Assembly: GCA_964351595.1 (NCBI GenBank)
Contig: CAYGOT010000001.1
Location: 85,847-149,846 of the forward strand
Direction of reading: 5' to 3'
Origin: an uncultured Roseivirgaceae bacterium
Lineage (GTDB): Bacteria; Bacteroidota; Bacteroidia; Cytophagales; Cyclobacteriaceae
DNA length: 64,000 nt
In this document: positions 1 through 64,000 of the stretch, piece after piece
Numbering within the stretch: the first letter of the stretch is position 1
How the letters are laid out: every line of letters begins with the position of its first letter
Program-made: the position numbers and the translations under genes
The notes under the pieces: model-generated
The model's input: the letters and a program-made list of their open reading frames with translations, nothing else
What the model was told of the DNA's origin: nothing
The model's database searches: none

Positions 1-607
1 GCCTGGGAGGCAGTGTGTACAAGTCATTGCTGTACCTGACATTACCTTCATCGTCCAGCACATCTTTGCCATCCTTTAGTGTATTGATATGCACCGGCGG
101 GATTTCTTCCTGCAAGGCTGCCTTATTCATTCTTCTCCTCTTGGGCTTCTCTTGAAACAAGAAACCAGAGCAGGGAATCCTGTGATCGAGGGGGAAAGTA
201 CGAACCGTTAGGTACTGATTTTCAAAAATCACCTCAGAAGCGCCCGGGGTTATTTCATGAAAATCCAGATTGAAGTTGAGGGCAGTCTCCGAATAGCGCA
301 GTTGCAGACTGATGATTTCGGATAGTCCGGGTGGGCCATAGAGTTGGAGGCTCGTCGCTCTACCGTACAAATGCATCGTGGACAAGAGGCCCATGAGCCC
401 ATAGTAGTGATCTCCGTGCAGATGGCTGATCATGATATGGTTGATCTTGTTGATCCTTACACCATATTTCTTGGCCTGCATTTGAGTGCCTTCACCACAA
501 TCAACCAAAAAGGTCTGGTTCTGAACTCTTACAACCTGAGAAGATTGATTGCGGTGATGGGCTGGTGCCGCAGCATTGGAGCCCAGTATCTTTACCTCTA
601 GCGACAA
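1..607 (-). CDS. rnz: Ribonuclease Z (metallo-beta-lactamase fold tRNA 3' endonuclease). Only the N-terminal part is present because the gene runs off the left edge.
   Basis: Not in the ORF track because it is open at the window edge. My own minus-strand translation reads (M)SLEVKILGSNAAAPAHHRNQSSQVVRVQNQTFLVDCGEGTQMQAKKYGVRINKINHIMISHLHGDHYYGLMGLLSTMHLYGR... This contains the DCGEGTQ block and the HxHxDH zinc motif (HLHGDH). The only in-frame start after the upstream stop is TTG at 607-605. The + ORF 344..601 is its antisense shadow. Confidence 0.75.
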   Translation of the reverse strand, partial: MSLEVKILGSNAAAPAHHRNQSSQVVRVQNQTFLVDCGEGTQMQAKKYGVRINKINHIMISHLHGDHYYGLMGLLSTMHLYGRATSLQLYGPPGLSEIISLQLRYSETALNFNLDFHEITPGASEVIFENQYLTVRTFPLDHRIPCSGFLFQEKPKRRRMNKAALQEEIPPVHINTLKDGKDVLDDEGNVRYSNDLYTLPPR

Positions 608-619
608 GTAGAGCCGACT

Positions 620-1003
620 TTAGTCTTCCGACTCTTCGCTGGTCAGGCCACTTTCGATCTCATGCATAAAGATCGCATCGACCGCTTCTTCTGCTGTGGG
701 CAGTATGTTCAATACCTTGTCAAGCTGAGAGATACTGATCAGCTTCATCACGTGCTCGCCTACTTTGCAAAGTACAAGGATCCCACCACTTTCGGTGAAA
801 ATACGGTTGCCTACAAGTAATGCACTGAGGCCGGATGAATCCATGTACTTGACATCCGACAGGTCGAGGATGACATTTTTGACACCTTCAGCCTGCATGG
901 TCACAAACTCTGACTTAAAAACCGGAGCTATAGTCGAATCTATTTTTTCCTCGTTGGGCTTGAATTTGCAGTATTGCTCGTGCTTATCTAATGTATATTT
1001 CAT
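620..1003 (-). CDS. STAS-domain protein (SpoIIAA-like anti-sigma-factor antagonist family)
   Basis: 127 aa. The stretch NVILDLSDVKYMDSSGLSALLVGNR resembles the STAS signature, including the DSSGL serine. It ends 13 nt upstream of the rnz start on the same strand. Confidence 0.7.
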   Translation of the reverse strand: MKYTLDKHEQYCKFKPNEEKIDSTIAPVFKSEFVTMQAEGVKNVILDLSDVKYMDSSGLSALLVGNRIFTESGGILVLCKVGEHVMKLISISQLDKVLNILPTAEEAVDAIFMHEIESGLTSEESED

Positions 1004-1083
1004 CTGTATCAGTTTTCTATGGTTGGGTTCTTATTTCGAAAGTATCACAGGGTTAACGGTAAAAGGTTGACCCTGTTCCATTC

Positions 1084-2019
1084 TTACAGCACTTTTTCTA
1101 CGTTCATTCTGATTCTTTCTGCCTTCTTATCAGAATCGTCCTTAATGAAGGGCTCACCGGTTATTTTTTCGTACAGCTCAATATAGCGATTTGATATATC
1201 CTGAACTACCTCAGGTGTCATCTCCGGTATCTGCTGACCCTCCTTACCCTGAAATCCACGCTCTATGAGCCACTGACGCACAAACTCTTTTGATAACTGG
1301 TGCTGTGGGGATCCGGCCGCCTGCAATTCCTCGTAGGTATCGGCGTAGAAATACCTGGAAGAATCGGGCGTATGGATTTCATCAATCAGCTTAATCTCGC
1401 CCAGGCATTTTCCAAACTCGTATTTGGTATCCACCAATATCAGACCTTTTGATTGCGCATACTCAGTTCCTCTCTGAAACAGCGACTGGGTGTAGCGCTC
1501 AAGTTGCGTGTAGTCTTCCTCTGACACTAGCCCTTGTGCGATGATCTCCTCACGTGATATATCTTCATCATGCCCTTCGCTGGCTTTTGTCGTTGGGGTG
1601 ATGATGGGAGACGGTAGTTTATCATTTTCTGTTAACCCTTCCGGTAGGGGCACACCGCAGAGTACGCGCTTACCATCCCGATACTCCCTCCATGCGTGAC
1701 CGGCCAGGTAGCCACGGATCACCATCTCTACCGGGAATGGCTCACATTTAAGGCCTACAGTCACATTGGGATCAGGCACTTCCAGCACCCAGTTGGGTAC
1801 GATATCCTTGGTGAGGTCTAAAAACTTCGCAGCGATCTGATTGAGCACCTGTCCTTTGTAGGGGATGGCTTCCGGTAGGATCACATCAAAGGCGCTGATC
1901 CGGTCAGAGGCGACCATCACGAGCTTGTCTTTCAAAGAGTAGACATCTCTAACCTTACCAGAATATTTACTCTGCTGGCCTTGAAACTCGAAATCGGTGG
2001 ATTTGATAGCGTCTGACAT
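1084..2019 (-). CDS. purC: Phosphoribosylaminoimidazole-succinocarboxamide (SAICAR) synthase
   Basis: 311 aa. GKVRDVY...[13 protein letters not shown]...LVDTKYEFG...[12 protein letters not shown] are the characteristic long-form PurC blocks. Confidence 0.9.
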
Positions 2020-2062
2020 GGCAGCAAATTTAGGTGATGCCAGTGAAGGATGGAAATGGTTT

Positions 2063-2866
2063 TTAAATCCTAAGGCCGACGATTAATCCCAGATTCAGCA
2101 CTCTATAGTTGATGGTTTCATCGCGGATTATAGGACGATTTCCAGGAGATCTAAGATCAACTGCATATTCAAAATTAGCGGTCATGAAGCTAAAATCCAC
2201 ACCAATAAAAAAGTTACCAAGAGGGTATTTGACCCCACTAATAACACTTAGTGCCATTGATGTTGGGTTCGAATGAGGAGCTATGTTGACATAGTCAGAT
2301 CCTACTCCTGTAGTACCTTCCTTAGTACCGTAAACAATCCATGAATAAGATGGGTAGTCCAAGCTGGTGTATCCCAATCCAAGCTGAAAATCAATGAAAA
2401 ACGAACCTAATGACTGAGTATATCCAATCCCACCGATTAGTCCTCTAAATCTGTAATTATCTTGTCTGAATTCAAGCCTTTGAGTAGGAAAAAAGCTAAA
2501 GGTATCGTAATAGAAATCTCTAACAGGATCAGTTTCAACATTATGTTGAGTGCTTATATAATCAACAAATCCATGAAAATTCCCACTTAGTTGACGCTTG
2601 ATACTCATTGTATAGAGAAATCCTATTTCAGCAGAATTATTCATATTTTTATTGAAGCCTTCCCATTGATAATATCCTTCACCAAGTGCTTCCACCATAG
2701 ATATTGTCTGATTTACATCCATTTTACTAAACTTGCCCACTGGCAAGGAAACACCTGAAGTGAATTGAATTGACCAAGACTTGCCTTTAGTTTCCTGTGC
2801 CTGAGTGCCGTAAAAACTGAGCATCAAGGATAAAATGCCGATTAGAGATCGAATGAACCTTTTCAT
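2063..2866 (-). CDS. Secreted protein of unknown function, probably an outer-membrane beta-barrel
   Basis: 267 aa. It has a signal peptide ([25 protein letters not shown]). Alternating aromatic/hydrophobic strands run to the C-terminus ([10 protein letters not shown]). Its ATG overlaps the TAA of the upstream T9SS cargo gene (TAATG at 2864-2868). Confidence 0.5.
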
Positions 2867-4131
2867 TATTTCTCAATGATTAAGATGTGATCTTTCAGTT
2901 TTTCGCCTTTATGATAAATACTGATGTAATATTTGCCTGGTGCGAGTTCACTCAGGTCAGCCTTACTACCGGCAGTATACGATTTTATCTCTTTGGCTAA
3001 CTGTTGCTTCTCGTTGGTCATGGTGATATCCAACTCGACTCCTTCAACTACATCTATGTCAAGAAAGCCAGAGCCGGGATTGGGGTAGACCATCAAGGAA
3101 CCAAAATTGTAAAAGGAAATGGTACGTGTAGCGAGTGTTGTACTTCCACTTTTGGCGGTTACCAAAAAGCTCACTGAGGCTCCAGACGTCATAGTGAATG
3201 ATAAGTCGTCACCATTGGCATAGTAGCTCAATGTGCCAGAAGTCCTCTGCCAGGTATAGCTGGAGGCTCCAGTGCAGTTGACATCCGTGGATACTGATCC
3301 TGTACCTACGCTGTTTGATGTGTTAAGAAAAAACGGGTTAGAGCCTGCATTGGTATAGCTTCCTTCCAGGCAGACATTCGTATTGATGGATAGATTTATG
3401 GTCTGCGTACGGTTGATGTCACAGGAAGAGGATGTTGTCAACTTTAATGTCACATTGCCACTCAGCTTTGGCTTAATGGTAACAGAACTGCCGCTTGAAG
3501 AACCTTGAATAGAAGCGTAAATACCCCCGCTGATAATCGACCATGAATAGGTAACGCCTGATTTGTTGTTGACACTGTAGGTTACATTGCTGGTTCCCGT
3601 GACTGATGTACTGCCTTGAATTGTCCCTATATAAGCATGGTAGCTCGCAAATGTTGCGGCTTGTGTGTAATGATAATAGGAGCCATCTCTGTTGTGCGAT
3701 ACCAAAGGACCATCTGAACCATACTTCGAGATGTATTTATATCCTGATCCTGCTGATACTTTAACAGCAGAGTGTGGCCCGGCACTTGAGTTGTAAACTA
3801 TAGCATCTGCCTGAGCCTCAGTACAGACCTTCATGAATTTGGGGTTATTGGTTATCTCACCTGTGCCTAAAATTCCTTGATCGTTAGGACACGTATAAGG
3901 TGGGGATTGCGTCGTGAAATAAGAAGGTTGACAACCATCCTCAAGATACGATAGCACAAATCCGTGGCAGTTATACACAGCCGAGGTGTGACAAGGTGAA
4001 ATTTTATGAGAGTCCCACGTTGATCCTATACGCCAGTCTGCGTCTGTAAAGCTTGAGCAGGTTTGGCCAAGAAGTGAATGTGAAATGAGATATATGGAAA
4101 TGATAATAATAAAGGGTTTTAATAAGTTCAT
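2866..4131 (-). CDS. Secreted Cys-rich protein with Ig-like S/T-rich middle region and a T9SS C-terminal sorting domain
   Basis: 421 aa. It has a signal peptide (MNLLKPFIIIISIYLISHSLLGQ). The C-terminus VYPNPGSGFLDIDV...GKYYISIYHKGEKLKDHILIIEK fits the Por/T9SS type-A CTD pattern. Confidence 0.7.
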   Translation of the reverse strand: MNLLKPFIIIISIYLISHSLLGQTCSSFTDADWRIGSTWDSHKISPCHTSAVYNCHGFVLSYLEDGCQPSYFTTQSPPYTCPNDQGILGTGEITNNPKFMKVCTEAQADAIVYNSSAGPHSAVKVSAGSGYKYISKYGSDGPLVSHNRDGSYYHYTQAATFASYHAYIGTIQGSTSVTGTSNVTYSVNNKSGVTYSWSIISGGIYASIQGSSSGSSVTIKPKLSGNVTLKLTTSSSCDINRTQTINLSINTNVCLEGSYTNAGSNPFFLNTSNSVGTGSVSTDVNCTGASSYTWQRTSGTLSYYANGDDLSFTMTSGASVSFLVTAKSGSTTLATRTISFYNFGSLMVYPNPGSGFLDIDVVEGVELDITMTNEKQQLAKEIKSYTAGSKADLSELAPGKYYISIYHKGEKLKDHILIIEK

Positions 4132-4394
4132 GATTGCGAAACGTTTAAGTATTCTGCAAAGGTCACTACTAAATCGATGTTTATTATATTTTGATCATCT
4201 TATATTTAATAATTTTAATTATGCTTATTAGGAATTATTACAGGCAGTCATAAATTTATCTTGACTTATTCTTAATCAAAGATAAAACCCTCTCTGAGCG
4301 ATTTTAGGGCCATAAAAACAAAAATAAGAACCTATATTGGCGTTATGCCCTAAGAGTAAAAACGATAAAAGAGTTGTTATGCTTATCTAACTTT

Positions 4395-5696
4395 TCACTG
4401 AGGGACAATCTCTCCATATTTATATGTGATGTTCGATATGAGTTTTCCTGTTGCATCATAGCTTTCCCACTCTCCATGCTTCTGATTCCTATGGTATTCG
4501 CCTTTTTCCAGTGCATTACCAGTCTCATCGTATTTGATATACAGTCCTTGTCTGCGATCAAATTCATAGGTGATGAGCTCGGAGATCTCGCCATCAGGGA
4601 AGTATAGTCGCTCTTCACCGTGCTTACGGTCATTTTTGTAGGGTGATTCCCTGATTTTGATACCGTTTTCATTGAAGGCCATCTCTGTGCCCTGCTTCTT
4701 GCCATAGGCGTACGACTCTTCCAGTATGACTACTTCATCCCCGTTGTAGTACTTCCACTTACCTGACTTGAAGTCGTCTTTGTAGGTTTTTTCGCTTAGC
4801 TTTTTACCCTCAGTACTATAGTCAGTGATGACACGGGTCTTCTCGGCATTGCCGTAGTTGATCTCTTGCTTGAGTTGGCCGTCTGGATAGAAGGCCTGAC
4901 TTTCGCCAACGCGATATCCTTCGACATAGTTGAGAATCTGCTCAGGACTACCGTCATCATAGTAAGTATTGACCGGCCCTGACAATGCTCCCGCAACGTA
5001 GGTGCCCTCATACTTAAGCTGCCCGTTGGTATGGAAGGTTTTGTAGCTACCGGATTTCTCTCCGCGGTAGTTGAATGCCTCGGTTTCAGGATTGCCGTTT
5101 TCAAAATAGGTACGCAGGTGCCCGTCAATCATACCATTTACATAGTTGATATCACTTCGGAGATTACCGTTCTCATAGTAGGTTTTTTCAGGTCCATTGG
5201 GTTTGCCATTGGCATAATAGATTTCCTGCTTCAGCTCTCCATCAGCATAGTACTTTCTAACGACTCCATCGGGTTGGCCTTTTTTGAACTCTGTCGTACT
5301 TTGGATTTTTCCGGTAGGGTAGTAGCTGGTCAGCTCATTGACCAAAGTGTCATCTTCGAAATAGCCCTTTTGAAGCAGGATGCCGGTCTCGAAGTAAACG
5401 AGCGTTTCGCCCTGTCTGAGTCCCTCCGAATACCGGGTCACCCTTTGCAGTGAGCCGTCGGGATAGAAGTTTTTGAAAACACCGTGCTTGGTGCCGTCTT
5501 TGAATTCTCCGGTGATCAGTGTGTCGCCGGTTTCACTGAGTTGGATGTAGAGTCCGTCGATCCTGGAGCTATCGCCCTCAAGGATGGTATAGCGCTCCAA
5601 AGGCTTGGTTTGTGTCGAGTCGTAGTAAGTCTGGACGAGCTGCTGAGCAGCTAATGTAATAGGTGAGAGCGCAAATAAGAGGAGGACGATTTTCAT
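4395..5696 (-). CDS. MORN-variant repeat protein (YwqK-like)
   Basis: 433 aa with a signal peptide. It contains more than 12 tandem ~23-aa repeats of the form G.....YY.NG.L..E..Y.NG...G (for example YYENGNLRSDINYVNGMIDGHLRTYFENGNPETE). Confidence 0.75.
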   Translation of the reverse strand: MKIVLLLFALSPITLAAQQLVQTYYDSTQTKPLERYTILEGDSSRIDGLYIQLSETGDTLITGEFKDGTKHGVFKNFYPDGSLQRVTRYSEGLRQGETLVYFETGILLQKGYFEDDTLVNELTSYYPTGKIQSTTEFKKGQPDGVVRKYYADGELKQEIYYANGKPNGPEKTYYENGNLRSDINYVNGMIDGHLRTYFENGNPETEAFNYRGEKSGSYKTFHTNGQLKYEGTYVAGALSGPVNTYYDDGSPEQILNYVEGYRVGESQAFYPDGQLKQEINYGNAEKTRVITDYSTEGKKLSEKTYKDDFKSGKWKYYNGDEVVILEESYAYGKKQGTEMAFNENGIKIRESPYKNDRKHGEERLYFPDGEISELITYEFDRRQGLYIKYDETGNALEKGEYHRNQKHGEWESYDATGKLISNITYKYGEIVPQ

Positions 5697-5730
5697 AAAA
5701 AGGCAGCCTCACTTTCAACGCAAGGCTGCC
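5697..5730 (-). terminator. Hairpin plus T-run downstream of the thiolase gene
   Basis: The minus-strand sequence reads GGCAGCCT-(13 nt loop)-AGGCTGCC followed by TTTT. The T-run abuts the ATG of the next gene (5696). Confidence 0.5.
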
Positions 5731-5748
5731 GTAGTTATTGACTGACGA

Positions 5749-6927
5749 TTATACTCTTTCGATGACGATCGCGGATGCACCACCACCGCCATTGCAAATA
5801 CCCGCTACACCGATGGTTCCATCTTTTTGGTTGAGCACATTACTCAAGGTCGCCATGATCCTCGCGCCGGAAGCGCCAAGTGGGTGACCCAACGCTACCG
5901 CTCCACCGAAGACATTGACGGTAGCAGGATCCAATTCGAGCGTTCTCATATTGGCTAATGCCACCGCACTGAATGCTTCATTGATTTCATAGAAGTCGAC
6001 ATCACTTTTTTCGATACCCGCATTTTTCATGGCTTTGGGTATCGCGAGTGATGGAGCAGTCGTAAACCATAGCGGCTCCTGAGCAGCGTCTGCAAAGCCT
6101 CTGATCTTAGCGATGGGCTTGAGACCAAGCTCCTCCATCTTCCTTTTACTTACCAGAATGAGTGCGGCAGCACCGTCATTGATCGTGGATGCGTTTGCAG
6201 CGGTGACTGTACCTTCTTTGCTAAATACGGGACGGAGCGAAGGAATCTTATCAAAGGATACGTTCTTGTACTCTTCGTCTTCATCCATCACGATCGGGTC
6301 ACCTTTTCGCTGAGGTATTTCTACACCGACGATTTCATCTTTGAAAAGGCCGGCGGCTGTGCTTTCAGCTGATCGGGTGTAGGACTGGATAGCGTAAGCA
6401 TCCTGATCTTCCCGACTGATGTTCATTTCTTTGGCGGTATTATCGGCACAGTTACCCATCGGGAAGTTGTTGTACGCCTCCCAAAGGCCATCATGCATCA
6501 ATCCGTCTATTAACTGACCATGGCCATACTTATGTCCGAATCGAGCTTTTGGGATGTAGTAGGGTACGTTGGACATGCTTTCCATACCACCAGCCACAAC
6601 AATGTCAGCGTGCCCTAACATTATTGTCTGCGCACCGATCATGGCAGTTTTCATACCCGACGAGCATACCTTGTTTACGGTAGTACATGGGACGTTGTAG
6701 CCAATGCCTGCACCTACAGCTGCCTGTCGGGCTGGCGCCTGACCCAGGCCAGCTGATACGACATTGCCGTAGTAGACCTCATCTACCTGATCGGCGGAGA
6801 CTCCAGCCTTCTCCAGGGCTCCTTTGATGGCTGTCGAGCCGAGCTGTACGGCGGTGATGCCGCTGAGCTGTCCTCCAAAACTTCCGATAGGTGTCCGCAC
6901 GGCAGACACGATATATACCTCTTGCAT
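5749..6927 (-). CDS. Acetyl-CoA C-acetyltransferase (thiolase II)
   Basis: 392 aa. It has the VNKVCSSGMKT nucleophile Cys block, plus the GHPLGASGARI and CNGGGGASA C-terminal thiolase signatures. Confidence 0.92.
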   Translation of the reverse strand: MQEVYIVSAVRTPIGSFGGQLSGITAVQLGSTAIKGALEKAGVSADQVDEVYYGNVVSAGLGQAPARQAAVGAGIGYNVPCTTVNKVCSSGMKTAMIGAQTIMLGHADIVVAGGMESMSNVPYYIPKARFGHKYGHGQLIDGLMHDGLWEAYNNFPMGNCADNTAKEMNISREDQDAYAIQSYTRSAESTAAGLFKDEIVGVEIPQRKGDPIVMDEDEEYKNVSFDKIPSLRPVFSKEGTVTAANASTINDGAAALILVSKRKMEELGLKPIAKIRGFADAAQEPLWFTTAPSLAIPKAMKNAGIEKSDVDFYEINEAFSAVALANMRTLELDPATVNVFGGAVALGHPLGASGARIMATLSNVLNQKDGTIGVAGICNGGGGASAIVIERV

Positions 6928-6953
6928 CTAATCTTTATTTATGGGTTCGTTGA

Positions 6954-7814
6954 TTACCAATCTGGTTTTTTACTATCAGCCTTCTTCGTGGCTTTCTTCT
7001 TCATTTGTTGTAAATACTGTACCTCGCTATTGCGCATAGCCTCCAGGATCATTTTTGCTTTTTCCTCACTGAGGTTCATTTCCTCTAGTTTCTCAGAAGG
7101 GCTAGGCATTGGCTGATCCTCCTTGGGTTCGTCAGACTCTTCGCCTTCCTGCGGTTCCTGTTGTTCTTGCTCGCCTTCTTTCTGCTCTTGATCTTCCTGT
7201 TGCTGCTGCTCTTCGCTATCCTTTTGCTGCTGCTCCTGGTCTTGCTCCTGCTGATCTTGATTCTGTTGGTCCTGATCCTGCTGTTCTTCGTTTTCCTTCT
7301 GCTCTTGATCTTGTTTCTCCTGATCCTGTTTCTCCTGGTCTTCCTTCTCCTGATCTTCTTGGTCTTGCTGCTGATCTTCTTGTTCCTGAAGTTTCTTCTT
7401 GACTAGTTCGTAGTTATACCGCGCTTCTTCGTTGGCCGGATTGGCTCGCACTGCCTCCTTAAAATAACGGAGGGATTTCTGAAGCTGGTCTGGGGAACTG
7501 TTCAACATGCCGAGTTGCTGATAAGCTATAGACTTGAGTCGTTTATCATCGGTCATGGTGAGCCGCTGATAGCTATTCTGTGCATTGGAAGAGTCGCTCA
7601 GTTGATAGTACGCATGTGCCAGGTTGAGCATAGCCCTGTCGTCTACCACCTGCATGCTGTCGATAAGCATTGAGTAATCCTGTGCGGCTTGCTCATAGTT
7701 TTGATTCATATACGCTTGCTCTGCAGACCTTTTGAGTGCATTGACAGTTGCAATATCATTGATATCAATAAAAGCCAGCAGGAGCGATCCCAGTATCCAC
7801 ATGGTCAGTTTCAT
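6954..7814 (-). CDS. TPR-repeat membrane-anchored protein with a long acidic Q/E/D tail (BatC-like)
   Basis: 286 aa with an N-terminal hydrophobic anchor (MKLTMWILGSLLLAF). It has TPR-like helices (AHAYYQLSDSSNAQNSYQRL, SLRYFKEAVRANPANEEARYNYELV). A ~90-aa QDQEQ low-complexity tract follows, then a basic C-terminus. It overlaps the upstream VWA gene by 4 nt. Confidence 0.6.
   Translation of the reverse strand: MKLTMWILGSLLLAFIDINDIATVNALKRSAEQAYMNQNYEQAAQDYSMLIDSMQVVDDRAMLNLAHAYYQLSDSSNAQNSYQRLTMTDDKRLKSIAYQQLGMLNSSPDQLQKSLRYFKEAVRANPANEEARYNYELVKKKLQEQEDQQQDQEDQEKEDQEKQDQEKQDQEQKENEEQQDQDQQNQDQQEQDQEQQQKDSEEQQQQEDQEQKEGEQEQQEPQEGEESDEPKEDQPMPSPSEKLEEMNLSEEKAKMILEAMRNSEVQYLQQMKKKATKKADSKKPDW
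7130..7400 (-). repeat. Low-complexity coding tract (imperfect short repeats encoding Q/E/D/K)
   Basis: It encodes EDQQQDQEDQEKEDQEKQDQEKQDQEQKENEEQQDQDQQNQDQQEQDQEQQQKDSEEQQQQEDQEQKEGEQEQQEPQEGEE. At the DNA level it shows repeated ctgatcttc/ctgctcttg-type units. Confidence 0.8.
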
Positions 7815-8785
7815 ATCCTGATAATTTTTACATTGATCAATACATCCATTAGCATTAGTAGCAGTGCTAATCCAAGGAAGTAGTAGTACTTATTGGCGGA
7901 TACATCTACTTGCTTGGCGTCCGTCAGTTCTCCTTCGATGGCACTGATTGTATTTATTAATCTCGAAACGTCATTTTTAGTTTCGTTGATTTCGAAGTAT
8001 TTGCCACCTGTCTTAGCGGCCACCTGCTTTAGTGAGGCCGGATTAAGCTTTGTAACCACATCAGCTCCTTCTCTATCTTTTTTAAAGCCTCTGCGCGTCA
8101 TGATCTTACTACCCCGCGCTGTGCCTATGCCCAGCGTGAATAATTTAATATTCGAATCTTTGATTTTTTGAGCAATAGCGTTGGTCTCTTCACCAAAGTC
8201 TTCCCCATCTGAGATTAGTATAATCACCTTTGACTTTTGCTGAGAGACAGGCGCATCTTCGTCATTGAGCTTCTCGAGGGCCAACTCCATGGGCGGCCCA
8301 AAGTCAGTTCCGTTGTATGGGGCTATTTCTGTGCTGAGCGTTTCCAAAAAGAGATTGATGGCACCTTTGTCATAGGTCAACGGACATTGTACGAAAGCCT
8401 CGTTGGCGAAGATGATGAGGCCAATGCGATCTGAATTGAAGGCGTTAACAATGTTTTTGAGCTCAAACTTGAGCTTCTCCAGGCGTGTAGGCTGGATGTC
8501 AAATGCATTCATCGATTCCGATAGGTCGACGGCAATCATAATATCCTTGCCGATGGCCTTGATCTCACGCTTCGTCTCACCAAATGAAGGTCCCAGCAGC
8601 GCAACAATCAATAGTGCGAAGTAGGAAGAACGGATGATGAGTTTTACAAAAACCTTGGAATAGGAAGTGCCCATCATTCGCGCAATGCGGATAACACGCC
8701 ACAGATAGAAAAGGTAGAGTAAACCGAAAAGTGATATTAAAATAAGCTCTCTTGAAGAAAAGCCCGCAGACCAACTCATATTCAA
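7811..8785 (-). CDS. von Willebrand factor A domain membrane protein (BatA/BatB-like)
   Basis: 324 aa. It has two N-terminal TM helices, a MIDAS motif DLSESM in IMIAVDLSESMNAFD, and a C-terminal TM (YYYFLGLALLLMLMDVLI). Confidence 0.75.
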   Translation of the reverse strand: MNMSWSAGFSSRELILISLFGLLYLFYLWRVIRIARMMGTSYSKVFVKLIIRSSYFALLIVALLGPSFGETKREIKAIGKDIMIAVDLSESMNAFDIQPTRLEKLKFELKNIVNAFNSDRIGLIIFANEAFVQCPLTYDKGAINLFLETLSTEIAPYNGTDFGPPMELALEKLNDEDAPVSQQKSKVIILISDGEDFGEETNAIAQKIKDSNIKLFTLGIGTARGSKIMTRRGFKKDREGADVVTKLNPASLKQVAAKTGGKYFEINETKNDVSRLINTISAIEGELTDAKQVDVSANKYYYFLGLALLLMLMDVLINVKIIRI

Positions 8786-8905
8786 ATTTTATTCTTCAAT
8801 TCAAAGTTAAGGAAAGGGGGGGCAATTGCATTACCGCCGGTATGTTTTAACATTTATTCACAATCGAGAAAGGCGGAGGATTCTGATGGATTTTTTTGAA
8901 CCTGC

Positions 8906-8938
8906 TTTGTAATAATGTCACCCCTTCACCTATATTTG
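8906..8938 (+). promoter_or_regulatory. Candidate Bacteroidota sigma-A promoter for the tRNA cluster
   Basis: TTTG (8906-8909), a 21-nt spacer, then TATATTTG (8931-8938). This matches the -33 TTTG / -7 TAnnTTTG consensus. It lies ~35 nt upstream of the tRNA-like fragment. Confidence 0.45.
8915..8927. repeat. REP half-site copy
   Basis: atgtcaccccttc is identical to 52089-52101, which is the left arm of the REP palindrome next to the RAYT gene. This copy lacks the second arm. Confidence 0.5.
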
Positions 8939-8971
8939 CACTCCCTTAAAAAGAGGGCAATAGGTCAAGTA

Positions 8972-8994
8972 CCGGAGAGGTGGGTGAGTGCCTG
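8972..8994 (+). repeat. Duplicate of the 5' end of tRNA-Ser (non-functional fragment)
   Basis: ccggagaggtgggtgagtg (19/19), plus 3 of the next 4 nt, matches 9084-9106. No matching 3' acceptor strand or T-arm follows. Confidence 0.8.
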
Positions 8995-9085
8995 TCCCGC
9001 GGTATGGCGGGAGCTGAAATTTTTCAGCTTTATAATACTGGAAGGTTTGGACAGTAGCGCGTCCAACTGAATTTAGTTAAAGCCC

Positions 9086-9175
<90 letters not shown>

Positions 9176-9196
9176 AAACTACGCTGAAGCTTCGTT

Positions 9197-9478
9197 TTGC
9201 CTCAGCAATTGTTCTTTACGTGGTATGTATATGTTTTGCAAAGCTTGTCTTCGGACTTTAGGTATATTGGATATACCAACGATCTGGACAGGAGGCTGCT
9301 TGAACACAACAATGGAGAAACACAGTCAACTAAGGCATACAGACCTTATGAGATAGAGGCTTATGTGGCTGTGAATGCAATATCTAAAGCCAAAAGTCTT
9401 GAGAAGTACTTCAAAACAGGTTCTGGTAAGGCTATTTTGCAAAAGAGAATACTCATGCTAGATAAGTACAGTGAGTAG
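9197..9478 (+). CDS. Small GIY-YIG (URI-domain) nuclease family protein
   Basis: 93 aa. WYVYVLQSLSSDFRYIGYTNDLDRRLLEHNNG...YRPYEI...A..LEKYFKTGSGK matches the YVYIL...YIG.T.DL..RL..HN.G pattern. There is no ATG start, only TTG at 9197 or 9209. It begins 22 nt after tRNA-Ser. Confidence 0.7.
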   Translation: MPQQLFFTWYVYVLQSLSSDFRYIGYTNDLDRRLLEHNNGETQSTKAYRPYEIEAYVAVNAISKAKSLEKYFKTGSGKAILQKRILMLDKYSE

Positions 9479-9501
9479 TCACAAGTACAGCGAGTAGTCA
9501 A
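9464..9501 (+). repeat. Tandem 19-nt duplication spanning the GIY-YIG stop codon
   Basis: The two units are aagtacagtgagtagtcac and aagtacagcgagtagtcaa. Three AGTCAAT(A/G)G motifs follow before tRNA-Arg. Confidence 0.8.
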
Positions 9502-9550
9502 TAGATTTGACAATAGTCAATGGAATTGACGAAACTTTAGTGCAGTCAAT

Positions 9551-9624
<74 letters not shown>

Positions 9625-9634
9625 CTTGATAATC

Positions 9635-9667
9635 AAGCACTTACATTAATTTGTAAGTGCTTTTTTT
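9635..9667 (+). terminator. Rho-independent terminator after the tRNA cluster
   Basis: aagcacttaca-ttaattt-tgtaagtgctt followed by a T-run (9661-9667). Confidence 0.7.
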
Positions 9668-10287
9668 ATATATATAAAGATTTCTTTAAAGATTTTTTAA
9701 AGGTTTACTGCGGTTACTTTTCTTATATAAGGTTTATAACCGTAATCTCATTGATAATTTCCCGGCGTATTGTGCTATGATTGGTTCAACCTCTACGGAT
9801 GCGAGCCACAGCAGTACGAATGGAGTGGGCGGAATGAGTACGCGAGCGGAGATTTGCGTGTGAACGGAGAGCACGACGATAGGAGTGTGGGAGTGAACTA
9901 TTTACGAAGGGTTGGCGTGTATTTTTGATGTCAGTGGGTTTTGTCGTTATTAATTATGAAGTTATCCTGTGGGAAACCTTTTTTCAACTCTAGATCTGGA
10001 CACACTTCTTGGGACGGTATGTCTTTTATTACTCAAGCCGGTTGCTTTAAGCTCGTTCGGTTTAGTTGTTTGGACAAGATGGGAAAGTCTAAGTCAGCCC
10101 AACGTTACTAAATTTTACGAGCTCTTAGTCACGCTATTGAAGAGTATTACTAGCAAAACTGATTGATTAAAGAGCTTTAAAAATGAATTAACTCCTAAAT
10201 TAAATTTGCGTTGTAGATCACTAGATTTACGAACGGACCTATATTAAGTTCTATTTGGTATAATCCCGTATATGAAGCTTACAGATT

Positions 10288-11970
10288 GTGATGGATAAGG
10301 ACCAATTCGATGAAAAAGGGTTTATTCAACCCATACGTGTACTAGACTTAGCTCAAGTCGAAACACTTTATGAAAAGGTTCACAAACTTAACCCTCCGAA
10401 AAGTTGGAATAAGGGCTTAGCAATCACCAACAGAGCGATCTATAATTTGGCGTGTCATCCGTTGATCTTGGAAAGGTTACATCAGTTGCTCGGCAAAAAT
10501 CTGATGCTGTGGGGAAGTGAATTAGTCATTAGGAAACCAGGTATGCATCATAGATGGCATGCAGATGCAGAACATCTTGTCACAACCAAGCAAATGGTAA
10601 ATGTCTGGATTCCTCTTGAGAACTCGTCATTAAGGAGTTGTTTAAGGTTGATACCCAGAAGCCATAACTTTAAATCTGATTTGTTATCCCTGTCCAAACA
10701 GCAAAAAGTAGATCTTAAGACTGATGGAGACGTCATGTCCTTAGCCAAAAAATATGACGATTGGGCGTACATTCACAACATGGACATGTCCGTGGGCGAT
10801 GCTGTTTTTTTTAGCGGAAGGCTTTGGCATTCTTCCATTAATCATTCTAAACTGACACGTACGGCTCTTTTGCTTTCTTATGCATCTACAGAATGCCAAA
10901 TAAAGTTGTGGGAACCGAGCTCTCTAGACTCTGAGATTAAATATTACGATTTTCCGAAACCGCCATGTCTATTGATATCTGGAGATGCTGATTTGGAAAT
11001 AAACTATTTTGAAACGCCTCCCTCTTCGAATGATTTGAACAACACTGTTTCTCTTAATCAAATTTTCGTTTCCAAGACTCTCACTCCAACCCCTCTAAAC
11101 GATCAAAATTGGTATGTTCCAAATTTCTTCTTCGAGTATAGAAATTCGACATTTGACCATATTACGTGCCATGTTTCTAATCTTAGAAAAGGCAATATAC
11201 CTCACGAACCACATACTCACGTAGAAGAAGAAATTCTGATAGTACTTAAAGGTGAGGCTTCAATTCTATCCCCAGAATCGCGTATGGTCGTCTCTTTGAA
11301 ACAGAATGAAATGGTCTATTACCCATCCAATTTCAGCCATACAATCAAAGCGACTAGCGAACAAGATTTATTTTATTTGATGTTCAAATGGAGAAGATCA
11401 AAATTCAACAGTACTGAAGTAAAACCATTTTCAAAGCATGAATTGAATTTTGATTTGATAAATAGTAAGGAAGGTAAGTACAAGTCTCATTTGGTTTTCA
11501 ACCAGGAGACGAACGACTTATATAACCTCCATTGTCATCTTTCCGCTGTAGAACCGGGGGGCGGTTATCTTCAGCACATAGATAGTTATGATGTGGTTAT
11601 TCTTTTATTGGAAGGTAGCATTACAGTGATGAACAAAGAAGTGTCTGCCCTTCGAATGCTATATATCCCTTCTGGACTTCCTCATGACTTGCACAACAGT
11701 GGAGACAGGTTGGCGAAGTACATTGTTTTTGAATTTCACGGTAACCCAGATCAAAGGTATTTCCAGCAAAAAGGTAAAAGAAGTTTAAACGCTCCGATCA
11801 GATTATCCCCGTATAATGATGAACAGTATATCACATTACAAAAAAAATACACTGACCTTATAAATTCTGATTCATTGCGGATTGGTAGGTCAATAACCGC
11901 TGGACTAAAACGATATTTTTTCTGGTTGCCATCTGTAGCAAAAAAGGTCAAAACGAAAACTTCATATTAA
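10288..11970 (+). CDS. Fusion protein with an N-terminal PhyH-type Fe(II)/2-oxoglutarate dioxygenase domain and two cupin domains
   Basis: 560 aa with a GTG start. The PhyH-like triad context is HHRWHADAEH ... GRLWHSSINHS ... RTALLLSY. Cupin 1 is IPHEPHTHVEEEILIVLKGEA...YYPSNFSHTI. Cupin 2 is GGGYLQHIDSYDVVILLLEGSITV...YIPSGLPHDLHN. Confidence 0.6.
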   Translation: MMDKDQFDEKGFIQPIRVLDLAQVETLYEKVHKLNPPKSWNKGLAITNRAIYNLACHPLILERLHQLLGKNLMLWGSELVIRKPGMHHRWHADAEHLVTTKQMVNVWIPLENSSLRSCLRLIPRSHNFKSDLLSLSKQQKVDLKTDGDVMSLAKKYDDWAYIHNMDMSVGDAVFFSGRLWHSSINHSKLTRTALLLSYASTECQIKLWEPSSLDSEIKYYDFPKPPCLLISGDADLEINYFETPPSSNDLNNTVSLNQIFVSKTLTPTPLNDQNWYVPNFFFEYRNSTFDHITCHVSNLRKGNIPHEPHTHVEEEILIVLKGEASILSPESRMVVSLKQNEMVYYPSNFSHTIKATSEQDLFYLMFKWRRSKFNSTEVKPFSKHELNFDLINSKEGKYKSHLVFNQETNDLYNLHCHLSAVEPGGGYLQHIDSYDVVILLLEGSITVMNKEVSALRMLYIPSGLPHDLHNSGDRLAKYIVFEFHGNPDQRYFQQKGKRSLNAPIRLSPYNDEQYITLQKKYTDLINSDSLRIGRSITAGLKRYFFWLPSVAKKVKTKTSY

Positions 11971-11998
11971 CTAATTATATATTCTGTTAAGAAGGAAA

Positions 11999-13873
11999 AT
12001 GACCTTAGTAATTAATTTTATTTATCAACGAGGTATATCCAAGGAAAGTAAGTTTGCTAATCAGCTGATAGCTAAAGGTCTGGCGAAGATCAGTTTCATT
12101 GATCTAAACCATCAACCTTGGCCTCACAATGGGATTAATATTTATCTTATCAACCCTATTCTTCCCAGGTGGCTTTTGGAGGAAGAATGTATCAAAGCGA
12201 ATAGAACACATTTTTCAAGAGAGGTCTCGGTCGAGACGCTAAAAAGAATCCGAGCAAAAGAGGCATTATTAGCTATTGACAACTCCGGAGAGGGGCCGGC
12301 CAATTATGCTTATCTTAAATCACTAGAGAGCTATGGTCGCCAGCATGATCTTCCACCAAGTTCTATTCTTTGGATCCACCAAAATATTGCCGTCAGTGAA
12401 GGGGAAAAATACGGCTGGGATAAATCCTATTACGTCAAGAACTTATACCATCATTCGTTCTTAGAAGAGTTGCTTGTATCTGCAACCAAAAAGGTCAAGC
12501 CCACTACGAACCTACGTGACTCCAAAAGGAGCCATTATTACCTTTTCCTAAACAATATCCCCAGGCCGGAACGACTATACGTACTTCTACGACTTTATAA
12601 TTCTGGATTAATTAATAAGGGCTTGGTTTCGTTTCAAATTGCAGATGACAGCAATGTAATCAACCTGAATTACTCAATAAATTACCTCAAAAAAAGACAT
12701 CAAGGTGAAGCGCATCTTTTTCAGGGATACGGCAGACTTGTAAAAGAACTACCACTAACAATCAACGAGCCTGACATTCTTAAAAGTGAGAAAACACAAA
12801 GTCTTTCGCTAGATGCATATAGCAAGTGCTATTTCAGCATAGTTTCAGAATCTGAAATGTCTTCAGGACATGTGATACGTTATACAGAAAAACTCTTCAA
12901 GCCAATTTACAACAAACATCCGTTTGTCGTTTTTGGTAACCCATACTCTCTTAGCAATCTTAGGAAACTAGGGTTTCAGACTTTTGATGGCTTAATTGAC
13001 GAATCGTATGACCTGATCATGGATAGCAAACAACGCAGGGCAGCTGCGTACGAGCAAGTTGAAAAACTATTGAAGCTGTCAATAGAAGAATTAGGGTCAT
13101 GGTATGAGAGCCTCAGACCTACAATAGATTACAACTATAATCACTTGATCAAAAGCTTACCCAACAAAATAAGAATTCAGCAGAACACAAAGTTGTTGAT
13201 TGAAGTGATGTGCCTAGCGTCACCGTTTGAAAATTGTTCACAGAACGCCTCCATTATTGCTGATCTGTCCATTAAGTATCGAGTTGATAAGTTTTTTGAC
13301 CAAAAAAATCTCGGACATGCACTTGACCTATTGATAAGTGAAATAAGTGATCACGGTGATTTGTCAATTTTGCTCGAGATAGTTGTTCAAGATTGGCCCG
13401 AAAATTACATGTATCTTCATCGATATAGTTCGGTACTTCTTAAAATGGGATTAAAGGATAAAGCGGAAACAATGGCGCGAATTGCCCTAATCCATAACCC
13501 AAAAGCCTATTGGACTTATCATCTTCTAGGAGACATTCAATTGTCCCTTCAAAACCCTTTAGAAGCAATGTGGAATTTCTTTAATGCCTATCATCATTCA
13601 AAAGAACTAAAATATCTTCTGTTACTTCGCGAAACGATGTTGAAATCTCAAGAAACAAAAAAAAGGATCATCGCAAGTCTCTCAGCAATTATTCAAACTT
13701 TGAAAAACCGCGATGAAGGGGGAGAAATATTGTTAAATGCAATTTACCATGAATTCAAGAGCAATAAGAAGGTAGCATCCGCAGAATATTATCAATTAAG
13801 CCTCTCCACAAAGGATGACAACACGAAGAATGCACTTTTAAACCTATCAAAAAGGTGTCTTGAAAATATATGA
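11999..13873 (+). CDS. GT10-like (alpha-1,3/4-fucosyltransferase-like) glycosyltransferase with a C-terminal TPR-like helical domain
   Basis: 624 aa. CYFSIVSESEMSSGHVIRYTEKLFKPIYNKHPFVVFGNP resembles the GT10 motif F.L.FEN....YVTEK......IPVY.G. The C-terminal ~200 aa are helical and TPR-like (ALIHNPKAYWTYHLLGDIQLSLQNPLEAMWNFFNAY). Confidence 0.45.
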   Translation: MTLVINFIYQRGISKESKFANQLIAKGLAKISFIDLNHQPWPHNGINIYLINPILPRWLLEEECIKANRTHFSREVSVETLKRIRAKEALLAIDNSGEGPANYAYLKSLESYGRQHDLPPSSILWIHQNIAVSEGEKYGWDKSYYVKNLYHHSFLEELLVSATKKVKPTTNLRDSKRSHYYLFLNNIPRPERLYVLLRLYNSGLINKGLVSFQIADDSNVINLNYSINYLKKRHQGEAHLFQGYGRLVKELPLTINEPDILKSEKTQSLSLDAYSKCYFSIVSESEMSSGHVIRYTEKLFKPIYNKHPFVVFGNPYSLSNLRKLGFQTFDGLIDESYDLIMDSKQRRAAAYEQVEKLLKLSIEELGSWYESLRPTIDYNYNHLIKSLPNKIRIQQNTKLLIEVMCLASPFENCSQNASIIADLSIKYRVDKFFDQKNLGHALDLLISEISDHGDLSILLEIVVQDWPENYMYLHRYSSVLLKMGLKDKAETMARIALIHNPKAYWTYHLLGDIQLSLQNPLEAMWNFFNAYHHSKELKYLLLLRETMLKSQETKKRIIASLSAIIQTLKNRDEGGEILLNAIYHEFKSNKKVASAEYYQLSLSTKDDNTKNALLNLSKRCLENI

Positions 13874-13907
13874 ATAGCCTGCATGGAAAGAGTCAAACTT
13901 TAACGCA

Positions 13908-14711
13908 GTGAAGACGGTAAGAACATTCGTTTCCAAGACAAAAGACAGGTATAGTATCGAATTTCCTGCTCCGGGAGCTATTAATAGCTTTTTCGTTTTT
14001 TCAATGGTCAAATCAGGCTCAACTCTTCAAAATTCTGTTGTGTCTGATCTGTGTACAATTAACAATGTCCCTACAGTGTCAATTCATGATCAAGCCTTTC
14101 TCCAAGGAGTTGCTACAAAGGACATACAAAGTGATATTGAGGATATCATTTTTCAAAAGGGCTATGGTTACCTGGGATTTCGTCACTATTTGAATCCTAA
14201 GATCAATGTTAATATCAACCGTCTAGCGAAAATATTGCTTGTGAGGAAGCCGTTAGACATCCTAACATCGCTGTATTTTTCTGTGAAGTACAGTCATTTT
14301 ATACCTGCTAATGGCAGATCCAGGTCTATGATGCTTCAGAGACAAAAAGCAGCAAATTCCTCAGACATAAATCATTTTGCACTTAATAATGCTGAGAGTA
14401 TTCGATTGGGCTACATGTCGTATTTAAAGGTCCTAGACAACCCTAACTGGCATGTATTTAAGTATGAGGAAATAATAAGTAAAAAAAGAAGTTGGATAAA
14501 GGAGCTATCAACAATTCTTTCACTTCCTATTTCCGAAGGGGATCTTGATTTGATCACTAACACACATGATATATTTCCACGAGAGGAAAGGACAAGCGAG
14601 CATATTCGACAGGTTTGGCCTGACAATCATAAGAAACACTTAGATAATAAAACGATAGCTCTGCTCAATAAAAAATTTGCTGAAGTGAACGAATACTTTG
14701 GATACTACTGA
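13908..14711 (+). CDS. Sulfotransferase-like protein (tentative)
   Basis: 267 aa with a GTG start. FVFSMVKSGSTLQ resembles the 5'-PSB loop (P-K-S-G-T-T). ILLVRKPLDILTSLYFS resembles the 3'-PB block (RDP.D..VS). Confidence 0.4.
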   Translation: MKTVRTFVSKTKDRYSIEFPAPGAINSFFVFSMVKSGSTLQNSVVSDLCTINNVPTVSIHDQAFLQGVATKDIQSDIEDIIFQKGYGYLGFRHYLNPKINVNINRLAKILLVRKPLDILTSLYFSVKYSHFIPANGRSRSMMLQRQKAANSSDINHFALNNAESIRLGYMSYLKVLDNPNWHVFKYEEIISKKRSWIKELSTILSLPISEGDLDLITNTHDIFPREERTSEHIRQVWPDNHKKHLDNKTIALLNKKFAEVNEYFGYY

Positions 14712-14785
14712 CCACAATCTCAAAAACCACAGTGAAACGTATACTAAACGACAAGGGAGAGTGGATGATTACTGCAACTTTGCGA

Positions 14786-15520
14786 TTATATCCAAAATCT
14801 TTCAAAAAGATTGGGGTATCTCAATATCTCCCTAGATGATACCGAGGGAAAATCTCTATGTAAACTGCCCAGCCAGTCCTCTTTTTTGTCCAGGGACATA
14901 TAATTCCTAACTATATCAAAATAATTTTCTGATAAACCTTTTGATAATGGGTCAAGATTAGTGAGAGCTAATAAGCCTGTAGGTGGACAATCCAATATGG
15001 TCATGCTGATATCAGGTCGAAGCTCCTTTAGTACATAGCATATTTTCCAAACATCGCCCGTCCACCAGCTTTTATATGGATCATTTTCGGATAGTTCATT
15101 TCCGCAACCTGATCTTCCAGCCATGTTCTCGTTTAATGGCAAACAATCATGCATGAATATGATTGAGTTCTTCTTGGTATAAGGCTCCAAATGAATGAAA
15201 TCTCTTAAAAGAAATTCAAATAAGTGCAGACCGTCAAGGAATGCTATATCGACATGTGGGAAGAACTCGAATACATTTTCATTTTGAAAAAATGAGTCAC
15301 TGGTTTGCTGAAAAAGCAGGGTTCTTCTCCTGCCAGCGCAGGGGTTGCTTGAAAAACTAAAATTGGGATCAATGGCAATACTATCGCAGCTAGAAGTTGC
15401 AAGTGAATGACCGACTGAAGTCCCTACTTCCAGATAGTACATAGGGTTGAACGAACTATGGACTTGCTTCAGAAATTGAAGATAATGCACCCCCTGGTGC
15501 TCATTAATATCATTCTCCAT
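14786..15520 (-). CDS. Class I SAM-dependent methyltransferase (Methyltransf_24/CmcI-like, probable sugar O-methyltransferase)
   Basis: 244 aa. YYLEVGTSVGHSL is motif I. DIAFLDGLHLFEFLLRDF...IIFMHDC is the typical post-II/III arrangement of this family. Confidence 0.55.
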   Translation of the reverse strand: MENDINEHQGVHYLQFLKQVHSSFNPMYYLEVGTSVGHSLATSSCDSIAIDPNFSFSSNPCAGRRRTLLFQQTSDSFFQNENVFEFFPHVDIAFLDGLHLFEFLLRDFIHLEPYTKKNSIIFMHDCLPLNENMAGRSGCGNELSENDPYKSWWTGDVWKICYVLKELRPDISMTILDCPPTGLLALTNLDPLSKGLSENYFDIVRNYMSLDKKEDWLGSLHRDFPSVSSREILRYPNLFERFWI

Positions 15521-15523
15521 TTG

Positions 15524-17419
15524 CTAATATTTGAACTTGGTACGATTGATTTTTAATTGAGCATTTTCATGTAGCGGCACATCAATAGCATCAAATAGCT
15601 CATAAGTGCCTGCATCCAGAACTAGTAGGTTGAGGCCTGACGCGTTGGCTCCTAATTGCTTATTGTTAAACTTCACAGTAGCATTGCTACCACTATGAAG
15701 CTCCATCTTAGAGACTCGCGGCAAGCTCTTGTTTCCTTTTAGAACGACATGGTGTTCATTGCTATCTGAGCTTTCGTGCCATATAGCGCCGTTAGTTTCG
15801 ACAATGGCAATATAACCCCTCGTATTCATTGGCAAAGACTTACTTAGCAATCCTAGCTCATTCATTGACCCGAGAATCTCATTAAGTCTATGTACAGGCC
15901 CACCTCTAGTGGTTATCACGACTATTTTATCATTGATACCTTTTAATGCCTTAAAATATTCACCCAACTCAAGTGTGCGCTTTTTTAAAAACTGTTCCTG
16001 ATTTGACTGCTGGTATTGATATTCGTCAACATTGAAAAAAGGAATGTCTCCAGGGTCAATAAACAATCCCTGATCGAGAATCTCAATTATATGCCCTTTC
16101 ATAGTATCTTCATTAGCTATCGTAATACCGGCAATTGTCATATTATCCCTGGTTGAGCCCGGAGGTAATTTAGACATGAAAAAATACGTGCTATCATCGA
16201 TTTGATCTTTTAAGTCAAATGCCTGTCGTACGAACGTCCTCAACGCGATATTCTCCGCGACTGCACTATCTGTTTTTATTAACAAATAATAGTACAATCC
16301 TTCATAGTCCTTATTAGAATAGACATATCGGAGGTAATTTCCATGTCTGGGTGCTGGTGGACTAATACTAAACCGTTTCTCATCATGTCTTTCAAGTCCA
16401 TAAAAGTCCAGCCTGTCACTACTCTGTATCATGTTAATTACTTGAGGATACTGACTAATCTGATCCGCCTTGAGCGTATCTTTATAAGCTGATCTGAGGT
16501 CTCCAATTAGCGTTTTGGTACGCCAGTATCTGCCAATATGATTAGGATGCCAGCGAGCTCCACTAGCATGCTCTTGATTAAAAAAATAGGATTTTGAGTC
16601 ATTCAGTAAATCAATACCTGTAGAGGTGCTCAGACTACTCATGTACTCCTCGACATTGTCACTTTTGTAGATACCTGCTTGGGCACCTGGAGGAACCAAA
16701 AAAAAATATCCTCCTCTCGAGGAAACGAAATTTTTGAATCCTCTCAGTTCATTGGCCAGTGTCCATGTCGAATCTGGAAGAAGCAATTTTGATTGTCCTA
16801 CCTTCAGGGTATCGACATTTGACATGAAACTAGTTCTTATATTATCCTCAACCCATATGTCATTATAGTAAAATGAATTGTCCTGTTTGGGATAATCCGA
16901 CCATGCGTTTCGTACGGCCCGAATAAACCCTGCGAGTGACGCTTTTAAAAACTTGTAACTGCTAAAGATGATGGGCAGTCTGGCAGGGGTATGTAACAAT
17001 ACTGTGCTTGCATAATCATTTCTTATCTCGAAGTTAGCAGCGTCGGTATCAACACTGAATTCTCGTGAGAATAGCACTATATCTCCTTCATCAATATAGG
17101 GTTTACAGTACTCGAGCATGAAGACCAAACTAAACCCAGCAAAAGTACCCATGTTTATCATTGGTATCCCCAGTTCTCTTTCCACTTGAAGGCTGTTGAC
17201 ACCATAGGCTCCACTGCTACCGCTAATCAAAATGGCCTTTGGTGAAGGTGTGTTTTGAAGCTTACAAAGTTTATTTCTTAAACCATTGGCAATGTAATCA
17301 TGACCATAGAATGGATTCAAGTCCAATATCAGAACGATTGTTGCCAGCATTAATATCAACATGCACACAACTTTGAAAAAGAACTTGAACCTTGGCGCCA
17401 TATGAATCTTTGGTCTCAC
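15524..17419 (-). CDS. Membrane-anchored DltD/AlgX-AlgJ-like (SGNH-like) protein with an unknown C-terminal domain; paralog 2
   Basis: 631 aa from the GTG start. An ATG at 17401 would give 625 aa. It has an N-terminal TM anchor, the block AILISGSSGAYGVNSLQVERELGIPMINMG, and a His block ARWHPNHIGRYWR. It is a paralog of the upstream gene and lies in the MBOAT operon. Confidence 0.45.
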   Translation of the reverse strand: MRPKIHMAPRFKFFFKVVCMLILMLATIVLILDLNPFYGHDYIANGLRNKLCKLQNTPSPKAILISGSSGAYGVNSLQVERELGIPMINMGTFAGFSLVFMLEYCKPYIDEGDIVLFSREFSVDTDAANFEIRNDYASTVLLHTPARLPIIFSSYKFLKASLAGFIRAVRNAWSDYPKQDNSFYYNDIWVEDNIRTSFMSNVDTLKVGQSKLLLPDSTWTLANELRGFKNFVSSRGGYFFLVPPGAQAGIYKSDNVEEYMSSLSTSTGIDLLNDSKSYFFNQEHASGARWHPNHIGRYWRTKTLIGDLRSAYKDTLKADQISQYPQVINMIQSSDRLDFYGLERHDEKRFSISPPAPRHGNYLRYVYSNKDYEGLYYYLLIKTDSAVAENIALRTFVRQAFDLKDQIDDSTYFFMSKLPPGSTRDNMTIAGITIANEDTMKGHIIEILDQGLFIDPGDIPFFNVDEYQYQQSNQEQFLKKRTLELGEYFKALKGINDKIVVITTRGGPVHRLNEILGSMNELGLLSKSLPMNTRGYIAIVETNGAIWHESSDSNEHHVVLKGNKSLPRVSKMELHSGSNATVKFNNKQLGANASGLNLLVLDAGTYELFDAIDVPLHENAQLKINRTKFKY

Positions 17420-19311
17420 AGGTTGTATCTGTTGATTCTCAAGCTTCCGTCACTGTGGTTAGTCACATTCAAAAGGTCAAAAAGCTGACCACTTTTGCGG
17501 TCAAAAACTACCATTGTGACGGGATATGCTATTTCAGAATAGATAATATCATCAATTTTGATTAGACCATTGTGAGCATTTCTCAGTTCAATTTCACCGA
17601 AAGGTTCTATTTTGGTGTTTCCTCTGAAGTAGTTCAGATGTTGAGCTGGGTCGGAAGTTTCAAAATACACCTGACCATCAGATGAAAACACAGCCGAATA
17701 TACTTTGCTTCCCTTGGGCAATGGCCAAAGGCTTAGGCCAAATTTGATCATGGCCTCACTGATTGAGTTCATTTCAAGATCCTCAAATCCACGGGTTGTG
17801 AGCAATACTAACTTGTCGTCAAATGCTCTGAGTCTATCCAAATAATCACCCAGGTCAGTTGTTTTTTTCTTGAGGATGAGTTCATTTCTATCGATATGAT
17901 ATTGGCCAGTATCTACGTTGAGTTGAGCAATGTCCCCAGGATCACTGAAGAGTCCGTCTCGCAATATTCTGAACTTCCCACCAGCGTGCTCATGAATTTT
18001 GTTAAGAAAAAGGCCGACAAGTGTAGTGCCATTGCGAACAGCTTTTTCATCTAAACGCTTTAGCAGAAAGAAGGTGTTAGAATCAGTTTGATCGACCAAG
18101 TCAAAGTTATCTCCCCCCCAACTTCTGAACTTTAGAGCATTAGCCAAAGATGAATCAGCCTCGATCTCTACGAAATAAAAATGTCCAGCCAGGTCAACTT
18201 GCCTATAAGTCTTCCTTATATAATTTTCTGTTTGCTGGTCGTAGTTCTTGATCGAATATGTTGAATCAATAGCCGATGATTGGAATCCGATAACGTTATA
18301 CTCAATACCCGTAGCATAATCCAGCTCGTCAGTGACGTCAAAGTCACGACTGTTTACCTCTTTACTCCAACCATGGGTTGTCAAATCAGCAATTAAACTT
18401 TTAGACCGTAGGTATCGACCGATGTAATTGGGATGAAAGTCGGAATCATGCATGTACTTGGAAGGAAGTAGAAATGAGCTTTGACCGTTGAGAATTTCAA
18501 TCCCTGTAAGTTTGGACATGGAGGTGATATAATGCTCTATTTCAGTGCTAAGATAAGCTTGATCACATGCACCAGCCGGAACCAAATATATATTTGCTCC
18601 ACTATCCTCTACAAAGGACTTAAACTCGATAAGATCCTGAACCTCGAGCCATGAAGAATTTGGGATTGGGATATTCGATTTGAAGTTAGCTTTGACATGC
18701 TTATTGGCAACAATCTTATATGTGTGATTATTGTCCTCAGCAAACCTATGATCATATGCCTGATACCTATTTTCCTTTGGGAAAGTCTTATAAGATTGCC
18801 GGGCAGATCGATGGATAGCCGTAATTGCCGTTTTAAAAAAGTCATAATCCTGAAAGAACATTTTGACCTTCCATGGAGTAGCAAATAGCGCCGTAGCAGC
18901 ATATTCACCAATTAATCCATAATGTTCCATATTATTCCCTTCGAGATATTCTCTGGCGTATAGTACTAAGTCCCCTTCGGTTAAATGATCTTTAATAAAC
19001 TCCAGCAAAAACTTGGTGCCCATTAGGTGGGATATACCCATATTCACCACAGGCACTCCCAGTGCATTTTCCATCTGTACACTATTGATGCCATATGTTG
19101 CACTACTGCCTGAAAGGATTATAATTTTGGGCCCATTTATTCTCGCCAGCTTCTTATACTTCTCGTAAGTGGCCAGATAGAAATAGTTCTTTTTAAAATA
19201 AGGATTGAGGCACAAGACCCCATATACAAGTAATAGGGTAATGGCCAGAATGCTGACAGCCTTGATCGAAAGGATTAATAAAGGCCTATATGAAACATCC
19301 TGGGTTTTCAC
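17416..19311 (-). CDS. Membrane-anchored DltD/AlgX-AlgJ-like (SGNH-like) protein with an unknown C-terminal domain; paralog 1
   Basis: 631 aa. It has an N-terminal TM anchor, the block KIIILSGSSATYGINSVQMENALGVPVVNMG, and a D-x-H block HDSDFHPNYIGRYLR. It overlaps both neighbouring genes by 4 nt. Confidence 0.45.
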   Translation of the reverse strand: MKTQDVSYRPLLILSIKAVSILAITLLLVYGVLCLNPYFKKNYFYLATYEKYKKLARINGPKIIILSGSSATYGINSVQMENALGVPVVNMGISHLMGTKFLLEFIKDHLTEGDLVLYAREYLEGNNMEHYGLIGEYAATALFATPWKVKMFFQDYDFFKTAITAIHRSARQSYKTFPKENRYQAYDHRFAEDNNHTYKIVANKHVKANFKSNIPIPNSSWLEVQDLIEFKSFVEDSGANIYLVPAGACDQAYLSTEIEHYITSMSKLTGIEILNGQSSFLLPSKYMHDSDFHPNYIGRYLRSKSLIADLTTHGWSKEVNSRDFDVTDELDYATGIEYNVIGFQSSAIDSTYSIKNYDQQTENYIRKTYRQVDLAGHFYFVEIEADSSLANALKFRSWGGDNFDLVDQTDSNTFFLLKRLDEKAVRNGTTLVGLFLNKIHEHAGGKFRILRDGLFSDPGDIAQLNVDTGQYHIDRNELILKKKTTDLGDYLDRLRAFDDKLVLLTTRGFEDLEMNSISEAMIKFGLSLWPLPKGSKVYSAVFSSDGQVYFETSDPAQHLNYFRGNTKIEPFGEIELRNAHNGLIKIDDIIYSEIAYPVTMVVFDRKSGQLFDLLNVTNHSDGSLRINRYNL

Positions 19312-20168
19312 GAAGGCATTAATTCCCCATATTCGTCAAACTGAAATACACCTTCCAGACTACCACGATAGAGGTTTTGAAAAAGCGCAACATTGCCCGT
19401 ATGATTAACTACATACTTACAAGAGGATACTATTCTTAATGCCGCATCAAACCATTGTGCCCATTCAAGTATGTTTCCCTTGTCATATTTGGACATGAGA
19501 CTCCAAACAACTCTGTTCTCATGGGTCGTAGGTGTTTCATCAAAATGGAAAGCCTTTTCTCCAAGCTCAGTCATACAATAGTCCAATACAGGACCATCAT
19601 CAGTCTGTAGCAAGACACGACAATCAGGGTGCTCTTCAAGCAGCGTTCGTACAACTCCCAAGTACTTTTCGCGACTAGCCAATTTCACTTCAGTATGCTT
19701 ATCAGTTCCTCTATAAAGTACGGCAATGGTTTGAGCAGGCTCAATAGTATACTTCTCTGTTAAAATTTGAATCTTATTGGCAACTGAAATTGATGGAGTA
19801 AAAAACTTTTTCAGCACCAAGCTGTACGATTCAAAATCGTAGTTCACCCTTTGTTGCTTGACAACATTTGCACTGGGAACATGTATTCTTTTGTTTAGAG
19901 GCACTTGTACGTTGGGTTGAATGGGTAAATGAAAAGAAGGAAATATATCCTCTCTTGGGTTTGTCTTGAAATGTTCAAATCCATGTTCGTACGATATTCG
20001 TTCAGGCTCTATTCCATAATGCAATAGGATAAGTAAAGACGAAAAAGTCTGCGTCATATTCGAATAGAATCCCTGGTTCCATAAGCATTCCAAAGTTGAA
20101 CCCTCGGGGAATAAGTCAGTATCCCGCCCTCCGGTACTGCATATATATCTACAGTTTCTTAATCTCAT
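19308..20168 (-). CDS. Hypothetical protein, possibly of the fucosyltransferase-like (GT23/GT11-type) superfamily
   Basis: 286 aa. AVLYRGTDKHTEV resembles the H(V/I)RR(G/T)DK donor-binding motif. LLQTDDGP follows it. Confidence 0.3.
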   Translation of the reverse strand: MRLRNCRYICSTGGRDTDLFPEGSTLECLWNQGFYSNMTQTFSSLLILLHYGIEPERISYEHGFEHFKTNPREDIFPSFHLPIQPNVQVPLNKRIHVPSANVVKQQRVNYDFESYSLVLKKFFTPSISVANKIQILTEKYTIEPAQTIAVLYRGTDKHTEVKLASREKYLGVVRTLLEEHPDCRVLLQTDDGPVLDYCMTELGEKAFHFDETPTTHENRVVWSLMSKYDKGNILEWAQWFDAALRIVSSCKYVVNHTGNVALFQNLYRGSLEGVFQFDEYGELMPS

Positions 20169-20177
20169 GGCATTCTG

Positions 20178-21650
20178 TCAGAACTGAAAGTAAATGAAGT
20201 CAGGTGTTGAATCACCCATATTAAAATATCCATACAATAAAATAAGCATAAGCATTACTAAATAGATGGACCAACGAATTATTAACCATTGACCAATAAG
20301 CCATTTATAAATATCAAATCTAGTATTGAGATATTCTATGGTTAGCATTAACGCAATACCCACCAAAGCAATATTGAATTCGCGCTCATCAAGACCCAAT
20401 TTGTACAAATAGCCATTGAATAACTGAGCAGCATCGAGATATTGCAAGTTGCTAATGATCAACAAGGCATCTTCTAAGGAATTGGCTCTAAAGAAGATCC
20501 AAGCGAAACAAACGGCTAAATAGGTAAATACAAATCCAAGTAGTTCGCTGCTATTAAATGATATAGAGTACTTGTCAACCAGCTTTAATTTTACCTTTAA
20601 AAACACATTTTCAAAAACCCAATATAATCCATGCAAAGTACCCCAAATTGCAAATGTCCAATTAGCACCATGCCAAAGTCCACTTACAACGAAAACGATT
20701 AGGATATTTCTATAGGTCAACCATAGCTTTACCCGGCTGCCTCCAATCGGAATAAACAAATAGTCCTTAAACCAAGTAGATAAAGAAATGTGCCAGCGTC
20801 TCCAAAAACCACCTATAGAAGTAGCGAAATATGGATTGTTGAAATTCTTCATAAGATTCACTCCAAATAGCTTGGCTGAACCGATTGCTATATACGAATA
20901 GCCAGCAAAATCCCCGAAAATCTGCATAGAAAAGAATACAGTTCCTGTAATCAAGACCCAACCCTCGTAATTCTCTGGGTTGTTATAAACCTGATTGGCA
21001 ACCACGGCCACTCTATCAGCCACAACTACCTTAAGAAAAAATCCCCACAAGATTTGTAATGCACCTTTTCTTGCGAGATCATAATTAAATAATGACCGCT
21101 CTTTAAACTGTCGAATTAAATTAAATGATCTTTCAATTGGCCCAGCAACTAATTGTGGGAAAAAGGAAACGTAAAGGGCGTATATTCCAAGATGTTTTTC
21201 AGGTGGAGAATCTCCCCTGTAGACGTCAATGACGTATCCCATGGCCTGAAATGTAAAAAAGGAGATACCAACAGGGAGGATAACGTCAATTAATTCAAAA
21301 ACTCCCTCCCCGCGAATCGCAACAGAAACATGATTAAGAGAATTAAGTAAAAAATTCGCATACTTAAAGTAAAGTAGCAGACCTACTATGCAAAGAAGAC
21401 AGATTATAGCCGCACCTTTTGTTAGAGACCTATACTGCTCATTACTTCGGAACAAGTCAATCAACAATCCGCCGATATAACTTGATAGGGTCACAAAAAT
21501 CATTAACAACGCATATTTAGCGTTCCAACTCATGTAGAAGTAATAGCTTGCGAATAACAATAGGATCCATCTCCACTTAAAAGGAATTATGTAGTGTGCC
21601 AGAACGACTACCGGGAGAAAAAGTAAATATGATAATGAGTTGAATAACAA
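20178..21650 (-). CDS. MBOAT-family membrane O-acyltransferase (AlgI/DltB-like)
   Basis: 490 aa and polytopic. It carries the signature FWRRWHISLSTWFKDYLFIPIGGSR with the invariant His. Confidence 0.85.
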   Translation of the reverse strand: MLFNSLSYLLFLPVVVLAHYIIPFKWRWILLLFASYYFYMSWNAKYALLMIFVTLSSYIGGLLIDLFRSNEQYRSLTKGAAIICLLCIVGLLLYFKYANFLLNSLNHVSVAIRGEGVFELIDVILPVGISFFTFQAMGYVIDVYRGDSPPEKHLGIYALYVSFFPQLVAGPIERSFNLIRQFKERSLFNYDLARKGALQILWGFFLKVVVADRVAVVANQVYNNPENYEGWVLITGTVFFSMQIFGDFAGYSYIAIGSAKLFGVNLMKNFNNPYFATSIGGFWRRWHISLSTWFKDYLFIPIGGSRVKLWLTYRNILIVFVVSGLWHGANWTFAIWGTLHGLYWVFENVFLKVKLKLVDKYSISFNSSELLGFVFTYLAVCFAWIFFRANSLEDALLIISNLQYLDAAQLFNGYLYKLGLDEREFNIALVGIALMLTIEYLNTRFDIYKWLIGQWLIIRWSIYLVMLMLILLYGYFNMGDSTPDFIYFQF

Positions 21651-21694
21651 AATCTAAGAATTAATGACAAAATTGATTTATATCGATTCTATTT

Positions 21695-22822
21695 TTATTC
21701 ATCAACTCGAATTAGACTCCTTCCCAACTTGATCATTTTATTCCCTAAAGATTTAAATACTCGATCAGAATTACGATAACCTAACCTTTTGGTAACTTTA
21801 ATATAGGCCTTAATCAATTTCTTATGTAGTTTAATTAGTGGAGTTCCTAAGCCTCTTTCCGCATATAATTCTGTTTGGGAAATATGTGAGACAGAAGCAT
21901 ACACATTCCTCTGCTGTCTCAATCGTTGAATCAGCACATTTGCTACTTCAATATCAGTCATATAAACGCAACCTGCCTGATCATATGGTTTTGAGAATTC
22001 ACCAAAATCAAAACCAGAATAGTAAATTTTCTTTTTTCCAATCCTTGAAGACATTTCACTGAAGGAACTAAAGTAACTCCCTAGTACATACTGGCATTTG
22101 CTCAAAAGAAGAAGGTCCGCCAGAGCATATTGGATATCTTTTTTTGATCTGCCAAAATGATCTCTGACAAGAACCATACAATTATCGGGAAATTTATTCC
22201 TGATCAGATTCAAAGCACCTGAATCATCTGTAGCAAGAAAGAACCTGGTTTCAGGGTTTTGATTCAAGATATTTTCCATTTCAGAAACAAAAAATGCCGG
22301 ATTGGCCAGCTGTCTGGCAAAATCCAACTCCATCTGGCCATCTTCAGTCCAATTGCCTTCGACTTGCTCCCACGAATGCCCCTGTTGTTTATTTTGTCTT
22401 CTAATATGCACCCCGATACAGTCCTTAGTATCAATGTTTCTAATCAGCTGCGCTACCTCAACTGATGGATTCAATCTATTAAGGAAGTCTAACTCTACTT
22501 GCTCACAATCAAGGAGTGTATTAAGAGGGTTGTACGTCTTAATATACATGTGCATATTCGGCACATCATGTATCAAAGGCAGTGCTTGATATCCTTCTAC
22601 TTCCATGCAATTAATAATATGATGGACAGAAACATCCGGACAATCCGCACTGACATGAAATCCTTCAACATCAAAAATGTCTTCAAATAAGCAGTCGCAA
22701 TGGTGATCGGGGTGCCACACAATCTTTAATGTCCTATCAGTGCGCTTCGCAAAGCAATATGCACTGGAAAGAGCTCTTAAGCGATTGGTGAGACCAAATT
22801 GGCAGTCAATAACTAAATCCAT
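21695..22822 (-). CDS. Fucosyltransferase-like GT-B glycosyltransferase (GT11/GT23-type motifs); tandem paralog A
   Basis: 375 aa. It has FGLTNRLRAL near the N-terminus, then GVHIRRQNK, FFLATDD and DLLLLSKCQYVLGSYFSSFSEMS. Confidence 0.45.
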   Translation of the reverse strand: MDLVIDCQFGLTNRLRALSSAYCFAKRTDRTLKIVWHPDHHCDCLFEDIFDVEGFHVSADCPDVSVHHIINCMEVEGYQALPLIHDVPNMHMYIKTYNPLNTLLDCEQVELDFLNRLNPSVEVAQLIRNIDTKDCIGVHIRRQNKQQGHSWEQVEGNWTEDGQMELDFARQLANPAFFVSEMENILNQNPETRFFLATDDSGALNLIRNKFPDNCMVLVRDHFGRSKKDIQYALADLLLLSKCQYVLGSYFSSFSEMSSRIGKKKIYYSGFDFGEFSKPYDQAGCVYMTDIEVANVLIQRLRQQRNVYASVSHISQTELYAERGLGTPLIKLHKKLIKAYIKVTKRLGYRNSDRVFKSLGNKMIKLGRSLIRVDE

Positions 22823-22844
22823 ATTAAGTCAATTCCTAAAGACA

Positions 22845-23783
22845 TTAAGACTTGGGATTGTTCAGTATTTTATCAAACCTCATTAACTCAATTTTTAATT
22901 GAGAAAGTTGTTGCTTGTGATAGTCACGCGGAATGAGTTCGGAATCAACTTGTCTGAAATCCCGTCCGGCATATTGGATTTCAAGGTTTCCTAAATTTTT
23001 GGCTACTTCGGTGAAAGAACTGCCGTAACTTCCTAACATACCTTTGGTTTGCGAAAGTAGAATGATTTCTGCAAGTGCATCCTGAACAGAACCTACACTT
23101 CGATCTCGCTTTTGAAGATCAAACGAAGCTATGCTGAACGCAAAAAGCTCCTTTAAGTATTCGATAGCCTGATTACTATCTGCACAGACAAAGAATTTTT
23201 GATTGGGGTCCTCATTCAACATGTTACGAATTTGATGCGCAAAAAAAATGGGGTCACTGACGGATCGAAAGGTCACCAATTTTGATTGGTCGTTGGATGT
23301 CCAATTTTCAGAAGCTTTTTCATAATTGGCATTTGAATTTTTGGCGTGTAAGTTTCTTATGTGCACACCACACATGTCAAACACATCCCAGGAATGTATT
23401 TTCTCCAGAATGGGCCTTAACGGAACTACTTTTTTTAAAGAAATGAACTCCAGGTTCGTATTACTTGATCTTGTATTGAGCTCGCAATAGGTCTTAATAT
23501 ATATATCACTAGGACAATCTATATCTATAAATGGCCTACTTGGGTTACCGTCTATAGACATAGCATTATAGTAAACACAGCTATCCAAGTCAGTTTCTTC
23601 TTGGTTGGGCAATACCTCGAAATCGGATTTGTCGAAAAGATCATAATAGGAAGCCTCACAGTGATTGTCTTTTTCCCATATCACCTGTAAATCTCGCCCT
23701 GAAATTCTGGCATTATGGATTGCACTACCTAATACTCTTAACCTATTGGCTAGGCCAAATTGTGGGTGACAAATAAGTTTCAT
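22845..23783 (-). CDS. Fucosyltransferase-like GT-B glycosyltransferase; tandem paralog B
   Basis: 312 aa. It has FGLANRLRVL, GVHIRNLHAK, FFVCADS and EIILLSQTKGMLGSYGSSFTEVA, collinear with the upstream paralog. Confidence 0.45.
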   Translation of the reverse strand: MKLICHPQFGLANRLRVLGSAIHNARISGRDLQVIWEKDNHCEASYYDLFDKSDFEVLPNQEETDLDSCVYYNAMSIDGNPSRPFIDIDCPSDIYIKTYCELNTRSSNTNLEFISLKKVVPLRPILEKIHSWDVFDMCGVHIRNLHAKNSNANYEKASENWTSNDQSKLVTFRSVSDPIFFAHQIRNMLNEDPNQKFFVCADSNQAIEYLKELFAFSIASFDLQKRDRSVGSVQDALAEIILLSQTKGMLGSYGSSFTEVAKNLGNLEIQYAGRDFRQVDSELIPRDYHKQQLSQLKIELMRFDKILNNPKS

Positions 23784-23799
23784 GTCAGTACTAGTTGAA

Positions 23800-26700
23800 T
23801 TAGCGACGCAATATATTTATTGGTTTTAGAAGAAATTGAACGGCCTTCCATACTTTAGACTTCTCAACTGTATCTTTGAATTGCTTGTATTCCTCAAGCT
23901 GCAGATTCATAGAGAGATTAGTTTGCCTAAGAGCTTCAATTTCAGCTAAGGACTTATGCTGAATCTGATTACATAGCTCTATTTTGTGTTCTGCACTGGT
24001 TAGCCTTTTCTGAAGAGTTTCAATTTTCTTCTTTGATGTTTGCTCTTCACCACCTACCCAGCTTTTATATTCATTACCAGAGAATTTCTGTTTAACGTGC
24101 TCTAGCTGTAGTATTTTATTTTTTACACCTACCGTCCAGTTAGCATGGTGCATCAATATTCCTTCAGGGATATCTAATTCTACAAGCGGGTCCCAGACCC
24201 ATTGGGTACCTAACTTTGCGTTACCTAGTCCAGGACTATAAAATCGATCACTTAAGTAAGCCCATTTAAGATAGTGGGACATCCCCAGCACCTTGTTAAA
24301 TACTACCTGATCTCCTTTTATTGACAAATCTGATTCAATGATATTTCTGACATCCAGAAAGAATTTTCTTACACGCTCATTAGCGCGGCAAAAAAAGAAG
24401 CCACTGCAGGCTACTCCCTTGAAATCTGCACCAAATTCATCATTGGCGTCCCGCTGAAAAACCATGTCCAGATTACCTAGTTCTTTTACAATTTGTGATC
24501 TAATACGGCCAAAAAATTGAATGTCCACATCAGCAAAAACAAAATAACCTCCAAAATTATCCTCTACAGCTTGAAGAAGCAGATCATTTTTATCTCGCAT
24601 GGTATTCATCCACCCCTTTTCCTCAAACACCCCACTTGAAGCTTTCTGTTGATACTGGTTCACGATTAAGTTGAAGTCATCTTTGAGCGAGGGCTTGAAC
24701 CATCTGGTAAATAATGATTGATGTGAAGGTGTGAAGTAGGTATAAAGTGGTATCCTGGTTGGATGATGTTCTTTTTGCACCCAGTATGGTGTTACATTTC
24801 GTAGATGATCGGTATTCGGCACTTTTTTCAACCTGTCGAATTGCGGGATTCTTTCAAATGGTCCTGACTTTAAAATTATGTCACATTCCAAAGAGGCATT
24901 ATAAACTTTGTATCCTGCGCCATCCATAGACTGCATAATATCCTGACCGTTGCTAAGGCCGCTTAGCAATTTCGGGGATATTGGCGTCCTCGTAACCAAC
25001 GCATCAATCTTGGATAAGTCCAGAAAACCACCGGAACCATTAAATTCATATTCGGAAAATTGATATTGCGAATTCAACTGACCTGACAGCTCATCGTAAG
25101 ATTGTTTGCCTTGAATTACAACCGCTATATGGTCATCTAAGTAGTCATGTGCTTTATAAATGTTCTCAGCAACATTGACACCCAATGTAACAATAACTAT
25201 GTTCTGGTTTATTGCAGAAGTACTTGCATAGGTTAGGGCTTCTAATAGCAGATTATCAGAATTTGTGGTGATAACCTTTATATCGTTTTCGTATTGAGTT
25301 GCTGAGTGATTAGTGAATAGAACACACTCCTTAATGTACGTATTCGATAGGTTTTCTTTGAGTAATTGAGAACCCGGTGGATGGTCATTGGAAATGACAA
25401 GTAGTGTGAAAAACCTTTGTTTGTTCAAATGGTACTTGAGGTCGACTTTATTCCGTTCTGAGAATTTTCGACCAAAAAAATAGGCCATCAGCCTTTCCTG
25501 AATCTGGCCAATCCCCCTTCTTAACTTAAGGTCATACGAAATATCTTCTTTTGCCCAATACTTCCCATTATTCTCTTCTTTAAAAGACACCCCAGTCTGA
25601 AACCCATAATTCTTCAAGATATACTGGGTACATTTTTCCAGCCATATTTGATATTCTTCAAAAAGATTCTTTCGTACAATCACCGTGCCCTTGAATGGTC
25701 CAGTAATCGGATTGTCAATCGGTGGGATATGCAACTCGACATCTTCGTCAATTTCACTGATTATGGTGTTGCCAATATCGTCCCCAAAATAAGGAGAATA
25801 CTCAACCCCGTATAGCATATCTTGATCAAATGTGGCATTCTCTAAAAGTCCAAAATCTAAGTAGGGCTTGAAAAGGTGACCATTAGTTTTTAGTTGGCTT
25901 ACATATTGTTCATTGAACTTGAGCGGTATGGAATAGGTGAACAGTCCAACCATACCTGAATGAGGTCTGATAGCCAAATGGCCCAGATATTCCGAATAGA
26001 TAGCCCGATTATCAAACTCATCAAGAGAATCTAGGCTCAAGTTTTCTGGAATTGCGAGATCGTTCAGGTCAACATAACTAATGTTTTCTGGTGAATGTAC
26101 AACGGGTTTACTTAAGTTGAGTAGTTTGTCATCATGATAGAAAATATAATGTGTTGGTAACACTGTTTGGGCAATTTCTTTGCTGGACTTGCTTGATGAC
26201 CCTAGATCTAAGGGATTTAGCCCCACAGAGGCAATTTCCGCTACAATAGAGTCTTGGAGTTCGGTTAAGTAATTGATATCAAATGAATTCCAATTCGTAT
26301 CTACAACCTTCCTATTCTTCTTAAATTCTATGCTAAGAAGATTTTCATCAACTGAATGCTCTGGGGCGATATGGTTGATTACCCAAATAATGTGTTCAGT
26401 AGATGCCAAAAGCTCGGGATATGGCAACAATCGGACATTCGGCAAAATTACTGCACCGACAACCCACTTCTCTTTGAATCTGATCCAATCATCGATTTTG
26501 GATTGCATAAATCTCTTCCATTCAGAGTGAGGATACTTCTGAGCACAGAATAGTTCGAGGATCGATTCGAAAGGATGGCGGTAATGAACTATGTATTGAT
26601 ATTCATTCTCAACCTCAATATTAGAGCTGAAATCATGATTCTTCTGAACGTTGGTTTCAACACTAGAGCAACCATGGGTGTTGCAATGACTATAGTATTC

Positions 26701-26862
26701 ACAATAATTCAAAGGTCCAACTGAAAGGAATCCCTTTTCCTTCCATATAGAATTTGTGCTCTTCAATTGAAAGTACCTGCGGAAATAGCCGGACAATGTA
26801 TTTATTAAAAATACATGACCACTATATGGAAACTCGATGCAGATTATTGGTTTATTTCTCAA
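23800..26862 (-). CDS. Large multidomain glycan-biosynthesis protein with a DUF4422-like central region, a C-terminal DxD nucleotide-diphospho-sugar transferase-like domain and a coiled-coil tail
   Basis: 1020 aa. NRAIYSEYLGHL resembles the DUF4422 motif. YFVFADVDIQFFG (DxD), MVFQRD and ACSGFFFCRANERVRKFF resemble the PF03407-type transferase. The last ~90 aa are heptad-like (LQKRLTSAEHKIELCNQIQHKSLAEIEALRQTNLSMNLQLEEYKQF). Confidence 0.45.
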   Translation of the reverse strand: MRNKPIICIEFPYSGHVFLINTLSGYFRRYFQLKSTNSIWKEKGFLSVGPLNYCEYYSHCNTHGCSSVETNVQKNHDFSSNIEVENEYQYIVHYRHPFESILELFCAQKYPHSEWKRFMQSKIDDWIRFKEKWVVGAVILPNVRLLPYPELLASTEHIIWVINHIAPEHSVDENLLSIEFKKNRKVVDTNWNSFDINYLTELQDSIVAEIASVGLNPLDLGSSSKSSKEIAQTVLPTHYIFYHDDKLLNLSKPVVHSPENISYVDLNDLAIPENLSLDSLDEFDNRAIYSEYLGHLAIRPHSGMVGLFTYSIPLKFNEQYVSQLKTNGHLFKPYLDFGLLENATFDQDMLYGVEYSPYFGDDIGNTIISEIDEDVELHIPPIDNPITGPFKGTVIVRKNLFEEYQIWLEKCTQYILKNYGFQTGVSFKEENNGKYWAKEDISYDLKLRRGIGQIQERLMAYFFGRKFSERNKVDLKYHLNKQRFFTLLVISNDHPPGSQLLKENLSNTYIKECVLFTNHSATQYENDIKVITTNSDNLLLEALTYASTSAINQNIVIVTLGVNVAENIYKAHDYLDDHIAVVIQGKQSYDELSGQLNSQYQFSEYEFNGSGGFLDLSKIDALVTRTPISPKLLSGLSNGQDIMQSMDGAGYKVYNASLECDIILKSGPFERIPQFDRLKKVPNTDHLRNVTPYWVQKEHHPTRIPLYTYFTPSHQSLFTRWFKPSLKDDFNLIVNQYQQKASSGVFEEKGWMNTMRDKNDLLLQAVEDNFGGYFVFADVDIQFFGRIRSQIVKELGNLDMVFQRDANDEFGADFKGVACSGFFFCRANERVRKFFLDVRNIIESDLSIKGDQVVFNKVLGMSHYLKWAYLSDRFYSPGLGNAKLGTQWVWDPLVELDIPEGILMHHANWTVGVKNKILQLEHVKQKFSGNEYKSWVGGEEQTSKKKIETLQKRLTSAEHKIELCNQIQHKSLAEIEALRQTNLSMNLQLEEYKQFKDTVEKSKVWKAVQFLLKPINILRR

Positions 26863-26930
26863 GGCGCAAAATATGTACGTTGACCGCTTCAGATTGACAA
26901 AGGCATAGAAGTATCTAGAAAGACCCTAAC

Positions 26931-28649
26931 CTAATTATTTGAGACCAAATCCTTACTAATATTACTTGGTATGTCGCAGAAGTCAGAATTCACTCGTTGA
27001 TAAACTCTTACTTCTCTCTCCTTGAATACCAATTCAAAGTCTTCACTCTCGAAGACTTCATTTAAAAACAAATCATACTGAACATCAGAATCCCAAAGGG
27101 AGCCTTTTTGCAACTCACCATGTTCGTCGTACCATATATGCCTTCCTGGAACGCTGCTATTTAGGACGAGCACGTCACTGCTATTAATTTGACTTTTCTC
27201 GAAGAAGTGATGCCTGAATACTTTACGAAATCTATCATGTCTTGGCACGTAGGAGTAATAAGGAACAAGAATCACTGCATCATCATTGCAATGCCGCTCA
27301 ACCAAATTACCTGCAAGTTCCTTGGGACTGTTTTTACCACTAACTGTGATCCATTGAAGTGCTCGCCAGTTGTCACCCCAAAAGTGGTTATATGCTGAGA
27401 GTGCAGAAATCAAAGTGATAACCAGTATCATCGACAACCTGTATTTTTTGAAGAAATCAATCTTTAACGCGATATAATAGGTGTAGAAAATAACTGCAAA
27501 GAACAGCGGAAGTAAAGTAAGCATATGACGCGGATGTCTCTCATTGATGAAAAAAAGGAGAAAACAGGCATTAATACCCATTGTTATAAAAAATGAGAAC
27601 ATGATCAACAAATTATAGCGCGTCTTGATCATTTCATGGACTCTTGATAAGAGAGTATGTCGATTCTGCCATAGATACCAAACCAATATGAGCAATGAAA
27701 ATGGTAATATCCATAAATACCCATTTGTTTCTTTCTCAAACACGGGTAGCCAAAGAAAAGGGTCGGAAGGCGGGACATATCCGTATCCATCAGATGCACC
27801 TATAAACATATTCATCAACTGCCTTAAAGATTCACTTGGTTCTACAACAAATCTCCAAGTGGGGATTATTATAAATAATAACCAAATCAAAAGTAGAGCA
27901 ATGCTATTGCGAAGATATGTCCCTACGGTCTTCTTAAAACTTTGTTCTCTATCGTAATGCAACAGAAAATAACTAGTATATGAAAGTGGTATGAGAATAG
28001 TATAAAACCCACCTATATATTTAGTGCTAGTTGCTAGCCCGATGATCGCAGCGGCAATAAAAATATTTTTCAAGGATCCGGTAATAATCAAATATGCGCT
28101 AATCGTCAATAACGCCAGCTGTACAATATCAGGATGGATGTGATAACCCCAAGTAAATACGCCATGCGTTGAAACGAAAACAACCGCAATTGAAAACGAT
28201 AAAATGATGTTTTTGGTGATTATTATACCCATTCGATATGTAAAATAAAGGACACTTGTCCATGAGATCATTTGCACTATGAAAAGGCTAAGAGCAGCAG
28301 TTGAGAAATTTAGGGGAGCACCTACTTCCATCAATATTTTAGCCATATAAAAGGAAATGAAGTGAAAGAAATTACCGTAGTAGAAGAGGTTTGAGACAGT
28401 CGTGCTATTCTGTTCGAGCATGGTAAGCAACGATTTGGTAATCAGTGGCCCGTCACTCACGAACATTGATGCGAATTCAAATGATTGATATCTATGGGCG
28501 ATCATTTGGACTGTCATCAAACAGTAAATCAGGCCAATTAGGATTGTCAATAGACTGATAAGACTGTTAAGATTCTCAAACTCTATTCCAACAATTTTCT
28601 TTCTCCAAAAATCAATTTCTGCCTTGAACTCCTTGCTAAATATCTCCAT
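26931..28649 (-). CDS. Polytopic membrane protein, GT-C-like (ArnT/PMT-like glycosyltransferase or polymerase)
   Basis: 572 aa. About 12 predicted TM helices are followed by a ~130-aa soluble C-terminal domain. No diagnostic motif could be read by eye. Confidence 0.35.
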   Translation of the reverse strand: MEIFSKEFKAEIDFWRKKIVGIEFENLNSLISLLTILIGLIYCLMTVQMIAHRYQSFEFASMFVSDGPLITKSLLTMLEQNSTTVSNLFYYGNFFHFISFYMAKILMEVGAPLNFSTAALSLFIVQMISWTSVLYFTYRMGIIITKNIILSFSIAVVFVSTHGVFTWGYHIHPDIVQLALLTISAYLIITGSLKNIFIAAAIIGLATSTKYIGGFYTILIPLSYTSYFLLHYDREQSFKKTVGTYLRNSIALLLIWLLFIIIPTWRFVVEPSESLRQLMNMFIGASDGYGYVPPSDPFLWLPVFEKETNGYLWILPFSLLILVWYLWQNRHTLLSRVHEMIKTRYNLLIMFSFFITMGINACFLLFFINERHPRHMLTLLPLFFAVIFYTYYIALKIDFFKKYRLSMILVITLISALSAYNHFWGDNWRALQWITVSGKNSPKELAGNLVERHCNDDAVILVPYYSYVPRHDRFRKVFRHHFFEKSQINSSDVLVLNSSVPGRHIWYDEHGELQKGSLWDSDVQYDLFLNEVFESEDFELVFKEREVRVYQRVNSDFCDIPSNISKDLVSNN

Positions 28650-29260
28650 GCTCTTCTTTTAGTTCTGACTAATATACACACCTGATTACTCTCTCATTCG
28701 CAATAATTAATGGTTTTACACATTAATGCTAATCCGTTGATGTAAAGAGTTCGGGCTCATGGATGAAGTGTCTGTATATAATGGTACAATCCTGCTTCCA
28801 AATTAGTCCTTATCTGAATTAGTGATGGGATTTCATTGACTACTTTGGCTATGATATTGGCACATGCCTAGAGAATGGGTATCCCAGCTGGGTAGCAGGA
28901 TTACATCATCTAATCTGATTAATAGAAGCATAGCTTACTCAACAAAACCTCAAATATCATCATTGATTAATGAATGACGATGGAAATCACCATCACGATG
29001 AGCAATGATCCATTGCAGGTCAAACATTTGAGTAAATCTTTGTCGGCCCGACTAATTAAAATTACGGCAGCCATTTTATATGGGAGTCCCCAAAAATGAG
29101 ACATGAATATTGACAACATAGTCCCTTATCATCATATGAAAGTGCTCAGTCTGCATGATTCAATATTCGATCGAGAATCAATTTAATCTAAAGAAGTGGA
29201 ACAAAAATGTATGCTAGAGTCCTATGAAGTGATACTTTTAAAGTAATAAGTTAGCAGAAC

Positions 29261-30910
29261 ATGAGTCTAAAGCCGATTACTCAGTATACCAAAAGTGGGA
29301 GCATAAATATTGCCTATCAGGTTTTTGGCTCAGGTTCAATGGACTTTGTATATATACCTGGATGGATATCTAATATCGATTTGATGTGGACTTGCCCCGA
29401 ACTGGTTCATTTTCTTCTGGAATTGGGTAAAACCGCCAGAGTTATTCTTTTTGACAAACGAGGTACAGGACTCTCTGATAGAATTGTTGAATTCTCGACC
29501 CTTGAAGAGAGAATGGATGATATCCGTGCCGTGATGGACGCGGTAGAGTCAGATAAGGCCGTACTATTTGGTCATTCAGAGGGTGGTTCGGTTTCTGCGC
29601 TTTTCGCAGCGACCTATCCAGAGCGCACCATATCGCTCATCTCGTTTGGCATCTTTGCCAAGAGAAGGTACTCACCGGAATATCCATGGGCTCCTACTGA
29701 TGTTGAGCGCCAAAGACTCTATGATATGATAGAGCGCAGCTGGGGTAGTGGTGATATGAACCTTGAATCACTGGCCCCTTCCAAAGCCGATGATAAGGTC
29801 TTCATGGAGTGGTTGGCTAGCTATTTCAGATCTGGAGCGAGCCCAAGTGCAGCCTTGGTACTGACTAAGATGAATACGCAAGTAGACATCATTGACATCC
29901 TGGGTTCGATAAAAGTGCCTACATTGATTATGCAGAGGACGCATGACATTGATGTAAAAATAGAAGAGGGAAAGTTCATTGCTGAGCGCATCCGAAATTC
30001 GAAGTTTGTCGAATTCGAAGGGAGGGATCACCTTTTTTGGGCTGGAAATTCAGAAGTGGTATTGCTGGAAATTAAGGAGTTCTTGAAAGAGGTAACTCCA
30101 GATCAAAATCATGAGGAAAAGCTGTTTACGATTGTTGCTGGCAGATTTATGGATGACTCAGCTCAAACAGACGGTGAAAGATTAGTAAAGGAACTTATCG
30201 AAAAGGCGGGAGGTAGTAATATTTTATTCTACGACAATCAGTTTATTTCAACCTTTAGCGGGGCTAGCCGGGCGGTTCATTGTGGGATGGATTTGGTCAA
30301 TTTCATGAAGAGTTTTAGCATTGATATTTCGGTAGTTACCGATATGAGAGTGAGTAACCCCAATAGTGATCAACTCCTAAGCTCCGAAAGCATGGATTTT
30401 ATCGATTTGCTTCTCAACAGTACATTAAACCATCAGACTTTTGTGACTCAAGCTGTGAGATACTTGCTCTCAGGTACGGATATCCAATTCTCAGAATTCG
30501 AACCTGTAGTTTCTGATCACTACAGCACCATTCTATATAAAGTAACCGATCCCTATGGTGAGCCTACAGACTACAGTGGGCCCTTGGTTTTAAGAAGGGA
30601 TTTATTTCTGGAGGGCATATTGCAAGTCATAGAGGCAAACTACGATAACGAAGATTTCAATGTAGATATGCTGTGCAAAGAGGTTGGCATCAGTGAAAGA
30701 CATTTGCAAAGAAAAATCAAGGCAGTCACCAACAAATCTCCCAACCAGCTTATTTCCAGCGTTCGTTTGCACAAAGCAAAAAAACTACTTAGTCAAAGCA
30801 CCAATAATATCTCCCAAGTGGCTTATATGACCGGTTTCAACAACCCCTCCTATTTTGCTAAGTGTTTTAAGCGAGAGTTTGGCAAGAGCCCCTCAAAGCT
30901 GATAGCTTAG
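29261..30910 (+). CDS. One-component regulator with an N-terminal alpha/beta-hydrolase domain, an unknown middle domain and a C-terminal AraC-type HTH
   Basis: 549 aa. The hydrolase part has FVYIPGW...FDKRGTGLSD...LFGHSEGG (G-x-S-x-G elbow)...GRDHLFW. The C-terminus is VGISERHLQRKIKAVTNKSPNQLISSVRLHKAKKLL...ISQVAYMTGFNNPSYFAKCFKREFGKSPS. Confidence 0.7.
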   Translation: MSLKPITQYTKSGSINIAYQVFGSGSMDFVYIPGWISNIDLMWTCPELVHFLLELGKTARVILFDKRGTGLSDRIVEFSTLEERMDDIRAVMDAVESDKAVLFGHSEGGSVSALFAATYPERTISLISFGIFAKRRYSPEYPWAPTDVERQRLYDMIERSWGSGDMNLESLAPSKADDKVFMEWLASYFRSGASPSAALVLTKMNTQVDIIDILGSIKVPTLIMQRTHDIDVKIEEGKFIAERIRNSKFVEFEGRDHLFWAGNSEVVLLEIKEFLKEVTPDQNHEEKLFTIVAGRFMDDSAQTDGERLVKELIEKAGGSNILFYDNQFISTFSGASRAVHCGMDLVNFMKSFSIDISVVTDMRVSNPNSDQLLSSESMDFIDLLLNSTLNHQTFVTQAVRYLLSGTDIQFSEFEPVVSDHYSTILYKVTDPYGEPTDYSGPLVLRRDLFLEGILQVIEANYDNEDFNVDMLCKEVGISERHLQRKIKAVTNKSPNQLISSVRLHKAKKLLSQSTNNISQVAYMTGFNNPSYFAKCFKREFGKSPSKLIA

Positions 30911-30925
30911 TTTCATAACCAAAAC

Positions 30926-30996
30926 GTACTTGACGGTTTAGTACTTGATATTGGCGGATTTGTACTAATCGGGACTACAGTCATAGTCTAGTTTTG
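30926..30996 (+). promoter_or_regulatory. Direct repeats (GTACTTGA x2, GTACTAAT) plus a TAGTTTTG -7-like box upstream of the lipoprotein/YceI/DUF5777 genes
   Basis: The repeats are at 30926-30933, 30941-30948 and 30962-30969. TAGTTTTG at 30989-30996 fits TAnnTTTG and lies 24 nt before the ATG at 31020. Confidence 0.35.
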
Positions 30997-31019
30997 TATT
31001 ACGTCTAACTAGATATTTT

Positions 31020-31805
31020 ATGAAAAGTACATGCATCCATAAGCTGATGCTGATCGGGGCTTTTTTCTTTGTCTCCGCATGCATATCTGAACAAGTAGAA
31101 CCAAAATTTGAATGCCCTACCATTCAGGTATTTACCGACCAATTAGAAAACACCCAATGCGGTGCTGATAATGGTTCGTTTCTTCTCTCCGCCAATGGAG
31201 GCCAAGCACCTTACACTTTTGAGGCGAGCTTTGAGACCAACACCACAGGGTTATTTGCGGGCGTACCGGCGGGTACTTATTCCATTACGATCACAGACTC
31301 CAACGATTGTACACAGGACGTGGATGTAACAGTATTGAATGAAGATGGGGTTGCCATCAACGAGATAGTGGTCACTGGATCAGGCTGTGGTACAAGCGAG
31401 GGAAGCCTCCAGGTTATAGCTTCGGGTGGTAGTGAGCCTTATACGTTTTCCTTAGATAACGGTACCCCTCAGTTAAGCGGAATCTTTACAGATCTTGGTA
31501 TCGCTGAATATGCGGTGACAGCTACAGATGCCTCAGGATGCGAAACAACTCAAAATGTTGAGGTGCTATCTGGAGTCACCTATTCAGGTGCTGTTCAAAA
31601 CATCGTGGAAACGAATTGTGCAATTTCGGGATGTCACAACGGAAGCCAGGCACCAGATCTAAGGACACTTACCCAGATACAGTCTAGTGCCACCAGAATC
31701 AAAATCCGAACTTCAGATGGATCTATGCCCAGAGGTAGAACACTGACCCAGACACAAATCGATCAAATCGCCTGCTGGGTAGATGACGGGGCGCTGGATA
31801 ATTAA
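31020..31805 (+). CDS. Lipoprotein with SprB-type repeats and a C-terminal cytochrome-c-like C-x4-CH motif domain
   Basis: 261 aa. It has a lipobox FFFVSAC. Its repeats are CGADNGSFLLSANGGQAPYTF and CGTSEGSLQVIASGGSEPYTFSL. The C-terminal motif is NCAISGCHNGSQAPDL. Confidence 0.55.
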   Translation: MKSTCIHKLMLIGAFFFVSACISEQVEPKFECPTIQVFTDQLENTQCGADNGSFLLSANGGQAPYTFEASFETNTTGLFAGVPAGTYSITITDSNDCTQDVDVTVLNEDGVAINEIVVTGSGCGTSEGSLQVIASGGSEPYTFSLDNGTPQLSGIFTDLGIAEYAVTATDASGCETTQNVEVLSGVTYSGAVQNIVETNCAISGCHNGSQAPDLRTLTQIQSSATRIKIRTSDGSMPRGRTLTQTQIDQIACWVDDGALDN

Positions 31806-31839
31806 TTGGAGACGAAACCATAACAAACCATAAAAAGTC

Positions 31840-32391
31840 ATGAGATTGCCAATCATTTTATTAACCATAGCAGTCGCGATTTCGAAGATTGCGGTAGCTC
31901 AAAATGCGCTAATCGATAAAGAAGGTATTGCGCATTTCTTTTCTGAAGCACCACTCGAAAACATAGAGGCAACCAATAAAAAAGCTTTAGGGGCAATTGA
32001 CCTAGACAAAGGTACTGTGGCTGTATCGATGCAGATGAAGGATTTCCATTTTGACAAGAGTTTAATGGAAGAGCACTTCAACGAAAACTATATTGAATCA
32101 GAAAAGTATCCAAAGGCGTCATTCAAAGGAAAAATCCTTGATTTTTCATCTCTCGATTTCACCCAACCAGGAGAGTTTATCGCCAAAGCTGAGGGAGAAT
32201 TGCAAATTCACGGTGTGAGTCGACCGCTGACCAGTGATGTGGAGTTCCGCGTGACGGATGACAATATAGAGGTCAGTACATTCTTTCAAGTGGCCCTGGA
32301 AGATCACAAAATCAAGATTCCGAAAATAGTCATTAAGAATATCGCCGAAGTGGTAGACGTAGATACCAAATTCAACTTCATCAAGAAATGA
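31840..32391 (+). CDS. YceI-family (polyisoprenoid-binding-like) periplasmic protein
   Basis: 183 aa with a signal peptide. The layout A.G.IDL..G...V.M....F...........HF...Y.ES.KYPKASFKG...G.L.IHGVSRPL is typical of the YceI family. Confidence 0.75.
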   Translation: MRLPIILLTIAVAISKIAVAQNALIDKEGIAHFFSEAPLENIEATNKKALGAIDLDKGTVAVSMQMKDFHFDKSLMEEHFNENYIESEKYPKASFKGKILDFSSLDFTQPGEFIAKAEGELQIHGVSRPLTSDVEFRVTDDNIEVSTFFQVALEDHKIKIPKIVIKNIAEVVDVDTKFNFIKK

Positions 32392-33251
32392 AAAGATTTA
32401 CGATAGCTGTTTGCTTGCTATTTGGTGCTGCGCAAGCTTTTGCACAAGATGACCTGCTAAGTCTGCTGGAAGAAGAGCAGGGAGAAGAGCGCACCCTGAT
32501 TGAAGCCACATTCAAAGGGACAAGGATAATCAATGGGCATTCTATTGAAACTCGAAATGCAGGGGTGATGGATTTCATCATCTCTCACCGATTTGGAACG
32601 ATTGATGGAGGTGCTTATGAACTATTTGGACTGGACAATGCGACCGTCCGCCTAGGTCTGGAGTACGCTATTTCTGATCGTCTATACCTGGGGATAGGTA
32701 GGAGCTCCTTCGAAAAGACCTATGACGGATTTGTTAAGTATAGACTGCTACGTCAAATGAGTGGTGGCGGCATGCCGTTTTCAGCAACCTTGTTCGGTTC
32801 GGCATCTCTAAAGAACCTAAGGCAACCTGAAATTGATCCGACTTTTGAGGAGAAAATGGCTTATACGACACAACTGTTGCTAGCGCGAAAATTCAGTCCG
32901 AGTCTGTCTCTGCAACTAATGCCGACTTGGGTACATAAGAACTTGATTCTCGAAGATGATATTAACAATGATGCTTTTGCCTTAGGCGTGGGAGGGCGGA
33001 TAAAGCTTTCTCAGCGCGTAGCGCTGGTGATGGAGTATTATTATCAATTCCAGAAGATAACGGAAGACTCATTCAACGCTATCGCAATAGGGTTTGACAT
33101 TGAGACCGGAGGTCATGTTTTTCAACTTCAGTTCACCAATTCTACCTCGATGGTTCCCAAGGGATTTATCACCGAGACGCGAAATGACTTTTTCGACGCG
33201 GGCATTCATTTTGGGTTCAACATTTCCCGGACATTCCAGCTCAAGGAATAG
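32388..33251 (+). CDS. DUF5777-like outer-membrane beta-barrel protein
   Basis: 287 aa with a signal peptide. It contains FKGTRIINGHSIET...MDFIISHRFG...LGLEYAISDRL...GHVFQLQFTNS. It overlaps the YceI gene by 4 nt. Confidence 0.55.
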   Translation: MKRFTIAVCLLFGAAQAFAQDDLLSLLEEEQGEERTLIEATFKGTRIINGHSIETRNAGVMDFIISHRFGTIDGGAYELFGLDNATVRLGLEYAISDRLYLGIGRSSFEKTYDGFVKYRLLRQMSGGGMPFSATLFGSASLKNLRQPEIDPTFEEKMAYTTQLLLARKFSPSLSLQLMPTWVHKNLILEDDINNDAFALGVGGRIKLSQRVALVMEYYYQFQKITEDSFNAIAIGFDIETGGHVFQLQFTNSTSMVPKGFITETRNDFFDAGIHFGFNISRTFQLKE

Positions 33252-33450
33252 GGGTTGAAAGTCAGAGTTCTTAATCCATATTGAGAAATAAAAATGAGAT
33301 TAAAAAGTTGTAGATTTTCGTCTCCATCTCTTGTGGTACCTCTGGTGTAATTTGAATTAGTCAAATAATAAATACACGGTGTTCTTTATTTCAATTACTG
33401 CAATCAATACCTTGGCTTAGGATACTTGTGACCGCATAAAATATGCCGCT

Positions 33451-35040
33451 TTGGTAAATACCACGACGATTGAGGTAAGAAGAGACTACCTGTCAATAAG
33501 TTTTGTAGCTATTGCAATACTTATATCCTATTACTGCTTCAAATCGATTAGCCACCCCATTCATGATTTTGCCAACTACTACTTTGCCGGCAAGTTTTTT
33601 GTGGAAGGAAGTTTTGATCAGACAATTTATGATCCGACTACATTCAATTTGAAATTGTCGGAGCAAGGCTACCAAGGGTTTTTTGTCAATTTTTCTCCAA
33701 ACTCACCCTTCATAGCTCTGTTCTTCTTTCCACTGGCGAGCTTGGATATTCAATTAGCAAAGCTGCTTTTTAACTTCTTAAACGGTTTTTTCTTCCTTTT
33801 CTCCTTTGTGAGAATAGTAAGGTTATTGAAGATTCAAAACGAAGTTTCTCTTTTGCTCATCCCCTTCATTTGCTTCATCCCTATTCGTAACGGGATACTA
33901 TTCGGTCAATTCTACATGCTCTTATTTTCCATGATTATCGAGGGATACATTCTCTATAAAAAGGGCAAAATTGCACCTGCAATGCTACTATGGGTGATTT
34001 CAGCATCACTTAAAATTACCCCAGGGATAGTCTTGTTTTACCTGCTTGGTAGACGAGATTATAGAGCCATAGGTATTTTCTGTATCTGGGGTGCGGTCAG
34101 CCTATGTCTGACAGGCCTGTTACTGGACTTTGACATATTCAGGTTTTACGTTGAGCAGATTTCTCCCAAGGTTTCCGCTGGTGAAATTGTCTCAGCTGGC
34201 TTTTTAGCCAACCAGTCTCCATTGATGTTCTTTAAACATCTATTCATAGCAGACTCATCCGAAAACCCATCTCCATTCATAGAGAGTGGCATATTATTCG
34301 CTTTTTTTATGGCAGCTACATTTATTGTGGCCTTCTACTGCACTTTTTATAGCTCGGGCAAGTGCAAAGGCGATGAGGATTTTAAAATGCTTGGATTATG
34401 GTTATTACTGATTTTTCTGATAAGTCCATACGGCAGTAGTTATTCCAGAATACTTTTGGTTATTGTGTATTTTTCAATCGTTCAAAACGAAAGCCTACTG
34501 AAGCAAATTGCTGTTGGTTTGCTGCTGCTGGGAATTACGAATTTCCCGGCTCTGGACCTACCTCATTGGCCATTGGTATTGAGGTTTGCGGGGCTTTTCG
34601 CGACCATTGCGGTCTTTCTTTTAGTCACACCAGTGAAGGTGATACGAGCGAATCACCTTATTCCATTGACCCTATTGTTGACCACATTTATTTATTACTT
34701 CTACAGGATACCCAAAGAGAGGCAGACCGCCAGTGACTATCTCATGCTGGAAAATCCATCACTGATTGTGGACTATGAAGTGCAAGATGGTGCCATTAGA
34801 TATAATTACTGGCATGGTGAGATGCATGAAGGTACAGTTGCCTTATCAGGAAAGAGATATGATAGCTCGCAAGTAAGCATCATAGGCGATGGGCTGTACC
34901 TCCGTGGTGAGCAGTTAATCAAGTCGTCGGATAACAAGAAGAGACCATTACTGGTGGATAATGACAAAGTCGTGTATCTATCTGATTGGGGTCGGGGGTA
35001 TGGTTTTTATACGTTTCGAATCATTCGACTCGACAAATGA
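33451..35040 (+). CDS. Polytopic membrane glycosyltransferase-like protein (DUF2029/GT87-like, GT-C fold)
   Basis: 529 aa with a TTG start. It has HDFANYYFAG in the first loop (the D..Y motif of DUF2029) and about 12 TM helices. A soluble C-terminal ~100 aa follows. Confidence 0.5.
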   Translation: MVNTTTIEVRRDYLSISFVAIAILISYYCFKSISHPIHDFANYYFAGKFFVEGSFDQTIYDPTTFNLKLSEQGYQGFFVNFSPNSPFIALFFFPLASLDIQLAKLLFNFLNGFFFLFSFVRIVRLLKIQNEVSLLLIPFICFIPIRNGILFGQFYMLLFSMIIEGYILYKKGKIAPAMLLWVISASLKITPGIVLFYLLGRRDYRAIGIFCIWGAVSLCLTGLLLDFDIFRFYVEQISPKVSAGEIVSAGFLANQSPLMFFKHLFIADSSENPSPFIESGILFAFFMAATFIVAFYCTFYSSGKCKGDEDFKMLGLWLLLIFLISPYGSSYSRILLVIVYFSIVQNESLLKQIAVGLLLLGITNFPALDLPHWPLVLRFAGLFATIAVFLLVTPVKVIRANHLIPLTLLLTTFIYYFYRIPKERQTASDYLMLENPSLIVDYEVQDGAIRYNYWHGEMHEGTVALSGKRYDSSQVSIIGDGLYLRGEQLIKSSDNKKRPLLVDNDKVVYLSDWGRGYGFYTFRIIRLDK

Positions 35041-36212
35041 GTTGGAATATTGAAAAGATCTCAAGAAGGCTTGCCAGTTCAGTAAGCTATGGTGCTTCGC
35101 AGCTGGCACCACGTTTTTTTACACTTGTGATCTCATGGATATTGATTCGCAGTTATTCCTCGGAACTTTGGGGCGAGTATGTCGAGGTTTTCCTGATTGT
35201 GAACCTTGCAGCAATGGTGCTCAGCTTCGGCAATTTTCAATATCTGCTCAAAGAGTTTAGCACGCACCCTGGAAATATCTACCAGGTATGGTCAAGATGC
35301 TTAACGACAAGGCTGCTACTTATAGTCCCAATGAGTCTGCTGGCGAAAGCATTTTACTTCAGTGATCTGCCAGTTTCATACCTGATAGTTTGGCTCATTG
35401 TCGTATTTGTCAATCAAAGTTTTCAAGTGCTGATCGTATTCAACAAGGATTTTAAGAAGGCACTTTATGTCGAACTCCTGTCAGGAACAGTTTTGGTGAT
35501 TGCGGTACTATCGCATAGCGGCCCTCTTTCGCTTGAACTATTTATTCAGGTCGTTATTTTGTCGTTGCTCGCTAAGATGCTCTTATACGTTGTGACTTTT
35601 TGGCATGCGGTTTTAAGTTTTCAAGTGAGGGTAGACTTGAAAGTTTTTAAGGAGGCACTACCGTTTGCTCTTTTGAGCTTTATGGGTACGGTGAGGGCTC
35701 AATCAGATATCTACATGGTCGCCCTGTTTTTGGATAGTTCCAGTGTTGGCCAATACCATGTGTTGATTACGGTAGTTACTCTCGTGGAGTCAGGTGCAGC
35801 ATACATCTTTAATCCATCGGCCAGGTTGCTTTACAGAACGCGAGATGCAACTTTGCAATCTTTGAAGAGATCTGCATGGGTCGTGGGTATCCCTTTCGCT
35901 TTTTTGAGCTGCCTGGGATCTTACATGGTTCTTATCACTTTCTATTCCCTCCATTTTCCGACTTGGTTTTACCTGGCTATTTTGGTTTTCTCATTCCCAC
36001 AACTGTTCAAGATGATTGTAGTAAATGAGTTTTATAAATTAAATGGACAGAAAGCTTTAGCCCTATTAGCCTTCATTTTTGTTTGTATTCAGGGAGTTCT
36101 TGGTTATTCTCTAATCCCTAGCAGCGGTATCCAGGCGGCTATTGCGCTGAGGGTCGGAGCTTTTTTGATTCATTTGTTGACGCTTCAGTTTTTTTTAAGA
36201 TACTATCGTTGA
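35037..36212 (+). CDS. Wzx-type oligosaccharide flippase (MOP superfamily polysaccharide biosynthesis protein)
   Basis: The track ORF 34986..36212 is trimmed to the ATG at 35037, which overlaps the upstream TGA (ATGA). The product starts MSWNIEKISRRLASSVSYGASQLAPRFFTLV and has ~10-12 TM helices, matching the Wzx N-terminal pattern. Confidence 0.6.
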   Translation: MSWNIEKISRRLASSVSYGASQLAPRFFTLVISWILIRSYSSELWGEYVEVFLIVNLAAMVLSFGNFQYLLKEFSTHPGNIYQVWSRCLTTRLLLIVPMSLLAKAFYFSDLPVSYLIVWLIVVFVNQSFQVLIVFNKDFKKALYVELLSGTVLVIAVLSHSGPLSLELFIQVVILSLLAKMLLYVVTFWHAVLSFQVRVDLKVFKEALPFALLSFMGTVRAQSDIYMVALFLDSSSVGQYHVLITVVTLVESGAAYIFNPSARLLYRTRDATLQSLKRSAWVVGIPFAFLSCLGSYMVLITFYSLHFPTWFYLAILVFSFPQLFKMIVVNEFYKLNGQKALALLAFIFVCIQGVLGYSLIPSSGIQAAIALRVGAFLIHLLTLQFFLRYYR

Positions 36213-36992
36213 ATGAGCTTACCGAGTACTAATAGTCCCTGCAATATCGTAGTAGTAGGATACCCTAAAAGTGGAACGACCTGGGTTTGCAGGCTGATTT
36301 CAGACGTACTCCAATGCCCATTTAATGGGAATTGGGGATTCGAAAACACAACAGATTATTACTTAGTAGAAGGTAAAGATCGGATGACGAACTTCGTTTG
36401 CTACAAATCCCATCACACCTACAAAAGGTTGTTTGATTGCTGGAGCATACAGCCCGATAAAATCATCTATCTCGTCCGTGACCCGCGCGACATTGTCGTT
36501 TCAGGCACCTACTTTTTTGATTCTTTTTTCAGGGTAAAAACGGGTTTGAGTAAACCGAAAAAGTATCTGCTGAAAACCAGCTTCGGAAAGAAATATTTGC
36601 AATACCGCATGACACAAGTGGTCTTGTATGGCAATGCCAAAATCGATAAATGGCTTGAGGATCCGTGGCTCGATCACTTTGATGATTACAGATCGCGCCC
36701 AGATGTGTTTGTAGTGAAGTATGAAGATTTTTTAGCTGACAGCTTATGTACTCTAAAGATCGTTCTCCAGTTTTTGGGGGCCGAGATAGATGATTCAAGA
36801 GTTCTTAGGTCAATTGACAGGCAGTCTTTCGAGAAGAGAAGGGAGTTAGCGAGGAAAACTGAGAACAAGGTCGACCTCAGGCTGCTGCGATCTGGAAAAA
36901 TGGGCGAGTGGCGCAAAGAGTTGAATCAGGACTTAGTTGCAAAAATCGAAAGGGAAATTGGTGAGGCTTTAAGAGCGAACAACTACTCCTGA
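36213..36992 (+). CDS. PAPS-dependent sulfotransferase (Sulfotransfer_1-type)
   Basis: 259 aa. The 5'-PSB loop is GYPKSGTTWVCRLI and the 3'-PB block is IIYLVRDPRDIVVSGTYF. RSGKMGEWRKEL follows later. It starts 1 nt after the flippase stop. Confidence 0.85.
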   Translation: MSLPSTNSPCNIVVVGYPKSGTTWVCRLISDVLQCPFNGNWGFENTTDYYLVEGKDRMTNFVCYKSHHTYKRLFDCWSIQPDKIIYLVRDPRDIVVSGTYFFDSFFRVKTGLSKPKKYLLKTSFGKKYLQYRMTQVVLYGNAKIDKWLEDPWLDHFDDYRSRPDVFVVKYEDFLADSLCTLKIVLQFLGAEIDDSRVLRSIDRQSFEKRRELARKTENKVDLRLLRSGKMGEWRKELNQDLVAKIEREIGEALRANNYS

Positions 36993-37726
36993 TATCGTTT
37001 TATTAGCACAATTCTATTTTTATGGAGCCAATGCTCAAGTGTCACTTTCAACACTCCAAGGCCATATAGTAAGCTTCTGCTGAAGTTGATGGATGAAGAA
37101 TGCTCCATGTATTTTGTGGGACATGTTATCTCAGCAATCACATGTCCTTTCATAATGATTTGGGAAAGTATTTGATTGTCAAATATGAAATCATCCGAGT
37201 TTGCCTCTATATTGATTTGCCTTATCACGTTGGCATCAAATGCCCTATACCCGGTGTGATATTCGGACATTTTTGCGTTTGTGACGAGGTTTTGGACGAA
37301 AGTCAAGAACCTGTTTGCCCAATACTTGTAGACGGGCATTCCTCCTTTTATTGCTCCATTACCCAGTATTCTGGAGCCGAGAACCACAGGAAAAATGTCC
37401 TGTGCGATTAGATAGGCCATACTGGGAATGAGGCTTGGTGCATATTGATAATCGGGGTGGAGCATTATGATTATATCGGCATTATGTTCCAGACTTTTCC
37501 GATAGCATGTCTTTTGATTTCCTCCATACCCGAGGTTTTTTTCATGAAGTATAATATGGGTTATACCCAATTCTTTTGCAACCGCTATCGTGTTATCCTG
37601 ACTTCCATCATCGACCAATATAACTTCATCTACTATGTCCATTGGTATTTCCAAGTAGGTTTGTCTCAAGGTTTTGCCGGCATTGTATGCAGGCAAAACA
37701 ACTATGATTTTCTTACCTAATAGCAT
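36983..37726 (-). CDS. Family 2 glycosyltransferase, polyprenol-phosphate sugar synthase-like (Dpm1/GtrB/ArnC-type)
   Basis: 247 aa. It has IIVVLPAYNAGKTL...EVILVDDGSQDNT and IIIMLHPDYQYAP (D-x-D-equivalent). Confidence 0.8.
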   Translation of the reverse strand: MLLGKKIIVVLPAYNAGKTLRQTYLEIPMDIVDEVILVDDGSQDNTIAVAKELGITHIILHEKNLGYGGNQKTCYRKSLEHNADIIIMLHPDYQYAPSLIPSMAYLIAQDIFPVVLGSRILGNGAIKGGMPVYKYWANRFLTFVQNLVTNAKMSEYHTGYRAFDANVIRQINIEANSDDFIFDNQILSQIIMKGHVIAEITCPTKYMEHSSSINFSRSLLYGLGVLKVTLEHWLHKNRIVLIKRYQE

Positions 37727-37808
37727 CTCAGGTTGTCAATTTGCTTAGTCCGTAATTTCAATTAAAATGAAGACAATCAGTAAAATTATTGGGCCTACCT
37801 TAGTGTAA

Positions 37809-38891
37809 ATGATCCATGCTGTAAAAAAGTTAAATCACAGAATTTACCCTAAGAAACTATTCTATGGAATAAAATGGGTAGTGCTGGGAGTGAATAATAT
37901 TTGCAACCTGCATTGCAAAATGTGTGACGTGGGATTGAAGGTAAATGATACCAATTTTGCTGTTAACCTTACCGGCACCAAACCAATCAACATGCCGCTT
38001 GAATTGGTCAAAAGAGTCATTGATCAAACTTATAAATATTATCCAAAGGCAAAGCTCGGATATGCCTTTACAGAGCCATTGATATACCCTCATCTAATCG
38101 AGTCACTTCAGTATGCCAATGAGAAGAACCTTTTTACCACTATCACAACCAATGCGCTCAACCTGGAGCACAAAGCTGCTGATTTGGTACAAGCAGGGTT
38201 GAACGAAATATACATATCGCTTGATGGACCGGAGGAAATTCACAATAGCATTAGAGGTCATAAAAGCTCTTATTCGAGGGCAATAAGTGGGATTGAGGCC
38301 CTACTGGAAACAAAGAATCCTCCAGGTACTTCCATTTTTTGTGTCATTACAGAATGGAATATTGGACACTTAAAACGATTTGTTGAGGATGTCAGGCATT
38401 TACCACTTAAGGAAGTTGGCTTCATGCATACCAACTTCACCACCAAGGCGATGGCCGAGACTCACAATCAGTTGCTTCTGGGCGAGTATCCAGCTACTGT
38501 TTCCAATATGGATGAAATAGATTTCACCAAGATGGATCTGGAAGTATTACATCAAGAGATTGAGGAAATTACCCACACTGACTACCCCTTCGAGACGACA
38601 TTTTCACCAGAAATTCATTCAAGAGCCCAGCTGGATAAATTCTATAATAGACCGGATATAAGTTTCGGCCGGAGGTGCAATGACGTATTCAACAACCTGA
38701 TGATCAAGTCAGACGGTTCAGTGATTCCGGCTCATGGAAGGTGCTACAACCTTGCCATTGGAAATGTATACGATGAAAGCTTAAAAGATATATGGAATTC
38801 CAAGGTTGTCGCCAACTTTAGGGTTACGCTTAACAAGCATGGTGGATTGCTTCCTGCTTGCCTAAGATGTTGTAGTGCATTTTCATCATGA
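37809..38891 (+). CDS. Radical SAM protein with a C-terminal SPASM/twitch-like Cys cluster
   Basis: 360 aa. The 4Fe-4S motif is CNLHCKMC, followed by FTEPLIYP and TTNA. The C-terminal Cys residues lie in RRCNDVF...DGSVIPAHGRCYN...PACLRCCSAF. Confidence 0.8.
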   Translation: MIHAVKKLNHRIYPKKLFYGIKWVVLGVNNICNLHCKMCDVGLKVNDTNFAVNLTGTKPINMPLELVKRVIDQTYKYYPKAKLGYAFTEPLIYPHLIESLQYANEKNLFTTITTNALNLEHKAADLVQAGLNEIYISLDGPEEIHNSIRGHKSSYSRAISGIEALLETKNPPGTSIFCVITEWNIGHLKRFVEDVRHLPLKEVGFMHTNFTTKAMAETHNQLLLGEYPATVSNMDEIDFTKMDLEVLHQEIEEITHTDYPFETTFSPEIHSRAQLDKFYNRPDISFGRRCNDVFNNLMIKSDGSVIPAHGRCYNLAIGNVYDESLKDIWNSKVVANFRVTLNKHGGLLPACLRCCSAFSS

Positions 38892-40408
38892 ACAAAGTCT
38901 TATTATTCAATCCTTTTGCCGCTAAGAATGGCTATCGCATTCCAAATTCGATACTACAAGTAGCTGCTTCTATCAAAGGCAAATACGAGTTCGTATTTGT
39001 TGACGGTAACCGAGAAACCGATCCGTGGAAGAAGATCAAGACTCACCTGGATACCGGTGAGTTCAAGTTTTTTGGATGTACTGTGATGCCCGGCCCCCAA
39101 CTAAAACAAGCCATTCCCTTCACAAAGAGGATAAAAGAGCAATATCCAAATATCATTAATGTATGGGGTGGTTATTTTGCGTCCAATCAATATGAATCGT
39201 CTCTGAAATCTGGGTTTGTTGATTTTATTATCAATGGACAAGGGGACTATGCTTTTCCACTTCTCCTCGAAATGATAGTCAGGGGACAAGGTGACTTTAA
39301 TGCCATCAGCAACCTCATTTTTCTTGAAGGTGATCAAGTCGTAAAGACAAAAAAAGAGTTTGTTGGGGATCAGGACGGACTCCCCGACTTACCCTACGAG
39401 GAGCTTCATAGAGATTACCCTTTAAAAGGTTATCTCAAAAAGACCTTCCTAGGAAGTAGGACCGCAGCTTATCACGCTAGTTTTGGATGCCCATTCACTT
39501 GTTCATTTTGCGCGGTAGTGCCCATCTACAATGCCCGATGGAAAAGCAAGTCAGCAGAGCGTATCTACCGGGATATTAAATATTTAATTGAGGAACATGG
39601 GGCAGATGCAGTGGAATTTCATGACAACAACTTTTTTGTCAATGAAAAAATGGTCGTGGAGTTTTCCAGATTGGTCAAAAAGCACAACATAAAATGGTGG
39701 GGAGAAGGTAGAATTGATACTATCAATAAGTACAAGGATGAGTCGCTTGAAATCATGCGTGATGCGGGCTGCAAGATGATTTTCTTTGGGGCAGAGAGCA
39801 GCAACGATGAGATTTTAGAACAGATGGACAAAGGTGGCACCCAAACAGTCCAACAGATCAAGGATTTTGCAGATAGGATGAGAAGATTTGATATCATCCC
39901 GGAGTACTCCTTTGTACTCGGTATACCGCAGGCAACAGAACGTCAAGTTAGCGAACAGATCACCAGAGATATCGCTTTTATTAAGGAGATTAAGGTCATC
40001 AATCCTGACACTGAAATTATCATTTACCTTTACAGTCCGGTTCCCACCGAAGGATCAGAATTGTACAGCACTGTCAAAAAAGCTGGTTTTTCGTTTCCGG
40101 AAAAACTTGAAGACTGGCTCAGTCCCGACTGGGAAAACTTCGACCTGAGGAGAAATCCGCTAACACCGTGGCTGAAGCCCTATATGGTGGATCAAATTCA
40201 AGGTTTTGAGACTGTCCTAAATGGGTATTTCCCAACATGTTCGGACTATAAGCTTAGTGGTTTTCAGAGGAGGGCTATGAAGGTGGCCTCTTTTATTCGG
40301 TATAGGTTTGACCTTTACAGATGGCCCTATGAGCTCAAGTTCCTTCAAAAATATTGGCTCAAATACAGAAGGCCGGAGACAGAAGGTTTTGTAATGGAAG
40401 AGACATGA
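38888..40408 (+). CDS. B12-binding-domain radical SAM protein (class B-type), copy A
   Basis: 506 aa. It has an N-terminal Rossmann-like B12-binding region (VLLFNP...FFGCTVMPGPQL...INVWGGYFAS) and the CxxxCxxC motif GCPFTCSFC. It overlaps the upstream gene by 4 nt. Confidence 0.8.
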   Translation: MNKVLLFNPFAAKNGYRIPNSILQVAASIKGKYEFVFVDGNRETDPWKKIKTHLDTGEFKFFGCTVMPGPQLKQAIPFTKRIKEQYPNIINVWGGYFASNQYESSLKSGFVDFIINGQGDYAFPLLLEMIVRGQGDFNAISNLIFLEGDQVVKTKKEFVGDQDGLPDLPYEELHRDYPLKGYLKKTFLGSRTAAYHASFGCPFTCSFCAVVPIYNARWKSKSAERIYRDIKYLIEEHGADAVEFHDNNFFVNEKMVVEFSRLVKKHNIKWWGEGRIDTINKYKDESLEIMRDAGCKMIFFGAESSNDEILEQMDKGGTQTVQQIKDFADRMRRFDIIPEYSFVLGIPQATERQVSEQITRDIAFIKEIKVINPDTEIIIYLYSPVPTEGSELYSTVKKAGFSFPEKLEDWLSPDWENFDLRRNPLTPWLKPYMVDQIQGFETVLNGYFPTCSDYKLSGFQRRAMKVASFIRYRFDLYRWPYELKFLQKYWLKYRRPETEGFVMEET

Positions 40409-41079
40409 TTTCATTACTCCAAAGAAGAGGCCTGAAGGTCTTTCATCCGATCTTGAGAAGAGCGGTCAAGATTTACTTGAAAAGTCCTAGAACCTATGTG
40501 CACAGGAAAATTAGGATAACAGTTATGCCAGGTGTTTTTCATCCGGGATTGTTTTTTAGCACCCGGGTTTTGATTGAGTTTTTGGAAGGTTTGGACCTGA
40601 GAAACAAAAGACTTCTTGAATTGGGTGCGGGATCAGGGCTCATCTCCATTTTTTGTGCTCAGGAAAAGGGGGCCACCGTTACCGCTTCGGACATTAATCC
40701 GGTGGCACTCAAATCACTGGAAGTGAACGCTAAAGTGAATAATGTTTCTATAAACATTTTGGAATCAGACCTCTTTGATCGCCTTAGAGTTGATGATTTC
40801 GATTTCATTATTATCAATCCCCCATACTATCCAAAGGAGCCGACTAACCTTGAAGAGCATGCCTGGTTTTGTGGCGAGGAGTTTGACTATTTCAAAAAGC
40901 TCTTTATTCATCTCAGGCTCTCAGACCTTAGCAGAATAATGGTATACATGATACTTTCGGAGGACTGTAAGATTGATACTATCGAATCCTTGGCTAAAGA
41001 AAAAGATTTACGGATGGATGTGGTCTATCAAAAGGTCATGTCAGGTGAAGTAAACTATGTTTTTAGAATAAGCTCTTGA
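40405..41079 (+). CDS. Class I SAM methyltransferase with an NPPY motif (small-domain N-methyltransferase type, PrmC/RsmC-like)
   Basis: The track ORF 40354..41079 is trimmed to the ATG at 40405, which overlaps the upstream TGA (ATGA). Motif I is LELGAGSGLISIF and motif IV is FIIINPPYYP. Confidence 0.7.
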   Translation: MISLLQRRGLKVFHPILRRAVKIYLKSPRTYVHRKIRITVMPGVFHPGLFFSTRVLIEFLEGLDLRNKRLLELGAGSGLISIFCAQEKGATVTASDINPVALKSLEVNAKVNNVSINILESDLFDRLRVDDFDFIIINPPYYPKEPTNLEEHAWFCGEEFDYFKKLFIHLRLSDLSRIMVYMILSEDCKIDTIESLAKEKDLRMDVVYQKVMSGEVNYVFRISS

Positions 41080-41086
41080 TGATCAT

Positions 41087-42271
41087 CTAAAAAACGAAAA
41101 AGTTAGGCTCATGCATAGATAATTCTCGGGCTGATTCCGGGACCTCTATTGTAGCATACGGCGCTAGATGGTCAATATCCTTTCTGTGATATACGTTTTT
41201 GATATTGTATTCAAGCTGCGTGTGAGTAGGGATACCCTCCAGGATATCAGCCGCTTCATCTACATCCATATTCCATTCTTGTGCTATTCGTTCTAAGGAC
41301 GGCTCCATAAAGTCAATGTATAGGTACTCAAGGAATCGATGATCCTGAAGGTTTGAAAAATTCACCTCACTTTTCAATGTATCTCTATAGTGGGCCAGAT
41401 ATTGATTTTGTACATTCAGTATTTCCATAAATTGTTGCTTGCTTAAGTAGTCCGCTCCGATAAGCACCGGGTTGTTGGTAAAAAATGGCTGAATGTTAGT
41501 TTCATGGCACCAAAGGCATTTGCTCGGCTTACCGGCTTGCGTAATTGAGGGATCAGCCGCAGCTTTTAAATATCCGGCTTTATCATATATACCAAACCGC
41601 AGTTGTCCATTAGACATAAAATCGAATACTTCGAATTCTTCGGCGAGAAAGGTGCCTTCCTCGAAAGAACCACTCCCTTCTGTTGCCAGATAAGCAATTT
41701 CTTCGACCTTATCCGCATCCGCAATCTCGATGAGTCTGTCGATGTTCGAAACCCCTGAGTTGATGACCCTCATCTTGCTATTTCCGAATTTATGCTTAGA
41801 TCGAAAATCCATCAATGTCTCTGGTGCTCCGGTGATCTTGTAATAATGGTAGGAGCTATTGAGTGTGAGCATAATGAAGCGACCCATTTCGATGTAGTTG
41901 TGCATTGCATAAGCCTGACTTTGCTTTAGCGCCGCAATCACCGTTCCCAGGGCTTGTATAGCTTCGTCATTAAATCCAGCTTTAGACAAGTCCACTTCAT
42001 ATACATTTGAACCTATCCCTGTCATCATAAGCCGATCGAGTGAGCCGCTAGGTAGTTCTGCGCCTAAGGATGACAAAGCCCAGGCAAATCCGGTTTTGAC
42101 TTCATCTTCAGATTGATTGAAACCTCCAATGAAAAATTTGAGATTGATGCTGGTCTCCGGAATCACGGGACTGACTAATTCGTTTGAGTGATTCGTACAG
42201 GCATTTACGAGAATCACTAGTATTCCGAATAAGCAATAACCCTTTATAAGTTTACTAGCCATAATAGTCAA
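41087..42271 (-). CDS. Lipoprotein of unknown function with a single CxxCH motif
   Basis: 394 aa. It has a lipobox LVNAC and the motif KPSKCLWCHETN. It is the last gene of the minus-strand radical-SAM operon and overlaps the upstream gene by 4 nt. Confidence 0.5.
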   Translation of the reverse strand: MTIMASKLIKGYCLFGILVILVNACTNHSNELVSPVIPETSINLKFFIGGFNQSEDEVKTGFAWALSSLGAELPSGSLDRLMMTGIGSNVYEVDLSKAGFNDEAIQALGTVIAALKQSQAYAMHNYIEMGRFIMLTLNSSYHYYKITGAPETLMDFRSKHKFGNSKMRVINSGVSNIDRLIEIADADKVEEIAYLATEGSGSFEEGTFLAEEFEVFDFMSNGQLRFGIYDKAGYLKAAADPSITQAGKPSKCLWCHETNIQPFFTNNPVLIGADYLSKQQFMEILNVQNQYLAHYRDTLKSEVNFSNLQDHRFLEYLYIDFMEPSLERIAQEWNMDVDEAADILEGIPTHTQLEYNIKNVYHRKDIDHLAPYATIEVPESARELSMHEPNFFVF

Positions 42272-43656
42272 TTAGCACTTGGGCTCGACTTATAGAGTCT
42301 CATGATGAACCTTGAGAGGAATATCTTAAGCAGTAATTTGACCCTCTGCCAATCATAGGTATCGTGTTTATACAGGCTGATTTCTGAAGAAATCAATCGT
42401 ATAGCATGTTTGTAAAATGCTTTTGGAAATGTTCGGCGAAAATCAATGTCCCTGTCGGTACTTGCGTTCCATTCCGGCTCCTCAGTGATCTTATCAGCAA
42501 TTTCATTATAAAGTGAAGTCCCTTTGATTGGGTAAGCGGTCGTAACCGTGTAATGATCAGGATTGGACTGTTTTAGATGATGGATTGTTTCCAAAATATC
42601 CTCTTCGGTTTCGCCGGGGTAGCCTACCATAATAAATGTTCCCGTTTCTAAGCCTGCTTTTTTGCCTTCGACAATCATACTTCTTACTTGATCCACGGAT
42701 ACCCGGCGATCCATTTTATCAATGACGGCCTGAGACCCACTTTCTGCTCCTATCCATACCCGAAAACATCCAGCTTTTTTGAGTTGGGCGATCACATGCG
42801 CATTGAGTCTATCTGCCCTTGTGATGCACTCAAATTTTATCTTGACTTTTCTAGCTTCTAATTCTTCAACAAAAGCATCCAGCCACTTATGACTAACGTT
42901 GAATACATCGTCAACAAACCAGTAGGTATCCGGATTGTATTTCTCTTGTAACCAGACGAGTTCATCTACCACCTTTTCAGGTCGTCTTCTGCGGTAGCTT
43001 TGACCATACACGGCAGTACTACACCACTTGCAGGTATATGGACAGCCACGTTGAGTGCTTATGTTGAGTGCGCTTTCACCATGGTGCGCTTTCCAGACAG
43101 ACATGTATTGAGTGATATTGATCGCCTCTCTATTCGGCATAGGTAGTTCATCAATGGACTTTATCTTTTGACGCATTCGGGTAGTGATTTCTACACCATT
43201 TTCGTCCCTGTAGGCAATGCCATCTACCGTTGAAAGGTCCTTTGATGGATCCCCAAGGCAATAGACCAACTCCAACATGGTTTGCTCCCCCTCCCCAATC
43301 ACTAAGATGTCAGCGCCATACTTCAGATAGTTAGTGACATTGTAGGTGACGTCCGGTCCTCCTAAGACAATTTTCACATTGGGAAGGAGTGTCCTGGAGG
43401 ATTCAATGAGTTGGAGAACGCTAAGCTTGGTCATCAAATTGGTATAGATCGCCAGTATGTCAGGCTGTTCCTCTCTTATACTGGCGATGAGCTGTTCGTA
43501 TGAAGAAAATGTGCTGTCAAACACATGGTTATCAACCTTATTTTCATTGAGGTAGGCTGAAATATATAGTAACCCCAGAGGGGGATAGGGCTTCATTATT
43601 TTCTTCTCCCTTGGGTCGCTATTCAGAAAATAGCCATGCGTGAGAAAAACCTTCAT
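42268..43656 (-). CDS. B12-binding-domain radical SAM protein, copy B
   Basis: 462 aa. It has PYPPLGLLYISAYL, VLGGPDVTY, GEGEQTMLEL and the CxxxCxxC motif GCPYTCKWC. It is a paralog of 44435..45886. Confidence 0.8.
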   Translation of the reverse strand: MKVFLTHGYFLNSDPREKKIMKPYPPLGLLYISAYLNENKVDNHVFDSTFSSYEQLIASIREEQPDILAIYTNLMTKLSVLQLIESSRTLLPNVKIVLGGPDVTYNVTNYLKYGADILVIGEGEQTMLELVYCLGDPSKDLSTVDGIAYRDENGVEITTRMRQKIKSIDELPMPNREAINITQYMSVWKAHHGESALNISTQRGCPYTCKWCSTAVYGQSYRRRRPEKVVDELVWLQEKYNPDTYWFVDDVFNVSHKWLDAFVEELEARKVKIKFECITRADRLNAHVIAQLKKAGCFRVWIGAESGSQAVIDKMDRRVSVDQVRSMIVEGKKAGLETGTFIMVGYPGETEEDILETIHHLKQSNPDHYTVTTAYPIKGTSLYNEIADKITEEPEWNASTDRDIDFRRTFPKAFYKHAIRLISSEISLYKHDTYDWQRVKLLLKIFLSRFIMRLYKSSPSAN

Positions 43657-44435
43657 TTCAGCTGATATTGGATAAAAAAATGATCAGAAAACCTGGCCTG
43701 CCAGGCAAATCTGGCAAAGTGCTTTTCAAGGTATCCCAATAATTTTAAAAAGATCGGATGCCTGCAAAAGAATGATTCCAGATAGGAAGGCGGCACGAAA
43801 AAACCTACTGGCTTCAGCATCATTTCTCGGTAGGACGATCCCAATGCCCTGCTGAATTGCTTAGGGGAGTAATACCATGTTTTTACAGGTTGCCCTGAGA
43901 CATTGGCTATGGCCACCCCTCTGCTCCTTCTCAATGCCTGTGCTATTTTCCCTTTAAATGATAGGTAGATGAATTCCCAGACACAAAACTTCGGCATTAC
44001 TACGGCAATGAAAGAACCATTAGGTTTCAAAATTTTAGCAACAGACTCGCCGAGTTTGGAGAGTGAATGATGGTCTATACAGTTGACTCCTCCGAAATTG
44101 GAGAAAACCAGGTCAAAGTCATCACCCAGGGCCTCTGTGTCAATGTTGGTAAGGTCTATTTGCAGAAAGTCTATGCTCATCTCAGAGGCCTTACCCCGAG
44201 CTATACCGAGCATATTTGACGAAACGTCCGAGGCTACCACTTTGTGACCCTTTTTGGCGAGCATCAGGGCATCTTCACCTGTGCCACAGTTGAGTTCTAA
44301 TATTTTCAGTTCTTTACGATTGTTCAAGGCTTGATCAATGTATTGCCAGGTTTTACCCCGCTGTAGTGTACCAATGTTGGAGAGGGTAAACTGCCGATCA
44401 TAAGTACTTGCGGCGATATCAAAATCAGCACCCAT
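43653..44435 (-). CDS. Class I SAM-dependent methyltransferase
   Basis: 260 aa. It has ILELNCGTGEDALMLAKKGHKVVASDVSSNML (motif I plus an acidic loop) and DLVFSNFGGVNC. Confidence 0.75.
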   Translation of the reverse strand: MGADFDIAASTYDRQFTLSNIGTLQRGKTWQYIDQALNNRKELKILELNCGTGEDALMLAKKGHKVVASDVSSNMLGIARGKASEMSIDFLQIDLTNIDTEALGDDFDLVFSNFGGVNCIDHHSLSKLGESVAKILKPNGSFIAVVMPKFCVWEFIYLSFKGKIAQALRRSRGVAIANVSGQPVKTWYYSPKQFSRALGSSYREMMLKPVGFFVPPSYLESFFCRHPIFLKLLGYLEKHFARFAWQARFSDHFFIQYQLK

Positions 44436-45886
44436 TATTTAGCTTGGGCTAATTTCTTGAGTTGAAAGTTGCTCAACAAAGTAAGTGGGATGTGAAGACC
44501 AAGAGAGAATATGTCCTTTATATTTTTTGCGGTAGCCGACTTAGGCTTAGTAATCAAGTTTTTCATTAGAAGAAGGCCCCTCTTGATCCGGTACCTGTGG
44601 TATAGATGGCGATGTAGCTTCTTGTAAAAAGCAGACGGAAAAGTATTTTGAAACATCAGGTCAAGGTCATCTGAATCCGTCCAGTTGGCCTTATTCTCAA
44701 GGTCTTTTTTCACAACATCGTAAAATTTGGTGCCTGGCAATGGATACGATACTGAAACACCTAGTTTGTCCGGCATCATTCTGAGTACCAAATCGATGGT
44801 TTTTTGGATGTCTGACATTGTTTCACCCAGATAGCCAAACTGAATGAAAAAGGCGACTTTGACGCCCTTGGCTTTCAGAAGCTCAGTAGACTTCTCGATC
44901 TGCTCAATAGTCGTTCCCTTCTCCATGTCGTCAAGTACTCTTTGGGAGCCTGATTCTGCTCCAATCCAGACCTCATCAAGTCCAGATTCGACTAGCGCGA
45001 TGATATTATCTTCCTTCAGGAGTAGATCAGCTCTCGACTGAATTTTATACCAAATCTTAAGATCCCTCTTTTTAAGTTCCTCTTTGAACTTTTGCACCCA
45101 GCCAGGCTTCAGCCCGAATATGTCGTCACACATCCAAAAGTGGTCTACCCCATGTTTTTCGGCGTGGAACTGAATTTCGTCTACTACTTTTTCTGGTGAC
45201 CTTGAATTGTACCTATTTCCATAAATCGGTTTTGCACACCAGTTGCACTTGTAGGGACATCCCCGCGTAGTAGCAATATTAAGGTGAAAAGCACCCTTCC
45301 ATAGTTTTCTATATGCCTCGACATCAACCAGGTCCCAAGCTGCCTGCGGAAGGGCATCCAGTTGGGTATTGACACCTCGAGGAGATGAGGTTTTTACCTC
45401 GCCTTCACGCATGAAGCAGACTCCAGGAATGTGCTGTCCATTACCGCCAGAGTCAAGATTTTCGATTAGCTCCTTCAGCGTTAGTTCCCCTTCGCCTTTG
45501 AGCACAAAGTCAGCACCATTTTGCAAATACTTTTGACTATGGTCAGTAGCATCAGAACTACAAGTAATAGTAGTTGCACCTATTTTTTTTGCTAGCCGCT
45601 GCATTTCAAAAGCTGACTCCCTCATTGTGGTAAGGCACATTTTAGTTAAATAATTGAAGCCATCATCAAAAATCACAAAATATGATGGCTCAAAATCCAC
45701 TAGTCGGCTCTCTAGCTCAGTAGCAGATTTTTTTAGGCCAACGTCAAACAGTTGGACTTCATATCCCTCATGGCGCATCAAAGAGGCCGCAGTGATAGTC
45801 ATCAGCGGAGGGTAAGGTTGTCTTATCTTCCATTGCTTTGGGTCTAGCCTATAAAAGTAAGAATGACTAAATAAGATCCTTCTCAT
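44435..45886 (-). CDS. B12-binding-domain radical SAM protein, copy C
   Basis: 483 aa. It has PYPPLMTITAASL, GEGELTLKEL and the CxxxCxxC motif GCPYKCNWC. Confidence 0.8.
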   Translation of the reverse strand: MRRILFSHSYFYRLDPKQWKIRQPYPPLMTITAASLMRHEGYEVQLFDVGLKKSATELESRLVDFEPSYFVIFDDGFNYLTKMCLTTMRESAFEMQRLAKKIGATTITCSSDATDHSQKYLQNGADFVLKGEGELTLKELIENLDSGGNGQHIPGVCFMREGEVKTSSPRGVNTQLDALPQAAWDLVDVEAYRKLWKGAFHLNIATTRGCPYKCNWCAKPIYGNRYNSRSPEKVVDEIQFHAEKHGVDHFWMCDDIFGLKPGWVQKFKEELKKRDLKIWYKIQSRADLLLKEDNIIALVESGLDEVWIGAESGSQRVLDDMEKGTTIEQIEKSTELLKAKGVKVAFFIQFGYLGETMSDIQKTIDLVLRMMPDKLGVSVSYPLPGTKFYDVVKKDLENKANWTDSDDLDLMFQNTFPSAFYKKLHRHLYHRYRIKRGLLLMKNLITKPKSATAKNIKDIFSLGLHIPLTLLSNFQLKKLAQAK

Positions 45887-46931
45887 TTGTTTCTAGCTGA
45901 TACTTGTAAAACAATTCCTGATGTTCTTTGTCGTGAACGTTTGCGTCTGGGTTGAAAGCGAAACTATTCTTTGGTGGGAAAAGGAAATCTATGATTTCCT
46001 CCGAAAAGTAATTGGGAAATTCTGTCTCATAGACCTCTACAAACCTTTGCCTGATAGCCTCCTGATAACCGCCGTTTGGATTTGAGATTCTTTTAGGGTT
46101 GCATTTTTTTGTTGGGTCAAAACCCCCAAAGGCCTCCAACAAGGCAGAGATTTCCATTCTCTTCAGTGCTCTTCCGACACAAAAAATCAGAAAGCATGAC
46201 CAGTTGATCGGTGCTAGAAGTGAAATCCAGGAAAATGACTTTAGTTCTACTTCGTTTATGGGTGCAACTGATTTTGGCTTATAGTATCCCTCGTACCAAT
46301 GATTGTGGGCTTTAAAGTGCCTAAAAACTCCATCATCGTACACTGTCTTCAGGTTATTGATTTCCGTAGCAGTGTAAAAATTCTTGTTGTAGACTTCAAG
46401 AAAAGTTTCATCGGTTACATAGTTAAAGCAGTAAAAGTGATGTCCTCTGAACAAGCTTTTTAAGTTTTTGATAACCCTTTCAAAAAGAAAAAGGATATAT
46501 ATGCAATTTGATCTACAAATCACGAAAAGATCCAGATCGACGAATCCTTCGTGTTTACCATTTTGAATGCCCGTAGGATTATTGGCAGCAACAGATCCGG
46601 ATATCCCGATATATCTGATAAATGGCATCCGCCCCAATAGTTTTAGGGTGCTATTTCCTTGATTGATAAGCGATTGTGATAATTGATCCTTTTGCTCTTG
46701 TTGGTCTATTATGGTGCTGTTTCTCTTGACACATACCATACCCTTATTTACTGAAACGAGATTTTCTTCTTTTAACTCTTGGATCGCTGCTTCGAATTCT
46801 TTCTGGTTATGAGCATCAATTCCTAACCATTTTTGGCATTCGCTTATCCGTAGAGGGGCATTGAACACGTTTCTGTAGGAAAGATGAATTATGATTTTCT
46901 GTTTGATAGAAAGATGAAAGAATTGATTCAT
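45867..46931 (-). CDS. Hypothetical protein; possible N-terminal wHTH plus nucleotidyltransferase-fold core
   Basis: 354 aa and the first gene of the minus-strand radical-SAM operon. GISGSVAANN...FVDLDLFVI weakly resembles the G-S...D-x-D pattern of the pol-beta NTase fold. Confidence 0.3.
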   Translation of the reverse strand: MNQFFHLSIKQKIIIHLSYRNVFNAPLRISECQKWLGIDAHNQKEFEAAIQELKEENLVSVNKGMVCVKRNSTIIDQQEQKDQLSQSLINQGNSTLKLLGRMPFIRYIGISGSVAANNPTGIQNGKHEGFVDLDLFVICRSNCIYILFLFERVIKNLKSLFRGHHFYCFNYVTDETFLEVYNKNFYTATEINNLKTVYDDGVFRHFKAHNHWYEGYYKPKSVAPINEVELKSFSWISLLAPINWSCFLIFCVGRALKRMEISALLEAFGGFDPTKKCNPKRISNPNGGYQEAIRQRFVEVYETEFPNYFSEEIIDFLFPPKNSFAFNPDANVHDKEHQELFYKYQLETNEKDLI

Positions 46932-47144
46932 AAGAATACATTGGAAATTACAGAAAATAAGAAAATGACCTAAGCCAATGTCGGATTAATGATGGTCTTT
47001 GTCGGATTTTTTTTACCTATCAAAGTATTCAACCCTTCTTTCATTTTACTCAAGTTTCCCATCGATCGTTTACATTGATGCGAAAGTTGAATAAATCATC
47101 CCACCTGCTGCGGCCCTCTGGTTAATATGAGATAGGCTATTTTT

Positions 47145-47831
47145 TTAGGCATTAATGAATTCTGTCAAAAGTTGAGATAGAAAGGCAGTGTCAGGACTAC
47201 TAACAAAGCTTTGCTTAGCTGCTTCCATTTTTTCGGTACTTATCTTCTCTGGTCTGCTTTCAAATACTGCCTGGTTATACGTTTTGCTAAACTCAGGATG
47301 CCCCTGAATACCCAGGAAGTTTGACCCTACCGTGAAAATGCCTACTGGGCAGGTAGATGAGCTTGCCCATACCTTTGAATTTGAGGGTAATTCGGCAACC
47401 TGATCCTGACAGAGCATCAGTACATTGAATGTACTGACGTTCTCTTCTATCCAGGGTAGCCTTTCAGATATGCCAAATGTATGAACTCCAATCAGATATC
47501 CATGTGATGATTTGTTCACTACGCCTCCCAGCGCGTGTGCCATCATCTGATGGCCGAAGCAGCTACCGACAAATTTTTTTCTAGAGTTGAATATGTCTCT
47601 GGTAAATTGAGACAGGTCATCAATCCATTCAATCTTTTCGTAGACGGAGTGTTTTGACCCGGTACAGATAAAAGCGTCATAATCGTTGATGTCAGGAAAC
47701 TGCCTATCACAAACAAACCAAGCGTCCATGGTTAGTGTGGGCAGGAGCTTTTGGAACATCATGGGGTAGTCCCCATGAGCGGCAACAAGATCCTCTCTCA
47801 CATGATCACAGACGAGTAGCGCTACTTTCAT
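47145..47831 (-). CDS. Class I glutamine amidotransferase-fold protein (PuuD/gamma-glutamyl-amide hydrolase-like)
   Basis: 228 aa. The nucleophile elbow is GSCFGHQMMAHALGG and the His/Glu block is GIQGHPEF. Confidence 0.75.
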   Translation of the reverse strand: MKVALLVCDHVREDLVAAHGDYPMMFQKLLPTLTMDAWFVCDRQFPDINDYDAFICTGSKHSVYEKIEWIDDLSQFTRDIFNSRKKFVGSCFGHQMMAHALGGVVNKSSHGYLIGVHTFGISERLPWIEENVSTFNVLMLCQDQVAELPSNSKVWASSSTCPVGIFTVGSNFLGIQGHPEFSKTYNQAVFESRPEKISTEKMEAAKQSFVSSPDTAFLSQLLTEFINA

Positions 47832-49219
47832 TATTGCGGTAGCTTGAGATGAAAGGACTTAGGTCTGGTCAGGTGCACATAGCCTAGGGGACTGAGCGTG
47901 CACCCCCTACCGGAATCTTTAACCCCCGTCCACGCCAACTCAGGGTCGAGATAGTCGCAGCGATTCATAAACCAGGTGCCCGTCTCGATCTGATCCCCAA
48001 TGGTGATAGCCTTTTCGACATCTGCCGTCCATATACTAGCGGTGAGGCCATAGCGGCTGTCGTTCATGAGCTGGATCGCCTCTTCGTCATCTTTGACTGA
48101 CATAATACCTATGACTGGTCCAAAAGTTTCCTCTTTCATCAGGTCCATGTCATGATCAACATCGACCAGCGCATGGGGAGCAAGGTAAGGGAGTTGTAGT
48201 TCAGGGAAGTCGCCGCTTCCCACGAGCAGTTTAGCTCCCTGCGCTATGGCAGACTGTACCTGCTGTTGTGCTCTTTCTGCATTGGCCACCCTAACCATCG
48301 GTCCAAGCATCGACGCTGGATCAAGTGGGTTGCCTATCTGATAGGTCTTAGTTAATGAGACAAACTCCTTCACAAACTGATCATAGACTGACTCATGAAC
48401 ATAAATCCTCTCTACACCACAGCAGGACTGTCCCGAGTTGAAGAACGCGCCATCCACCAGATTCTCTATGGCTTCTGATAGGTTGGCGTCCGCGCGGACA
48501 TAGGCCGGGTCTTTACCACCCAACTCCAGCCCGGCTGAGATGAACCTACCGGAAATGGCTTGCTGCACTGCCCGTCCACCTTCGACCGATCCGGTAAATG
48601 CCACATAGTCTACAAGGGGGGCTTTGATCATATTTGCCACCTGATCATGATCAATGTGGAGATATTGGAAAACACCTTTGGGTAACCCCGCTGCGTCAAA
48701 TACTTCAGCATATCGCTCTGCGCAAAGTGCAGTTTGTTCAGCCATTTTTAGAATAACGGAATTTCCTGCCATGATTGCAGGAATAATTGCATTGACGCTG
48801 GTGAGATAAGGGTAGTTCCAGGGTGCTAGGACCAATACAGTCCCTATCGGCTCGTGACGGATGAATCGTTGAAAGCCTTGTTTTTCAGAAGTGACCTGAT
48901 CAGCAAGAGCTGCCTCGGCAATTTCGATCATATACCTGGCTCGTTCAGCAAAGCCACTTTTGATCTCGTTAGGGGTATACCTGATGGGTCTGCCCATCAT
49001 CTGTGTGATCTCCTCCCCCCAGGTGTCGGCGTGATCTACGAAATAGTCAACTGCCTTGGTGCAAATAGCCGCTCTTTCTGATAGGGGTGTTTCCTTCCAT
49101 TTCTTTTGTGCGATATATGCTGCCTGGAGTGCCTGATCAATTTGCTGATCATCGTGGTAAGTCCTTTCGGCGTATATCTTACCTGAACCCGGGCTTATGA
49201 TACTAAATCCTTTTGCCAT
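47831..49219 (-). CDS. NAD(P)-dependent aldehyde dehydrogenase
   Basis: The track ORF 47831..49258 is trimmed to the ATG at 49219 (MAKGFSII...), 1 nt after the SDR stop. It has FTGSVEGGRAV, ELGGKDP (catalytic Glu) and NSGQSCCGVERIYV (catalytic Cys). Confidence 0.88.
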   Translation of the reverse strand: MAKGFSIISPGSGKIYAERTYHDDQQIDQALQAAYIAQKKWKETPLSERAAICTKAVDYFVDHADTWGEEITQMMGRPIRYTPNEIKSGFAERARYMIEIAEAALADQVTSEKQGFQRFIRHEPIGTVLVLAPWNYPYLTSVNAIIPAIMAGNSVILKMAEQTALCAERYAEVFDAAGLPKGVFQYLHIDHDQVANMIKAPLVDYVAFTGSVEGGRAVQQAISGRFISAGLELGGKDPAYVRADANLSEAIENLVDGAFFNSGQSCCGVERIYVHESVYDQFVKEFVSLTKTYQIGNPLDPASMLGPMVRVANAERAQQQVQSAIAQGAKLLVGSGDFPELQLPYLAPHALVDVDHDMDLMKEETFGPVIGIMSVKDDEEAIQLMNDSRYGLTASIWTADVEKAITIGDQIETGTWFMNRCDYLDPELAWTGVKDSGRGCTLSPLGYVHLTRPKSFHLKLPQ

Positions 49220-49220
49220 A

Positions 49221-49994
49221 TTACTCCGGAGTGACATAGGCAGCTGTGATACCACCATCTACGAGAAATTCTGTGCCAGTGACATATGAGGCGTCATCTG
49301 AGGCGAGGAAGAGTGCCGCTTTGGCCATCTCATCAGCTTCACCGAACCGTCCCATGGGGATGTGCACCAATCTTCGCTGCTTTTTAGCCTCGGTGTTCAG
49401 GAATTTCATAAGTAGCTCAGTGCGTAGTGGACCCGGACATAGCGCATTGACGCGGATGCCCTCACGGGCATGAATGACAGCCAATTCCCTGGTAAGTGAA
49501 AGCACCGCACCCTTACTGGCAGTATAGGCAATTTGTGGTGTGGCGGCTCCCAGCAGCGATACAAAGGAAGCTGTGTTGATGATGCTGCCCCCGCCGGCGT
49601 GCTTGAGTGCGGGGATACCATATTTACAGCCAAGGAAGACTCCTTTAGCGTTGATGTTCATCGTTAGATCCCAGGTGTCTTCAGAGGTGGCCTCAGCATT
49701 ATCGTCATTGGAGTCCATGATGCCAGCATTATTGAAGAGGATGTGCAATGCACCGTACTCTTTTTCAGCTACCGCAATCATATGTTCACAGTCCGCGGCT
49801 TTAGATACATCCGCCTTCACGAAAATAGCCGCTCCACCAGCAGATGTGATTTCATCTACGGTAGCCTGACCTTGACTTTCATTGATGTCGGCCACCACTA
49901 CTTTGGAACCTTCCTTAGCAAAGAGTAAGGCGGAGGATTTACCAATCCCGCTACTGCCACCGGTGATCAAACTGACTTTATTCTCTAGTCTCAT
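49221..49994 (-). CDS. Short-chain dehydrogenase/reductase (classical SDR)
   Basis: 257 aa. It has TGGSSGIGKS (TGxxxGxG), NNAG and YTASKGAV (YxxxK). Confidence 0.88.
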   Translation of the reverse strand: MRLENKVSLITGGSSGIGKSSALLFAKEGSKVVVADINESQGQATVDEITSAGGAAIFVKADVSKAADCEHMIAVAEKEYGALHILFNNAGIMDSNDDNAEATSEDTWDLTMNINAKGVFLGCKYGIPALKHAGGGSIINTASFVSLLGAATPQIAYTASKGAVLSLTRELAVIHAREGIRVNALCPGPLRTELLMKFLNTEAKKQRRLVHIPMGRFGEADEMAKAALFLASDDASYVTGTEFLVDGGITAAYVTPE

Positions 49995-50118
49995 ATAGAT
50001 ATTTTATACTAATCGTCAATGATTGCCGATTAGTGGTTGAATTTACTCCAACAATTAAATTTCGAAAACCAACGGGCTACATTCTTGATGAGAAATCTCA
50101 TCTGCTACCATCTATAAG

Positions 50119-50177
50119 TTAAGATAATTTGCAATGAAATTTAAGATAATTTGCAGTTAAAATGCAAATTATCTTAA
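50119..50177 (+). promoter_or_regulatory. Triple 15-nt repeat (two direct, one inverted) directly upstream of the DUF4143 ATPase gene
   Basis: TTAAGATAATTTGCA occurs at 50119-50133 and 50141-50155. Its exact reverse complement TGCAAATTATCTTAA is at 50163-50177. Copies 2 and 3 form a perfect 15-bp palindrome with a 7-nt spacer, 10 nt before the GTG start. Confidence 0.6.
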
Positions 50178-50186
50178 ATTTGAGGT

Positions 50187-51350
50187 GTGTGGATTGTTAG
50201 AAAAAAGCTAGTGAAGCTAGAACAAGCTGTCGAGACCCGTCCATCAATACTACTGACGGGCGTGAGACAAGTTGGTAAAAGTTCGCTGCTACGAAAGATG
50301 TACCCAAAGGCGGATTACATCACCTTTGATAAGGTTTTGTTAGCGGAGGAGGCTACCAACAATACAGAAAAGTTTCTTAATCGACTGACCAACCAAACGA
50401 TCTTGGACGAGGTGCAATACGTGCCGGAGCTATTTCGTGCGCTGAAAGTGAAGATCGATGAAAATCGCAGCAAAAATGGTCATTGGTTGTTGACGGGTAG
50501 TCAGCAGTTTCAAATGATGAAAGAGGTCAGTGAGTCGCTGGCCGGAAGAATCAGGATGATCAACCTCTATCCACTCGGAGCAAGTGAATTGCAGACAGCA
50601 GGGCTCTTGAAACAAAAAAGGGATTTGCTTTGGAAGGGTGGGTTTCCCGAAGTTTGGGCTCAAAAACTTCCTGTAGATGAGTTTTTCGAAGATTATATCG
50701 ATACCTACCTGGAACGTGACCTTAAGCGTATTTTGAATATTGCCAATCTGACTGACTATAGAAAACTATTGGCACTGCTCGCCATTCGTGCCGGGCAGCT
50801 CCTTAATTATTCTGAGCTATCAAAAGATTTAGGTGTAGCTGTTAATACTGTCAAATCATGGGTTCAAACACTAGAAATAGCCGGATTGATTTTTCTGCTA
50901 CCACCTTATCACAGCAACCTTGGAAAACGCCTCATTAAGTCTCCCAAAACCTATTTCTGTGATAATGGACTTCTTTGTGCTTTGTTGAATTTACGTTCAC
51001 TAAGAGATGTTGATAACTCTCCTATTCTGGGATCCATCTGGGAAAACCTTGTCTTTACAGAATTTCTTAAGGAGGATTATCTGCCGGGTAAAAACATGTA
51101 TTACTATCGTGATCAAAATGGTGTGGAGATCGACTTTGTACTGGAGTCCTCCGGCCAAACCTTTTTGGTAGAAGCCAAGAGCAGTGAGCGACCCGATGAA
51201 CGTAAATTGAACTTCAGGAAAGTAGCGCCCCTATTTGATTTTCCAGTGCAGAAGATTCTTGCCTGCGGCATAGAGGAAAAGGGCACTTTTCATTTCAAGA
51301 ACTATAAAGTTTATAACCCCCTTTTTGGTGAGCCTTTTGATTGGGATTGA
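50187..51350 (+). CDS. AAA-type ATPase with a DUF4143-like C-terminal domain
   Basis: 387 aa with a GTG start. Walker A is LLTGVRQVGKSSL, with ILDEVQ (Walker B-like) and WLLTGSQ. The architecture is typical of the AAA_14 + DUF4143 family. Confidence 0.7.
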   Translation: MWIVRKKLVKLEQAVETRPSILLTGVRQVGKSSLLRKMYPKADYITFDKVLLAEEATNNTEKFLNRLTNQTILDEVQYVPELFRALKVKIDENRSKNGHWLLTGSQQFQMMKEVSESLAGRIRMINLYPLGASELQTAGLLKQKRDLLWKGGFPEVWAQKLPVDEFFEDYIDTYLERDLKRILNIANLTDYRKLLALLAIRAGQLLNYSELSKDLGVAVNTVKSWVQTLEIAGLIFLLPPYHSNLGKRLIKSPKTYFCDNGLLCALLNLRSLRDVDNSPILGSIWENLVFTEFLKEDYLPGKNMYYYRDQNGVEIDFVLESSGQTFLVEAKSSERPDERKLNFRKVAPLFDFPVQKILACGIEEKGTFHFKNYKVYNPLFGEPFDWD

Positions 51351-51464
51351 CTATATCCTCTCAAAATACCGCTTGCGTTCCCAGTCAGTTACTGATTTCT
51401 GATAAGGGTTTTCACTATCCTGATGATAGTGACTGTAACTCAACGGTTCAAATTCAGACTGCTG
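51351..51464 (-). pseudogene. Relic 3' fragment of a glutamine-synthetase-like gene
   Basis: The minus-strand translation is QQSEFEPLSYSHYHQDSENPYQKSVTDWERKRYFERI*. The intact GS-like gene ends ...KHYSHFYQTEIDAYQKSVTDWERKRYFERI*. Nucleotides 51355-51406 match 52206-52257 at 50/52. The fragment is closed upstream by an in-frame TGA (51465-51467). Confidence 0.8.
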
Positions 51465-51507
51465 TCATTCCTTTTGGATGGCTTCCCCTTAGAAAACGTC
51501 CCGCTTA

Positions 51508-51520
51508 ATCCCGAAGGGAT
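51508..51520. repeat. REP-like palindrome (type 2)
   Basis: ATCCCGAAGGGAT is the inverted partner of ATCCCTTTGGGAT at 52146-52158. Confidence 0.65.
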
Positions 51521-51554
51521 GTCATGGTTCTGGAAGAAATCATGCAACAATGGC

Positions 51555-51577
51555 AACCCCGAAGGGGTGACATCATT
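51555..51577. repeat. REP-like palindrome (type 1) abutting the RAYT stop codon
   Basis: aaccccgaaggggtgacatcat. Its first 19 nt equal the reverse complement of 52089-52107. Confidence 0.75.
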
Positions 51578-52034
51578 CCAACCATTCAAAGAGATATCGC
51601 TCATCATGATCAATCTCGTACTTCTTCAAGAATTCATGATACTCTTCCCTGAATGATTTTTTGCGGTGGTGTTCCTCTTGATTTTCGATGTATCTGTAGA
51701 CCGCACCCAATTGTGATTGGGCGTAAGAAAAAGCTCCATATCCTGATTGCCATTGAAATTTTGAGGCTAGCCACTTTTGCTCATTGATGAATTTGCTGGA
51801 GTTGTTTTTGACATCCCGCACCAGATCTGACAGTGCTGTGGCGGGGTTCAAGCCGATGAATAGATGCACATGGTCACTCACTCCGTTGATGATAATGGAT
51901 TTACTGCCTTTGTCGGTGACAATTCCTGACATGTACTTGAATACTTCTTGCCTCCATGCTTTGCCTAGCAGGCCTTGGCGATGCTTCACCGCAAAGACGC
52001 ATTGGATGTAGATCTGTGTGTAAGTGCCTGCCAT
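51573..52034 (-). mobile_element. REP-associated tyrosine transposase (RAYT; IS200/IS605-type Y1 HUH transposase homolog)
   Basis: 153 aa. It starts MAGTYTQIYIQCVFAVKHR, has the HUH motif HVHLFIG, and a catalytic Tyr context YRYIENQEEHH. Inverted REP-like palindromes flank it on both sides. Confidence 0.8.
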
Positions 52035-52040
52035 GGTTTC

Positions 52041-52053
52041 ACCCCGTCGTGGT
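52041..52053. repeat. Degenerate REP-like palindrome
   Basis: ACCCCGTCGTGGT is an imperfect version of ACCCCTTCGGGGT. It lies 7 nt upstream of the RAYT start. Confidence 0.45.
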
Positions 52054-52083
52054 TTTTAGTGTCTAAATTTGGTTTTGCGTTTA

Positions 52084-52107
52084 TCATCATGTCACCCCTT
52101 CGGGGTT
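52084..52107. repeat. REP-like palindrome (type 1)
   Basis: atcatcatgtcaccccttcggggttt, with core ACCCCTTCGGGGT at 52094-52106. Confidence 0.75.
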
Positions 52108-52145
52108 TAAAGGTTAATTTGGTATGATGTCGTTATAATAATTTC

Positions 52146-52158
52146 ATCCCTTTGGGAT
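52146..52158. repeat. REP-like palindrome (type 2)
   Basis: ATCCCTTTGGGAT. Confidence 0.65.
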
Positions 52159-52201
52159 TCATTTCTTTGGATATCGAAGGACCTGATTACAAATCATATT
52201 A

Positions 52202-53578
52202 TTAAATCCTCTCAAAATACCGTTTGCGCTCCCAGTCAGTTACTGATTTCTGATAAGCGTCTATCTCTGTCTGGTAAAAATGACTGTAGTGCTTCACTAC
52301 TTCCTTGCCGAAGGCTTCCTCAGCAAAATCACTTGAATGAAAATGAGCTATGGCGTGCTGTAAGTTCATGGGCACTTGTGCAAGGTGAGAAGCAGCATAC
52401 ACATCACCTTCAAAGCAGTTGGGTGGTGTAACTTCCTCCTTGATCCCTTGCAGGCCAGATGCTAAAGAGGCCGCAAATGCCAAATAGGGGTTGCAGTCTG
52501 CACCGGGAATCCTGCATTCTATTCGCAAGCTACTGCCACTACCAACGACCCTGAAGCCTGCTGTGCGGTTGTCCCGACTCCAGGCTAGTCTGGTGGGCGC
52601 CCAGGAGCCGGATATGTACCTTTTGTATGAATTGATGGTGGGTGCATAGAAGACCATTACATCAGGGGCGTACTTGATCCAGCCTCCCAAAAACCATCCA
52701 AATAATTCAGAGGCTTGGACCGGCCCAAAATCCTTGTCTCCGACAAATGCATTCTTGCTGTCTTTCCAAAGGCTGATGTGGATATGACAGCTACTGCCCG
52801 CCTGATCTTCATGAAACTTGGCCATGAACGTGACAGACAGGCCGAAGGCATCTGCCAGTTCTTTGAGGCACTGCTTATATACAATATGACGATCTGCCAT
52901 TTGCATGATATCACTATACTGAACGTTGAGCTCGTGTTGGCCGAGCCCCCATTCACCCTTGGAAGTTTCGACGGGCACGCCTGAATTTTTGAGATGCCTG
53001 CGAGCTGCAGCAGTGAAGTCCTCCGTGCGGGTGCCTTGCATAATGTGATAATCCTCCAGGTACCAACCTGCGGGCTCAAGGTCTTGAAAATGCTGGTCGG
53101 ATGCCGTGCGGTAGTCGGTATTGAACAGATAATACTCTAGTTCGGAAGCGGCCATCACCTCAAAACCTGCTGCTGCTGACTTCTTAATTTGAGCAGAGAG
53201 GATGGAACGGGGCGCCACATTTACAGGTAGGTGATCCTTCTCAGAGAACACATCACAAACCACCAAAGCCGTGCATTCCAGCCAGTCTGCAATACGTAGA
53301 GTATTAAAATCGGGAATGAGGTGGAAGTCTCCATAGCCCAGCTCCCAGTTGGCAAAATCATAGCCTGGAACAGGCTCCATCTCCATGTCAGTGGTGAGTA
53401 GATAATCGCAAGCGTGCGTGCCATGATCGCGCACAGACTCCAGGAAGAACCCTGCGTCGTAGCGCTTGCCCATCATCCGGCCATAGTGATCCGTAAAAGC
53501 AACAATGACGGTTTCTATTTCCTCGGCATCCACCTTGCTGGTGAGGCCGTCCAAAGTAAGCATTCCTTTAGTTTTCAT
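52202..53578 (-). CDS. Glutamine synthetase-family ligase (gamma-glutamyl-amine synthetase type, PuuA/GlnA4/IpuC-like)
   Basis: 458 aa. It has the GS catalytic blocks ASELEYYLF, GSSCHIHISLW, NSYKRY and WSRDNRTAGFRV. It is shorter than GSIII. It sits next to an amine permease and overlaps it by 11 nt. Confidence 0.8.
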   Translation of the reverse strand: MKTKGMLTLDGLTSKVDAEEIETVIVAFTDHYGRMMGKRYDAGFFLESVRDHGTHACDYLLTTDMEMEPVPGYDFANWELGYGDFHLIPDFNTLRIADWLECTALVVCDVFSEKDHLPVNVAPRSILSAQIKKSAAAGFEVMAASELEYYLFNTDYRTASDQHFQDLEPAGWYLEDYHIMQGTRTEDFTAAARRHLKNSGVPVETSKGEWGLGQHELNVQYSDIMQMADRHIVYKQCLKELADAFGLSVTFMAKFHEDQAGSSCHIHISLWKDSKNAFVGDKDFGPVQASELFGWFLGGWIKYAPDVMVFYAPTINSYKRYISGSWAPTRLAWSRDNRTAGFRVVGSGSSLRIECRIPGADCNPYLAFAASLASGLQGIKEEVTPPNCFEGDVYAASHLAQVPMNLQHAIAHFHSSDFAEEAFGKEVVKHYSHFYQTEIDAYQKSVTDWERKRYFERI

Positions 53579-54908
53579 GATCTGTGCTGGGTTGGTACAT
53601 GATGGTAAACCAAATATAAGCCACTAGCAGTAGTCCGGCGTAGACCATGGCTAGCATTGGATTGTAGATAGTAATCGAGACCAGGGCGACTGAGCTGATG
53701 ACCAAAGCTATAATGGGCGAAGCAGGGTAGAGCGGTACTTTGAAGGGTCGCTCCATATCTGGGAATGACCTTCTCAACTTGATCATCGAGATCATGGATA
53801 TAATGTAAAGTGTCAATGCTCCGAAGCACGCGATGGTGATGATTTCACCCGTCTTACCAGAAAGCAATGCGATGATTCCGATCCCGGTGTTGATGAGCAA
53901 TGCATTGGCTGGGGTCTTGAACTTGGGATGGACTCTACCGAAAACAGGAGGTGCAAATCCCACTCTTCCAAACTCGAACGTCGCGCGACCGGCGGCCAGG
54001 ATAATCCCGTGAAAGGAAGCTATCAAGCCAGATAGTCCAATCAGGCTGATAACTTTAAATGTGATATGATTTTCGCCCACAGCTTGCATTAAGGCCAGCG
54101 GCAATGGTGAGTCTGAGGGATCTCCTGTTTGCGGATCGATTACTACTGTTTCCCATCCATTGACTCCTACCGAGAATGTGAAGGTGAGGAGGCACAGTAC
54201 GATGAGCGTGAGGATGGCAGAGCCAAATCCGATGAGGATATTCTTTTGAGGATTGACCGTCTCCTCGGCTACATTGGCTACTCCTTCAATGGCCAGGAAA
54301 AACCAAATGGCGAAAGGGATGGCCGCAAAGGCGCCAGGCCAGCCATTGGGCAATGGATTGCTGGTGAGGTTGGCTACTTCGAAGCTATTTGCGGTAGCGA
54401 AAAAGAAGAGGACCAGACCCAGGACTGCCAATAAAGTCACTACGAGTTCAAAAGTGGCGGCTGCTTGTACGCCGTAGATGTTGAGTGCAGTGAAGATCAG
54501 GTAGAAGACTATTGCGGTAGCGAGAATGGAAAGAGACGGGAAGAGGAGCTGTACATATGCACCAATGGCAAAGGCAATGGCTGGCGGGGCGAAGATGAAC
54601 TCAATGTTTTGCGCCATACCGGCAAAAAAGCCCCACTGCCTGCCGAGTGCCTTGTGGGCATAGTCGAATGCGCCTCCGGCCTTGGGAATAGCGCAGGCCA
54701 TCTCGGTGTAGCAGAAGGTGAAGGTCAGGTACATGAGGATGATAAACCCGGTAGCGACAGCCATACCGAGCGTGCCGCCCTCCTTCAATCCCAGATTCCA
54801 CCCAAAGTACATACCGGAGATCACGTACCCTACGCCCAGGCCCCATAGCATGACAGGGCCAAGCTTGCGCTCTAGTTGTTGGTCTGGGGGTGGTGGTGTG
54901 GATGACAT
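53568..54908 (-). CDS. APC-superfamily amino-compound permease, ethanolamine-permease (EAT family)-like
   Basis: 446 aa with 12 TM helices. The N-terminal block LERKLGPVMLWGLGVGYVISGMYFGWNLGL and the later CAIPKAGGAFDYA resemble the ethanolamine permease signature. Confidence 0.65.
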   Translation of the reverse strand: MSSTPPPPDQQLERKLGPVMLWGLGVGYVISGMYFGWNLGLKEGGTLGMAVATGFIILMYLTFTFCYTEMACAIPKAGGAFDYAHKALGRQWGFFAGMAQNIEFIFAPPAIAFAIGAYVQLLFPSLSILATAIVFYLIFTALNIYGVQAAATFELVVTLLAVLGLVLFFFATANSFEVANLTSNPLPNGWPGAFAAIPFAIWFFLAIEGVANVAEETVNPQKNILIGFGSAILTLIVLCLLTFTFSVGVNGWETVVIDPQTGDPSDSPLPLALMQAVGENHITFKVISLIGLSGLIASFHGIILAAGRATFEFGRVGFAPPVFGRVHPKFKTPANALLINTGIGIIALLSGKTGEIITIACFGALTLYIISMISMIKLRRSFPDMERPFKVPLYPASPIIALVISSVALVSITIYNPMLAMVYAGLLLVAYIWFTIMYQPSTDHEN

Positions 54909-55047
54909 CCACTAAAAATAGAGAGAATGGGGCACAATGTAGCGTATGGGCCACAGTTGATTTTGATAAAAATGGAGACGAGTTCCGAATGAGTTGAGGC
55001 GGGTAATTGTATTGGCTATTTAATATTCGTACTTTTATACCCAATCT

Positions 55048-55830
55048 TTGAAAATCACAATTCTATTGAAGCTTCAAGTGCTCTTTTTTGGGTTGCTCAT
55101 GATGGCCTTGCCTAGTCTCGGTCAGGAGATTACTGGCCGGACTTGGGTCAATGCTGATCATCAGACTATGGAGTTAGATGAGGATACGGCCAGATTTCAG
55201 CATCAGGGTAGGAAGGAGCTTTTTGCGTACATTATAGATGGTGATAAGCTGGACCTGACGGGTGCTGCTGGTGAGTTGCTGTCCTTCCAAATCGAGATGA
55301 GCGGTGATAGTCTGACCCTTCATAAATGGGTAGTGCCCAACTCCTCTGAGGTGAAGACGGCTGAAAATGAAAATGGAATACGACTCAATCTATCTATGAA
55401 GCTCAAGGACTATGAGATGCTGCGCTTTGCTGACGCATCCTCATTGGTGAAGTCCTATGATGATTTTGAGTCGCTTCAGTTCAGGTCAAATGCTTGTATG
55501 GGCACCTGCCCGGTCCTGGATATTACCATCAATTCAAATCGTGAAGTGAGCTTTAAAGCAGAGGCGTATGCCGACCATCTAGGTACGTATACCTCGCAGC
55601 TGGACAAAGCACAAATGCACCAAATCTGTGAGCTTGTGAAGCAAGGTGACCTTCAAGGATTGAAGTCAAGACTTAAAACGCCACTTGACTTTCCGACCTA
55701 TTATTTGACCATTGACTATGGAGATGAAAAGGCTGAGTATAGCGGCTACTCGTTGTACGAACCTTTGAATCAATTAATACAGCAGTTTCTTGATTTTGAT
55801 ACTACTTTGAAATTGAAGAAATTGGAATGA
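55048..55830 (+). CDS. Secreted hypothetical protein (DUF6438-like C-x-G-x-C-P motif)
   Basis: 260 aa with a TTG start and a signal peptide. It contains SNACMGTCPVLDITINSN. Its stop overlaps the possible ATG of the downstream giant gene (ATGA at 55827-55830). Confidence 0.4.
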   Translation: MKITILLKLQVLFFGLLMMALPSLGQEITGRTWVNADHQTMELDEDTARFQHQGRKELFAYIIDGDKLDLTGAAGELLSFQIEMSGDSLTLHKWVVPNSSEVKTAENENGIRLNLSMKLKDYEMLRFADASSLVKSYDDFESLQFRSNACMGTCPVLDITINSNREVSFKAEAYADHLGTYTSQLDKAQMHQICELVKQGDLQGLKSRLKTPLDFPTYYLTIDYGDEKAEYSGYSLYEPLNQLIQQFLDFDTTLKLKKLE

Positions 55831-58800
55831 TAAATCTACATCTGAGAACCCCTCATCTTATGAAACAGCTTTACTATTTCAGTGCCTTTTTTCTTATTTG
55901 TTTTTTCTCGATTCTTGATTCAGTTTTTGGGCAAAAAATAGAAAGATACGAAATGCAGCGGTTTGAGTCCAACGGGAAGGTTTATAACCGAATAAAAGTG
56001 AATGCCCCGGTTTGTGAATTACCCGCAAGCTATCAATCTGAAGAGAAACTCCTACTTAAGGCTTTATCACTGAGAACCGCTTACCAACCTGACCTGCTAA
56101 ATTCCATTACACCAACAGCTACATTTGAGGTTGTTTACGATAACGATTTCCCCGAGGCTGGAAAAACAGCATTTCAATTTGCATTAGACATTTGGGCGCG
56201 CACAATAGTTTCTACTGTTCCGATAAAAGTTGAAGCTAACTATGAACCATTGGGGCCAGGCTCCTTAGCTAATGCTCGTTCACTCTTTATTTATCCTGAC
56301 CCGGATAATGCACCTTTTGCAAACACCTTCTACTCTTCTGCACTATCAAACGCCTTGGCAGGCACAGATATCGATACTAATTCAGGAGATGTCGAAGTAA
56401 ATATGGCAGATCGAAACGATTGGTATTTCGGTACCGATCCCAATGGGCTGCCTTCTGACAAGTTTGATTTTACGTCCACAGCGCTACATGAACTCGCCCA
56501 TGGTCTGGGTTTTTCTGGTACGGGTTCTTCTGACGATACTGAGGGTTCTTGGGGTGTTGGGAATGACAAAGAACCAATGGTCTACGATCGATTCGTTAAA
56601 AATGGATCAGATGTGGAATTAACTTCGTTTACCGGAAACGATAACCCATCAGCCGCTTTGGATATCTACTTAACTAGCCAAGATCTTTTCTTAACTGGCC
56701 CCAACGTCTTGGCGGCTCATAGTGGTCCTGCACCGATCCATGCACCAGATCCATTTAATCCAGGATCAAGCTTTTCGCACTGGTCGGATGATTTTGATAG
56801 CACTGATGATGCATTTATGACTTTCAGTTCGTTTAGCGGTGAGATAACTAGAACCATTGGCCCAGTCACCCGGGCTCTTTTCAAAGACATGGGTTGGCAG
56901 CTCAATGAACTCGCTGCTCCGACAACCAGAGCAACAAATGTCCAGTTTTCCAATGTAGGTCTTACCCAAATGACGGTCTCATGGACAAATGGTGACGGTA
57001 GCCACAGGATAGTAGTGGCTCGAGAAGGAGTAGAACCAACTAGTACGCCAGCAGACGGTACGGATTATGCCGCGGATGCGAACTTTGGTTCAGGTGAAGT
57101 CTTGGGTGATGGTGTCGTTGTGTACAATGGTGATGGTAATTCATTTACGATGACTGGGCTCAACCCTAGTACTACCTATGTTGTCATAGTTTATGAATAC
57201 AATAACGTGACGGATGAGTTTCTCTACAAGACAGATGGTACTGCAGCAGGTGTACAAGACACAGCTGCCCCACTTGCTGCCCCGACTACCAGTGCTTCCA
57301 ACCTGCAGTTTACGAATGTCGACCTTACCTCAATGGACGTGTCCTGGACCAATGGCAATGGCAATAATCGCATCGTACTGGCTCGTGAAGGAGCTGCTCC
57401 TACTGGTAGTCCTGTAGATGCTACAGACTATGCGGCGAATGCTGACTTCACCGCAGCACCTGTGCTTGGTGACAGTAAAGTAGTGTATGACGGAGCTGGT
57501 AGTTCATTTACGATGACTGGACTCACGGCAAGTACCACTTACCATGTAGCGGTCTATGAATACAATAATCAGACGGATGAATTCCTTTACAAGACTGATG
57601 CACCCGCAATCGGCAATAAAGCGACAACTGATCCTGACCTGACTCCTCCAGCGATTGCCGGAGGTGGTTTGGATCCGGCGAACAATGCTACGGAGGTGTT
57701 AATTACCACCGATTTGTCCATCGAGTTTGATGAACCTATTCAAAAGGGCACGGGAAATATTACTGTTTTTGATGGGGCTGATCAACTGCTTCAGACAGTA
57801 GCTTTGACTAGTGATGATGTAAGCGTAGAGGGCAACACCGCCATTATTGACTTACCAGAATATCTGCCTAGCAGCACAACTATATATGTGCAAATTGCTG
57901 CTGGAGCATTTGAAGATGCGAGCAGCAACGCCTTTGTAGGAATTAACGACAACACCACATGGACATTTGCTACGAGTGCATTTGATTGTAGTGGATTTAC
58001 TGTTGATAATGTCACTATCACAGTTGACTCGGAAGAAACCAGCTGTGATGCGCCTAATGGGTCATTGTCCGCAACAGTAGATGTTGGTGGAGGTCCGGTT
58101 ACAAATGGATATATCTTCACCTGGTACAACTCAGGTGATCTGAATACACCTATTGGTGATGCTGCTCAGATCGACGGTCTTGCTGCTGGAAATTATACGG
58201 TATTCGTCGAAGATGAGGCCACAGGCTGTGAAGTCACGAAGGAGGAGACGATCGTCACCAATAAAGTTGATCCTGTGCTTGATCAGGGGTTTGTATCCGA
58301 CTCGGAAGTTTGTTTTGGTATCCCCGATGGACAGATTGATATCACCGCTGATGGTGGACAAACCAACGGCTACACCTTCGAGTGGTCAATTGGAGGAGTG
58401 GCCAAAGCTACTCCGGATTTTGAGGGTGGAGGTACTTACGATGGCCTGGGTAATGGCAATTACACCGTAGTGGCTGTGAATAACATTACTCTTTGCAGGT
58501 CAGAGAGTGCTACCTTCACAGTAGGTACTGACACTACAGATCCTGTCCTAGGAGACGCTACTATAGTGCCCAACGGAGGATGCGGAAGTCCTAGCGGACA
58601 ACTCAGTATTGCCACAGATCAAGGTCAGACCAACGGTTTCACATTCAGCTGGTGGAATGGGGATACTAACATCGGGCAAGCTGATTTTGCAGGTGGTCCA
58701 GTTTACTCCGGGCTGGCCGCTGGTGAATATACGGTGCAGGTACAAAGTGACGCTACCGGGTGCATATCTGAGACTCGAACTTTTGAGGTTACTACAGCGG

Positions 58801-61061
58801 CACAAGACATTCCGGTAGTGGATGCAGTGGTCACCAATGGCCAGGGCTGTGCACTACCCGGTGAGGGCGAGGTGAGAGTCACTATCTCTTCTACCAATGC
58901 GCCTTCCGCTTATAATGTTCAGATTCTGCAAGGGCAGACCGTGGTGCAGCAAGAGACAGTGACCAATGGACCTGCGGGCATTACACTGGATGGTTTGCTC
59001 GATGGAAGCTATACTGTCAGGGTCACAGACAATGATAAAGGTTGCTCAACCGACAAGCCTATTACCGTTGCGTACACAGCGATCCCATTGACGGTACCCC
59101 AAAATGTGACTATCGGAGACATTACAGACGAGACTGCTACTGTCAATTGGAATGCAGTAGCTGCTGATGCTACCTACGAAATTCTCTATGAGACGGCTAG
59201 CAGCGATATACTCTCTGAAGTTGGAACTGCAGGTAGCAACTCATTTGCGATAGCAGGTCTTACCGATAGTACGGTATATGAGGTGAGCGTACTTACTGTC
59301 TGTGATGATGGTGGTACGCCTGCTAAGTCTGACTATTCGGCGGTGAAGACTTTCAAGACATTGCTGCTCTGTGGTGCGGATAAGACAGCAGCCCCAACGT
59401 GGTACAAAGATGCTGATGGTGACGGTGTGGGTATCTCCAATGATATTATCATCGCCTGTGAAAAGCCAACCGGATACGTTGAAGATGATGGTGATTGCAA
59501 TGATGCCGACCCGGATGTCTACCCCGGAGCACCAAAGCTGCCTGATGGCAAGGACAATGACTGTGATGGTATTGTTGATAAGGCTAATCAGTCTATCGAT
59601 TTTGCCCTTATCAGTAATAGCCTGGTGAGTGACAACATTATCGAGCTTGTTGCTGAGGCCACTAGCGGTTTGAATGTAACCTTTACTGCTGTAGGGCCTG
59701 TGACGATTGCAGGTTCCACCGCTGAGATAACCGGAACAGGAGATGTGGTGGTGACTGCATCCCAGGCTGGTAATGATTTCTTCAATGCTGCTACGAACGT
59801 TATCCGCCTCTTTAAGATCTCAAAAGGAAATCAGGTGATTACCTTCTCTGAGCTGGAGGATGTAAAGTACGCAGATCAGACCATACCTTATACAGTGACT
59901 GTTGACTCGGAACTACCCTTGTCGATAGCCGTAGAAGGGCCTGCTGAGAATACTGCGGATGGCTTGAAAATCACAGGTGTGGGTACGGTAACCGTCACTG
60001 CCAGTCAGGCAGGAAACGACCTGTACAATGCTGCCACTTATGCTCGCTCTTTCGAGGTAACTAAGGGTGACCAGGAGTTGATGATTAGTAATTCCGGTGG
60101 ACCATTTGTACCTGGTGATGTATCTGTCATAACGGCAACCAGCAGTGTTGGTCTGGAGGTATCTCTGTCTATTGAAGGGCCGGGCGTTTTGACCGGAAAT
60201 GAGGTGACCTTTGAAAGTGCCGGGCGGGTAAAGGTAATCGCTACCCAGTCCGGTAACGATAATTATAGCAGTCCTAATCCAGCCATACTGTTTATTGACG
60301 TGGAGTTGGCAAAGACGGTGATCGATCCCATCGAGCTTCCGGACGAAATCGGGGAGAACGGAGAAATCGACTTGCCTCCAACCACTCCGGGTGGAGCACC
60401 TATTGTTTATACAGTGACCGGGCCTGCGTTTATTGATGAAAATGGTAATCTGGTAATCACGGGCCCAGGTCTGGTAACCATCACAAGTTCTCTTGGTGAA
60501 AATGATCTGGAAGAAGCCGAACCCCTTGAGGATTCATTCTGTGTGTTCCCTACAAAACCCACAATCTCAAGTCAGGTTGATGAGGTTAATCAGGTGGTGG
60601 TATTCACTTCAAGTAGCGCCGAAGGCAACCAGTGGTTTAAAAATAACGTCACCGCTACCGGCGAAACGGGGCAGACTTTTGAGATTCCGATAGGTGTCAA
60701 TGCTGAAATACAAGTCCAGGTGACCATAGACGGATGTGAGTCGGAAGTATCAGAGGTTGTCAATGGTAGTGGGCAGCAGGTTACTGGTATTGAAGACCTT
60801 ATCAGCAATGGTCAATTGAAAGCATATCCCAATCCTGTCCAGGATGTATTCTCGATAGAGCTCTCAGGGCAGATTTTTGACCGTGCTCCGGTAGCGAGGT
60901 TGTATACGCTGGATGGCCAAATCATCAATGAAAGCGAGATGAGAAGTGAAGGCTTCACCTGGCAGACGAGATTTGATGTTAGCCAGCTAAAGCAGGGAAT
61001 CTACCTCTACCAACTGGTAGAAGGCCAGCATGTACTTACGGGTAAGTTTATCAAGAGGTAA
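55827..61061 (+). CDS. Giant T9SS-secreted multidomain protein: zincin metallopeptidase-like head, FN3-like, SprB-type, Cys-rich metal-binding-motif and Ig-like repeats, and a T9SS C-terminal sorting domain
   Basis: 1744 aa. An alternative start at 55860 gives a clean signal peptide (MKQLYYFSAFFLICFFSILDSVFGQ). It contains TALHELAHGLGF (HExxH). SprB-like units include CDAPNGSLSATV...NGYIFTWYN. DADGDGVG...DCNDADPDVYPGAPKLPDGKDNDCDG is also present. The CTD is AYPNPVQDVFSIEL...GIYLYQLV...GKFIKR. Confidence 0.8.
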   Translation: MINLHLRTPHLMKQLYYFSAFFLICFFSILDSVFGQKIERYEMQRFESNGKVYNRIKVNAPVCELPASYQSEEKLLLKALSLRTAYQPDLLNSITPTATFEVVYDNDFPEAGKTAFQFALDIWARTIVSTVPIKVEANYEPLGPGSLANARSLFIYPDPDNAPFANTFYSSALSNALAGTDIDTNSGDVEVNMADRNDWYFGTDPNGLPSDKFDFTSTALHELAHGLGFSGTGSSDDTEGSWGVGNDKEPMVYDRFVKNGSDVELTSFTGNDNPSAALDIYLTSQDLFLTGPNVLAAHSGPAPIHAPDPFNPGSSFSHWSDDFDSTDDAFMTFSSFSGEITRTIGPVTRALFKDMGWQLNELAAPTTRATNVQFSNVGLTQMTVSWTNGDGSHRIVVAREGVEPTSTPADGTDYAADANFGSGEVLGDGVVVYNGDGNSFTMTGLNPSTTYVVIVYEYNNVTDEFLYKTDGTAAGVQDTAAPLAAPTTSASNLQFTNVDLTSMDVSWTNGNGNNRIVLAREGAAPTGSPVDATDYAANADFTAAPVLGDSKVVYDGAGSSFTMTGLTASTTYHVAVYEYNNQTDEFLYKTDAPAIGNKATTDPDLTPPAIAGGGLDPANNATEVLITTDLSIEFDEPIQKGTGNITVFDGADQLLQTVALTSDDVSVEGNTAIIDLPEYLPSSTTIYVQIAAGAFEDASSNAFVGINDNTTWTFATSAFDCSGFTVDNVTITVDSEETSCDAPNGSLSATVDVGGGPVTNGYIFTWYNSGDLNTPIGDAAQIDGLAAGNYTVFVEDEATGCEVTKEETIVTNKVDPVLDQGFVSDSEVCFGIPDGQIDITADGGQTNGYTFEWSIGGVAKATPDFEGGGTYDGLGNGNYTVVAVNNITLCRSESATFTVGTDTTDPVLGDATIVPNGGCGSPSGQLSIATDQGQTNGFTFSWWNGDTNIGQADFAGGPVYSGLAAGEYTVQVQSDATGCISETRTFEVTTAAQDIPVVDAVVTNGQGCALPGEGEVRVTISSTNAPSAYNVQILQGQTVVQQETVTNGPAGITLDGLLDGSYTVRVTDNDKGCSTDKPITVAYTAIPLTVPQNVTIGDITDETATVNWNAVAADATYEILYETASSDILSEVGTAGSNSFAIAGLTDSTVYEVSVLTVCDDGGTPAKSDYSAVKTFKTLLLCGADKTAAPTWYKDADGDGVGISNDIIIACEKPTGYVEDDGDCNDADPDVYPGAPKLPDGKDNDCDGIVDKANQSIDFALISNSLVSDNIIELVAEATSGLNVTFTAVGPVTIAGSTAEITGTGDVVVTASQAGNDFFNAATNVIRLFKISKGNQVITFSELEDVKYADQTIPYTVTVDSELPLSIAVEGPAENTADGLKITGVGTVTVTASQAGNDLYNAATYARSFEVTKGDQELMISNSGGPFVPGDVSVITATSSVGLEVSLSIEGPGVLTGNEVTFESAGRVKVIATQSGNDNYSSPNPAILFIDVELAKTVIDPIELPDEIGENGEIDLPPTTPGGAPIVYTVTGPAFIDENGNLVITGPGLVTITSSLGENDLEEAEPLEDSFCVFPTKPTISSQVDEVNQVVVFTSSSAEGNQWFKNNVTATGETGQTFEIPIGVNAEIQVQVTIDGCESEVSEVVNGSGQQVTGIEDLISNGQLKAYPNPVQDVFSIELSGQIFDRAPVARLYTLDGQIINESEMRSEGFTWQTRFDVSQLKQGIYLYQLVEGQHVLTGKFIKR
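56910..57635 (+). repeat. Internal tandem duplication: 2 x 363 nt (121-aa FN3-like modules)
   Basis: Unit 1 is LAAPTTRATNVQFSNVGLTQMTVSWTNGDGSHRIVVAREG...YEYNNVTDEFLYKTD. Unit 2 is LAAPTTSASNLQFTNVDLTSMDVSWTNGNGNNRIVLAREG...YEYNNQTDEFLYKTD. Confidence 0.85.
59589..60305 (+). repeat. Three tandem ~80-aa Ig-like modules
   Basis: The recurring cores are VVVTASQAGNDFFNAAT, VTVTASQAGNDLYNAAT and VKVIATQSGNDNYSSPN. Confidence 0.8.
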
Positions 61062-61080
61062 TACCGATAGCTAACGAACA

Positions 61081-61119
61081 AAAGGCCAACTCTCCAAGTG
61101 AGGGATGGCCTTTTGTTTT
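61081..61119 (+). terminator. Rho-independent terminator after the giant T9SS gene
   Basis: AAAGGCCA-(17 nt)-TGGCCTTT followed by TGTTTT. Confidence 0.55.
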
Positions 61120-61182
61120 ATAAGTCACTCCACTCGTATAATTCCCCATCTTACCCATTTCCAGGCAACTTAAATTGTTGAC

Positions 61183-63399
61183 ATGTTAGGGAGAATAGCA
61201 TTTTTAGTTTTGATGATGTCGACCGGCTTTACGGTTATGTCACAATCGATTACCATCAAGGCTACCAACGCCAAAATAGAACTTGATGGTGTGATCGAAG
61301 AGGCATGGTTTGAGGCGGATTCCGCGTACGATTTTATGCAGTACTTCCCTTACGATACCTCGCTCGCTGAGTCTCAGACGGTGGCGCGCATTCTCTATGA
61401 TGACCAGTTTATCTATGTGCTGGGCGTGATGCAAAATAAGGCGCTCGACAGGTCTTACATCACACCTTCACTTCGTCGTGATTTTCGTGGAGAAGCCAAC
61501 GACAGTTTTTCCGTCATTTTCGATTCTTTTAAGGATAAAACAAACGGCGTTCTATTTGGGATTAACCCCTTTGGTGTGAGGCGAGAAGCCCTCATCACTA
61601 ACGGCGGCTCTGGTGATGGCTCGTTTAACCGTGACTGGGACAACAAGTGGTATGGGGATGCCAAACAGTACGAAGGGTACTGGATAGCCGAAATGGCAAT
61701 ACCATTGAAGACGTTGCGTTTTGCAGAGAATGCAGAAAGCTGGAATATCAATTTTTACAGAATTGACAGTGAGTTTGCAGAGCGATCGACCTGGTCACCG
61801 ATCGAGCGCAACTTCTCTATTGTCAATATGGCGACTATGCGGGAGATGGAGTGGGATCGCCCTACCGGAAAACCGGGTACTAACATCTCAGTGATCCCTT
61901 ACGTTGCGGCCAGCTCCAACAGAGATTTTGAAGAAGGCACCCCGCAGGATAATGATATCTCTGCTGGTTTCGATTTGAAGTACGCCGTGACACCTGGCTT
62001 GAACCTTGACCTCACCGTCAACCCGGACTTTTCCCAAGTTGAAGTGGATCAACAAGTGACCAATTTGGATAGGTTTGAGATATTTTTTCCCGAGCGCCGA
62101 CAGTTCTTTCTGGAAAATGCGGACCTGTTTTCCGGCAATGGAAATTCAAGTACGCGACCATTTTTTAGTCGCAGGATAGGCGTGTCACAGGATACTGCTA
62201 CCGGCCAAAACATACAGAATCCAATTCCATTTGGTGCACGGTTAAGCGGTAAGCTCAATGATGATCTGCGCCTAGGTTTTTTGTCGATGCAAACAGGACC
62301 CGATGATCAAAATGGCCTGCCTTCATACAACTACACTGTACTCACCGTACAGCAAAAGGTATTTGATCGCTCCAATGTCAATTTCCTATTCGTCAACAAG
62401 CAGACCTTTGATGACGAACAGGAATACAATACAGTGGATTTCAACAAGTACAATCGCAGCATAGGTTCAGATTTCAATCTCGCTACCGCAAATAACAGAT
62501 GGAATGGCAAAGCATTCTTTCACCATACTTTCGAGGAGGATCAACCTGATGATGCCTATTCAGCGGGTTTGGAACTTGAGTATAGCGATCTCAAGTGGTC
62601 TTCTCGTATCTTCTCTCAGATCGTGGGAGAGGGGTTCAATCCGGAAGCTGGCTTTGTACGTCGGACCGATATCCGACAGTTAGCCACCACCACACGTTAC
62701 AGCTGGTATCCGGCCACAGGAGGGGTTCAAAGTCATGGACCCGGGTTTGATTTCGATCTTGTCGGCAACTCCACTTATGGTTTCCTCGACTGGGATTACA
62801 ACTTTCTTTATGACATCCGCTGGAGGAGTACGGCGCGGTTTAGCATGAGACTGAGGCAGCAGTACACTTACCTGTTTGATCCATTTGATCCGAGTGGGTC
62901 TGATGGCTTGGAGCTGCCAGCCAATACTGACTATGTCAACAAGCAGATCATTGCTAACTATACCTCTGATCAGCGCAAGAAGTTCTTTTTTGAGCTAAGA
63001 ACGCGATCCGGTGAGTATTTCAATGGTCATCGACTCAACCTAGCTGGAAGCATTGGCTATCGCTATCAGCCATTTGGTTTTACTTCTATTGACTTTACTT
63101 TCAACAGGATACTCTTACCAGCGCCCTATACTACCGGGAACTTAATTCTGGTAGGTCCGAGGTTTGATTTCACCTTTTCCAAGTCTGTTTTCTTCACCAC
63201 CTTCGTACAGTACAACAGTCAGATTGAAAACCTTAACATCAACAGTCGCCTGCAGTGGCGCTTCAAGCCAGTATCCGATATCTTCCTGGTCTACACCGAC
63301 AACTATTTTGCCTACAATGAAGGCAGTCGCTTTATCCGTTTTGGTGGCCCGAGGGTACGAGCGATAACTTTCAAGATTACCTATTGGTTGAATTTGTAA
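61183..63399 (+). CDS. CBM9-like / DUF5916-like outer-membrane-associated protein
   Basis: 738 aa with a signal peptide. The N-terminus ITIKATNAKIELDGVIEEAWFEADSAYDFMQYFPYD...ILYDDQFIYVLGVM fits the CBM9/DOMON-like pattern. A long beta-rich C-terminal region ends FKITYWLNL. Confidence 0.55.
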   Translation: MLGRIAFLVLMMSTGFTVMSQSITIKATNAKIELDGVIEEAWFEADSAYDFMQYFPYDTSLAESQTVARILYDDQFIYVLGVMQNKALDRSYITPSLRRDFRGEANDSFSVIFDSFKDKTNGVLFGINPFGVRREALITNGGSGDGSFNRDWDNKWYGDAKQYEGYWIAEMAIPLKTLRFAENAESWNINFYRIDSEFAERSTWSPIERNFSIVNMATMREMEWDRPTGKPGTNISVIPYVAASSNRDFEEGTPQDNDISAGFDLKYAVTPGLNLDLTVNPDFSQVEVDQQVTNLDRFEIFFPERRQFFLENADLFSGNGNSSTRPFFSRRIGVSQDTATGQNIQNPIPFGARLSGKLNDDLRLGFLSMQTGPDDQNGLPSYNYTVLTVQQKVFDRSNVNFLFVNKQTFDDEQEYNTVDFNKYNRSIGSDFNLATANNRWNGKAFFHHTFEEDQPDDAYSAGLELEYSDLKWSSRIFSQIVGEGFNPEAGFVRRTDIRQLATTTRYSWYPATGGVQSHGPGFDFDLVGNSTYGFLDWDYNFLYDIRWRSTARFSMRLRQQYTYLFDPFDPSGSDGLELPANTDYVNKQIIANYTSDQRKKFFFELRTRSGEYFNGHRLNLAGSIGYRYQPFGFTSIDFTFNRILLPAPYTTGNLILVGPRFDFTFSKSVFFTTFVQYNSQIENLNINSRLQWRFKPVSDIFLVYTDNYFAYNEGSRFIRFGGPRVRAITFKITYWLNL

Positions 63400-63433
63400 T
63401 ATCCGAGTGGTTTTAGAAGTTTTTGGGTTATCA

Positions 63434-64000
63434 CTAATCTTTTGACTTTACCTTTCGCCCGGTACCAGTCAAGGTGAGATTATACTCCGTAATGGGCATG
63501 TCTGAGAAGTTCGCCACATTGCGTCGAGTGTAGGTTGTGTACTCTTCGTTGAACTGGTAGACATCCTCGTAGCGCTCCAGCATGTGATCCTGTACCTTGA
63601 GCTCACCTTTGATGATGAACTTAGCCTCTGTAGAATCATACCGGAGTAGCTCCAAGCCGGTCGCAGGCCAATTGCTGTAGATTCCTACTCGCTCATAGGA
63701 GTTTTCAAAGCGCCCATAGCGAATAGCTTCCTGGAAGGATCTTGTTCTGCCTTCATATCTTCCGCTATCGCAAACCAATTCACCTTTGCAAATGATGAAT
63801 TGTGGCACCCCACGATACGAAAGATCGTATTCGCAAATCTGGGTGCCTTTCTCCGTGAATAAGGCTTCCTGATTAGGGTTATGGGTGTCATATATTTGAA
63901 ACGATATCTCCCAGGTGCCGATGTAAAAGTCCAGATCCTGGACGGTCGGACGGGTTTCTGGAGTGTCCTGAGCCACAGCCTGGAGAGTAGTGAGAATAGT
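63434..64000 (-). CDS. Secreted hypothetical protein; the N-terminus probably lies beyond the right window edge
   Basis: The track gives 63434..63976 from a GTG start. The frame stays open to 64000 (TILTTLQAVAQDTPE...), which looks like the end of a signal peptide. Confidence 0.5.
   Translation of the reverse strand, partial: TILTTLQAVAQDTPETRPTVQDLDFYIGTWEISFQIYDTHNPNQEALFTEKGTQICEYDLSYRGVPQFIICKGELVCDSGRYEGRTRSFQEAIRYGRFENSYERVGIYSNWPATGLELLRYDSTEAKFIIKGELKVQDHMLERYEDVYQFNEEYTTYTRRNVANFSDMPITEYNLTLTGTGRKVKSKD

Follow-up and report, generated by a model that had tools for sequence, protein, structure and literature searches.

In the window analysed here (the whole 64-kb stretch of DNA from an uncultured Cyclobacteriaceae species), ARAGORN and Rfam identified tRNA-Ser(GCT) (positions 9086-9175) just upstream of tRNA-Arg(TCT) (9551-9625, plus strand; Rfam tRNA, 66.7 bits), and 12 genes (10288-28649) lie directly 3′ of the latter in a 19.4-kb block. 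The tRNA-Arg(TCT) gene anchors the variable site and is followed by its hairpin terminator (9635-9662, plus strand; an 11-bp stem, then a T run), which is the final sequence common to the window and the related species L008 and L009 (homology reaches 9667 in L008 and 9666 in L009). The 12 genes are arranged as two convergent operons, with three genes on the plus strand and nine on the minus strand. An island-specific non-coding spacer (9668-10287; GC 0.372) on the left is presumed to be the promoter or regulatory region of the plus-strand operon, and the island part of the right non-coding spacer was placed at 28650-29047 by blastn against strain L007. Neither spacer contained a credible ORF, and Rfam gave no match in 9668-10287 or 28650-29260. 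An earlier note on this DNA had described a block directly after tRNA-Arg bounded by two unusually long gaps of ~0.6 kb; indeed, no other intergenic gap of the window is as long as those at 9626-10287 (662 bp) and 28650-29260 (611 bp).

When the conspecific chromosome OZ245881.1 was compared with the window, ~400 bp were found in place of 9630-29047, with flanks of 93-97% nucleotide identity; the block is therefore strain-variable. In the island-free strain L007, homology ended at 9629, right after tRNA-Arg, and core homology was found again from 29048 (blastn). The island was present at the same tRNA in assembly ERZ25074583, and a Logan contig from ERR3534974 was 100% identical to 12845-32888, spanning the right junction and stopping short of the tRNA end. 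Moreover, the sequence after tRNA-Arg differed in every related species examined, where unrelated genes were carried instead, and none of L008-L010, L014 and L018 had the island at tRNA-Arg. The comparison of synteny proposed earlier thus shows the block to be strain-specific, and 9668-29047 is a strain-variable genomic island on the 3′ side of tRNA-Arg(TCT).

The suspicion that the island is AT-richer than its flanks, with windowed GC and codon usage proposed as the check, was confirmed by computation: composition was not uniform, with a GC content of 0.384 for 9630-29047 compared with 0.452 (1-9629), 0.420 (29048-47000), and 0.470 (47001-64000), and of 0.30 at 20200-20300 compared with 0.50 at 6000-6100. 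GC3 was 0.381 in the island versus 0.48-0.49 in the flanks; values lay at 0.35-0.41 for 12/12 island genes and at 0.41-0.60 for 31 of the 32 other genes of the window (Mann-Whitney p = 1e-6). Between the two island-bearing strains, island genes were 98.7-99.5% identical and flanking core DNA 94-96%, while the left spacer showed 90% identity to that of the ERZ25074583 strain, against 99% for island genes. These values bear on whether the block was acquired horizontally or was present here ancestrally and then lost from the OZ245881.1 lineage by deletion. An ancestral block would fit a window with no integrase and no att or other flanking repeat, as well as the island-free site in L007, where a rearrangement is seen too (two copies of the 3′ half of tRNA-Arg plus a terminator, ~230 bp apart), and deletions do occur nearby, 29197-33342 having been lost in the ERZ strain. 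However, GC3 was 0.10 lower than that of core genes in all 12 genes, the island exceeds the core in identity between strains, the related species named above lack it at tRNA-Arg, and its cassette is compositionally at home in another lineage (41.7% GC, equal to the flanks there). We therefore regard an ancestral origin as improbable.

As proposed in the earlier note, sulfo-, methyl- and acyl-transfer functions are encoded in the island. The third plus-strand gene (13908-14711) encodes a cytoplasmic PAPS-type sulfotransferase of 267 aa, which scored 29.4 bits against Pfam Sulfotransfer_1 (cut-off 22) and retained both PAPS motifs, with K35/G37/T39 (5′-PSB) and R113/P115/D117/S121 (3′-PB) invariant in alignment A6; orthologs shared 57% (L005) and 45% (L003) identity. 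The 244-aa product of 14786-15520 (minus strand) is a class I SAM-dependent methyltransferase with an ortholog of 64% identity in L005/L093. A methyltransferase had been expected, but the family matched was Methyltransf_24 (29.8 bits; cut-off 26.3) and not the CmcI family itself. The predicted PhyH-bicupin fusion was likewise recovered at 10288-11970 (plus strand; 560 aa), with Pfam matches to PhyH, a 2OG/Fe(II) oxygenase (7e-16), and to Cupin_2 in two stretches (7e-16). It had no ortholog in the L005/L093 cassette and is, judging from this distribution, a lineage-specific accessory gene of the island.

Acyl transfer is represented by an MBOAT acyltransferase of 490 aa (20178-21650, minus strand; Pfam MBOAT 1.6e-22; ~9 TM segments), with a 69% identical ortholog in L005/L093. 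Its C-terminus, which matched Pfam DltX at 6e-4, ends in FIYFQF, that is, the FxYxxF acyl-shuttle motif; the role of this motif and the PatA/PatB and DltB/X/D mechanism have been published (PMC12148441). Two DltD/AlgX-like partners had been named beside the MBOAT, and the Pfam match and an SGNH-fold model agree with this. Both partners, a (15524-17419) and b (17416-19311), are encoded on the minus strand, measure 631 aa, and combine an N-terminal membrane anchor (one TM segment in a) with an SGNH-fold domain and a C-terminal CBM-like beta-sandwich, an AlgX-like architecture. In Foldseek, the matches of the AlphaFold2 model of b (pLDDT 78) included rhamnogalacturonan acetylesterase (E = 3e-5), PatB, E. 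coli TAP, and GDSL lipases, with CBM matches for its C-terminal part. The N-terminal domain of b had 2393 relatives; K51, S69, D114, and H293 were invariant in an aligned sample of 40 sequences (A4). Partner a, 31% identical to b, retains S69, G74, N90, D114, and H293 and is predicted to be an extracytoplasmic O-acyltransferase. Its gene is frameshifted in the ERZ25074583 strain (485 + 147 aa), an observation that counts against the pathway proposed below. By hydropathy, all transferases of the island are soluble, and hydrophobicity is limited to the MBOAT, a 572-aa protein, and the anchors of partners a and b.

The island had been described as enriched in fucosyltransferase-like enzymes, among them three proteins with HxRRxDK/GT11-GT23-like motifs, and the fold of these three was borne out. 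A profile (A2) of the 375/312-aa family matched NodZ at 4e-20 over nearly the full length when searched against PDB, followed by FUT8 (2e-9), POFUT2 (9e-8), and POFUT1 (1e-6). This family comprises two NodZ-like (GT23-type) glycosyltransferases encoded on the minus strand, one of 375 aa (21695-22822), whose homologs carry PF05830, PF10250, or PF19745, and its paralog of 312 aa (22845-23783; 34% identity, E = 5e-51). The position of FUT8 Asp368 is occupied by N or H in both proteins, as in NodZ itself. The third protein (286 aa; 19308-20168, minus strand) has 147 homologs at ~50% identity, of which 0 carry a Pfam domain, so that by this survey it is a member of a family without a Pfam model. 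YRGTDKxTE, a donor-site-like motif, is invariant in the family, which adjoins GDP-mannose 4,6-dehydratase in other genomes. The AlphaFold2 model of the 286-aa protein (pLDDT 91) gave a GT23-like fold, with FUT8 (E = 3e-7, TM 0.58), NodZ (TM 0.56), POFUT2, AtFUT1, and POFUT1 as best matches in Foldseek. On the basis of the profile for the 375- and 312-aa proteins and of the model for the 286-aa protein, all three belong to the NodZ/FUT8/POFUT fucosyltransferase fold. This fold family also includes non-fucose transferases, and the donor sugar cannot be read from the fold.

Other candidate glycosyltransferases were also examined. The soluble 624-aa protein (11999-13873, plus strand) has a conserved core (residues ~1-460) with the motifs RPxR ... 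E ... [FT][ST]EKxxKP ... DESYD and a TPR-like C-terminus; 8 homologs were found in all, and L005/L093 has an ortholog (33-35% identity). The suggestion that it is GT10-like gained something from hhalign against H. pylori FucT 2nzw (E = 1.4e-3, probability 17%, in the FENS..TEK register), but its family profile had no match in Pfam or PDB and no significant glycosyltransferase match; it may possibly be a GT10-like glycosyltransferase. The predicted 1020-aa multidomain transferase (23800-26862, minus strand) does contain a GT-A domain of GT77-like type at residues 738-919 (Pfam Nucleotid_trans 2e-12), which has a DVD motif and is followed by a C-terminal coiled coil, but the rest is without an identifiable domain, and segment searches of the ~700 N-terminal residues gave no match. 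Its full architecture is rare in metagenomes, and the L005 ortholog is 41% identical over the full length. The polytopic 572-aa membrane protein (26931-28649), first gene of the minus-strand operon, shows ~9 hydrophobic segments and a C-terminal soluble domain of ~150 aa by hydropathy. It had no match in Pfam, NCBIfam, or PDB and no ortholog in L005/L093, and it did not resemble the GT87 protein at 33451; it is a lineage-specific accessory gene, for which GT-C-like enzyme, polymerase, or ligase are guesses. In sum, fold or family evidence backs four GT-type domains in the island, to which one tentative GT10-like protein can be added.

Orthologs of 10/12 island genes were clustered in L005/L093, another Bacteroidota lineage (33-69% amino-acid identity), where the cassette adjoins Wzm/Wzt (ABC2_membrane + ABC_tran), two GT4 genes, and GT2+DUF2304. 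As the earlier note had stated, initiating transferase, Wzy/Wzz/Wza, and nucleotide-sugar genes are missing, and across all 64 kb we found no initiating (phosphoglyco)transferase, Wzx/Wzy/Wzz/Wza, flippase, ABC exporter, or nucleotide-sugar gene. The pathway is therefore incomplete as seen, which would suit the reading of the earlier note, a pure decoration cassette that adds fucosyl, sulfate, methyl, acyl, and hydroxyl groups to a backbone synthesised elsewhere, yielding a fucoidan-like product. The three fucosyltransferase-fold enzymes, the sulfotransferase, the methyltransferase, and the MBOAT fit such decoration, as does the GDP-mannose 4,6-dehydratase beside the 286-aa family, and for brown-algal fucans, GT23, GT10, and sulfotransferases have likewise been put forward as the toolkit (PMC11468063). 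However, four to five GT-type domains and a 1020-aa coiled-coil protein exceed usual side-chain needs, and in L093, where the cassette directly adjoins Wzm/Wzt and just three further GT genes, most of the chain would probably come from the cassette. Fucose content and a fucoidan-like product are inferences: GDP-fucose genes (gmd/fcl) were found neither in the window nor close to the cassette. We consider pure decoration rather unlikely; the absence of initiation and export genes stands, but "decoration cassette" is an understatement because four GT-type domains are supported and the 10-gene cassette lies beside Wzm/Wzt elsewhere. On this analysis, the island more likely directs chain synthesis for an ABC-transporter-type polymer, whose initiation and export would be encoded at other sites in the genome.

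The missing polymerase and chain-length genes would also suit an acceptor other than a polysaccharide: a glycolipid or LPS core, the O-glycan of Bacteroidota proteins, or a small metabolite that is secreted. Such an acceptor would further fit the neighbouring core cluster (33451-46931), in which GT-C, GT2, sulfotransferase, and radical-SAM genes are combined, and the fact that every second island protein could be assigned to no family. We nevertheless hold such an acceptor to be quite doubtful, given that pairs of MBOAT and SGNH proteins are known to serve envelope polymers (PMC12148441), that both SGNH partners have a CBM-like beta-sandwich, and that Wzm/Wzt adjoin the orthologous cassette.

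Our preferred reading, held with moderate confidence, is a strain-variable island with a conserved 10-gene surface-glycan cassette working as follows. In the cytoplasm, the soluble glycosyltransferases would assemble a glycan on a lipid carrier; the three NodZ/FUT8-fold enzymes would probably take a GDP-6-deoxyhexose such as GDP-fucose, and the GT77-like GT-A domain of the 1020-aa protein, possibly with the 624-aa protein, would also add sugars. The glycan would be sulfated by the PAPS sulfotransferase and methylated by the SAM methyltransferase before export through an ABC transporter whose genes lie at another site in the genome. O-acylation would occur outside the membrane: the MBOAT would charge the tyrosine in its C-terminal FIYFQF with an acyl group, probably acetyl drawn from acyl-CoA, and hand this group to one of the two membrane-anchored SGNH-CBM proteins, which would take it up on the catalytic serine and place it on the polymer. 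Two island products, the 572-aa membrane protein and the PhyH-bicupin, are lineage-specific additions. A further point against this pathway is that searches gave no family for the 572-aa protein or for ~700 residues in the N-terminal part of the 1020-aa protein. The reading rests on data for variable presence, composition, folds and families, motifs, and cassette conservation; which sugar is donated, to what acceptor, by which route this genome exports the product, and in what order the steps run are all inferred. The polymer is probably deoxyhexose-containing, sulfated, methylated, and O-acylated, and a variable surface-glycan locus of this kind is conceptually ordinary, though interesting.

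Twelve ORFs at 10288-28649 make up the island, three of them on the plus strand (10288-14711) and nine on the minus strand (14786-28649). The nine minus-strand genes are tightly packed, some of them overlapping, and the strand layout therefore points to two convergent operons. On its 5′ side each has a long spacer (662 bp and 611 bp), and no other intergenic gap of the window is as long as these two. On the left lie tRNA-Ser(GCT) (9086-9175) and tRNA-Arg(TCT) (9551-9625), both found by ARAGORN and Rfam, and a terminator with an 11-bp stem (9635-9662) is located 3′ of tRNA-Arg. An AT-richer block beside tRNA-Arg with two unusually long gaps had been noted by eye, and this description was confirmed by computation. 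The GC content was 0.384 at 9630-29047, compared with 0.452 on the left, 0.420 at 29-47 kb and 0.470 at 47-64 kb. When GC3 was measured gene by gene, all 12 island genes fell at 0.35-0.41 and 31 of the 32 others at 0.41-0.60 (Mann-Whitney p = 1e-6), and the codon usage of the island was the most distant from both the left and the right flank; composition thus was not uniform. Neither spacer contained a credible ORF or an Rfam match, and an Rfam search of 8700-30000 yielded the two tRNAs, one sub-threshold hit overlapping a tRNA, and nothing else. The Bacteroidota promoter pattern (TTTG..TAnnTTTG) was absent from both spacers and was not enriched across the window, and a sigma-70 scan gave fewer sites than shuffled sequences. 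Within the AT-rich left spacer, a G+C-rich patch at 9790-9920 carries loosely repeated GAGTG/GGAGTG-like words and has no Rfam match.

A scan of one genome per species with the adjacent VWA protein led to an uncultured Cyclobacteriaceae bacterium; exact look-ups of two flank proteins and a literature search for the accession numbers gave no match. The island was then compared with related assemblies. In the island-free conspecific chromosome OZ245881.1 (L007), whose flanks are 93-97% identical to the window, the gene immediately after the two tRNAs is the AraC-type/hydrolase gene found at 29261 in the window; homology stops at window position 9629 and restarts at 29048, and in L007 about 400 bp separate these two points. 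Because two related species (L008 and L009) share the tRNA terminator with the window up to 9666/9667 and diverge thereafter, the left edge of the island was set at 9668. Downstream of the tRNA, these two and a third related species (L010) carry unrelated genes (enolase-superfamily protein, LacI, sigma factor, histidine kinase, beta-lactamase and others). A Logan contig was 100% identical to window 12845-32888, beginning within the 624-aa gene and so short of the tRNA, and a 155.8-kb ENA/NCBI contig (ERZ25074583) carried the island at the same tRNA. The expectation that the block would prove strain-specific was thereby upheld, the island being absent from L007 and present in two other assemblies. 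Between the ERZ25074583 strain and the window, island genes were 98.7-99.5% identical, flanking core DNA 94-96% and the two spacers 90-91%, a contrast that, as judged from sequence, recent exchange of the gene block fits better than vertical descent. An ancestral block deleted in one strain is disfavoured and quite unlikely, given the deviant composition, the contrast between 99% identity in the island and 95% in the core, and the absence of the island from all related species examined.

Like tRNA-linked integrative islands, the block abuts a tRNA 3′ end, has a deviant composition and occurs in some strains but not in others. It differs from them in that domain searches found no integrase domain in any ORF and no transposase or other mobility gene in the island, and in that no flanking direct or inverted repeats were found; a search allowing up to 3 mismatches found no second copy of the tRNA 3′ end in the window. 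At the empty site in L007 (9355-9710, reverse strand), a second copy of the tRNA-Arg 3′ half, together with about 45 bp that include a different terminator, lies about 230 bp further downstream. Such a repeat, seen at the island-free site of L007 only, is an att-like scar and shows that integrative elements have used the site.

Other features were noted outside the island. A small ORF of the GIY-YIG nuclease family (9206-9478, plus strand; Pfam GIY-YIG 5e-13) sits between tRNA-Ser and tRNA-Arg; it is missing in L007, where the tRNAs are 20 bp apart, and a comparably long inter-tRNA spacer occurs in L008 and L136. A second segment that varies between strains (2065-4410) contains a 267-aa ORF of very low GC3 (0.32) and encodes a 421-aa protein ending in a T9SS sorting tail; L007 and the ERZ25074583 contig both lack it. 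An IS200-like Y1 transposase (51573-52034, minus strand; Pfam Y1_Tnp 1e-23) lies far from the island. A second cluster at 33451-46931 encodes a GT87 (GT-C) protein, a 408-aa protein with 12 TM segments, a strong Sulfotransfer_1 match, a GT2, a radical-SAM/SPASM protein, three B12-binding radical-SAM proteins, two methyltransferases and three ORFs without any family. Up to the radical-SAM/SPASM gene (∼38.3 kb) this cluster is conserved in L007, whose locus ends there, and because L007 is island-free, the first part of the cluster looks like core rather than island DNA. In the ERZ25074583 strain, L002 2902-3553 is the counterpart of window 29197-33342: the AraC-type/hydrolase, SprB-repeat, YceI and DUF5777 genes are lost, except for a remnant of the AraC-type/hydrolase gene at 78% identity, and in that strain the island and the second cluster abut. 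The idea that the two form one locus was rejected, because the decayed AraC-type remnant indicates a secondary deletion and the island-free strain keeps the second cluster.

Three island proteins (375, 312 and 286 aa) had been singled out for HxRRxDK/GT11-GT23-like motifs. The 375-aa and 312-aa proteins are paralogs (34% identity) with 56 database relatives, many of which carry NodZ, O-FucT or FUT8 Pfam domains. A single sequence reached 27.2 bits, just under the Pfam NodZ cut-off of 28.3, and single-sequence PDB searches of both proteins gave nothing significant. When a profile of 39 family members was searched against the PDB, it matched NodZ at 4e-20 (profile 25-270, chain 13-293, thus nearly full length), FUT8 at 2e-9 and POFUT2 at 9e-8, as well as POFUT1 and plant FUT1; its consensus carries IGVHIRRxD and SSFS, corresponding to the GxHxRR and C-terminal S-x-F-S motifs. 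This similarity across the catalytic domain places both proteins in the GT23-like superfamily.

With 147 members at about 50% identity, the family of the 286-aa protein is well conserved, and no member carries a Pfam domain. The protein itself had no match at the sequence level, the profile of its family was also without a match in the PDB, and no BLASTP similarity to the 312-aa protein was detected, their likeness being at the level of fold only. Its AlphaFold2 model (pLDDT 91) was searched with Foldseek, and all 33 matches at E ≤ 0.001 were FUT8, NodZ, POFUT2 or AtFUT1 (TM 0.56-0.58 for FUT8 and NodZ), with POFUT1 just above 0.001. R153, D156, K157, T159 and E160 are invariant in the family, forming the motif YRGTDKxTE. 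The donor-site residues of FUT8 are R365/D368/K369, and E373 is marked as a conserved catalytic residue (PMC11468063). YRGTDKxTE corresponds to R365/D368/K369, and in our own alignment its final E would correspond to E373. Judged by the modelled fold and the donor-site Arg/Asp/Lys, the 286-aa protein is thus a member of the GT23-like superfamily. On the profile, model and motif evidence taken together, the HxRRxDK proteins are genuine members of the FucT fold. They nevertheless differ from the solved enzymes of the GT23/GT65/GT68/GT37 superfamily, to which identity is 9-16%, and lie below or outside Pfam thresholds; compared with FUT8, the 286-aa family has Leu in place of His363, and the 375-aa and 312-aa proteins have N or H where FUT8 has Asp368.

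Neither gmd nor fcl was found near the cassette, in the window or in L093, a contig discussed below. Judging from the fold family and one indirect linkage to a GDP-mannose dehydratase, the donor is most plausibly a GDP-6-deoxyhexose. Plant relatives of this fold transfer rhamnose, and for this reason the "fucose-rich" character of the product is a tentative prediction.

The remaining soluble enzymes were assigned with varying firmness. The 267-aa sulfotransferase-like protein deserved its label: it matched Sulfotransfer_1 at 29.4 bits (cut-off 22), and the K-x-G-T and R-x-P-x-D-x-x-x-S motifs are kept, with K35, G37 and T39 (5′-PSB) and R113, P115, D117 and S121 (3′-PB) invariant in the alignment. 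With the domain and both PAPS-binding motifs present, it is predicted to be a PAPS-dependent sulfotransferase. The methyltransferase is of the Methyltransf_24 type (Pfam), and the PhyH-bicupin fusion was recovered as described (Pfam PhyH and two cupins). The 1020-aa protein carries a GT77-like Nucleotid_trans domain at 738-919 and, after it, a C-terminal coiled coil; no match was found for the first 700 residues, although they are 40% conserved in an ortholog, and a single-sequence PDB search was without a significant match. A sulfotransferase-like N-terminus, suspected from PxSG and RHP motifs, was rejected when hhalign against the sulfotransferase alignment returned a probability of 0.2%. 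For the 624-aa protein eight relatives were found; none of the nine family members matched Glyco_transf_10 in Pfam, and the family profile had no PDB match. An hhalign comparison of the family with H. pylori FucT (2nzw) gave a weak match (E = 1.4e-3, probability 17%) in which F-S-x-V-x-E-T...F-T-E-K-x-x-K-P sits on FENT...VTEK with TEK in register, so that a GT10-like identity may be taken as a lead. The 572-aa protein is polytopic, with about nine hydrophobic segments and a soluble C-terminal domain, and had no Pfam, NCBIfam or PDB match; a suspected kinship with the GT87 protein of the window was dismissed, no similarity being detected. The GT-C-like label given to the 572-aa protein earlier is tentative.

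The acylation genes of the island were also examined. The MBOAT protein (Pfam MBOAT 1.6e-22) contains RRWHISLS, and its C-terminus, FIYFQF, matches the DltX model at 6e-4; it thus combines the MBOAT domain, the His region and the C-terminal FxYxxF that defines the acyl-shuttle hexapeptide (PMC12148441). In PatA, the tyrosine of FxYxxF is auto-acylated and hands the acyl group to an SGNH partner (PMC12148441). Within 1 kb of the MBOAT gene lie, in tandem, the genes for two paralogous 631-aa proteins (31% identity), each with one N-terminal TM segment; in the ERZ25074583 strain one of these paralogs is split (485 + 147 aa). Their N-terminal 310 residues have 2393 detectable relatives, and in a 40-sequence sample K51, S69, D114 and H293 were invariant and N90 nearly so; S69, N90 and H293 are conserved in both paralogs. 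A model of the 631-aa protein (pLDDT 78) matched rhamnogalacturonan acetylesterase, TAP, GDSL lipases and PatB (1deo at 3e-5, 1jrl at TM 0.64, PatB 8tlb), and its C-terminal beta-sandwich matched carbohydrate-binding modules. Adjacent, membrane-anchored and carrying the putative catalytic Ser and His, the two proteins are, on this model, candidate SGNH partners of the MBOAT.

These partners had been called DltD/AlgX-like. By sequence family they are not: none of the 40 sampled members had a Pfam match, and the family profile was without a match in the PDB, so that the modelled resemblance to DltD/AlgX/PatB is one of fold and architecture only. AlgX itself has an SGNH + CBM architecture, and the 631-aa proteins have the same in the model; the label is therefore right in predicted function. 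The module shares with PatA/PatB, AlgI/AlgJ/AlgX and DltB/DltX/DltD an FxYxxF at the very C-terminus of the MBOAT and membrane-anchored SGNH-fold partners with conserved Ser/Asn/His. It differs in having two paralogous partners, in that these are unmatched to DltD, ALGX or PatB by sequence or profile, and in that a FucT-fold gene is wedged between the MBOAT and its partners, in the lineage of the window as well as in that of L093. As far as sequence and models allow, it is a clear instance of an MBOAT-SGNH shuttle, for which acyl transfer is predicted.

Ten of the 12 island genes were found together in contigs of another Bacteroidota lineage (L005, L006 and L093) at 33-69% identity, the PhyH-bicupin and the 572-aa membrane protein being the two that are missing. 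The order MBOAT - 286 - 631 - 631 - methyltransferase is retained there, and the GC content of the cassette (41.7%) equals that of its flanks. In L093 the cassette directly adjoins ABC2_membrane and ABC_tran genes (Wzm/Wzt type), two GT4 genes and a GT2+DUF2304 pair. Genes of the Wzm/Wzt type were found beside the L005 and L093 cassettes. At a contig end in a third lineage, GT4 - sulfotransferase - NodZ-like genes occur in low-GC DNA. A metagenome scan with the 1020-aa protein gave many relatives of its GT77-like C-terminal domain and no further complete cassette; the cassette therefore appears to be rare. The 286-aa family is widespread in cyanobacterial-looking contigs (L087-L092), where its gene stands after a GDP-mannose 4,6-dehydratase and before a TylF-type methyltransferase in a conserved glycan cluster that also encodes Methyltransf_21, a split transketolase, an RmlD-like reductase, a cytidylyltransferase, PfkB and GT25, and that adjoins an SLH/OprB porin.

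Topology prediction indicated that every island transferase is soluble, with neither a signal peptide nor a TM segment. PAPS enzymes must act in the cytoplasm. On these two grounds we propose a model of assembly followed by export, which builds on the observed folds, motifs, topology and gene linkage. In the cytoplasm, the FucT-fold and GT77-like enzymes, perhaps with the 624-aa protein, would assemble the glycan on a lipid carrier; sulfation and methylation would follow, also in the cytoplasm; an ABC-2 transporter encoded elsewhere in the genome would export the product; and O-acylation would take place in the periplasm via the MBOAT tyrosine shuttle and the two SGNH-CBM proteins, which may act on different positions or different sugars. 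We infer the donor sugar and the acceptor, as well as how the product is exported in this organism and in which order the steps occur. An acceptor other than a polysaccharide, such as a lipid or a protein O-glycan, is rather unlikely.

Soluble, cytoplasmic glycosyltransferases are a feature that the island shares with ABC-transporter loci (O-antigen, capsule, Rgp/GAC rhamnose-polysaccharide), and strain variability and low GC are typical of such loci as well. The placement of the L093 cassette beside ABC-2 genes and a GT2+DUF2304 pair resembles Rgp/GAC-type loci with their GacI/GacJ-like GT2+DUF2304. Unlike ABC-transporter polysaccharide loci, the island lacks genes for an exporter (Wzm/Wzt-type ABC-2), an initiating enzyme and sugar-nucleotide synthesis, none of which was present in the 64-kb window either. 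The earlier note was accurate in reporting no initiating, Wzy/Wzz/Wza or nucleotide-sugar genes, and Wzx was likewise not found in the window; it took the island for a decoration-only cassette yielding a fucoidan-like polymer, a view that is possible at a low probability, and that fits less well with four or five GT-type proteins and with the L093 locus. To our knowledge, the glycosyltransferase set of the island (three FucT-fold, one GT77-like, orphans) is unlike those of characterised O-antigen or capsule loci.

Bacterial clusters for sulfated polysaccharides on record include synechan xss of Synechocystis and the sulfated capsules of Vibrio and Cobetia. As in these, a PAPS-type sulfotransferase is encoded inside a glycan cluster; the island differs from them in its glycosyltransferases, in taxon (Bacteroidota) and in its export logic. 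For brown algae, a fucan toolkit of GT23-fold and GT10-like enzymes with a sulfotransferase has been proposed (PMC11468063). In a speculative reading of low likelihood, a marine or aquatic lineage of Bacteroidota would use a compact, horizontally exchanged cassette to produce a surface polysaccharide of its own that contains fucose and is sulfated, methylated and acetylated; just as tentatively, the cassette would draw on GT23-fold, GT10-like and sulfotransferase classes together with the hitherto unassigned 286-aa FucT-fold family and a dual SGNH-CBM acylation module.

In kind, the island is a strain-variable surface-glycan island, a common phenomenon. What is new is this particular cassette; a predicted fold for two unannotated families, the GT23-like 286-aa family and the membrane-anchored SGNH domain of about 310 aa with >2000 relatives; and, in Bacteroidota, a combination of several FucT-fold enzymes and a sulfotransferase, which echoes the brown-algal fucan toolkit (PMC11468063). 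Because it links three FucT-fold enzymes to a sulfotransferase, the island is a concrete candidate for a bacterial locus that makes a sulfated deoxyhexose glycan, and the island-plus and island-minus strains form a natural pair for functional tests. If the product were indeed fucoidan-like, such polymers could be studied or produced by way of a bacterium, and the cassette would be a genetically tractable model of their biosynthesis. The products of variable surface-glycan loci are almost unknown in uncultured Cyclobacteriaceae, and in aquatic Bacteroidota such loci shape how sensitive a strain is to phages, how well it resists grazing and how it attaches to particles.

Follow-up and report, generated by a model that had tools for sequence, protein, structure and literature searches.

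Two operons of tightly overlapping genes

The gene cluster described here spans about 15 kb of the window (the whole stretch of DNA analyzed, 64,000 nucleotides) and combines four radical SAM enzymes and two methyltransferases with genes for decorating cell-surface glycans. At its core are two operons, one on each strand. All eight of their open reading frames (ORFs) are present at the coordinates given below, and their domains, motifs, and tight overlaps were checked in the sequence. The preliminary description had proposed the same eight ORFs, domain calls, motifs, and two-operon layout, all of which were borne out by the ORF coordinates, the overlaps, and domain searches. PF04055 was found in all four radical SAM enzymes, and none of the four reaches the cut-off of a named NCBIfam family.

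The plus-strand operon begins with a radical SAM enzyme (37809–38891, +; motif CNLHCKMC) that exceeds the cut-offs for both Radical_SAM (PF04055, 69.8 bits) and SPASM (PF13186, 42.1 bits). Its SPASM region contains just five C-terminal cysteines, and we therefore consider the domain twitch-like or a partial SPASM. The enzyme reaches no NCBIfam equivalog, and its weak matches include anSME, PqqE, and sactipeptide maturases. Next is B12a (38888–40408, +), a class-B-like radical SAM enzyme with a Radical_SAM domain and the motif CPFTCSFC, whose B12-binding domain (30.2 bits) falls slightly under the Pfam cut-off of 32.1. The third gene encodes MThK (40405–41079, +), a HemK/PrmA-like class I methyltransferase with an MTS/PrmA-type domain and an NPPY motif at residue 155, counted on the listed ORF. 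The named families closest to MThK are protein or rRNA methylases (HemK, PrmA, RsmC). Both junctions are ATGA overlaps, and the one with B12a places the start of MThK at ATG 40405 rather than at TTG 40354 of the ORF list.

The minus-strand operon runs from NT354 (45867–46931, −) through B12c (44435–45886, −), MT1 (43653–44435, −), and B12b (42268–43656, −) to a CxxCH lipoprotein (41087–42271, −), with overlaps of 20, 1, 4, and 4 nt. Together, the ATGA and 1–20-nt overlaps suggest translational coupling. B12c, situated between NT354 and MT1, is a class-B-like enzyme with a Radical_SAM domain and the motif CPYKCNWC; its B12-binding domain scores only 22 bits, below the Pfam cut-off, and among solved structures it is closest to the glutamine C-methyltransferase QCMT (MgmA; 9CCB, 71 bits). 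B12b, a paralogue with 34% identity to B12c over 430 aa, is a B12-binding radical SAM enzyme (PF02310, 65 bits; PF04055, 79 bits; CPYTCKWC) and alone among the three B12 enzymes passes the Pfam B12-binding cut-off. MT1 is a class I SAM methyltransferase (Methyltransf_25, Methyltransf_11). The tailoring enzymes all lack a hydrophobic N-terminus and are therefore expected to act in the cytoplasm.

NT354, the 354-aa product of the first gene, had no Pfam or NCBIfam match in a direct search, and 12 of 24 distant members of its family match Polbeta or NTP_transf_2. An N-terminal winged helix precedes a minimal nucleotidyltransferase core of the Pol-beta type, and the C-terminal domain is helical. 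Across the family G109, S111, D132, and D134 are invariant, and an acidic residue is always found at position 174. The best Foldseek matches of its AlphaFold2 model (pLDDT 77) are MNT nucleotidyltransferases, at a weak E of 0.017. We place NT354 in the Pol-beta nucleotidyltransferase superfamily, where it forms a new branch; the initial guess of an NTase fold holds.

The lipoprotein (394 aa) has a lipobox cysteine and a CLWCH motif at residue 252, where it may possibly bind heme c. It has no Pfam or NCBIfam match, and a Pfam match is found in none of the 745 protein clusters of its family, in which K-C-x-W-C-H-E is invariant and the lipobox cysteine nearly so. Its AlphaFold2 model (pLDDT 91) finds no fold match in the PDB (best E 0.18). 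The lipoprotein is a new family and, as judged by this predicted model, a new fold.

Neighboring glycan genes and the extent of the cluster

The adjacent genes are those of glycan assembly and export. A GT87-family GT-C glycosyltransferase (33451–35040, +; PF09594, 88 bits against a cut-off of 25; eight hydrophobic segments) is followed by a 408-aa Wzx-like flippase of the MOP superfamily (35037–36212, +; nine hydrophobic segments), which probably starts at an ATG that overlaps the stop codon of the GT87 gene as ATGA. Direct Pfam matches to the flippase are absent; the assignment comes from profile alignment, in which a profile of 18 homologues matched Polysacc_synt-family flippases (hhalign 97.3%, E 1.7e-11). 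Next come a PAPS-type sulfotransferase (36213–36992, +; PF00685, Sulfotransfer_1, 8e-25) and, on the opposite strand, a Dpm1/PpgS/ArnC-like GT2 (36983–37726, −; PF00535) predicted to be a polyprenyl-phosphate-sugar synthase. The best NCBIfam matches of the GT2, all below cut-offs, are PpgS, AglJ, and dolichyl-phosphate hexose transferase, and its nearest solved structures are the Dol-P-Man synthase 5MLZ and ArnC. These domain and profile matches confirm that the module adjoins GT2, sulfotransferase, Wzx, and GT-C genes, as had been noted earlier. Two candidate accessory genes precede them: a YceI-like periplasmic protein (31840–32391, +; PF04264, 1e-14), of a family known for polyisoprenoid binding, and a DUF5777 membrane beta-barrel protein (32388–33251, +; PF19089, 1.7e-94).

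The preliminary description drew the module at 37809–46931. The genes within these bounds are as described, but the bounds do not hold for the whole unit, which extends over approximately 33451–46931 and perhaps from 31840. Some neighboring genes lie outside it: the GATase and ALDH genes just downstream are kept only in a near-identical relative (L003). The window contains no sugar aminotransferase, no dehydratase, and no obvious gene of nucleotide-sugar synthesis. As initially claimed, PKS/NRPS genes are absent and there is no convincing precursor peptide, with no conserved small ORF near the module across 25 loci. We found no paper describing the cluster.

Recurrence across genomes

B12a is the most conserved marker of the cluster. 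More than 120 protein clusters of its family match it over the full length at ≥66% identity, and a metagenome scan returned more than 555 matches; orthologues from both sources together are 62–97% identical, and the mean column identity among 18 diverse members is 77%. A methyltransferase gene lies directly 3′ of B12a in 63 of 69 loci, and in 56 of these 69 it is MThK. The cluster is conserved in many Bacteroidota and in at least one Ignavibacteriaceae genome, and hence in at least two phyla. Among cultured bacteria, Ekhidna sp. To15 and Marinoscillum pacificum MRN461 are candidate carriers. On the Ignavibacteriaceae contig (L076) the set is almost whole, with NT-like, B12c, MT1, B12b, MT, B12a, and MThK genes in one operon and GT87 and SPASM genes nearby.

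We counted flanking genes in the 23 B12a loci that extend for 8 kb or more to each side. MThK is found in 20, B12c and MT1 in 17 each, NT354 in 14, and the SPASM/twitch enzyme, as an orthologue or a second SPASM type, in 14. B12b is present in 8–9, and in other loci a class I methyltransferase takes its position; the lipoprotein is present in 8, and also occurs alone away from the cluster. About half carry GT87 or another GT-C protein related to it (GT87 itself in 8, two other GT-C-like types in 4 and 6), 8 carry a Wzx-like flippase, and 5 carry the Dpm1-like GT2, whose orthologues at other loci are 60–69% identical (a second GT2 in 6). The GT2, GT-C, and flippase genes are each missing within 10 kb in a substantial share of loci. 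Homologues of the sulfotransferase are found in L003, L078, and L160, and the YceI/DUF5777 pair directly adjoins the module in L099, L135, and L140 as well.

The cluster is made up of two separable sub-modules, either of which is found without the other. B12c occurs in about 20 Cytophagales loci, and MT1 is the constant partner of the NT354-type gene (30 of 36 loci), each time inside a glycan locus that may include GT4, GT2, epimerase/dehydratase, DUF6625, Wzx, ABC-exporter, and sulfotransferase genes. One member of the NT354 family is fused to an SDR epimerase/dehydratase. Additional glycan genes at other loci encode GT9, Wzy_C, Wzz, a carbamoyltransferase, and an FkbM methyltransferase. Dozens of independent loci show the radical SAM genes conserved alongside one another and alongside glycan genes, so that the comparative-genomic refutation envisaged in the preliminary description fails.

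Proposed pathway and alternative readings

We judge the chances to be about even that this cluster decorates an envelope glycan: a sugar linked to a nucleotide or to polyprenyl phosphate would undergo radical and methyl tailoring in the cytoplasm, be flipped, and be attached by the GT-C protein outside the membrane. On the cytoplasmic side of the membrane, the Dpm1/ArnC-like GT2 would place a sugar on polyprenyl phosphate. Two cytoplasmic sub-modules, one of NT354, B12c, MT1, and B12b and the other of the twitch/SPASM enzyme, B12a, and MThK, would then alter the lipid-linked sugar or its nucleotide-activated precursor. Radical chemistry would act at unactivated carbons, most likely as C-methylation and possibly as oxidation or rearrangement, alongside conventional N- or O-methylation, and the NTase-like protein may supply or use a nucleotidyl handle. 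The Wzx-like protein would flip the tailored lipid-linked sugar, and outside the cytoplasmic membrane the GT87-type GT-C would join it to LPS, O-antigen, or EPS as the surface glycan, with sulfation as an optional extra. That the product is a C-methylated, branched, or otherwise radical-modified sugar, as first suggested, we infer from gene context; the proposed substrate, step order, and radical reaction type, and the roles given to the NTase-like protein and the CxxCH lipoprotein, are likewise inferred. Support comes from the domains and motifs, co-conservation, glycan neighbors, the SDR fusion, the GT2, GT87, and flippase homologies, and the expected cytoplasmic location.

The transport steps have precedents in the Gtr, Arn, and PpgS/Rv3779 systems, in which a polyprenyl-phosphate sugar made by a Dpm1-like GT2 passes through a flippase to a GT-C that acts on an envelope glycan outside the cytoplasmic membrane. 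In the Arn system, ArnD provides a precedent for tailoring at the lipid-linked stage, as proposed here. However, these systems lack the radical SAM enzymes, the NTase-like protein, and the CxxCH lipoprotein, and the Gtr and Arn flippases are of the small GtrA or ArnE/F type, whereas that of the cluster is a 12-TM-class MOP protein. For the chemistry, sugars are known to be tailored by B12 radical SAM enzymes, twitch radical SAM enzymes, and N-methyltransferases (GenK, GenD1, GenN, BtrN, AprD4, HpnJ). Aminoglycoside tailoring (GenK, GenD1, GenN, BtrN, AprD4) likewise combines class B and twitch/SPASM radical SAM enzymes with class I methyltransferases to modify sugars at carbons and amines, and AprD4- and BtrN-type families are among the weak matches of the cluster enzymes, below NCBIfam cut-offs. 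Those pathways belong to the secondary metabolism of Actinomycetota and include 2-deoxystreptamine and aminotransferase genes, in contrast to the envelope glycan context of the cluster in Bacteroidota and Ignavibacteriota. Finally, fosfomycin Fom1/Fom3 also couples a nucleotidyltransferase gene to a B12 radical SAM gene, and is to our knowledge the sole precedent for attaching a nucleotidyl group to enable the action of a class B methylase. The Fom1 transferase has a different fold (cytidylyltransferase) from NT354, the annotated loci contain no PEP mutase or other phosphonate gene, and the cluster enzymes score well under the cut-offs of PhpK- and Sden_1168-type P-methylase models.

Several observations count against the envelope-glycan reading. 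These include the absence from the window of the sugar-synthesis genes named above, the protein or rRNA substrates of the families nearest to MThK and the protein substrate of QCMT, the single B12 enzyme to pass the B12-binding cut-off, the absence of the GT2, GT-C, or flippase from many loci, and the off-cluster occurrence of the lipoprotein. The lipid-type family scores of B12b and B12c also count against it, though they are far below cut-offs.

These scores bear on a reading that we consider unlikely, in which the B12 enzymes would methylate or rearrange the polyprenyl carrier or another isoprenoid or alkyl lipid to give a methylated, glycosylated, and sometimes sulfated glycolipid, ferried to the outer membrane by the YceI protein and the DUF5777 barrel. 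The polyprenyl-phosphate-using kind of GT2 and the YceI/DUF5777 pair beside the module fit such a product, but few loci carry that pair. B12b and B12c score 137 and 117 bits with TIGR04072, and all three B12 enzymes score 110–139 bits with HpnJ (ranked second among NCBIfam models for B12a and B12c) and 60–110 bits with HpnR, far under family cut-offs of 360–650 bits (578 for HpnJ). The hopanoid side-chain pathway (HpnH, HpnG, HpnI, HpnJ, HpnK, HpnP, HpnR) offers the parallel of a GT2 (HpnI) that adds a sugar to a lipid, a B12 radical SAM enzyme (HpnJ) that then rearranges this sugar, and two B12 radical SAM C-methylases (HpnP and HpnR). However, squalene-hopene cyclase and HpnH are absent from the annotated loci, as are genes for prenyltransferases, cyclases, FAS/PKS, and acyl carriers. 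Hopanoid synthesis involves no GT-C or Wzx genes, and the NT354–MT1 pair is tied to sugar genes, with one NT354-family member fused to an SDR.

Somewhat less likely still is modification of an envelope protein or RiPP-like peptide that is glycosylated by the GT-C after export. QCMT, the glutamine C-methylase of methyl-coenzyme M reductase, and the likeness of MThK to HemK/PrmA protein methyltransferases point in this direction, as do the peptide maturases common among SPASM enzymes and matched weakly here. The N-terminal winged helix of NT354 could be read in the same way, but its topology is that of MarR/IclR proteins (helices before the hairpin; weak matches) and not of a PqqD-like RRE. The lack of a conserved small ORF argues against a peptide substrate, as does the absence from the annotated loci of leader peptidase, ABC-peptidase exporter, cyclodehydratase, or lanthipeptide-type genes, and the loci share no further gene whose protein product might be the substrate, given that the lipoprotein is found in only 8 of the 23. 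The narrow conservation of the GATase and ALDH genes would suit a chance gathering of unrelated radical SAM and methyltransferase genes beside a polysaccharide locus, a reading that is very improbable given the translational coupling and is contradicted by synteny, with the same families grouped, in varying order and orientation, at 62–74% B12a identity in at least two phyla.

The label 'orphan' first given to the module is misleading: the cluster is widespread and conserved, and the window carries one copy of it rather than a local oddity.

Gene layout and protein families of the two operons

The plus-strand operon encodes a SPASM-type radical-SAM enzyme (37809-38891, +; motif CNLHCKMC and a SPASM-type C-terminal domain), the class-B-like radical-SAM enzyme B12a (38888-40408, +; CPFTCSFC) and, directly after it, MThK, a HemK/PrmA-like methyltransferase with an NPPY motif (+). 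The ATGA overlaps that the preliminary description reported at both junctions are seen in the sequence. Given its overlap with B12a, MThK starts at the ATG at 40405 and not at the upstream TTG of the mechanical ORF list. The minus-strand operon runs from NT354, a 354-aa protein (46931-45867, -), through the radical-SAM enzyme B12c (45886-44435, -; CPYKCNWC), the class I methyltransferase MT1 (44435-43653, -) and a further radical-SAM enzyme, B12b (43656-42268, -; CPYTCKWC), to a 394-aa lipoprotein with a CLWCH motif (42271-41087, -). The genes overlap successively by 20, 1, 4 and 4 nt, as expected from the 1-20 nt first described, and the ORF list and translations agree with the gene content originally read for both operons.

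The G+C content is flat across the region. Two tRNAs were the sole matches when the entire window was searched against Rfam, with no cobalamin or SAM riboswitch close to the operons. Sigma-70 promoter sites were rarer than in shuffled sequence and terminator-like sites lay mostly within genes; both scans were set aside because Bacteroidota use a different promoter type.

On sequence criteria, all four enzymes are members of the radical SAM superfamily, each with a PF04055 core scoring 59-79 bits (cut-off 29.5) and one CxxxCxxC cluster motif. Three of them had been described as B12-binding. The N-terminal halves of B12a, B12b and B12c align to class B models, such as BchE, from about residue 20. 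The PF02310 B12-binding domain is well supported in B12b (65 bits, cut-off 32.1) but falls below that cut-off in B12a (30.2 bits) and B12c (22.1 bits); we describe these two as class-B-like, and cobalamin binding by all three is a prediction. B12b and B12c, previously regarded as paralogs, share 34% identity, and B12a is 22-25% identical to either. The fourth enzyme had been called SPASM/twitch, and PF13186 is indeed above its cut-off (42 bits versus 21.5), but the C-terminal region has five cysteines (290, 312, 351, 354 and 355) instead of the seven of the motif for two auxiliary clusters, so this enzyme is best called twitch-like or partial SPASM.

No named NCBIfam family was reached at its curated cut-off by any of the four enzymes. 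The best scores, 117-187 bits, were to BchE, whose cut-off is 481, and those to HpnJ, HpnR, PhpK, the TIGR04072 lipid radical-SAM family, MCR Gln C-methylase, BzaD, TsrM, KedN5 and the RiPP C-methylase TIGR03975 lay far under the respective cut-offs. With all scores this low, membership of the hopanoid, ladderane-lipid and BchE families is rejected. The closest solved structures are all distant: QCMT (9CCB), OxsB and AprD4 for B12c, and anSME for the twitch-like enzyme. The public labels of cluster members are only the automatic ‘BchE’ and ‘YgiQ’, which are uninformative.

A possible nucleotidyltransferase (NTase) fold had been suggested for NT354. The protein has no direct match in Pfam or NCBIfam, a member-by-member Pfam scan of its family gave nothing meaningful, and its profile has no PDB sequence match even at E 10. 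Searching 1.84 billion representatives with this profile recovered 4395 relatives (50% identity representatives) in a superfamily that spans Opitutaceae and candidate-phyla-radiation bacteria. Half of the distant relatives (12 of 24) match PF18765 or PF01909 (Polbeta or NTP_transf_2), and one relative of 598 aa (P0442) is fused to an SDR sugar epimerase/dehydratase. Residues G109, S111, D132 and D134 are invariant in the NT354 family and position 174 is acidic, giving a G-S ... D-x-D ... D/E pattern. The AlphaFold2 model (pLDDT 77) consists of a winged helix, a small alpha/beta core and a helical tail, and its best Foldseek matches, which are weak, are MNT-type minimal nucleotidyltransferases (E 0.017; target TM 0.4-0.5). 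Assignment of NT354 to the Pol-beta-type nucleotidyltransferase superfamily is supported through intermediate family members, and the suggested fold draws its support from this route, with no direct Pfam match and no PDB sequence match. We read NT354 as a putative active nucleotidyltransferase of sugar metabolism and as the tip of a large superfamily that lacks direct Pfam coverage.

The lipoprotein likewise belongs to a sizable family (745 protein clusters), and a member-by-member scan of this family found no Pfam match, cytochrome families included. The CxxCH motif ascribed to it is present as CLWCH: across 27 diverse members K-C-x-W-C-H-E is invariant, as are C252, C255 and H256, and the lipobox cysteine is nearly so. 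A conserved CxxCH in an exported protein is the heme-attachment signature of c-type cytochromes, so the lipoprotein may bind heme c. The AlphaFold2 model is confident (pLDDT 91), and Foldseek found no PDB fold match for it (best E 0.18). Because members of this family are also encoded at a distance from the module (as in locus L082), we consider the lipoprotein an accessory rather than a core component.

Co-conservation of the cluster

The question of whether the cluster is a unit was addressed by two independent searches, one anchored on NT354 and one on B12a. The protein search with NT354 returned 63 protein clusters, all from Cytophagales relatives (Ekhidna, Reichenbachiella, Marinoscillum and Cyclobacteriaceae among them), and the genome scan returned 73 loci. 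In one of these, from a Cyclobacteriaceae MAG (L003), the proteins are 92-100% identical throughout the block, which assigns the window to Cytophagales. ORF clustering placed NT354 and MT1 together in 30 of 36 loci, mostly adjacent; B12c lies between them in roughly 20 Cytophagales loci, and the full NT354-B12c-MT1-B12b core is found in about 11. The neighbors of NT354-anchored loci are always glycan genes, namely GT4, GT2, NAD-dependent epimerase/dehydratase, DUF6625, Wzx, ABC exporter and sulfotransferase genes.

The B12a family contains more than 120 protein clusters that are at least 66% identical over their full length, with a mean column identity of 77% among 18 diverse members, and a metagenome scan gave more than 555 matches as a lower bound. 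A methyltransferase directly follows B12a in 63 of 69 loci (MThK in 56, another class I type in 7). Contexts were mapped by Pfam annotation and tblastn, and gene families were counted in the 23 loci that have at least 8 kb on both flanks of B12a. MThK is present in 20 of these 23, B12c and MT1 in 17 each, and NT354 and either SPASM type in 14 each, while B12b, the CxxCH lipoprotein, GT87 and the Wzx-like protein each occur in 8. A second and a third GT-C-like type (GT87b and mem515) occur in 4 and 6 loci, the Dpm1-like GT2 in 5 and a second GT2 type in 6. On an Ignavibacteriaceae contig (L076), a single operon encodes the NT-like protein, B12c, MT1, B12b, a methyltransferase, B12a and MThK, with GT87 and SPASM genes on the opposite strand. 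Gene content thus persists while order and orientation vary, which argues for functional linkage. The radical-SAM genes recur across loci both with each other and with glycan genes, contrary to the refuting condition first named, and the synteny data exclude chance adjacency. Candidate cultured carriers of the cluster are Ekhidna sp. To15 (NZ_CP179868, around 2.89-2.91 Mb) and Marinoscillum pacificum MRN461 (NZ_JAMZMJ010000015).

Each half of the cluster is also found alone: NT354-B12c-MT1 without B12a in L009-L017 and L027, and B12a-MThK without NT354 in L078, L080, L081 and L137. The window's two convergent operons thus correspond to tailoring sub-modules that can be separated, A (NT354-B12c-MT1-B12b) and B (twitch-like enzyme-B12a-MThK). 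In one variant of sub-module A (L009, L011-L013, L015-L017 and L027), the NTase-like gene is accompanied by B12c plus an extra class I methyltransferase, followed by MT1, next to genes for a 382-aa unannotated protein, a PNP_UDP_1 phosphorylase-family protein, Sulfotransfer_4 and Wzx; B12a was not found within 10 kb in these loci. The GATase and ALDH genes downstream of the cluster (47145-49258) are conserved solely in the near-identical L003 and so are not part of the unit. Between its GATase and NTase-like genes, L003 (OZ245881.1) has an insert of about 1.9 kb (8071-10001) with ORFs of 272 and 306 aa, at a site where the window has a spacer of just 213 nt (46931-47145).

Putative glycan-export machinery and the proposed pathway

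Upstream of the operons lie genes for a GT87 GT-C protein (+; 88 bits, cut-off 25), a nine-TM Wzx-like protein (+), a protein with a Sulfotransfer_1 Pfam match (+) and a Dpm1-like GT2 (-; PF00535), confirming the gene context to which the module had been linked. The nine-TM protein has no direct Pfam match; a profile of 18 homologs matched Wzx-type flippases (hhalign, 97.3%), and its ATG and the GT87 stop codon overlap as ATGA. The closest solved structures to the GT2 are Dol-P-Man synthase and ArnC. The GT2, Wzx-like and GT87 genes recur together in four further loci (L080, L154, L157 and L160). The Gtr, Arn and PpgS/Rv3779 systems follow an established plan of a Dpm1-like GT2, a flippase and a GT-C protein, and attach a single sugar to an envelope glycan beyond the cytoplasmic membrane. 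The window encodes all three together, and at the level of genes the cluster shares this arrangement.

Several other features of the window were noted. A 549-aa alpha/beta hydrolase fused to a C-terminal AraC-type HTH (29261-30910, +) lies just upstream of the locus and is not conserved beside the module elsewhere. A second likely surface-glycan locus (14786-28649, -) encodes an MBOAT O-acyltransferase (20178-21650, -), a weakly matching NodZ-like protein (21695-22822, -), a 1020-aa protein with a nucleotide-diphospho-sugar transferase domain (23800-26862, -) and, all without Pfam matches, two adjacent 631-aa ORFs (15524-19311, -) and a 572-aa ORF (26931-28649, -). A 560-aa protein combining PhyH-type dioxygenase and cupin domains (10288-11970, +) is followed by an unannotated 624-aa ORF, and a predicted type IX secretion cargo of 1744 aa (55827-61061, +) carries Por_Secre_tail, purple acid phosphatase N-terminal, fn3 and Big_5 domains and a MopE-type metal-binding motif.

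Signal peptides and membrane anchors are lacking in NT354, the methyltransferases and the radical-SAM enzymes, which should therefore act in the cytoplasm, before flipping, so that the most economical model is the tailoring of a nucleotide- or polyprenyl-phosphate-linked sugar. C-methylation would be the most probable role of the class B enzymes, and the twitch-like enzyme would oxidize a position or activate it in some other way; MT1 and MThK would carry out N- or O-methylation, NT354 would provide a nucleotidyl handle or leaving group, and the sulfotransferases would be optional. Some loci contain GT9, Wzy_C and Wzz genes, which suggests that the acceptor is LPS or O-antigen. In L007, L010, L078 and L094 the module is adjoined by a trio of genes for a GT9 (heptosyltransferase-family) protein, a radical-SAM enzyme of about 465 aa (CPYPCTFC; 25% identical to B12b) and a GT87-like protein, so that the LPS core is a possible acceptor. 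Apart from which genes are present and how they are linked, the mechanism is inferred. The earlier interpretation is partly supported: its context is confirmed, and the chemistry it suggests is a prediction.

The cluster might instead tailor a lipid, as the weak similarity to TIGR04072, HpnJ and HpnR would allow. Side by side at 31840-33251 (+) are genes for a YceI-like protein and a DUF5777 beta-barrel, and this pair also adjoins the module in three unrelated metagenome loci (L099, L135 and L140), its presence in four loci being a second point in favor of a lipid. The pair hints at a periplasmic lipid carrier and an outer-membrane partner linked to the pathway. However, the cluster is not accompanied by lipid-synthesis genes, and we regard lipid tailoring as unlikely. 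Modification of a protein or peptide, which the resemblance to QCMT, HemK, PrmA and SPASM enzymes would favor, appears quite improbable, since RiPP accessory genes and a conserved small ORF are both absent. Across 25 loci no ORF of 20-110 aa is common to the surroundings of the module, bar ribosomal proteins of close relatives, which bears out the reported absence of a convincing precursor peptide and leads us to reject a RiPP cluster. A phosphonate (Fom3-like) pathway is rejected because PEP mutase is absent from every annotated locus, and a known anti-phage defense system because PADLOC gave generic fold-level matches only (to pVip, at 44 bits, for the radical-SAM core and to mad2 for the class I methyltransferase fold) and none for the NTase-like protein or the lipoprotein.

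Novelty and biological meaning

Most of what is known of class B radical-SAM enzymes concerns antibiotics, cofactors, bacteriochlorophyll, hopanoids and protein modification. The component superfamilies of the cluster and its export logic are already known; the combination of several class B and twitch radical-SAM enzymes within envelope-glycan decoration, together with two uncharacterized families, appears to be undescribed. No description of the cluster was found in the literature, a weak negative given that subscription journals lie mostly outside the coverage of the search, and polysaccharides and glycans go unmentioned in a 2026 review of B12-dependent radical-SAM enzymes.

Tentatively, cobalamin-dependent and twitch radical-SAM enzymes may here rebuild a sugar linked to a nucleotide or to polyprenyl phosphate, which a GT-C protein would then install at the surface; this would be the first envelope-glycan pathway of its kind. 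The rebuilding might methylate several carbons and perhaps also oxidize the sugar or rearrange its ring, and the pathway would also use a winged-helix nucleotidyltransferase and a new-fold CxxCH lipoprotein, both without described relatives. The outcome could be a surface sugar, common in environmental Bacteroidota and Ignavibacteriota, that is heavily alkylated, sometimes sulfated and as yet undescribed.

The strong conservation of the pair formed by B12a and its methyltransferase suggests a single defined substrate, making biochemical study feasible. A conserved envelope-glycan pathway with three class B enzymes and one twitch enzyme would open a new substrate class for these enzymes, and would give the large NTase-like and lipoprotein families a functional setting. 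On the surface of bacteria that abound in the sea, in soil and in fresh water, the product could amount to new sugar chemistry, and such a surface sugar could bear on recognition by phages and grazers, on the degradability of the polymer and on the need of these organisms for cobalamin.
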